34,590 nt of DNA, from contig JYFJ02004121.1 of assembly GCA_000934665.2 (NCBI GenBank), positions 1-34,590 on the forward strand, read 5' to 3'. How positions within the stretch are numbered: position 1 is the first letter of the stretch; each line of letters starts with the position of its first letter. A program made the translations under genes and the position numbers. Source of the stretch: Catajapyx aquilonaris. Lineage: Eukaryota. Below are positions 1 to 34,590 of the stretch, one piece after another. The notes beneath the pieces were generated by a model. It did not search any database. It was not told where the DNA came from and saw only the letters and a list, made by a program, of their open reading frames with translations.

Positions 1-98
1 GCAGCGATGCTCCGATGGTGCTCTCCCAAATAGAGGTGCCCAATCTGCCTCTCCGTCGCCGCTTTAGCCGCCTGGTCCGCCAACTCGTTGCCGAGTGG
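1..98 (-). pseudogene. Non-LTR retrotransposon RNase H C-terminal fragment (continues off window start)
   Basis: Minus-strand translation PLGNELADQAAKAATERQ matches the GNExAD.xAK motif that ends RNase H domains of I/R1-group elements; not in the ORF track. Confidence 0.75.
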
Positions 99-123
99 AA
101 GTCACGTAACCAACCTTACCTAG

Positions 124-399
124 TGAATCACATGCAACATTATGGACAAAGCCAGAGTTCCTGCACTTGACTCGTATGGAAGGACCTGATGGAAGGCATG
201 AAGAGGAGGCCTGTGGGAAAGAGGGAAGGGAAGGGCATCAATCCCCCAACCATCAAGAGATCCCTTGCGGGATACTGGCGGGGACAACGTGAGGGTAGCA
301 GTTGGGAAGAAGACCCATGGGCCTGTTTGTCGCCATCGTTCAAGATGACTAGACGTCCTCGTTCCTGCCTGGGTGATTGCTCAAAGAATGAATCACATG
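124..399 (+). mobile_element. Short retroposon-like insertion (135-388) with 11-bp target-site duplication
   Basis: TGAATCACATG at 124-134 and 389-399 brackets a 254-bp GC-richer segment ending in AAAGAA; family and orientation uncertain. Confidence 0.5.
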
Positions 400-730
400 G
401 GTAATTTGCATGGGCTGGTTGGTCATGTTTCTTCTGTATCTGTGTCGATTTATGTCTGCAACTTGGAGGTTCTAAGATTCAGAGGTTCTGGGCAATTTCA
501 ATATTTTGGGCTATTTCCATCTGAAAGATGCAATGGGCAGATCACCAAACTGTTTTGTAGTTGCAATGCTAATAAATGCAGTAACTTGCAAATTGCAACA
601 TAGCATTGCTATACTTGCCATGTGGAAAGCACTAGTTTACCCTGTAAGAATCTGAAAAATTCATTGTGTAATAATTATTATTGGTGCAGGGATTATAAAT
701 TTTATATCAACATCAAAGTGGTCAACAACA

Positions 731-870
731 TAGTGGTGGGTAGGGATTCCGCTAACTGCTAATAGCGGAGCTAACTTTTCAGTTAGCTGATTAGCATTTT
801 CGCTAACTTTGTGTACCGTTAGCGACCCAGTTATCTTCCTCTAAAAACTCAATGTAAGTCCGTTAACTGA
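731..870. mobile_element. Probable DNA-transposon (hAT-like) terminal region
   Basis: Dense cluster of GCTAAC/GTTAGC/TTAGC motifs in both orientations after TAGTGGTGGG, like hAT subterminal repeat arrays; no partner end found. Confidence 0.4.
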
Positions 871-904
871 TGCCAACAGAGGCCAAGAGAGCCACCCTCT
901 CAGA

Positions 905-1180
905 TGACAACTTTTATAGGCTGATGACCAGTTCTACTGTGACGGTGTGCCAAAAAATGTAGAGGTACCACCGATGGGAGAGATAACTACTAGTTGCTGT
1001 TACACAGTCACGCTCATCTGCCCTCCCCATGAACATATTGTCCTTGAAGGCTGCTGGACAGCTCACATTAATATAATCGCATATTTTTATTTTGTCCCCT
1101 CCACTACGGTTAGGGGATGAGGTGGTCTGAACCTTTTTTGTTTAATCCATCTTTGGGGATACACTTCAACTAGGTCCCCA
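905..1180 (-). pseudogene. piggyBac transposase C-terminal fragment (degraded)
   Basis: Minus frames read INVSCPAAFKDNMFMGRADERD (cf. CP..I..YN..MGGVD..D) and then SHRWYLYIFWHTVTVELV (cf. WY..IF.H....VNAW), the conserved piggyBac third-Asp region. Confidence 0.7.
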
Positions 1181-1935
1181 TAGAATTTTCACTGGTTTAG
1201 CCTAGTTGCAGCCACCATTTGAGACAGCCAGATGTTTTTCAAGGAATTTTTAGACCTTGACACAGGCAGGAAATTGGTTCTCTCTTGTCTGGATGATGGC
1301 CTCCAATTGTTGCAGGACAAGTTATGTCCTTACCCTGCACGTACAACTGAACCAGACAGCAGTGGCAGAGGCAAGGCTGGCACCAATTTATGTGTATGAT
1401 CAGTGAACTACAAGCAATTCTATGGAGTACGTGTGACAGTTCATTGTTGGTTCATTAGAAAGTGACTCCAATCGAGGTGTATTAATGCTGTAATTTATGT
1501 GTCAATTCCTGTCTGCCTCTCAGAGGTTCCAAGGTTGTTCAGAGGCCCTGGGTTGGTCCATTTCTGTACAAAAGAGGCAATAGCCAGTCCACCCATTTTA
1601 CAGTTGCAATACTAGTAAGTGCAACAAGTTCAAAGTTGGGGAATAAGCAATTGAAGACATTGGTGCAATAAGTCCTTAAGTCCATTGAAGTGAGTTTGGA
1701 GATATTCAACAAAAACTGTTTATCTTGGTTCATGACAATCTAAGGACAACTAAAATTTTGTATGTCATAACAGCCCCTATTACCTTCACAACTGGATATG
1801 TTTGACCGATTTCAAAAAAGTAATGGTTTTGCAAAAAAATTAAATAGGAAGTGGAGTTACCTTGTTATTGCACAAAAATTTTGTTTCATACACCACAAAG
1901 CTTTATTGAATCTTGCCACACACCTTACAGCTTCC

Positions 1936-4468
1936 TTACACATCATCCTCAGCATCTGAGTCATCACTCTCATTCTCATCTTTCGAATTGACAAGTTCTT
2001 GGTAGTACCACATGTCACATTCTGGTACATACTTTTGCGCCAACTTCATGACATCTGCATATTTATTTACATTCAGGGGCAAGGGCCCATTGTAGGCCCG
2101 CACAGGTTGTATGTCACAGGGCTTGTGAATATTCCTCTCCAACACGAAATGGCAAGGAGGAACATCTCCTGAATGTGATTCAGACACATACACCTCATGA
2201 TGATGGCTCGAACTCATTTCAAATCTTTTGTATTTTGAAATAGCAAACACCTCTTTCCTGCTGTTCTTAATGGTTTTTTTAAAGAAAGGAGCCAGAGATG
2301 ACTTGTAATCCAAAATCATATCTTGCGTCACTCTTTCAACTACAAACTTTTTGCATGCCTTTGAAACCAGTTTAAACCACTCACTAGGTGTGTACAATTT
2401 ATCTTTTTTGCGCTTTTCCTTTTCTATGAGACCAAAAGACCTGTCGCATGGCAGATAACTGTGACCTCTTTCAGCACAAATATGTTGTCAAAACGACTTT
2501 TCTTCACTTCCTGAAAGAGATACTGGAGCACAGTGCTATTCTTATTTTGTGCAGCACAGTTGTCACAAAATATGTATAGGTCTCGTACGGAACTGCTCAC
2601 GTGATGATGTAGGAAGTGATTCAAAAATGAAACAGACTCATTGGGAGCCTTGTGACCAACAGTCTCGTCAAACATGTACATGATAGATTTTCCTGACTTG
2701 CCAGAGCAGAAGCACTGGTTGTATACCCAGAGTTGTCGAGCATAGAACACTTCAGTTGTTGTTAGTAGTGGCACTGGTAAATTTTGCTGATAATCAAAGG
2801 ATATGCATTCCACCCTATCATCAACTTTGCTCAATGCCAACTTGGCCTTAAGATCAGTGTAAAAAGACTCAGCTTTACGCAAATGAATCTTCCTCTCTAA
2901 CTCTATGGCATTTTTTTCCACATCAGAAATGTCAGAGTCCAGTTTCTTTTCATACACATCACAATTCATGCAAGTGTCACTGCGTGGCTTTCCAAAGCTG
3001 TATTTAAAATGTGTGATAAAATACCTGTAGTAGAAGTCATATGACACTACAGGCTTAATAGTTTTTCCACATTGCTGTAGCAAGTACTGGTCTGGCTCAT
3101 GCTTCTCCAGGTACAAACTGTACATCTTATTAATGCTGAGCTCTCAGCTCAGATACTTCACCTTCAGGTTTTTTGCTCTGCTATAATGAGAGGTTCTAAC
3201 TGGAAATCCCCTGATGTGGGAATCTATTTGAGCCTGTATGGAGTCTTCTATCTTGTTAGGACGATTGGTGTGTTTGCCACGTTGATCCAAGGGGCTTGCA
3301 ATGTTTTTTTGATGCATACTTAGTCAGACGCTCCACTCTTCCCGCACCAATGCCATGCAGATGGCAGAACGCCACCTTGCATACAATGACCTGCTTTGTG
3401 CCCCCCGATGGTATCTCCACCTCATCGTGGTGGTGGGGTTTGCGTTTCTCCCGTGACCCCAAGAGCTATGCCGGCGGTAGCTTCGTCTACTGGTAGGGCC
3501 TCCCAAGCCGGACAGGTCTTTGGGATAGGAGACAGACTAAGAGAGATACCAGTCTTTCCTCTCTTCTTTTTCCTCTTCGTTTCTCTCTCCATCTGTCCCA
3601 CCTTTGCTTCTTCTACAGCCAGATAGCCACAGTTGCTTTGGCTTCTTCCTAATAAACCAAACCAAACCTGCTTTGTGGAGAGTCTCATCTAAAAAGAGTT
3701 GGAAAATTACATGTGTTAAATAGCTAAATATATTGTACTGCTCTTGTTTTAGCACAGTACCATTTTTGCTATGTTAGGCCTACATCATAGGCTACCTACC
3801 TCATAGTGGTAACTGGCAACTCTCTGGCATCTCTCAGATGTTCCTGTCTCCTCAGCAGTCCCACCTCCATTAGCTGGAATCTTGCAAGGTCTCCGCCTAA
3901 TGACAGACAGCAAAATAATACCCACAAGAAAATAACGAGACAATATTACTTATGGTCCAAGCATATATTTTTACCTCGCAACAGGTGATGCTCTGATCAA
4001 TCCCGTAAGATAGGCATCTTGCACGTTCTTCTCCGCCAGTTTGTTGAATGTCTCGATTATGTCCTTTTTTTCTTCTCCCGAGAACTTGGTCATGCATTTC
4101 CTCCGACAGTTGCAAGGAGATCCCGTTTTCCTCCTGGGCTGCAGCTTTCCGGTGGTGCTGACATACTCTCTTCCACATGCGATGTTCTTTTTGCGAACGT
4201 TTCTTTCCCACTTCCTCTGTTGCCTCACCCGCTTCTTCCCCTTTCCTGCTGAGGAGGACTCGTCACTTGAAGTGTCGGTATCATCTGGTGGATGGTACTC
4301 TTCATCCATGTCTGTTACACTGCTCAGATCACGCGAGCTAGTACTTTGGCGCAAGAACCAGGTAACTCCTGGAATTACCAGGTTATTGCCCCAAACAACC
4401 TGCTGTTGTAAGTGAATCCTTGCGCCACGAAGTGGAGAACTGTGGTAGTTGCATTGTTCTTGCACCAA
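1936..4468 (-). pseudogene. Sola1-type DDD transposase gene, intron-containing, frameshifted and SINE-interrupted
   Basis: Motifs CxCRRKC, VCKVAFCHLHGI, FPVRTSHYSR, FGKPRSDTCMNCD, SFDYQQNLPVP, FYARQLWVYN, CDNCAAQNKN, GHSYLPCDRSFGLIE, YTPSEW. GT-AG introns 3897-3974 and 3689-3799 join PVAR-RRPCK...YHYE-MRLSTKQV in frame. Frameshifts near 3305 and 2470; minus-strand AATAAA at 1901-1906. Confidence 0.8.
3401..3665 (+). mobile_element. Chimeric non-autonomous retroposon (SINE): RTE-like structured 5' head plus I-group-like 3' hairpin, AATAAA and (CCAAA)n tail
   Basis: Perfect 12-bp TSD ACCTGCTTTGTG at 3389-3400 and 3666-3677. Removing the insert restores the transposase codons KQV-IVCK. Head closed by TGGTATCTC (3409-3417) / GAGATACCA (3543-3551); AATAAA at 3651-3656, then CCAAACCAA. 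Confidence 0.85.
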
Positions 4469-5064
4469 AGTGTGCCCTGTACCACATAGATGGCGTAGGT
4501 GGTCTTAACTAAATTTGTCCCAAAATTGGAGTTAAGGACTTCTTGCACCAATGTCTTCAATTGCTACAGCACCCTTATTGTTTGTCGTTGTTTGACCTTC
4601 CATCCTTCACCATGTAGGAATACACCTGCGCAGAGAGAGACTACAGGTAATATTAACCCCTGATTTCTCTGCAAGAGTTCAAGTTCTTCAATGGAAGACT
4701 TGGTGTTTGTTTGTATCCTTTTATTTAGTCCAGGGTCGGCCTGCGGCTCGTGCCGCTTGGCCAACCTACAATTTTTTGCTAAACCTAGTTACACCAGCAC
4801 ACATAATACACTACTACAATACCATACAACACTACAATTTGGAGGACTTGGTGTATAGCGAATTTATATCATGCAACTGTGGTACTATACAGTAATAGAG
4901 AAGACAGAACATGCCATTAAAATTGTGCACATCGTCCCCTAGATTCTGAGGTGGCTTTCTTAACCAAGGGTTAGTTGAAAATCAACGAAATGCAAAGTAA
5001 TCTCCAATGCATGTTGTTGGCTTCTAATAGTTGATCAAGGATGTAGAGCACTCCTCAAAAAAGA

Positions 5065-5174
5065 GTGTAAACCAGCTCTCTAATCCCCACCCCGGCTCTC
5101 TGCGGTTCTGCACTGCTCTCTCCGGCGCTCTCCCACTGTCCTCGGCTCACCAGCGAGGGTGTACACCAGCTCTC
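5065..5174. mobile_element. 78-bp GC-rich insertion between 16-bp direct repeats (probable truncated retroposon 3' end)
   Basis: GTGTAAACCAGCTCTC (5065-5080) and GTGTACACCAGCTCTC (5159-5174), 1 mismatch, flank 5081-5158. Confidence 0.45.
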
Positions 5175-5701
5175 CAAAGTGATCATTGCTTTTGTAACCA
5201 CTTCCATCATGGAAAGCCTTATGATCATGTAAAAGCTCCCTCATGATTTTGGGTGAAACTTAGTATTTCGTTAGTAGAGAGAGCATGGGTATGTATTGGT
5301 ATGATACTCTTGCCTCTGATTGCAAATACTGTGCCACATGACTTATCACTTTTACAACATTTGCCAGAACACGATTTGCTATAGTGTTTTGGTGGATACC
5401 ACACTCAGCATCTCAGTAACTGGCCACTTAGGGCACAATTACATAATTGCTTACCTTCTGATTCCATTTCTTGGGCAATGTCTGTCCACGCTGATTGAAT
5501 AATTATTTTCTATGTGGACTTCATGTACAGGGTATCGCTGGCTGCTGAGCCACAAGTCCTATGAGTTTTTCACAGTCTGTTATTCAAGACTTCGCACAGC
5601 CATGGCTGAAAGGATGATCAAGTTGGGCTGGGTAGAGTGGGAGTTATGTTACATGCTTCCCCCATTGCATAATATGTGGATATCCCATATGGTATGGGAA
5701 A

Positions 5702-5810
5702 CTACGACTCGAACGCTGCCTTGAGGTCAACGAATAGTGCATATAGTTTCTCCCTCTTCTTACTGAGTCTATGCTGCACCAATGAGTTCAGTATAAATTG
5801 ACCAATCTTG
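5702..5810 (-). pseudogene. Non-LTR reverse transcriptase fragment
   Basis: FILNSLVQHRLSKKREKLYALFVDLKAAF matches the FVDL.KAFD RT subdomain 3 of non-LTR elements. Confidence 0.75.
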
Positions 5811-6129
5811 CTTGGCAAATCATATCCATCAGCAGATTGTCGGGCATGCTTTTCCCTGTTTTTGTCACCGATTGCGAAATTATTCGGGATATGAAATTTC
5901 CTGTTTAATAAACCTTGGGGTAAATAGTCTGGATTTGCCATCCATGCTTGTTACATGTGCCTCTAACTCGTTAAAACGTTCTGAACATTGCATCGCATGA
6001 AAATGGTATGACCTTGGTTCATTGCTGTGTGTTTTGTTACATTACGATGCTAAGATGAGCAGCCCTGCACAGGTATAGTGAGTCAAATACAGAAAATACT
6101 GGCTACTTTGTTCATAACTCCTTTACCTC

Positions 6130-6875
6130 CTATTTTAGGCCTTTATAGTCATTGAGCACTTTGATATCTATCATCACTTGAGCTAACATGTATTTCTCTG
6201 TCCAAAACTGGTCATCTTCGATCACAAAATTGTTTATCGATTGGCCATAATCACCCAAGCAATCGTCCAGTTGTTTGACCCCAGTTATACTTCCTTGACG
6301 GACTTCTTGGGCCTTTAGCCACATTTGGTGACCCCGCTGTGTTTCTGCGTCTTCACCTTCTGGGTAATGTAGTGGCAGGTAACTTATACAGCCATAGCTG
6401 CTTTATTAACCTTCTTCCTCTTGTCATCACTGGCCTCCTGCCCATCCTCCTTCTCAGCACTTTGCTCCAATGCAATGGCTTCCTCCGCTTGTTTAAAGTT
6501 GGTCCCTTCTGCCTATTAAGGTACTCGAATCTTGCAACCACTTGGTTGGTGAGGGATGTTGCACCATTCCCAATGACGCTGACATTGATTCTGTCTATGA
6601 AGGACTCCGGGTATTCTTGTAAATTCTTCATGCAAACAGTGTTGAGCTGGTTCTTAGTGGGCTTCTGACATATGGCCTTTGTCGTCGCATATGATCCGAA
6701 CCATTTCTCTTTTGTAACGTGGTTGCGGACGCTTTCCAGACTTGCAGTCATCCATAAATGATGGGGAAAATTTCTTCCATGGCGGAGAAAAAGAAAGGTG
6801 TCCCTCCCTGATCGATTTTGAGGTGCTCGCAACAGCAGGTACCACTGTCTGCTGAGAGGTGACCTTGTGTGTCAA
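6130..6875 (-). pseudogene. SAMD3-like accessory protein fragment of animal EnSpm/CACTA-type transposons
   Basis: Frameshifted pieces FSPPWKKFSP...SGKRPQPRYKREMVRIICDD and QEYPESFIDRI...IGNGATSLTNQVVARFEYLNR resemble this family's RP..R.MVR and YP.SF.D..G.G..SL..QL..R motifs. Confidence 0.55.
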
Positions 6876-7081
6876 ATCTTGACCAGTTCAACCTGTGAAA
6901 GCAATAACACTGATTGGGTGACAGGTAACATTCGTTTGGGATGCATGGCGTAGTGACGAATTTTTAAAATTCCTACACCAATGCTGGCCATCTGCTGACA
7001 TAAGGTGAAGCCTATGTGAATAGGACATATAAAGTGCTACAAATCTAGTGGCCCCCATGATAACGTTCCACCTCTACGAAC

Positions 7082-7385
7082 TTACAATAGTACGTCTAAT
7101 TCATGGGCTGAGAGATGCTGCATGATGGTGGTGGCCAGGGCTGGGGCCGTCACATCTTCCACATGTACGAACTCAATGAAATCCTTCCGGATCACTGTCT
7201 TCTCAGAAGAATCGTCCACGTGTGGAACGCATAAGGCTAGCTGTCCATGTCTACAAACGTCTTGTGTTTCATCGGCAAGCACAGTAAAGAATCCTGCTTT
7301 TTTATTATTCTTTTGACATGTTCATCTTGAATCACATTGCCGCATATCTCGATCAATTCATTTTGAATTTGATTATTCAGATCCT
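7082..7385 (-). pseudogene. hAT (ZMYM1/DUF4371-type) transposase fragment
   Basis: QIQNELIEICGNVI, then after a frameshift GFFTVLADETQDVCRHGQLALCV...IRKDFIEF: the first catalytic Asp region of hAT transposases. Confidence 0.8.
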
Positions 7386-7886
7386 GGATTATGACCGTTT
7401 GGTCTCCTTGTTGACACACAGATCGTTCACCGTTTCATTCAACTCGATCAAATCGTCCCTCACCTTACCCGGTTTCAGAGTCCGTCGCTCTTCAAATCCT
7501 TTCAGGGACGTGGTAATTGGGCTCGTCATGCTCTGTTGGATGTCCAGTTTAAGGTCCAACTTTAGCTCTTCAAACAGCCGCTTGATGATGTGACAGGATT
7601 GGCCGGGGTATGTAGGTAAAACACGGAATTCCAAAAACTCTGTATTTACTCTAGCACTCAACATAATAATACAGGAAGGAAAACATAGATATAGGAAACC
7701 CTAATTTGATGTTAAATTCATGATTGAATACATGACGGTAGAAGCGGTAGCTACACTTGAATACACAGTTTTCTGCATTATACCTAGTACATTCTGTGCA
7801 TTTTTCAAAGGTTCAGTTTCGCGTCTAAGTACCGCTTGTTAGTTGCCTTGGCTCTGGAATAATGTGACTCACGTGCTTTAAAGCTA

Positions 7887-8161
7887 CACTGTTAAAAAGG
7901 ATGGAGCCAAATGGCACAATTTAAGGGTGCCAGCCCATGTCCCACCAGCAGCACCCTTAATGGGGCCGATTGTCACCCTTTTTGGGGGGTGACAATTGGC
8001 ACCCTATGAGGAAGGTGACAAAAGGCACGACATGGTGCCTTTTGGCACCCCTTGTTGAACTTGGGCAAGGGTGCCAGTTGTCACCCAAGGGTTCCTTTTG
8101 GTTCCCTTCTGCACAATGATAAGGGTGCCAGTTGTCACCCAAGGATTCCTTTTGGTTCCCT
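7887..8161. mobile_element. EnSpm/CACTA-type terminus with subterminal repeat array
   Basis: TA then CACTGTTAAAAA at 7887; many GGGTGCCA/TGGCACCC/TGTCACCC motifs in both orientations; 41-bp direct repeat at 8067-8107 and 8121-8161 (1 mismatch). Lies just downstream of the SAMD3-like gene. Confidence 0.6.
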
Positions 8162-8454
8162 CATAAATGATTGTTCAATTTAAAAAAGACTGGTTTAGGA
8201 ATGACTAATTTGGAGGAAAATGCTTTTAAAGAATGTAACCCTTCATAAAACATAGCAGAAAAATGCATACGGTACGTATTTTGGATTTGCAATTCGTAAT
8301 TTTCTACCTATTTCGTAGATCGTCGTTTGGTTTCCGCACTTTAATTATGTGGAATATATACCATGTAATGTAATGCCTAAAACAAGACGCTGGAAAGCAA
8401 CGTTTATGAAAATTACATTTGATTGAAGTGGAAAAATGTGTTTCTTGGACCAAC

Positions 8455-10666
8455 TTATACTTTATTAAAAAGCGTCATAACGCTCTTGGGCACATTCTTC
8501 ACAGAATTTTTTTTTAACACGCAAGTGTCAAAGAAAATCAACGTTTTCTTGGTACTCTGGTTGTAGGAGATCCCAAATACCCAGTATAATGAAAACCAGA
8601 GGATTATAGCCGTAATCCCATTCTTCACTTGCAGAATTTCCACCCCATCTAAGTAGAGTGTGTAGATGCTGTCCATGTCAAAGATGGTGGTGTGAGTGGA
8701 AACTGTCATGGCCGGATAAGGCGATGTGGGCTGCATAGTCGCCAGTACTTTTTCATACAAGCAGAGAGGGATCATCATCAAGTTGAAGAACGCCTCATTT
8801 TCTGAAATGTTGAAAAATGACTAAGTGATAATAATCAATGGATAAAACAAACTGTACCATCTGTTGCTACGGTCACTTCATATGCTTGTTTTAGGGGATG
8901 TGACCGTAACTTCAACTTGGCACTTGATGCCAATCCAGCCCCATGCCGTCGCAGAAAATCAATGAGTCTTGAGGGTGGTGATCCCGTAGATCCCGGCTTC
9001 TTCCAGCAGCTCGAATATATTGCATGAGAAATCAGGGGTTTAGCGATATACATCTTATAGTAAGAAAGGCATAATACAAACGACTGATGACATTATAAAA
9101 TAGTTCATACCTGTTCCTCCATCTTCAGCGCCGGGTACTTCTGCAGTACATCTTTTACCGAGTTTTCCCGCATGAACTGGGTCCTGGAGAAGCGTGTCCT
9201 GGCCATTTTGTCTTTGACAATCTTCATGTCAGGCACTCGAGATTGGCACTGTTCTGTCATCACCTTCTCATGATGTGCCAGGGTGCTGGCATCTTCAGCC
9301 TGAATTGCATCCTAAAATGAATTACGATCAGAAATTGCCAACCAGTAACAACTGAAATATGCACTGCATGCAAATATGCACTGCATGCACGTATAAAAGT
9401 AGAAACAAATGTCTCACTTCTACAGGTGCCTTATAACGAGCTTCTAGAACAAGTGGCTCGTTATCCGGCAAAGCCTCCTTCGTCTTCTTCCCCCCATGCT
9501 TTTGTCTGATCACTTCCATCTCCTCATTCGCAACAAGCTGGCAATGGCGGCTTCGAAATTTTTTGAATTTGTCTTGTAGGCTCTTGCGCCACAGTGCCTA
9601 TAATAGTTTCATGGTATGAAGTACATAGAGAGACACTCAAGTGCAAAGGATCTAATGACCAACAGTGCATGATTCAAAATAGAACTTGCGTGTGGTTTTG
9701 CATTTAGGAATGGTTTCCCTTTCAAATGTGGGTACCTGTCTACAAGCTTTTCACTTGCCTGTTCGTACATTCTTGCAGATGGGTAGCTATGGAAGAGGTA
9801 ATAGCATATGTATTTAGTTTGCTTATACTGTATAATGTCGTTCACTGAAATTATTTTAGCAATCTATTGTGCCAGAAATCTATGGCATACATGGAAATAA
9901 TAGAAACTGAAGGGGTGGTCACTACTGCTGGAAAAGCGCATACAGAGCAGTTTCTGAGCATGCAGTGTTGAAGCCTTAATGCTCACATGTCGTATCTGAC
10001 CAAGTCATCGAACAACGTCTCAATAATTTTGAGACGGCACTTCCCATTCCTGCTGTCAGGGTGTCTCTTATCGAGCAGGTCTTGCACCCAGTCTGGAAAT
10101 TGCGGCAGCCCATAAATCCTGGGGAAATCATCTCTGAAAGGTACAACATTTCAAATATAGACATATGTAAGAATTTGATGTCACATATGGACAAGATCTA
10201 TAACATACTATAGTATTTTAACAGTGACATGTATTGGCTTACTTTGTCAACTTATCACCAACTGCTCCAGTCGCTTTCAGTACTGGTAGTCGAAGTGATG
10301 CCTCGGGTAGGGTGATGATGTCCCTGTTATCAGCCTCATTTGTGTCCCTCACATCAACTGTCCTATAATTTATGACAGAAATATTGTCAAGAAAGAAAAA
10401 AATCATGTGTCCACAGTCAAGCATTCACTTACTTCACGATGATATCTAACTTTCCGGCATCTGCTGGAATGTCATCTTCCGCACCCAGTTCGACATCAAT
10501 CCAATCTCCGAAGCCCTTGTGCCATGATTGGAGGATGATGTCAGGTGCTGCAATGTTGAGGCTGAAGCGTGATGCAATGGCTTCCTTCAGGCTCCGAATT
10601 GAGTGCGTCCCTTCAAGGTCAAGGCCCTTTTTCGACGTGCCATGTGTCACATGAAAGGTCCTCTTA
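8455..10666 (-). CDS. Spliced SAMD3-like protein (EnSpm/CACTA accessory gene), 8 exons, about 506 codons, start exon not found
   Basis: Exons 10666-10433, 10362-10243, 10133-9987, 9786-9690, 9597-9418, 9311-9111, 9053-8858, 8801-8455 join in phase with no internal stop (one GC-AG intron). Motifs YPS..Y...L..RYPHL, WRKSLQDKFKKFR, VLQKYPAL, FSLYWVFGISY...KKTLIFF. Confidence 0.7.
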
Positions 10667-11795
10667 CTAACAGCATGTAGAAGTGTTACACAATATTTCT
10701 CACTCAGAACAATATAATCACACAATGCGCATCCGGCCCTTTGATGAAGAAACCTGTCACGTCTACATATTGGCAACCATGGTGGTTATTATAATATTGC
10801 TATGGCCACTAAGGGTTTGATGTGTTTGTATGACACATGACAACCCGCATCTGCAGCACCAAGTGCATTAACAAAAATGTTCCTTTCTGATCACTCTCGA
10901 TCAAAAAATGTGCACTTATTTCATTGACACCCTGTAGGACTGTAGATACAGGTAAAGATGCTGTTCGTGCCATCCTTTAATGGAAATCGTCATTTGTGGC
11001 ACTCAATACATTTGCATTTTGGAGGGTTATGTAAAAATCAACTGAGCTTCATTTTTCAGTGTATAATACAGTAGTGTACGTACAACTCGACAAAGTCGAT
11101 CCTTGAGCAGATCCCTTAAAGTTAGTTAAAACTTTGGCATTTTGAATCACTTCTGGCACCCAAGTTCTTACCCCATCATGCAACCCATGCACACTCGATT
11201 CTTCTCACCTGATTAGGCCCATCTTCTTCCTCCCCCTCCCTGGCTGGAGGAAGCAGTGCCTGCCCGATGCCTCCCTCGGTCCTCCTCTGCTGCTGCCGCC
11301 CCACTGAGGCCACCTTCCTGGCCAGAGACCCAGAGTTGCCCTCCTCCTCCTCCTCTTCAACCTCCTGTGGCTCCTCCTTGACTAGCCTGACCCCATGGGC
11401 GCCTGACCTCCGTGGCCCTCTTCAACCTCCTCTGGCTCCTCCTTCACCAGCCTGACGCCTTCACTCCCTCCTCCACAAACCCATTGCTTTGTGGAAAGCG
11501 TGGGCTTGAAGTGGTGTGCTTGAATCCGAGCTCTTCGGCGAACCTTGTAAATTTGGACTCTTCTTCTGGTTAGAATTGTGTACCGTTGTCTGAGCGGACC
11601 TCGTCCGGTATCCCATGCCTGGAAAAGGTTTCTTTGCAGGCGCGAATGATGGCATCTGATGAGAGGCTTGTTAACTTGGTGACCTCAGGGAAACGGGAAT
11701 AGTAAGCCCTTAGAGCGGGTTGGGCGTAATGGGCTGCCATTGTCGGATGAGGCGGGCCGAAGCCGGCTCAACGGCAACGAATTCATGTGAGTCAT

Positions 11796-12541
11796 TGAAG
11801 ACACCTTGTGTCTTGTTGACGCTGTTTCTGGCCATATGTCTTATGGGTGCGTCCGGCGGGGGCCCCAGACTGGCCTGTCGCCAAAAAGCGGCAAGTAGCC
11901 GTGCGGCTGTCATGTTTTGGCCAGGGCCCAACTCCATGGCCGGGGCGTTTGCCGCCAGCGTCACTAGGTTAGGTTATCTGGGTCCCCGCAGGGCAAGCCG
12001 GTTGACCGGCCAGGCTAAGGCCTGGGACGTGTGGCCCGCCTACTTCTTCTGGGCGGACGCCAGCACGGCCGCTCCCTCAACCGGCCGTGTGACTGGTTGG
12101 TTGGTTACAATAGGTTATTTCGGACACGCTGGTCACCCAACAGGGCCGACTCTCGTAGGATGGCCCGGGTCCTGGGCGGCAGCCCTCCCAGGCATCGCTG
12201 GTGGCTGGTGACAACGCGGGACAAATTCCTGGTCTGGAAATCTCTGGTTAAAAGAGTAGGCGGTTGTTTCGATTTTGGGTAAAACGCTTCAGGTTTTTAT
12301 TATTTTGTTCTTATAGTGGCTCCACACAGGTATGGCCGGGTTCCGACCGGTTTCGCTTTAGTGGCGAAGAAGCTGATCAGGGGGTATGTTTTGGGTTGTG
12401 TGGATCATTTTTTGGGTTTTAATTTAGACAATACATCAGTGATATACAACTGCCGGCCCGCCGCGTGCACACGGACTGGCACGACAGGGAAAGCAGTCAA
12501 TCTTCAGGCAGGGTTCTCCGGGTGTGACGACTCCTCTTACA
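11796..12541. mobile_element. Possible LTR remnant
   Basis: GC-rich non-coding block ending ...CTCTTACA at 12541; TCAT precedes TG at 11796 and follows 12541. Left boundary uncertain. Confidence 0.25.
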
Positions 12542-12699
12542 TCATTTGATCATTTATGTATTAATTTATGTATTTCGATGGTAGTCTTGAGTCAAATTCA
12601 ATACACTTTGCGATCTGCATTGACTTAGATTCTATCTTTAAACTGGCATGGACAGGTTATTACCACAACTAATAAAAATATGACAACATAATTGCAATA

Positions 12700-13927
12700 T
12701 TATCCTCCCGGATATATATTTTCTTTATAGCATCCTCTTCTTGTGGAATTCTTTTTCATTATCAATTTGAATATTCCTGAGCTCCATATCAGCTGCATGG
12801 CGCTCTTTCCTGTCTTCTATCTCCGGCTCCAACAGCAAAGTCCTCTCCTTCATCTGCATTTCATGGATGGCTTTTTCTTGCTCTTTTTTTACTTGTTGTT
12901 TGCAGTATGCAATTTTTGTTGCTGTCAGGGCGGAGAGGCGGTTGGCAGCCACAGCCCGACGGGTTGGTCCAGGCTTTGTCAGGATGACGACGCCGAGTCC
13001 AGGGGTTCCTGCGGCTAGTTCTCCCTCGCACCAGCATTGTCGGTTGGTGCCACCTGGATGATATTAGTAATTATGACATTTTTAATACCTACAAATTGCA
13101 TCATTAGTTAGCACTCAATATGCAGAAACCTGTCAGCCTTATGAAACTGTGCAATGCACTTTAAGCGTACATCATATTGGCAGTTTGATTTTGCAGTGCA
13201 AATATGCAAGGTGCACAATACAAAATCATGCTATACTGCCACCTTTTACCATTGCGCTCCACAACAGCTTGGGGTACCCACATCAGGCTTACACTTACCA
13301 CATCTATGGTAAAGTATTCTTCCAGTAGGTGTGATGCTTCTAGCTGCGATGGTGTCGATTGCTGCTCTCGCATGCACATCCCACTGGTACTCTGTAAATC
13401 TGTGGGTGGAGGGGGGGGGGGGGAAATCTGTCAATTTGTATGTTTCTTTTGCAAATACACCACGCAAACAATGGTTATACATACCATCATCTGCATCATC
13501 GTCTACTAGGTTTTCATGTCCGACCGCTGTTTTCCCAAGAAGGCCCAGCACCTTTTCCGTGATACTGTCAATCTTGACAGGGTTGCTGCCACCCCCTATG
13601 GCAAGCCTCTCCCTCTTGTCATCGCCAGCCAACTTCCTCGCCATTTTCTTGAGGTCGTCGAATGCAGCCCTTAGCTGCCCTTAGCTGCTTCCACTACCTT
13701 TTTATTTCAGAGGAGGAGTTGAAATCCGCCTCCAGTTCCTTCCAGCCCTCCTCCTCCTCCCGGTTTGTCACCGCGTCGGTGGTCTTGCTCTCCAGCACGT
13801 CTTTGCACTGGATGACAAGGTCCACCAGCAAATTCTGGTCCCTCTCGCGGAACTTTGGGCCCCGCGAGATCTTCGGCCCGGTAGCCCCTTCTCCGCACCC
13901 GCCCGCAGTGGTCTTCTTGTTCGCCAT
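12700..13927 (-). pseudogene. PIF/Harbinger Myb/SANT-like (MSANTD3-type) DNA-binding protein gene, degraded
   Basis: RGPKFRERDQNLLVDLVIQCKDVLESKTTDAVTNREEEEGWKELEADFNS...LKKMARK...ERLAIGGG plus a C-terminal coiled coil (HEMQMKER); stops, a frameshift and intron remnants. Confidence 0.75.
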
Positions 13928-14289
13928 TCTCCCTTCTCCGCCCTTCTCCCTTCTCCGCCCTTCTCCTCAGCTCACGCACGAGACCTGGCTACCACACCAC
14001 TGACCACTGACTAGCATCTCACGTGGCAGATACTGGCGTGTCCTTAATGCATGTCCTCAACAGTCACAAGCTCTCTGAGCACAGAGGTAATACCTAAAAT
14101 ATGACCTGCTCACATGGGCTAAATTCTGAAGTACAATGAAACATGTATGTATGGGAAGTGCCTAGTTTGGATCTGAAAAATGTGTAACAATTTACTGGTG
14201 CGGCTTTATGTTACAGCAAAGCAAAAGCACATATGATGCACTCCTGACAATACAGATGCAAATTTCCTTGGTGTTTTTTTATTCTTACC

Positions 14290-14540
14290 AAACGCAGCTT
14301 TTGCATTGACCACATGTCGCAAGCGAGTTGATGCAGCATTGCCCGTGTAACATCCCGATGTGTTCAGTCTTATGAGTAGAAAGGCAGGTTTGGCACTGGA
14401 CCAACCACACTGCTGCCAATCCATAGATATCTTCTTTCTCGACGTCTCGGAGGCAGAGGCTTCTATCACAATTGTTGCACCACACATGTTTTGCCAACAG
14501 GCTCACGTCCACTATTCGCCTTCCTACGACAACATGGCTC
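14290..14540 (-). pseudogene. Mutator-like transposase N-terminal zinc-binding region (possibly Kolobok-related)
   Basis: GRRIVDVSLLAKHVWCNNCDRSLCLRDVEKEDIYGLAAVWLVQCQTC, then VNAKAAFG in another frame: GRRIVD..CxxC..E..GL..CxxC..VN pattern. Confidence 0.6.
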
Positions 14541-16511
14541 GAAGTTTCCTCGGCGTCTTCCTCTTCTTCCCCAGTGCTTCCTCTTGCTTCTGTCGTGCAG
14601 CAACTGCCTTCAGTCGCCGCAGGAAATTTTTGGGTCAAAAATTGGACCTTTTTTTGCCCTGTCGGCGCCATGACCATTTTGTGCCTAAGATTCACAAGAA
14701 AAGGTTGGTGATTGTTGAGGTTGATTGTGCACGTAATATGTGACGGGCCTTCACCTGCTCCAAATTGCAATCGATAATGTGGTAGCATATAATTACTATA
14801 GAGAGCTAATAATTACACATGGTGTGACAAAAATGTACAATGACTCCTGAGACGTACCCCAGTTGCATGAAATACATGTCTATAATACAGTAATAATAAT
14901 GTGTTACCCTCAAACAGGGTGCTCGACACCACTCTTTTAGCAGCATATATTTGCCCTTCTTGTCATGCAGACCAAACCTGAAGCCGTCACTGGGCTGGCC
15001 CCGGTGACCTCCGTGGCTGGGGTCGGGGTGGGGTTTTCTCTATGGTGGCTATGCTACTGCCGCCACTGACGGTGGCGCTGTTCAACGAGGCGTTGCCATT
15101 GGCCCCCCCGCTGCCGCTACTGGCGCCGGCGCTGGTCGGGCTGGCCAGCCCGATAGTTCCTGTTCGCCCTGTATAACGTAGAAATTTAAAAATTGAAATG
15201 ACTAAACGTCATCTGAGCCGGTATACCCGCAAATCTACGTCCATCGATACACTCATGATTCACTCATTACGCCCGCGGTACAACAATCTGCCCATGCCAG
15301 AAGGCGGCAATATTTATGTTGGAAAGGAGATGGTCCTAAGAAGCCTACCCTTGGGTGTACTGCACTGTCCTCCTCGATTGTTCCATTGCTCTGGACCAAA
15401 TGAAGACATGGGGCACAGATCCGTACACACACAGCCCCACCACGATTCGCCAAGCCATGTCTGAGAACGTGAGGATCTCAACGATGTCCAAATGACAGTC
15501 ACCCAGCAGTCACCATCATGTAAACAAATAAAAAGCCCTCCACGTTATGGCGGGAGTGTAAATCGGGAGACGTTTTGAACACACACAAAGGGCCCCAGTG
15601 TTCCGCGTCATATCCAACGAGTTGGCTAGCAATTAATGGGGAGAAAGTTATAACCTGACAACTGGCAGCCGAAAAGTGTCCCCCCCGCACATCGGGCCAT
15701 TTCAAAGAATTAATGGGTACATAGTTTGCGTGAAACAAACGGTATTAATTCCAGTTAATTACAAATCAATAAATCAAATAGGTACACACAGTCAGTATAC
15801 TCAACATTACTTTCATATAATTATCATATCGTGGACATACTAGGTTCAATCCAATTACTCGTTAATTTCAAATCAGTCGCCAGATAAAGTCCTCCTATAA
15901 TGCATTAATTTGCACGTAAACGAGTTAGTGGTTTGAATTTCTCTAATACGTCTCCGACGTTTCCGTATGAAAACTGAAAACAAATTGCGAGAGGGAAACC
16001 TTATCAACTGTACTGTACCTCAGATAGGAAAAAAAACGGAACCTTTATGACAAGTTCAGAAATGTGAAAAAACAATGACGTTTGTCTGAATAAAATACGA
16101 CTTCTGGACTCATGAATTTGTTTACACAAATGTCCAGAGATAGCTGTATCTGGATATTAATTTTTTTTAAATGAAGAAATTTCAATCCTAACTGGTGACG
16201 TGGGGTATTTTTTTTGTAATCCAAGCCTTACGAGAATTAACTGTGTCAAGTTACTGATCTAAATATCGGTGAAGCTCCTATGTTGTAGAGCAAGGCATGT
16301 ATTTTGTGAAGAGTGATATTTTTTGAGCCATGGTGTTTGCAGAAAGCCTTCAATTATTCCGGAAGTAAAACTGTTTCGAGGATTTTCTAGCATAGAATAC
16401 AAATCGTTATGCTCGGAACGTAATGACAAATGCATGTTCCAAGAATAACGATCAGAATACTTTCATCCAAATCCCCATATAATATTATTTGCATTTTATT
16501 TTATGTGAAGT

Positions 16512-16542
16512 GGGGTAAGTGCACACCCGGGGTAAGTGCACA
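16512..16542 (+). repeat. Tandem 14-bp repeat GGGGTAAGTGCACA x2, possible pogo/Tc1-like TIR remnant
   Basis: Exact copies at 16512-16525 and 16529-16542; TIR assignment is inference. Confidence 0.45.
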
Positions 16543-18522
16543 TATTGTGCCGCCATATTGGATTGAAAATGGCTGACGACACCAAAACGCGTCAGGTCTG
16601 TGTATCATACAGCACAGAAAATTACCTGATAACTATTCCTCAATCAGCATCAGTCTTTCCACCTCCACCCCTTCATGTACCGCAGAGATATCGCACACAC
16701 CGCCAATGCTGTACAGGATCAGCTGGTTTTCAGGCGGATTAACTAGCCCATAAGAGCTCTTAAGCCCCCCGTCATTCCAGTTGCGGTCATCACGGGGGCC
16801 GCGAGGCCCCCAGTCATGCCATAATCGCTCATCACGCCCAACCCCTATCTAACCGCCGTCCATGTGGACGAGGGCCCCGTACAGGCTACCGACCCCCGGG
16901 GGGAGGGCCGAAGCCCAAGTCCCCAGGGGATTTCACAGACACGGGGTCCTCAGCCGAACCACAGCCAATCGGGGAGGAGGCCTCCCAAGTTCCTGCCCAG
17001 GGCGGCAGGACCAGCGCCCCGCCACCCCGAGCCATCCGTCGGTCAGCTCCCCGGTGCCATCATTGACCGGAAGAATCCGGGCCGGGGACGTAGGGCCGAT
17101 TTGTCCGGGGAGACGGGCCACTCGCAAGCGAGAGAATCACCCGCCCCCCGGGCCACAGCCCCCGCCACCCCAGCCCGGAGCCCCGGTCCTCCCTTCACAG
17201 GCACACCAGCCGTACAAGAGTCGGACCCAGGGGGCCCCGGTCCGAGGACGTGGGACAAGCCCACCATCTCGGCCGGTAGCCACCCCAGATCGCCCGTGCA
17301 TCGGGCTCCCCTCCTTACACTCTCAATGGAGAGAGGCCGGTCGGACCCGCAGAGGTTCAGCGACCGGCCTCCGGCGCTCCCTTGACCGGCGAGCACTCCC
17401 GCGCGGGGGGGGGGGGNGGGGGGGGGGGGAATCCCCAGCCAGGGGGGGCCGATCGCCCCACCCAGGCCGGGCCCCCCGCCCAGCAGCCCCGGTCCGCCCT
17501 CCTAGCGCCCAGACCGAACTGACTCTGGACCAGGGCGTCCAGCCGGGGCCCAAGACCAAACCCAGGGCCGGAGGGATCCCACGCATACAGGTTTCCCGAC
17601 ACCAGGCCAATCCAGGCCCCAGCCGGCTGTCCCGGTCCGCACTTACGTCGGCTGCCCCGCCGGACAGGGCCCTAGTGGTCTCCACCCAAGGAGGTCGCCA
17701 CCGGGCCCGCCGTCCGCTGGCGTTTAAGCCTATCGTGCTTATACATGTATTTACAGATTGGAGGCCGCCCGCTCCGCCGACCCGGCCGCCGTCCTGGGGC
17801 ATCCCCCGATCAGGCAGCCGGACAGGCATCGCCCACTGCGTGCGACGGCTCCGATTGTTACGTCCGGGTGTGTGCCACCCCAGCCCCGCCAGGAGGAGCT
17901 CCGGACCGATGTCCATCACCGCTCCCCAGCGGGGCCGGGGCTGCAATCGTTAATCAGAGAATTTGTGGGTGCGCCGCAGGAGAGGTCGCGAGGGCCCCCC
18001 CCCGCCCAGGGCCACCGGTCTTCGCGTAAGTCGAGCGGTGACGCCGGTCGTTCTGTTCCACCGCCCGAACCCTATGGAGGGGGACAGCCGCTACTAACCG
18101 GCAGCCCCGAGCAGGCGGGCCCGCGGCCCACCCGCGCCGCCTCAAGTCATGTCCGGGTGAGTCGCCACCCGCCGTCCTCTAGGGGACACAGGCCGAGGCC
18201 TGGCGGTCCCCGGAGTTGGCAGGGGCCGTACGTCGGGGAGAGCCGACCCACGGGGCAGCAGGCCCGAAGTTGGGGGCCAGAGCATCCCGCGAAACCACAG
18301 GCGGTGACGCCGACGCCCGTGCGTCGTCGGTCGTTCTGTTCCACCGCCCGAGCCCTATGGTGGGGGCCTTCCGCGCGGAAGCCGTCAGCCCCGTCCCGCA
18401 GGCCCGCGTTCCCGCCGGCCATTGCCTCCCCGATCACGGGGCGCGCCCGAGAGGGTCCACCCGGGCTCCAGGCCTGCGCCCTTCTGCACCCCAGTGGTCC
18501 CTCGTCGGGGGCCCCCCCTGTC

Positions 18523-19645
18523 CTACGGGCCACCCGCGTTGGGGTCCCGCGGGGCTCCAGGCCTACGCCCTTCTGCACCCCGCAGGTCCCCGCGAGAGCG
18601 GCCCCCTTCATCATCGGTGCTGCTAGCGCTCTGGGAAGAGCTGGCCCCGGACCGGTGCGGCCGCGTTGACGGGTCGTCGCCCCGCCTCCGCCGCGCCGCC
18701 CGTGTCTCGGGCCCCTCGCCCAGATCCCAGCGTTCTCCCATGTCTGAGCTCATGCCCGACCATTCCGTTTCTTCACCACTCTCGCTCCCGTCCCGGGACC
18801 CCTCAGTCGACGAGGGTGGCAATCCGACGTCCCCGCCGGAGAGCTCCTTGTTGGCTTCCCGGAGGTACCGGTCCGCGGCGAGGCAGAAACTATTGAAGGC
18901 CGCCATAGCCGTCGTAAGCATAGCAGCAGGCTTGCACGGCCACCCCAGGCCAACCGCCTTGACATCCTCTTTGAGTTGGCGTCGCGCCTCCTCTATGTCT
19001 GAGATGGAACAGGACCATAGTATGTGGCCCGCGGTCTGGTCCCCCCCGCCACAGGGGCACGCCGCGCTCCATTGCGCCCTCCTCACTCCGTGCTAGGAGA
19101 GAAAGGCCCGGTAGGGCCCATGCCCCGAGACGAGGCGAGCCACGTGCCCATGTATATGCCGTCCCGTATGCACGTCGGGGAGGAAGTCGCGGTGGGTCCT
19201 TCTGCTGTTCTGTTCCCATTCGGCTTGCCATTACATAATGCTCTCAAGCCGCACCTCTTTCTTAACTTCCGCTCGAGGAATCGGAAGCCGGAGCCGGTCG
19301 TCGCCGGGCCCGGCAGCCTGCCTCGCCTCAGCGTCCGCCTTCTCATTGCCCGGTATGCCGACGTGCGCCTTGACCCAGTAGAGGACGAACCTCAGGCCCT
19401 GGGCCTCGCGCATCCGGGCCCTCACCCGGACCACTCTGGAGTCGAGCGAGTCCGGGCTTGCCAAGACCTGCAGGGCTGACATCGAGTCCGAGGCCACGCC
19501 CACGGCGGGCCCCGGAAGGGCAGGGTGGTCAATGGCCCAATCGATCGCCTGCAGGATCATGTGCAGTTCAGCGTCGAAAATGCCTGTTCCCCGTGCGAAT
19601 GAGCACGTCCGGGTGAGGAGTGCAAGCCCTGAGGGGTCCGTCACG
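18523..19645 (-). pseudogene. ORF2 RNase H domain and C-terminal CCHC finger
   Basis: IFDAELHMILQAI, SDSMSALQ, YWVKAHVGIPGNEKADAEAR, VSGHGPY, CPCGGGDQTAGHILWSC; internal stops; YTDGS strand absent. Confidence 0.88.
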
Positions 19646-19654
19646 GGTAGGTCA

Positions 19655-20749
19655 CGCCAGGGGTAGGTCGTCAGGGCCAGCCGCCTTGTGGGGCGACATG
19701 GCTCGTACCACCTCCTCCAACTCGCAACGCCCGAAACTCGGAAAGGGGTCGGCAAGAACCGTCCCCGAGAAGTCCCTGGCCGCCCAAGACCCATCGTCCG
19801 CCGGGAAGTACTTAGCCGCTGGCGCAGCATCGACCTCCCGGACGGATTGACCCGGTCCTTCGCCCGGTCGGATCTCAATGCGCCTCCCGAACTCGCTCCT
19901 AAGGATCTTGTATGGCAATGAGAACGGATCGGAATCCGATCTCTTTTCGCAGTAGCGCCTCCAGCTGTCCCTTTTATGCTCTCGCAAGCCGTGAGTGTAC
20001 TCGTTCCGAGCCTTTCGGAGCCGCTCGAGTTGGACCTTAGCCCGTTCCGGGGGGCCGCCACGGGAGGATTGCCATGCCTTCCGTGCCGCGCGAACCCTCC
20101 GGCGGGCCGTGGTCAACTCCGCGGTCCACTCCCATGTCGGTGCTTTAGCGAGCTTCCGCCTGGGGATCCAGGCGGTTGCCGCGTCCACACAAGCTACCTG
20201 GAATGCCTCCGCGGCCGTTGCCCCGGCACCCGGGCCATCTTCCAGCAGCGAGTTGCCGCTTTCCGACGCCCAGGCCGTAAGCTGGTCGCGAAAGGCCCCC
20301 CACCGGGCCCGCGCGAGGCACCAGCGGAGGGGTTGCTCAGGGGCTGTCAGACCTATGAGGGAGAAGGCGATTATGGCGTGGTCGTCCTCCGCCTCCTCCG
20401 CGATCCTCCAGTCCCCGACATGGAGACCCCTAGTGAATGTGAGGTCCACCCAGCTATGGCGACCAGAGGTCTGACCAAAAGTGGGGGCACTCAGCGGATC
20501 GTTAGCCAAGTCGAGGTCCCGTAGGGTCATCCACTCCTCGATCTGTGTGCCTCTCTCGTTCGTCTCTTTGTCACCCCAGCAGTGTGACCTGGCGTTGAAG
20601 TCCCCCAGGATGACGACGGGGAGCCGCGTGGCCAGGTGGGCGTCCACTCGCGAGAGATGGACACCCAACTTGGATTTGGGTTCCGAGTACAGGTTCAGGA
20701 GCAGGAATTCCCGCTCCGTCCCACTGACACTGTACACCCCCAAGTTCAC
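19655..20749 (-). pseudogene. ORF2 apurinic endonuclease domain and linker, N-terminally truncated, ending at the RT start
   Basis: NLYSEP, VILGDFNARSHCWG, TNERG, APTF, SWVDLTF, DDHAIIAF, then SPHKAAGPDDLP followed by a stop. Confidence 0.9.
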
Positions 20750-22474
20750 GTCCTTGCACAGCACGCAAGTGGGCACCCCACTCTTGTACTGGCATTGCCA
20801 GGACCCGTGCGCCCCGGCACAGAAGCCACACCGAGGTGCGGCCCGGCACGGGCGGCCCCTGTTGGATTGGGCCGAGTGCCCGAAGGCACTGCATCGGAAG
20901 CATCGGTCCGGGATCGCTTCCACCCGGCAGGAGACCAGGTCCACGACCAGGCTCCCTTCGGAGGTCAACGCGAGGTACAGGGCTGGCGACAGCTCCAGCC
21001 GCCAATTCACCCTCGTCCCCTTCTGGCAAGGCCGCGACGACACCGCCCGAAGGTGGCTCGCCAACGGCAAGAAGAGGGCAAAGCTGCAGCAGAGCCGCAA
21101 CAAGGGAATCTGGCGTGTGGCCCGGGCGCACGCCAGTCAGGAGAGCGGGTGTGAAACCACCCCTCTGGCTGGTACGAACTTTAACACCCTCGTGGGAGGA
21201 TAGGGCCACCTCCATCGCCTCCCTCTGAGCCGCCGACCGGCTCGCGACCCGGTAACCAGTTCCGTCCTTTCCGATGGCCCGAAAGCCGCCCTCCAGGACC
21301 TGGCTGGGCAACGCGGCCCGCAACACCTCCGTCGCGCCCACCACATCCGTGGCTTCAGCTATGGAAATGGAGCAGACGTGCCCCTGGCTGGGAAGGCCTC
21401 CTCTAGGGAGGGGACCTCCGCCAGTGCGCGCTCCTCGTACGGTGGTGGCGGCGTCGATGGATCCGCCGCCACCTTCTGCAGGGGGCCCCTCTTTGGGGCC
21501 GCCTTCTTTGGGCGTCCAGCCTAGGCCGTCACCGTAGCGAACGAGGCCCCTGGCGCATCGGGCACTCGCCCGGCGCGTCCGCCCTCGCCCGCCACAGTAG
21601 CAGCCTCGGTCCTGTCGGTCGCCGTCGCCTTCCCCGACAGGAGCCGGCGTGCCTTCTCCTTCTCGAGGGCCACCTCAGCTTTGGCCTGTAGGGCCTCCGC
21701 CTTGGCCACCCTCGCGTCACTAGCCTCGAGCTCCCGCGCTCGCTCCAGCCGCTCGGTTCGGCAGACCAGTAGCGTGACCAGTTCCCTGACCTGGGTCACC
21801 GCCTGCCGCACGTCGGCCTGGTCCCCCTTCGTCACTGATATCTTGCTATGGTGCTCCTTGGACACCGCAGCCAGGATGATCTCCAGGTTACGGTTGAGGT
21901 CCAAAAGAGTCTCTGCAAGACCCAGGCTTTCCTTGACAGCCCCGGGGGACCCTGCGTCCCCCTGGGTATCGGGTGCTCTTGGCGATTGGTCCGAAGACCT
22001 CGCTCCATGACCGCGGCTCTTAGACCGGGCACCGTTTCCAGCCTTCTGGGCCGTCGTGTCCGCGCGCCGCTGGCGGAGCCCCTCCCTCTCGGACTCCGCC
22101 TCACTCCCACCTGCCGACGCACTGTGTCCATCCTTCACTTCGCCCTCCAATAAGGGTCCCGTGACACTCTCTGCGGCCTGCTGCGCTCCGGACCCGTCAC
22201 TGCCACTCGACTCTACGACGGCACCTCTGGCAGCACTTCGCACTGGTCGCTTTCGTCCGCCCACCACCGAATCAGAGTCCGTGCCGCTCTTCCGGTCCTC
22301 GGTGGCGTCGATCGCCAGTTTCTTCTTCCGTTGCCGCGCCCGTAGCGCCCTGGCTTCCGCTAGCTCTGCATCTGCTTTCGCGGCCGCCTTCTTGGCCGTC
22401 CGCGCCTTCGTCACCTTCGCCATGAGTCTCCTGCGCCTGAGCTCATAGGCCGACTCGTCCTGCCTTTGGCGCAT
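20750..22474 (-). pseudogene. ORF1 (Gag-like nucleic-acid-binding protein) of the non-LTR element
   Basis: Basic/coiled-coil N-terminus, ASFATV motif, then RCFRCSAFGH...CGFCAGAHGSWQC...CVLCK zinc knuckles; broken by stops and frameshifts. Confidence 0.85.
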
Positions 22475-23136
22475 GGCGACAGCCCTGCAATCGATAGAGT
22501 GTTAGTGCGTTGCTTAAGAGAGGCCCTTGCGGCCGCGCACAGGTCTCCAATCTTCTTACTGCCCGCTGGAGAGGAGCCGGGGCGCACCCCGTCGTCGGTC
22601 AAAAGCGTGGAGATGCGCAAAATGACCCGGCAAATCCCACCACGGGGTTTTGGTACCGGCACACACCTGTGCGCCGTCACCGCAGTGCAATGGGCCTCCG
22701 CTGGAAAAAACCTTTCCCAGTGCACGGGACACCTGGTGAGGTGTACCCTGTGAGGTGCCCGGTGCACTTGAAGAGTGGCCGCAACAAGCACGGACCAGCT
22801 CCCCTACCCCGGCTGTTTCCCTAGGGAACCCGGACCTCGCCTAGGCTCAAACGAGGCCCAAGAACCCGTGGGAATCCTCCTCTAGCGCACCCGATTTGGC
22901 TCTACTGTAGACCACTCATTTGCGTGCTTGACCGCAGGAAGAACGGTCAAGCAGGTTCAGCCCTGCAGGGGTATTGCACCCCGGGAGCTATCTAGCTTTA
23001 CGTCAGGGACCTCCCCGGGCTTTTACCCGACACACGGCGCCCAGAGGTGTCTCGCCAGTGGAAGGAACCCGGAGACTCCCGTCCGACCGGAGTATCCGCT
23101 CACCCTGTCAGGTGAGTGGCAACCCAATGCTGTACA

Positions 23137-23481
23137 ATTGGCACATCGTCATTGTCCTCGCAAGATCTGGTCCGCCATCAGCATCCTGATCGTCAATCTG
23201 GGGGAAAAGAATGCGATGACGCCATTTTGTCATAAACCCATAACGCTTTGTCATACACGTACCTGGCCCAAACGGTGCAAGTCCGTCATTACGTAATACA
23301 TGGTGAAAGCGGTTGTCATCGTGTAGAGAAGTGTCACCCACAGAATTCTCCATTCCAACGCGTCAATACACGCCGGGTCCAGCCATACCAAACTGGCCGA
23401 ATACAAAATTGTGGGGATCTGCCAGAGACATTGAGTCTCGAACCATGTCTGGATGGCAGACAGAGTGAGCCCCATCGGTGT
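23137..23481 (-). other. Exon-like segments of an unidentified spliced gene; the downstream exon is split by the non-LTR insertion
   Basis: Exon 23481-23263 (TTTTATAG / CAG|GTACGT, 73 open codons), 65-bp intron, then an exon from 23197 that resumes at 16702 and ends at CAG|GTAATT (16626). Confidence 0.35.
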
Positions 23482-24277
23482 CTATAAAAAAAACGGGGAA
23501 ACGAAAGGTAAAACATTTTCCTTCGTTTTTTTTTTTTACCAAACCATACCTTATTGTGCATGACACAAAGCCAGCACGTCGATACAATTAACCAAATGAT
23601 CCCAACACAGGTTCCAATAAGTGCCAGCAGGACACAGGCTTAAAATGGCAGAGAAATAATAAATTATTAATTTGGGAATGCAAAAACATCAACTGTAAAT
23701 AATCGGTTCTTATATGGCTTACTACATGCTGACCCTCGGATCCCCACGAATCCTCGCACAAACGCTTGTACGGCGGGTAACCAAACGAATAACACGTCCA
23801 AAGTCGCATCTAGCCCAAGAAGTATCCCCAAAATCCATGGGCCGGACACCAAAAGCATGCAGAACATCTGAACGAAATGGGAAACATTATGATAAGATCA
23901 AACGACGCGACGCCATCGCCACCTTCAATTATTACTTATTAGTGTGTACTCACATGAAAAATCTCCATGTCGACGGCTTGCACCTCAGCACTTATACACC
24001 TCAGCAGGTCCACCTTACACTAGGGCTACAGCCGACTGTTGTCCAGTGACGGTCACAAATGTGTAATACTTGTTACACTCTGTTAGCATAACGATGGAAG
24101 AAGAAGCAAAAAAAAAAAAAAAAGTTCTGCCCTTTTTTGCTATCTGACCTGGACACCCAACCAAGCCCAGTGCAGACTAAATATTGACGTTCTGTAAGAT
24201 TCAATTTGGTAGGCAGATTTTTTAAATATATGTGACACAAGGAACGTGTGTTCCTCTAGACATGGCAATTAGGTATT

Positions 24278-24560
24278 TTAAAAACCGGATGGCTTCAACT
24301 TTGACATGGGTTCTTTCTCCCCTTCCACCAATTCCAAGCACAGTATCCACTTGTCAATGGTGTTGATTGCTTCCTGCCAGAAGTGTACGTGGGGGCTGCT
24401 GGCTGTTACACGACATAGGAACTCATTTCCGTGGTCACCACTTTCTTTATGTCTATTTAAAGAATCAAATAATTTGTCCACAAAGAGGACAAACTCTGAT
24501 GTGGCAAGTGCTGAAGCGCGAATCTTGCCTGCAACCAAGAATACATCAATGTACTGCGCA
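24278..24560 (-). pseudogene. P-element/THAP9-type transposase fragment
   Basis: ASALATSEFVLFVDKLFDSLN...SSPHVHFWQEAINTIDKW matches the TA.F....D.LFDSLN and S.H..FW.EA motifs. Confidence 0.8.
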
Positions 24561-25161
24561 ATATACGTACGTGGATCATTCTGAATTCACTGGCAGGTTT
24601 CCACTTTTATTGAAGTAACTTCCCCTTGTCACAATCATTGCATTTTGTGGATGTGTAAGGTTTAAAGTGAAGCATATAGATGAAAGCATAGCTAAATATT
24701 ATGCTGAATATGCAAACTGAAAGACCTTTCAGAACACACGTTCGTATTTCAAAAGACTTCTGTTATGGTAGATGGTAATAAAGGTTACATTCACTATATA
24801 CACTATAGACAATATTGGAAAAATATGCAAGTTGTTATTATACTTCCTCTGGAGTGAGCAGGGCTGGGTACATATCTCGAATGGCAGAAATTGACATTGC
24901 CTTATTTTCTACCTGGGTCCTCTGGTGTTAGCGAGGGGTTTGCATCATGACATTGACTCGCTTCATGTCTGGATGTCTCTGTGCGAAGAGAGAGTGATTG
25001 CAAGTAATCCCATAGCAAAACCAGTATACCAATATATTCCAAGTCTCTATAATAACAATGGAAACAATGATGTACACTTACACTTTTCATTTCTTTAATC
25101 ATCCACTCCATGTGTTTTTTAGTGGAATCCTCATCCTCAGCATTTGTTGGGGCTGAGTCAC

Positions 25162-25832
25162 TACGTATCTTTGGACTATCTCCCAGTTTTATGTCCTTCT
25201 TTGATGAGAATGGTAGAGCTACTGAAGCATCTGTAGCTGGCAAAGTGCAACCATGCGATATGTTCAGCCGTGTTCAGCACACGTGGTCTTGTGAACGAGT
25301 TTAGGCCTACTCACCAGTCATTCTGCTCTTCTGGGCGACCTCTTCCCATGCACGCTCCTTGGCGTCGGTGTTCCGGTACTCGCGAGTACGGACGTCCCAA
25401 ATAATGGGCTTCTCTCGGATGTAATGGACAAAATCCTCGTCCGATGATGCAGACACCATTGCTGCAGCCATCTTTTTTTCTGACCAAGGAACAGGCAAGG
25501 TGAGGTGGGGTCGCGGGGATGGGGTGGGCAACATGGCGAGACAGGTCTCGACCAATCGTGGAGGCAGCGTAGGACGTAGCGAAGTACCAGAGCCTAGCTG
25601 CGCTCCCAAGATTTCCACCCAAATTTTTGGTTTCAAGTAGGCCCTCCGGGCTCAGCGCGGCGCCACGAGCTCCAGTGTGACAGGGCCGGCGAAGGAAAGT
25701 TGGCTCGCTGGGGCCCGCGCAAGCGGCGCAGCGTGTGTATGACAGACCCATAAGTCAATACGTATCTTAGGACTATCTACCAGTAATTTTTGCTTCTTTT
25801 ATGAGAAGGGTAGTGCTACTGAAACCTGCAGC
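25162..25832. repeat. Imperfect ~75-bp direct repeats (about 25162-25237 and 25760-25832) flanking the MADF segment
   Basis: TACGTATCTT.GGACTATCT.CCAGT...ATGAGAA.GGTAG.GCTACTGAA in both; minus translations SVALPFSSKKDIKLGDSPKIR and SVALPFS*KKQKLLVDSPKIR. Confidence 0.7.
25315..25752 (-). mobile_element. Harbinger-type 5' fragment with first exon of a MADF-domain gene (25471-25315)
   Basis: MAAAMVSASSDEDFVHYIREKPIIWDVRTREYRNTDAKERAWEEVAQ (MADF P.IWD...Y.N......AW) ending at G|GTGAGT; upstream GGCCCTGTCACACTG resembles Harbinger TIR starts. Confidence 0.7.
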
Positions 25833-26343
25833 ACCTGAGTGTCCTGCTCGTTTCAATTGATGGCGTTCATTTTGGAGCTTTATTGAGAGTTGAATTCTCC
25901 GGGATTCCTATGAAAATTCATCAAAATTTATTAAGAATGCAAATATGATTATCATTAATCATGTACCTTATATTTACACTTGGGTCGTCTCCATGTGGCA
26001 CTGTATCTGCCAATTCTGGGGAACTTCTGAATCATAGCATCTACTGCTTCAGCATAATGATAGGGTCCTTGAAAAACCACATACACAAATGAGAATCAAG
26101 AAAACACTGGCAATGAAGGCATACATATAAGAAACATTGGTCTTACATTGTGTATGTTGAAATTTCATCACACATTCCTTGTATGATACGGATCCGAAGC
26201 CTGTGGTCTACTTCCTTTTTTTAAAAAAAATTGCTGACTCCACCACAAAACCACACTCAGGCACTCGGAATGGCAGAGGCCACTTATTAAAATTAACCTG
26301 CCTGCATCCTGCATTATACAGAATAACCTATATGCATGTAGCA

Positions 26344-26385
26344 GGTTTGGTTTGGTTTATTCGGAATAAGCCAAATCAACTATGG
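26344..26385 (-). mobile_element. 3' tail remnant of the same retroposon family as the 3401-3665 SINE
   Basis: CCATAGTTGATTTGGCTTATTCCGAATAAACCAAACCAAACC versus CCACAGTTGCTTTGGCTTCTTCCTAATAAACCAAACCAAACC (4 mismatches in 42 nt). Confidence 0.8.
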
Positions 26386-26389
26386 ATCC

Positions 26390-27050
26390 GTCCCTCTTCT
26401 CCATGGACACACCCCTTGGACTTGTTCTCATTTTGGCAGGGGTTGCGTCTGCTCTACATGACAAAAAATCCAGATCCACAAAACCACTGCCATCATCAGA
26501 CCTTTGGATCATCGTGGTCCGCCTCCCCCTCTCAACTTTCACAGCCACTACATCATGTAAATACACTCTAGGAGTAACACTTGACACTTTTTTTTTGTGA
26601 CGTATGGTCCGGCCAGTCATAAAATTCCGACACGGACATCTTTTTGACTGAAACTTTTCCAGAATTGGCAGCAGCGACAGCCTTCACAAATTGGTCACAG
26701 TCACACACCTTACCCATTTTCTTCATGGACAGCTCCACCCGGTGGTGGAAACTGTCCGCTGACATGAAGGTGTGGGCGGGCTCAAAGTATCTTTGTTCTA
26801 TGATCTCAGCAGACACCGCACTGGAGTTCACAATATGCACCAGATAAGTGAAAAGACACCAGTTTTTATTCTGTCCGCTGCAGTTGTCCAGCCACAGAAT
26901 CAACCTCTTTCCCCCCCCTTTACGGACAAGAAGAAACAATTAAACGCACATGATATCTTCTTCTTCCTGCCCGCAATTGCTTCGTGCCAATCGCAGCATA
27001 CGGCGTAATGCCTGATGTATTGCCGACTGGCATAGATGCTAGGTTATCGT
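26390..27050 (-). pseudogene. Second Sola1-type transposase fragment (different subfamily)
   Basis: WHEAIAGR, LILWLDNCSGQNKNWCLF, YFEPAHTFMSADSFHHRVE, PRGVSMEKRD in shifting frames. Confidence 0.8.
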
Positions 27051-27204
27051 TGACACACTTAAAGTGGCCGCAATTTGGGTTATCTGCTGCAGTTTCGTCA
27101 AGAGGAGCTACTGTAGAGGTCGTTGTTATCCACCAGCCATAGCAACGCGGCGTGCAGAAAAGCGGGTCGCAACTGGCAAATTGTAGACTGGGTCACGTTC
27201 TCCA

Positions 27205-27394
27205 CCGGCTCCATGCTGGTCGGCTGCTGGAGGTGAAACGGTGCCTGGTGCGGCAACGGAGCCAGGATGGTTGGCGTCGGCTGCATGCTGGTAGGCTTCT
27301 GGAGGTGAAGCGGTGCCTGGGGCGACCACGGGGCCAGGCTGGTCGGATACAGGAGGTGGAGCAGTGCCTGGGGCGGCCACGTGGCCAGGCTGGG
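27205..27394. repeat. Imperfect minisatellite, 3 copies, probably coding
   Basis: Core GGAGGTG.A.C.GTGCCTGG.GCG.C.ACG..GCCAGG at about 27229, 27301 and 27352; spacings 72 and 51 are multiples of 3; minus frame gives LAPW.PQAP.HLQ.PTS repeats. Confidence 0.75.
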
Positions 27395-27538
27395 GTCCAT
27401 GACACACACACACGTCGTCGTCAGAATGACCATTCTCTTACGCTGGCACCCAAGCTACAATGAGCGTCTTCCCGTCTTCTGACTCATCGTCCCGCGCGCG
27501 CCCTTCCCCCCAGAGCAGTTGGTACGATGAGATGACCA

Positions 27539-28260
27539 TCACGTGTCCCGGCTGGCCTGTGGTGCTGCCTGGACCTGTTCGCCGTGCTGCCGACTTGGAC
27601 AGATTTGACGGTTCACGAAGCGATCCACCAAAGCAGCTGACAAGGTTTTCATTCTTTGTTGGACCCGTGCTTTGTCCTGGGGATCCGGAATATGATTCCA
27701 TTCCTGTTGCATCTGTTGTCTTAGGGCACGAGCACCATCTACATGTGCGTTATAAAGCAATGAAGTCCAGCAGATGCTAGCTTGTCTACAAAGAGCTTCG
27801 CCAATAGACCGTACCTCTGGGCCTAACTCATGGAGGTGTGGCAGAATCTGGTAGGGGTGTGGTGCCATGCAGTAAAGAGGCTGAAGTGCCGCCACACTCA
27901 TATCCATATCATCAATCATGTTGATGTAATGTAAATACTTCTCAAATAAATAAAACAGTCTCTCCTCTGCTGTATTGCCCTTAGGCTGAACTTGTCGTCC
28001 CTTAAACTTTGGGGTGGCCATTAACTCACGGTAAGGCTCCAGGAGATCCAAAAACGGTATCTCAATTTTTTCAAGAACTGCTGCAGGTTGGAACAAAGAG
28101 ACGTCTTTTTCACAAAAGGCCCTCTGTAAATATGTATGTTGCGATTGACCATCTTGGCCAGCATAATTATGCCATATTTGTATTAGAACCTGAAGCTTGA
28201 GGATTAGGTAGATGAAATCCAGTCTGGTCTGAAGAATTGGTGCCTGCCGGGCACCATGTC
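27539..28260 (-). other. Unassigned open frame of about 240 codons
   Basis: ORF 27539-28096 extends upstream without a stop through RLDFIYLILKLQVLIQIWHNY; no family recognised. Confidence 0.35.
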
Positions 28261-28342
28261 TGACCCGTATCGGGTTACGAGAAACAAAACAGGGAACTTG
28301 GCTAATGTACGATTTATGTCATTGCGGAGGGTTCAGAATACA

Positions 28343-28581
28343 TGTCACGCTAAAGGAGTAACTAGGCGAGGAAAGTTTTGGGGTGGGATCTGGACAGGGA
28401 GACGGCTCAGTAACTACTGGCCACGAGCCCAAGGGAGCGCCTCCCTATAAAGGGGTAGCGCAATGCGAGATGGGAGTCGGAGCGACAAAAGGTCACATGA
28501 CAGGAGTATGGATTAGATAACCAATGGGGTACAAGACGGGGAGGCAAAATTGTGCAATCCCGTTACAGTGGTGGCCGCGGT
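28343..28581 (+). mobile_element. 5' LTR of an LTR retrotransposon (28343-28567) with tRNA-Leu-like primer-binding site
   Basis: TGTCACG...CGTTACA termini and TATAAAA at 28446; TGGTGGCCGCGGT at 28569-28581 is 12/13 identical to TGGTGGCAGCGGT, the complement of the tRNA-Leu 3' end. Internal region missing. Confidence 0.6.
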
Positions 28582-29560
28582 TTCACTCACCTCCTCCAGG
28601 ACAGTCTGGAAGAGCTCCCACACCTCAGATGGTTCTGCAGGATATCCAGGAGCAGAGGCAGGTGATCGTGAATGGGGGTGCGGCCATCGGTGGTCAGGAT
28701 GTCATCCAACGATAGTGGGGTGTAGCCATCCCCATCGCTGTCCACCTCCCCCTGATCCTCACTGTCCTCCTGCTCACTGCCCTCCTGCTCACTGTCCGAC
28801 AGTCCGCTTCCATCCTCCGATGGTCGACTAGGCAGAGGAGAGTCGGCAGGAACAATCAGCTGGTCGTCGGGCGAAGGATGAAGTGCAGAGGGGGAGGTGG
28901 GACCGACCTGGGAGAGAGGGAGAGAAGAGTCAGTTGTCAGGTTGGTTGTCAGAAGAGCCAGTGAATGGAACAGAGGTGCAGGTAATGGTGGGGAAGGGTT
29001 AGGATCAGGGGTGTGGGGAGGGCCAAGCGTGTGGGAATTGTTGTCATCCTGTTGCTGTGAGGAGCTGCGCCCGACTGCAAGCTGCTGGCGGCTCGCTGGG
29101 ATGGGTAGTCCACATCGGGGATATGGGGCTCCTTTTGCATCACGCCTCGTTCGCTGAACATGCCAGCGAAGGTGATTCCTCAATGCAGTGCAGCTGGGAA
29201 AGCTCAGAACACATGAGGGGCAGGGATAAGGGGTGTTGGCATGCGGCTGAAGCCAGACGACAAGCTGCTGGGGACACTCGTAGTAGTGCGTGGATTGGCG
29301 CCGGTGAAGGGATTTCCAGCATAATGGAATATGCAGAGGAATNNNNNGGGGGGATAGGGGCTGGGGGAGGAAATGGGTGAGTTCCAGGTGGCGTTTGAGC
29401 GAATGTTTCCCAGCCGTCCTCGGTTCACATCTGAAGGACGTATCACAGCCAGACTCAGTACATAGGATCACCTCCGGAGGGGGGAAGAAGATCTTGATGG
29501 TGTTTCCGGTACGTTCAGGTTGTCTAGTATAGGCCATCGTTGTAGGGGGCCCTCCCTCGT
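28582..29560 (-). pseudogene. Utopia/NeSL-like (R2-superfamily) non-LTR element, N-terminal zinc-finger region only
   Basis: GNTIKIFFPPPEVILCTESGCDTSF...KHSLKRHLELTH and YPCPSCVLSFPSCTALRNHLRWH, followed by a Pro/Ser/acidic linker. Confidence 0.65.
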
Positions 29561-29599
29561 CAGAATGTGATCCAGATTCTGGGATGGGACTATGGCACA

Positions 29600-29860
29600 C
29601 CTCCTGCAGGACCACAGTAGGGTCCTCCTCGGCAGGATAACTCACAAAGATCATCAGTCATGAAGACGTCAGGGTGACCCTTGCCAAAAATGGCACCCTC
29701 AGGAAGGCATTCTTTCAGGAGGCTTAATACTTCCATGAAAACCCCAGTTGTCTCACAATCAGTAGGGACACTTCCTAGGGGAACCTCTCCGGCTGGTGTA
29801 GGAGTTACGAACATAAAGACACGGTTGCCTTCCCGATCCATGTGGCCTGATGTATTCACC
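29600..29860 (-). pseudogene. MULE (MuDR) transposase catalytic-domain fragment
   Basis: TSGHMDREGNRVFMFVTPTPAGEVPLG...LSLLKECLPEGAIFGKGHPDVFMTDD. Confidence 0.8.
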
Positions 29861-29989
29861 AGAACAGGTTTTGGTATTATAAAACACCTTCGTCTTAATG
29901 AGAAGCTTCAGCATAAATAATATATGCACCCGGCATTCATCCCATTAGTCGGTATGGCCGGCTTCATTTGTGGTCAATAGCAAGGCAGT

Positions 29990-30250
29990 GTGCGACCCTT
30001 TCATGATTCCTCGTTGTTGCTTCCACTTCCTAAAGGCGTACATGAATGCTTTCAGTTGAATCATGACAACTCCTCCTAACTTTGCAGACGGCACCATTAG
30101 CCCTCCGGAACAGGAGCATGGGAGGAATGTGTGTTCCTTTCTCTCAATTGAGCTGGACTGATCCAGGATAATTTCTCGGGATTTGCTGCATTTGTAGTTC
30201 ACCAGGCATTTTCGGACTATGTACGCGTTGAAATAATGGCAATCATGTAA
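29990..30250 (-). pseudogene. P-element/THAP9-like C-terminal fragment
   Basis: YFNAYIVRKCLVNYKCSKS...GGLMVPSAKL resembles the Y.AGY..RK...CxxC...GGL..PS motif. Confidence 0.5.
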
Positions 30251-30565
30251 CATCCAAGCGCACAATGTCTTTCCCCACTTTGTCCTAATCAGCCTCGGCC
30301 AACAACTTGGTTTCACCCTCCTCCAGCACGTACATCTGCTTCCCCTCCTGACGATGATGCTGCCGACGAGGGTAGGTCAGTCATGCCGCGCCCCAACTGC
30401 CGCAGTTGGTCCACTTCTTGCTGCAGTTGGAGGACCTTCGTGGTCAAAAGGTCGAAAACCCCACCTGGCTTCATCCCGACTTCGTCCATGACGATGCCAA
30501 GCTGCGCAAAAGTTGGCTTCATTTCTTCTCCCTGCGCTTCTTCTTTTCAGCCATTAGGGCTCCCG

Positions 30566-31912
30566 TCCACCGCAAGTACGCCCCCGCTGCTGTGAAATGG
30601 ACCAGGGGCTCCCCTTCCTCTTTCTCTGTGACGCCAGGTTCTAGATGGTTCACACCTACGTCACGGAGGAGAGTACGGACAGTACTGTACTGTGCCGGAC
30701 CTGGTTCGGGCTTCCGCCAACCGTTCGGCTGGGGAGAGGGAACACCTTTGCTTTAGTGTGCGTATACGCATCACTGTTAATCTGAGATTGACAGGACATG
30801 TACTGAGTAGTATGATTTTGTGGATCATCACAACCTATGGTTGCGGACATTGTTGTATATAATCTCCTAACGGGAATTTTTTCAGCAGTCAGGCTGGGGT
30901 TTAACTGGTTCACACATTTCCGTTTAGCTGCAATTTTTTCAGCAGACGCTTGTTTTCCTATGACGCCAAGGTTTCTGCCCCCCCCCCCCCCCNCCCCCCC
31001 CCTCCGAAACTTTGTGACCTTGAACCCCCAAAAAGGTGCTTTTGCAGCGACTCTTCATTCAGCAAAAGAAAAATGCAACTGCAGAGCATTGACAGCACTT
31101 GGTGTTCCAGTACAGCAGTCACTGGTGAAGGCAGGTGCAGGACTGATCAGATCTTCAATTGCAGCAAAAGGCAAACCTGCAGCCAGAGAGGTACTGACAC
31201 ATCTGATTTGGTAGTGTAGACTTTCCGGACGATCGCTGCGATAAGACCCTTCCTAGGAGTTAGGATCGCTTCTACAGTTTGTTTATCTTCCAAGATAGCG
31301 GCGTGCAGCCGGCGCGGTGGGATGGATTCGTGGGAACCGCTACGCCAGGAGGCGGGGACACGCATAGGGGCCTAAGTTACTTAAATGAGAGCCGCAGTTG
31401 TGTCTCAACCAGACCTGTTGATTCGGTCCAATTAACGGATCGGGAGCAGGCCTACCGCTGGGAGGCGCTGCCGAGTGCTACTGGCCATTGATCAAACCTG
31501 CCCCAAGTACTGTGTAGACAATTATCATTGTTTATTTTTAGAGCTAATGGCCTAGCTCTTCAAAATCTGGCGATCGTCGGGGCATACAGCTATCAAGACC
31601 CATATCGTGAAAAAGGAGACATCGCCAGAAGCAGAGGACTTTCGCTCCAGGATGATCGAAATTAATCCGCACACAGTTCTAATTATTATTCAACACTTGT
31701 TACATAAGTATGCAACATGAATTACATTACACTTGTTACCAAACTTGGCAACTGAATTTACATATTAGTGTGCGGTTGTCGTGTGGAAATGGGAAGGTGG
31801 GCACTGCCCACTTTCCTGGGCAACTAGGCAAAGGGGAAGCTTGCCCCTCCACCGCAAGTATGCCCCTGCTGACTGTGAAATGGACCAATGGCTCCACTTC
31901 CTCTTCCTCTGT
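30566..31912 (-). repeat. Two diverged copies (30566-30629 and 31848-31912) of an unidentified coding-like segment
   Basis: TCCACCGCAAGTA.GCCCC.GCTG(A)CTGTGAAATGGACCA..GGCTCC.CTTCCTCTT.CTCTGT shared; translations TEKEEGEPLVHFT and TEEEEVEPLVHFT. Confidence 0.75.
31215..31575 (+). mobile_element. Possible LTR (31215-31562) with PBS-like TGGCGATC
   Basis: TGTAG...CTTCA ends, TACTTAAA near 31378, AGAGCTA/TAGCTCT hairpin near the end, TGGCGATC 5 nt downstream. Confidence 0.35.
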
Positions 31913-32164
31913 CGCTGGCCGGTATGCTGTTCCTGCCTGGGTGGTGCCCATCTTTGGATGTGGAGGCGGGAGGTCCTTACCAGCGATGTCTTTCGGCGTG
32001 GCCTTGCGGATGTAAAGAAAGGCACATCGTCTGACATATGCAAAAGCAGGCATATCCAAAAATGGATCAGAAACTATTCAAAGTACAAAAGGTGTCATAA
32101 ACTCGATTGAAAATTGGGAAATTTATGGGGCAAGTTGTGAAGTACTTATAAGTAACTCGCTGCC

Positions 32165-32850
32165 GTGCACGGCTTGGATTTCTTCCTCATACTTGCACCC
32201 AAAGTTCTCGCTGAAATCTACATGGCTGAGTATAGCATCCGTAGACAAATTTTTCTTTAACTATGTCATGCACTGGTACTGGTGTATTATGTTTGCAACA
32301 TGGGTCATGTACTTACGATACTTTGCCAAACAATCTTCCAATTTCTGACCAAGATATCCAATTGTGCGTACGGTCTCCTGTTTCATGGGAGTGCGCGATT
32401 TTGTGGATGTCTTCTCTGCACTGACTGTCATTACTGGTGTTCTTTGCCACTGTTTGAGTCGTGTTTCATCATCATAGTCCATGTGCTCACCTGGATACAC
32501 GACAGTCACATGTTTGCACTTGGGGTATTTTCGGAAGCAGCAATCGACAGCCTTTCCCTCACAGCATAACACATCTAACATATCCTTCGGGTTTTGCAAA
32601 GGAACAACATTCAGTTCATGAAACTTTTCAATCAGGAGTTCCATATTCGCAGGCTGAACATATTTGCAAGTAACTATCGGTTACAGTTGGCATCACCACT
32701 CAACATGGCCTCATACGGCAGAATGTTGCATAGGAAATAGCGTATGGGACAGTGCTCTGGAACTTCTTGTGCAAATTCAGCATGGAATCACTTAGCAGCC
32801 TTTTTTGCCTTTACTTTCCTCTTACAAGGGACACTTTGAAAGTGTCACTC
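32165..32850 (-). pseudogene. Sola2-type transposase fragment
   Basis: ISYATFCRMRP, NMELL, LCCEG..DCCFRK, HVANIIHQY, HVDFSENFGCKYEEEIQAVH (DFSENY..Y..E.Q..H motif). Confidence 0.75.
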
Positions 32851-33777
32851 CCCGATTTCATTAAAATTCGGGGCATTTGTAGCCCACCCCATGGGGTGAA
32901 AAACGCACCTGAAGTGACCAGCTCAAAATGACCATGTGACCACATTTTGAGGGATACAGGGGTCAACTCGTACAATTCCGAAAACTGCTTTTTGACGGTG
33001 TCTTAAAGTATACTAAATTTAATACGAAGTCATGAGCTGGTGCACCAGTACACTTTAAGATGTGACAAGGTTCGAATAATGTCTTTCAACACATCAAGGG
33101 TGATGGCATCACATCTCTCCAGCACCAGATGAGGAAATATCATGAAATGTTCAAAAATATCAGGCAGTTTATACGCAGAATGTACTGACAACCAAAACGA
33201 AAGGCATTGAGAGGTCTTTTTTTTTGGTAGGGTAACACTTCAGGATGGTGTGAAACCTGTCACAAGTTGTAAGCAACACATTTATCACAAAAGTCGATAA
33301 ATCCATATATCGTTTGCTTATGTTTGTTTTGATGAACAAATCGTTTGTTTCGGAATGGATCCTTTGTTTTAAAAGAAAACACTGGGTGCGGCTAACTTCA
33401 ATCAGCCCGACCAATTCACTAAGCTGGTTTATGTGCTTCCGCAGTACTTTGGGGAAAATATCTTGGTTGCCCTTCTGTGGGAGCAACATAAGATACCCTG
33501 CCCATACTCCTTTGATCGGGGAAGTGTTTCTATAGACGCATCGAACAGGGAACAGCATGTTAAAGTCGAAGCCCATTGTGTTGGCTGTGGGAAGAATACT
33601 TCACGAGCCAGTGCAGGGTGAGGGTGTTACTCTGGAGTGGCGAGCTGAAGACACAGTTCAGGCATCGGCAGCGGTATATCGTCGACTGCAGTCAAATGAT
33701 CTTATGAGTGACGGGGGCGTGCAGCCACCCCAGCTGTACACGGATGACCTCTTCATACTGAAAATTTTCTTAGTAAA

Positions 33778-33933
33778 TTATCCTCCCGGATATTTATTTT
33801 CTTTATAGCATCCTCTTCTTGTGGAATTCTTTTTCATTATCAATTTGAATTTTCCTGAGCTCTATATCATAGCATGGCGCTCGTTGCTCTCCTCTGTGGC
33901 CGCCTCCAGCAGCAACCTCCTCTCCTTCACCTG
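33778..33933 (-). repeat. Second copy of the Harbinger Myb-gene 3' coding end (cf. 12700-12856)
   Basis: TTATCCTCCCGGATAT.TATTTTCTTTATAGCATCCTCTTCTTGTGGAATTCTTTTTCATTATCAATTTGAAT... near-identical for about 90 bp, then more diverged. Confidence 0.9.
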
Positions 33934-34590
33934 TGTAACGCCAGATGGGGCTTACTGTGGAGTGTGGTGACGTTACTGAGATTCTGGTTCGGGTTCCCGC
34001 CCTATGGTCAAGGGGGAGGTGGGAACTCGTTGCTGCTGCCGGGTGGGGGAGACCAACTTGCGCCGGTCTAGGTCAATCCCCATGGGTTGGCGGGAGGTGA
34101 AGGAGGCTAGCTCATGCCAGCCGATTAGCCGCATGATCGTTCGGGCTTTGGAGATTGTGGGCGAGCGTGCCTCTGAAGGCGAGGTCACGTGGGTCGTATC
34201 CGATTCGTTGTCTGCTCTGCAGGCCATCAGCAATCCCCGCGCGTATGACGACACAGTACGATATGCTCAGGAGCTTCTAAGGCTGGCCCGGGACAGGGTG
34301 AGTTTGTGTTGGGTGCGGGGACACGCCGGGGTCGTTGGCAACGAGCGTGCGGACTTGGAGGCCCGATTGGCTGCGGCAGGGCAGGTGGGTGTGGAGCGGA
34401 TTCCAATCACGAGGAAGGGCGCCCAGCGGCGAGGTGTTGAGGAGGCCGAGCGTATGTGGCAACGGGACTGGGACCGGGTGGGGAAGGCCTGGGGTCGGGA
34501 GTTCTTCCCTTTGGTCAGCACGGACAGACACGTTCATGGGCACATGGCGCGATTTGTTTCTGGCCACGGCCCATTTAATGAGTATTTCGC
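33934..34590 (+). pseudogene. R1/LOA-group non-LTR RNase H region related to the 16716-23123 element (runs off window)
   Basis: Frame from 34082: VSDSLSALQAISNP...CWVRGHAGVVGNERADLEAR...WQRDWD, then after a frameshift RHVHGHMARFVSGHGPF (cf. RHIHGHVARLVSGHGPY in the large element). Confidence 0.85.

What the first reader, a model, noticed from the sequence alone, without database searches (positions are those of the whole stretch)
1..34590. Extreme same-strand orientation of TE fragments: candidate uni-strand piRNA cluster built mainly from DNA transposons
Seen: 18 of 19 recognisable TE coding fragments (RNase H, piggyBac, Sola1 x2, RT, SAMD3-like x2, hAT, Harbinger x3, Mutator-like, R1-like, P x2, Utopia-like, MULE, Sola2) read on the minus strand; only the RNase H at 33934-34590 is plus. 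If orientations were independent and equally likely, P = 2x20/2^19, about 8e-5. Established: uni-strand piRNA clusters such as Drosophila flamenco hold TE fragments antisense to one long precursor. Inference: a plus-strand transcript would be antisense to more than ten TE superfamilies. Unlike LTR-dominated flamenco, this locus is mostly cut-and-paste transposase fragments. Some non-coding pieces (SINE, two LTRs) are plus-oriented, so the bias concerns coding sequence.
Basis: partly seen in the sequence, partly recalled or inferred. Interest (0 to 1): 0.85.

Follow-up and report, generated by a model that had tools for sequence, protein, structure and literature searches.

The report
Strand-biased transposon graveyard; piRNA role untested
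This 35-kb stretch of an animal genome is a pile of broken mobile-element genes that nearly all read on the same DNA strand, a layout seen in loci that make transposon-silencing small RNAs, but no RNA data could be found to test that role.

Summary
A symmetric Pfam scan covered all 264 ORFs of 60 aa or more. It hit 10 minus-strand and 2 plus-strand ORFs, and one of the plus hits looks like chance. Without any database, and outside the GC-rich LINE, the minus strand holds 17 ORFs of 120 aa or more against 5.8±2.1 in shuffles. The plus strand holds 9 against 7.3±2.6. Collapsed to separate elements the count is 6:1 on strict evidence, 10:1 on tool-supported evidence, and 16:1 with ORF-only and recalled-motif items. 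The matching P values are about 0.13, 0.012 and 3e-4, not 8e-5. The labels piggyBac, P, MULE, Harbinger transposase and Utopia found no Pfam support. A high-copy SINE-like retroposon and the terminal LINE are plus-oriented.

The piRNA reading could not be tested. No genome is held, no run on record as RNA holds the locus, and no small-RNA data were reachable. In the cichlid passages I read, intronic selection does not orient DNA transposons. A uni-strand piRNA source is therefore my leading reading at about 0.38. Chance in a neutral graveyard (about 0.32) and another long plus-strand transcript (about 0.2) stay close behind. Interest is moderate.

The parts
1..160 (-). RNase H remnant at the window edge
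   Evidence: The motif GNELADQ lies at 72-92 on minus. tblastx matches 39-95 (-) to 34334-34390 (+) at 47% over 19 aa. There is no Pfam hit. The motif meaning is recalled. The bin 1-567 has summed depth about 55x single copy.
1646..4565 (-). Near-intact DNA transposon with DUF7869 ORFs and 39-nt terminal inverted repeats (1646-1684 / 4527-4565)
   Evidence: The inverted repeat is 95% complementary. DUF7869 hits ORFs 2427-3143 (1.1e-5) and 1939-2487 (1.4e-3). The Atlas nearest clusters are DUF7869 families at 0.93. A near-identical second genomic copy is seen as a contig at 2x depth.
3389..3665 (+). High-copy SINE-like retroposon inserted into the DUF7869 element
   Evidence: Summed contig depth is about 1000x single copy. 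A contig joins 3388 directly to 3666. The tail AATAAACCAAACCAAACC sits at the right end, with a duplicated target of about 11 nt. An inverted 46-nt piece lies at 26340-26385. There is no Rfam match.
5711..5734 (-). Reverse-transcriptase motif remnant
   Evidence: FVDLKAAF is in a minus frame. There is no Pfam hit. Recognition is from memory.
7085..7321 (-). hAT-like (DUF4371) remnant
   Evidence: Pfam DUF4371 has E 0.009, below its cut-off. The motif LADETQD lies at 7259-7279, recalled.
8458..10785 (-).
   Evidence: ORF 8458-8820 has 15 homologues at E<=1e-3 among 1.84 billion representatives. All of them match only this ORF (alignment A1). 11 of the 15 were scanned and 0 have a Pfam family. 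ORF 10432-10785 had no hit in the same search. Joining the two ORFs into one unit is inference.
11498..11767 (-). Integrase core of an LTR-type retroelement
   Evidence: Pfam rve has E 6.3e-4 on the ORF and 4e-6 on the read-through frame. Both are below the curated cut-off.
12728..13966 (-). Myb/SANT-like (Myb_DNA-bind_5) gene remnant
   Evidence: Pfam gives E 2.8e-10, above the cut-off, in ORF 13697-13966. The adjoining minus ORFs are 13249-13680 and 12728-13063. Treating these as one unit is inference.
16900..23300 (-). GC-rich (65-71%) non-LTR retrotransposon, RT core missing
   Evidence: Exo_endo_phos_2 scores 1e-17 and RNase_H 2.6e-5. The ORF text shows CCHC, endonuclease and the start of RT, then RNase H in another frame. 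The 3' end bin is at about 170x depth.
25310..25651 (-). MADF DNA-binding domain remnant
   Evidence: Pfam MADF_DNA_bdg scores 3e-9 and 4.4e-8 on the read-through frame.
26571..26939 (-). Second DUF7869 transposase remnant
   Evidence: Pfam gives 1.6e-6, above the cut-off.
27542..29657 (-). Two long ORFs (259 and 356 aa) of unknown origin, one with a C2H2 finger
   Evidence: ORFs are listed. There were no homologues and no Atlas relative. AF2 gave pLDDT 44. The zf-C2H2_4 hit has E 4.6e-4.
32201..32680 (-). Transposase-like ORF with a DFSENF motif
   Evidence: ORF 32264-32680 is 139 aa. The motif lies at 32201-32218. There is no Pfam hit. Family assignment is recalled only.
33777..33933 (-). 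Second copy of the segment 12699-12856
   Evidence: Direct repeat, 89% over 158 nt. The first copy lies inside minus ORF 12728-13063.
33980..34588 (+). RNase H end of another LINE, the only supported plus-strand coding remnant
   Evidence: Pfam RNase_H scores 6.1e-6. It is 43% identical over 97 aa to the minus LINE at 19102-19392.
1..34590 (+). Hypothetical long plus-strand precursor transcript
   Evidence: Inferred only. No RNA evidence of any kind was obtained.

Best explanation
The window is a TE graveyard. It holds mostly old, low-copy remnants of at least ten unrelated mobile-element or TE-associated genes, plus two younger elements, with nested insertions and no recognisable host gene.

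The remnants are co-oriented because insertions were filtered by orientation relative to a long transcript read from the plus strand. The most likely such transcript is a uni-strand piRNA precursor. Antisense TE copies yield small RNAs complementary to TE mRNAs and are kept. Sense copies are useless or would terminate the precursor.

Shown: the co-orientation, the TE density, the nesting and the mixed ages.

Inferred: any transcription, its direction, and any small RNA.
For: - The strand bias is real by two independent routes. Pfam hit 10 minus and 2 plus ORFs among the 264 scanned. The ORF-length excess is on minus only (z 5.3-6.6 against 0.6-0.7). The longest ORF is on minus in 20 of 24 ORF islands.
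- The bias spans unrelated classes: DNA-transposon-like DUF7869 twice, hAT-like, an integrase, a LINE, and Myb/MADF genes. A single insertion mechanism is therefore unlikely.
- Both young elements are minus. The DUF7869 element has TIRs and a near-identical second copy. The LINE has CpG o/e of 0.8-0.95.
- In the cichlid passages I read, intronic DNA transposons show no significant orientation bias (PMC4353498). Ordinary intronic selection therefore explains this pattern poorly.
- In Drosophila, scanning genomes for strand-biased TE content found flam-like clusters that sRNA-seq then confirmed. Sense insertions there are tolerated toward the 3' end (PMC10643416 passages). This matches the lone plus LINE at the right edge.
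Against: - There is no RNA evidence at all.
- On strict evidence the count is only 6:1 (P 0.125).
- Most fragments are old and low copy, at 1.5-6x single-copy depth for >=80% likeness. piRNAs made from them would have few targets.
- A roughly 1000-copy retroposon sits in the opposite (plus) orientation.
- In flam-like clusters the bias is confined to Gypsy elements. Here it is class-wide, which is not the known pattern.
- Cichlid clusters tend to be dual-strand and depleted of DNA transposons and LINEs (PMC11753138).
- Poly(A)-signal hexamers are not depleted on the plus strand: 18 against 20.6+-4.2.
- Some units (Myb, MADF, C2H2, the 8458-10785 unit) may be gene remnants rather than TEs.
Confidence: 0.38

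Rival explanations
1. This is a neutral TE and pseudogene graveyard. The co-orientation is a chance extreme with no function. One window among very many was flagged because it looked unusual.
For: After collapsing to independent elements the support is modest: 6:1 strict (P 0.125) and 10:1 tool-supported (P 0.012), by my arithmetic. Most fragments are old, low copy and full of stops. No promoter, RNA or small-RNA evidence exists. Non-coding retroposon pieces lie in both orientations. Poly(A)-signal hexamers show no strand selection.
Against: The database-free tests are hard to get by chance. 0 of 300 shuffles reach the minus-strand ORF excess. 20 of 24 islands favour minus (P 0.0015). With ORF-only units the count is 16:1 (P 2.7e-4).
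Confidence: 0.32
2. The window lies inside a long intron or a long non-coding transcription unit read from the plus strand. Sense-oriented TE insertions were purged because of their splice and poly(A) signals.
For: [quoted passage not shown] The retroelement remnants here (LINE, integrase, RT, RNase H) are minus. No exon was recognised, which fits an intron.
Against: In cichlids, intronic DNA transposons show no significant orientation bias. Here the DNA-transposon-like remnants are all minus. No flanking exon is in view. Poly(A)-signal hexamers are not depleted on plus. The SINE-like insert is plus, although SINEs show a moderate sense bias in that paper.
Confidence: 0.2
3. The fragments are not independent. 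The array is part of one larger composite unit, for example a capturing element such as a Helitron, or a duplicated block. Its internal pieces would share orientation through the way they were acquired.
For: A faint DUF6570 hit (E 0.1) at 27101-27454; I recall this domain from Helitron proteins. Several long minus ORFs have no homologues. One 158-nt segment occurs twice in direct orientation, 21 kb apart.
Against: No Rep/helicase or other carrier gene was found by Pfam. Self-comparison shows almost no internal repetition. Most of 1-17000 is at single- to few-copy depth, so it is not a multi-copy composite. Nested insertions with target duplications and TIRs show separate events.
Confidence: 0.07

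Closest known systems
flamenco and flam-like uni-strand piRNA clusters of Drosophila (PMC10643416; passages read)
   Same: A TE-dense array with remnants arranged on one strand. Nested insertions of mixed age. A lone opposite-strand element at one end. Strand-biased TE content is the criterion used there for de novo detection.
   Different: Those loci span hundreds of kb. Their bias is driven exclusively by Gypsy-family LTR elements, and they have a mapped promoter and sRNA-seq support. Here there are 35 kb, a class-wide bias that includes DNA-transposon-like genes, and no RNA data.
Core uni-strand piRNA clusters of mosquitoes (bioRxiv 10.1101/2022.08.22.504762; search listing and start of abstract only)
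   Same: Uni-strand sources enriched for antisense-oriented foreign remnants outside Drosophila.
   Different: The enriched content there is non-retroviral endogenous viral elements. Nothing viral was seen here. I did not read the paper's text.
Teleost (cichlid) piRNA clusters (PMC11753138; passages read)
   Same: Intergenic, TE-overlapping loci, mostly shorter than 50 kb.
   Different: [quoted passage not shown] This is the opposite of the composition claimed for this window.
Antisense bias of TEs in introns (PMC3088655; PMC4353498; passages read)
   Same: Orientation filtering of TE insertions by a host transcript. It is strongest for LTR elements and LINEs.
   Different: It is not significant for intronic DNA transposons in cichlids, and it is statistical rather than near-absolute. 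No host exon is visible here.

Membership tests
Uni-strand (flamenco-like) piRNA cluster | Dense, uniquely mapping 24-31 nt small RNAs with a 1U bias and phasing from one strand | not testable with these tools
   No small-RNA data were reachable. The run search listed no holder on record as RNA.
Uni-strand (flamenco-like) piRNA cluster | A single long precursor transcript from a discrete promoter | not testable with these tools
   No genome or flanks are held and no RNA run was found. Any promoter would lie outside the window.
Uni-strand (flamenco-like) piRNA cluster | TE remnants predominantly antisense to the precursor | tested here: inconclusive
   Co-orientation is met: 10 minus and 2 plus Pfam-hit ORFs of 264, the ORF excess on minus only, and 20 of 24 islands. 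The direction of transcription is unknown, so 'antisense' is not shown.
Uni-strand (flamenco-like) piRNA cluster | A TE-dense, gene-poor array with nested insertions | tested here: met
   No non-TE-type Pfam family scored above its cut-off on either strand. A retroposon is nested in a TIR-bounded transposon.
Uni-strand (flamenco-like) piRNA cluster | Bias carried by the active TE class that the cluster controls (Gypsy in flam-like loci) | tested here: not met
   The bias is class-wide and most remnants are old and low copy. Only one weak integrase remnant is LTR-type.
Intron of a plus-strand host gene | Flanking exons on the plus strand | not testable with these tools
   The window holds no recognisable exon and the flanks are unavailable.
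Intron of a plus-strand host gene | Bias limited to LTR and LINE elements, with DNA transposons unbiased | tested here: not met
   The DUF7869 (twice) and hAT-like remnants are all minus. The expectation comes from PMC4353498 and was not measured in this genome.
Non-LTR retrotransposon (16.9-23.3 kb) | APE-type endonuclease, reverse transcriptase, and in some clades RNase H | tested here: inconclusive
Endonuclease scores 1e-17 and RNase H 2.6e-5. No RVT family was found. The ORF text shows only the start of RT, so this is an internally deleted copy.
   No such family appeared at E<=0.01 in the 264 ORFs of 60 aa or more. None appeared at E<=2 in the 102 minus ORFs outside the LINE. None appeared at E<=0.05 in 264 of the 348 ORFs of 35-59 aa, or in read-through minus frames of 1-11702 and 23301-34590. 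Degraded fragments can escape these models.

The most novel reading that the evidence does not exclude
A flamenco-style uni-strand piRNA source outside insects. It would retain antisense copies of every TE class, cut-and-paste DNA transposons included, and it would still be trapping active elements: the young DUF7869 transposon and the GC-rich LINE are both minus. Orientation-dependent trapping would then be a general design rather than a Gypsy-specific one.
Probability: 0.3. Interest if true: 0.65.

Novelty: new member of a known kind. Interest (0 to 1): 0.4.

Why it matters
If small RNAs confirm it, the locus would show that orientation-selected, single-strand piRNA sources are not limited to retrovirus-like elements in fly follicle cells. 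They could also police DNA transposons. Simple strand-bias scans of raw sequence could then nominate such loci in non-model genomes. If they do not confirm it, the window is a calibration case. It shows how far fragment counting overstates significance when pieces of one element are counted separately.

Tried and rejected
- Whole-genome comparison: no genome is held.
- Earlier scan notes: nothing found by place, relatives or words.
- Expression: the run search listed no RNA holder.
- Run X5, whose kind is not on record, holds zero-difference contig pieces at 1-267 and 5866-6065. I draw nothing from this.
- Rfam at gathering and at E<=1, and tRNA search: no match.
- Pfam on 264 of the 348 ORFs of 35-59 aa gave only sub-threshold non-TE hits, in 7 ORFs. 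The other 84 ORFs (16.9-23.6 kb and 31.8-34.6 kb) were not scanned.
- Pfam at E<=2 was run on the 102 minus ORFs only. The 97 plus ORFs were not rerun at that threshold.
- Read-through (stop=X) frames were scanned for the minus strand only. They added nothing beyond a better integrase score. They covered 1-11702 and 23301-34590.
- Word-seeded homologue searches of 27542-28318, 28590-29657 and the read-through 27542-31054: no hit at E<=1e-3.
- ESM Atlas on 27542-28318: best score 0.76, uninformative.
- AF2 of 27542-28318: pLDDT 44, so no fold search was made.
- The exhaustive search of read-through 7186-10785 hit only ORF 8458-8820. 11 of the 15 hits were scanned and have no Pfam family.
- PDB sequence search of three read-through minus frames: 0 matches at E<=1. 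It missed even the integrase, so it is insensitive here.
- Poly(A)-signal strand test: no signal.
- Base skews reflect the TE sense-strand composition and cannot show transcription.

Full report
WHAT THE WINDOW IS

The window is 34,590 bases with 7 N. GC is 41-53%, except for a block at 16.9-23.3 kb with 58-71% GC. CpG observed/expected is 0.2-0.8 outside that block and 0.77-0.99 inside it. There is no tRNA and no Rfam match, either at gathering thresholds or at E<=1. Self-comparison shows almost no internal repetition. It finds one 158-nt direct repeat (12699-12856 and 33777-33933, 89%), one 39-nt inverted pair (1646-1684 and 4527-4565, 95%), one 46-nt inverted pair (3627-3672 and 26340-26385), and a few short tandem units. 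No genome is held for the window. The scan's earlier notes are empty.

CHECK OF THE OBSERVATION, WITH DATABASES

I scanned every stop-to-stop ORF of 60 aa or more on both strands against Pfam at E<=0.01. There were 264 ORFs, 135 plus and 129 minus (scans). Twelve ORFs had a hit.

Ten were minus:
- DUF7869, twice in adjacent ORFs at 1939-3143, and once at 26571-26939
- DUF4371 at 7085-7321 (E 0.009)
- rve at 11573-11767 (6e-4)
- Myb_DNA-bind_5 at 13697-13966 (3e-10)
- Exo_endo_phos_2 at 19655-21136 (1e-17)
- RNase_H at 19234-20112 (3e-5)
- MADF at 25310-25651 (3e-9)
- a single C2H2 finger at 28590-29657

Two were plus:
- RNase_H at 33980-34588 (6e-6)
- a sub-threshold 2-ph_phosp hit that I take for chance

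Shorter ORFs of 35-59 aa gave only seven sub-threshold, non-TE hits (264 of 348 scanned). Looser thresholds on the 102 minus ORFs outside the LINE added only a faint DUF6570. Read-through minus frames sharpened the integrase to 4e-6 and added no family.

CHECK OF THE OBSERVATION, WITHOUT DATABASES

I worked outside the GC-rich block and compared against 300 shuffles that keep dinucleotides in 300-nt blocks.
- The minus strand carries 17 ORFs of 120 aa or more (2897 aa) against 5.8±2.1 (853±312). No shuffle reaches either figure.
- The plus strand carries 9 (1277 aa) against 7.3±2.6. 87 and 81 of 300 shuffles reach these figures.

This holds even though the minus strand is the purine-richer one and should meet more stop codons. 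Grouping overlapping ORFs into islands, the longest ORF is on minus in 20 of 24 islands at 100 aa or more, 17 of 21 at 110 aa or more, and 14 of 17 at 120 aa or more. The strand bias of coding remnants is therefore real.

HOW MANY INDEPENDENT EVENTS

They are not.
- 1646-4565 is one element bounded by 39-nt inverted repeats.
- 12728-13966 reads as one Myb/SANT-like gene remnant.
- 8458-10785 reads as one degenerate unit.

Counting elements gives three tiers:
- Strict (Pfam E<1e-3): six minus (two DUF7869 elements, integrase, Myb unit, LINE, MADF) against one plus. P is 0.125.
- Adding weaker tool support gives 10:1, P 0.012. The additions are the RNase H remnant at the left edge, DUF4371, ORF 8458-8820 with 15 homologues, and the second copy of the 12.7-kb segment.
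- Adding ORF-only units and motifs that I recognise only from memory gives 16:1, P 2.7e-4. The motifs are RT at 5711-5734, P-like at 24455-24475 and DFSENF at 32201-32218.

All P values are my arithmetic.

Supported labels are RNase H (both ends), a non-LTR element with endonuclease and RNase H, and a hAT-like remnant (weakly). No Pfam family supports piggyBac, P, MULE/Mutator, Harbinger transposase or Utopia. 'Sola' corresponds to DUF7869, a eukaryote-wide family by the Atlas, which I cannot assign to a superfamily.

ANATOMY AND AGE

Laying DNA contigs of three runs of one sample on 1-17000 gives a single-copy depth of about 30 in X1. Most bins sum to 1.5-6 times that at 80% likeness or more. 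The remnants are therefore old or low copy.

The exceptions are:
- 1-567 (about 55x)
- 11908-12474 (about 58x)
- the LINE 3' end at 16444-17000 (about 170x)
- a 277-nt insert at 3389-3665 (about 1000x)

That insert has an AATAAA-plus-short-repeat tail at its right end and a duplicated target. It is a plus-oriented SINE-like retroposon nested in the DUF7869 element. A contig at twice single-copy depth joins 3388 to 3666 directly, with 2-3 base differences per kb. A near-identical copy of the transposon without the insert therefore exists elsewhere, which marks this transposon as young.

The LINE is also young by its CpG content. It is internally deleted. Its ORF runs from a CCHC knuckle through the endonuclease to the first RT residues, and then RNase H follows in another frame.

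Two long minus ORFs of 259 and 356 aa at 27.5-29.7 kb have no detectable relatives and no confident fold.

WHAT COULD NOT BE TESTED

No run on record as RNA holds the locus. Neither a precursor nor small RNAs could be examined. The plus strand shows no depletion of poly(A)-signal hexamers. Base skews follow the TE sense strand and say nothing about transcription.

WEIGHING THE EXPLANATIONS (INFERENCE)

A bias across unrelated element classes argues for filtering after insertion rather than for an insertion preference. Filtering by a host transcript is known, but mainly for LTR elements and LINEs (PMC3088655). In cichlids, intronic DNA transposons show no significant bias (PMC4353498). In flam-like clusters antisense arrangement is strong and was used successfully as a search criterion. 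It is confined to Gypsy elements, however, and sense copies are tolerated toward the 3' end (PMC10643416). Cichlid clusters tend to be dual-strand and poor in DNA transposons (PMC11753138).

I took a small prior for an oriented uni-strand cluster among TE-dense windows (1-2%, my estimate). I used likelihoods of about 0.5 for a flam-like bias, 0.014 for an intron-like bias and 0.012 for chance, at 10 of 11. The piRNA reading and chance then come out roughly level, with the intron reading behind.

My figures are 0.38 for a uni-strand piRNA source, 0.32 for chance in a neutral graveyard, 0.2 for another long plus-strand transcript and 0.07 for a composite unit.

VERDICT

The strand bias is genuine, its significance was overstated, and many labels are unsupported. 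The interpretation cannot be decided with the data at hand. If true, it would be a new member, perhaps a variant, of a known kind of locus. Interest is moderate at 0.4.

PAPERS, AND WHAT I SAW OF EACH

- PMC11753138, PMC3088655, PMC4353498 and PMC10643416: passages found by term search only.
- bioRxiv 10.1101/2022.08.22.504762: search listing and start of abstract only.
- I read no supplements.

Noticed in passing
window 3389-3665 and 26340-26385: A SINE-like retroposon of about 1000 copies, with an AATAAA-plus-(CCAAA)-like tail and a target duplication of about 11 nt, is nested in the DUF7869 transposon. A second near-identical copy of that transposon elsewhere in the genome lacks it. An inverted 46-nt piece of the same repeat lies at 26.3 kb. 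It has no Rfam match.
   Followed up: partly
window 16900-23300: A LINE of 65-71% GC sits in a 43% GC background, with CpG o/e near 0.9. The reverse-transcriptase core is deleted, so the endonuclease is followed almost directly by RNase H. About 2.4 kb of GC-rich sequence with short internal repeats lies 3' of the coding part.
   Followed up: partly
window 8458-8820 (-): This 121-aa ORF belongs to a family of short predicted proteins (15 hits, 26-42% identity). They share a conserved block (YPH...DG...YW.FDI.YPK...L.FLD..VF.K.SV...V.TF.NKL) and have no Pfam family.
   Followed up: partly
window 27542-29657 (-): Two unusually long open frames (259 and 356 aa; the second has one C2H2 finger and a long acidic, Ser/Pro-rich tail) have no detectable homologues and no confident fold. 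They could be a lineage-specific gene or an uncatalogued TE protein.
   Followed up: partly
window 12699-12856 and 33777-33933: A 158-nt segment is repeated in direct orientation 21 kb apart (89%). The second copy abuts the plus-strand LINE exactly at 33934.
   Followed up: no
window 27206-27393: Tandem units of 72 and 51 nt (about 2 copies, 85% matches) lie in a 54% GC stretch just upstream of the long minus ORFs.
   Followed up: no
window 1-267 and 5866-6065: A small run of the same species label, whose kind is not on record (X5), holds contig pieces identical to these stretches. Its depths do not scale with DNA copy number across the bins. I did not interpret this.
   Followed up: no
window 29343-29347, 17417, 30993: N characters (a run of five and two singles) fall inside otherwise open minus frames. 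These are small assembly uncertainties.
   Followed up: no
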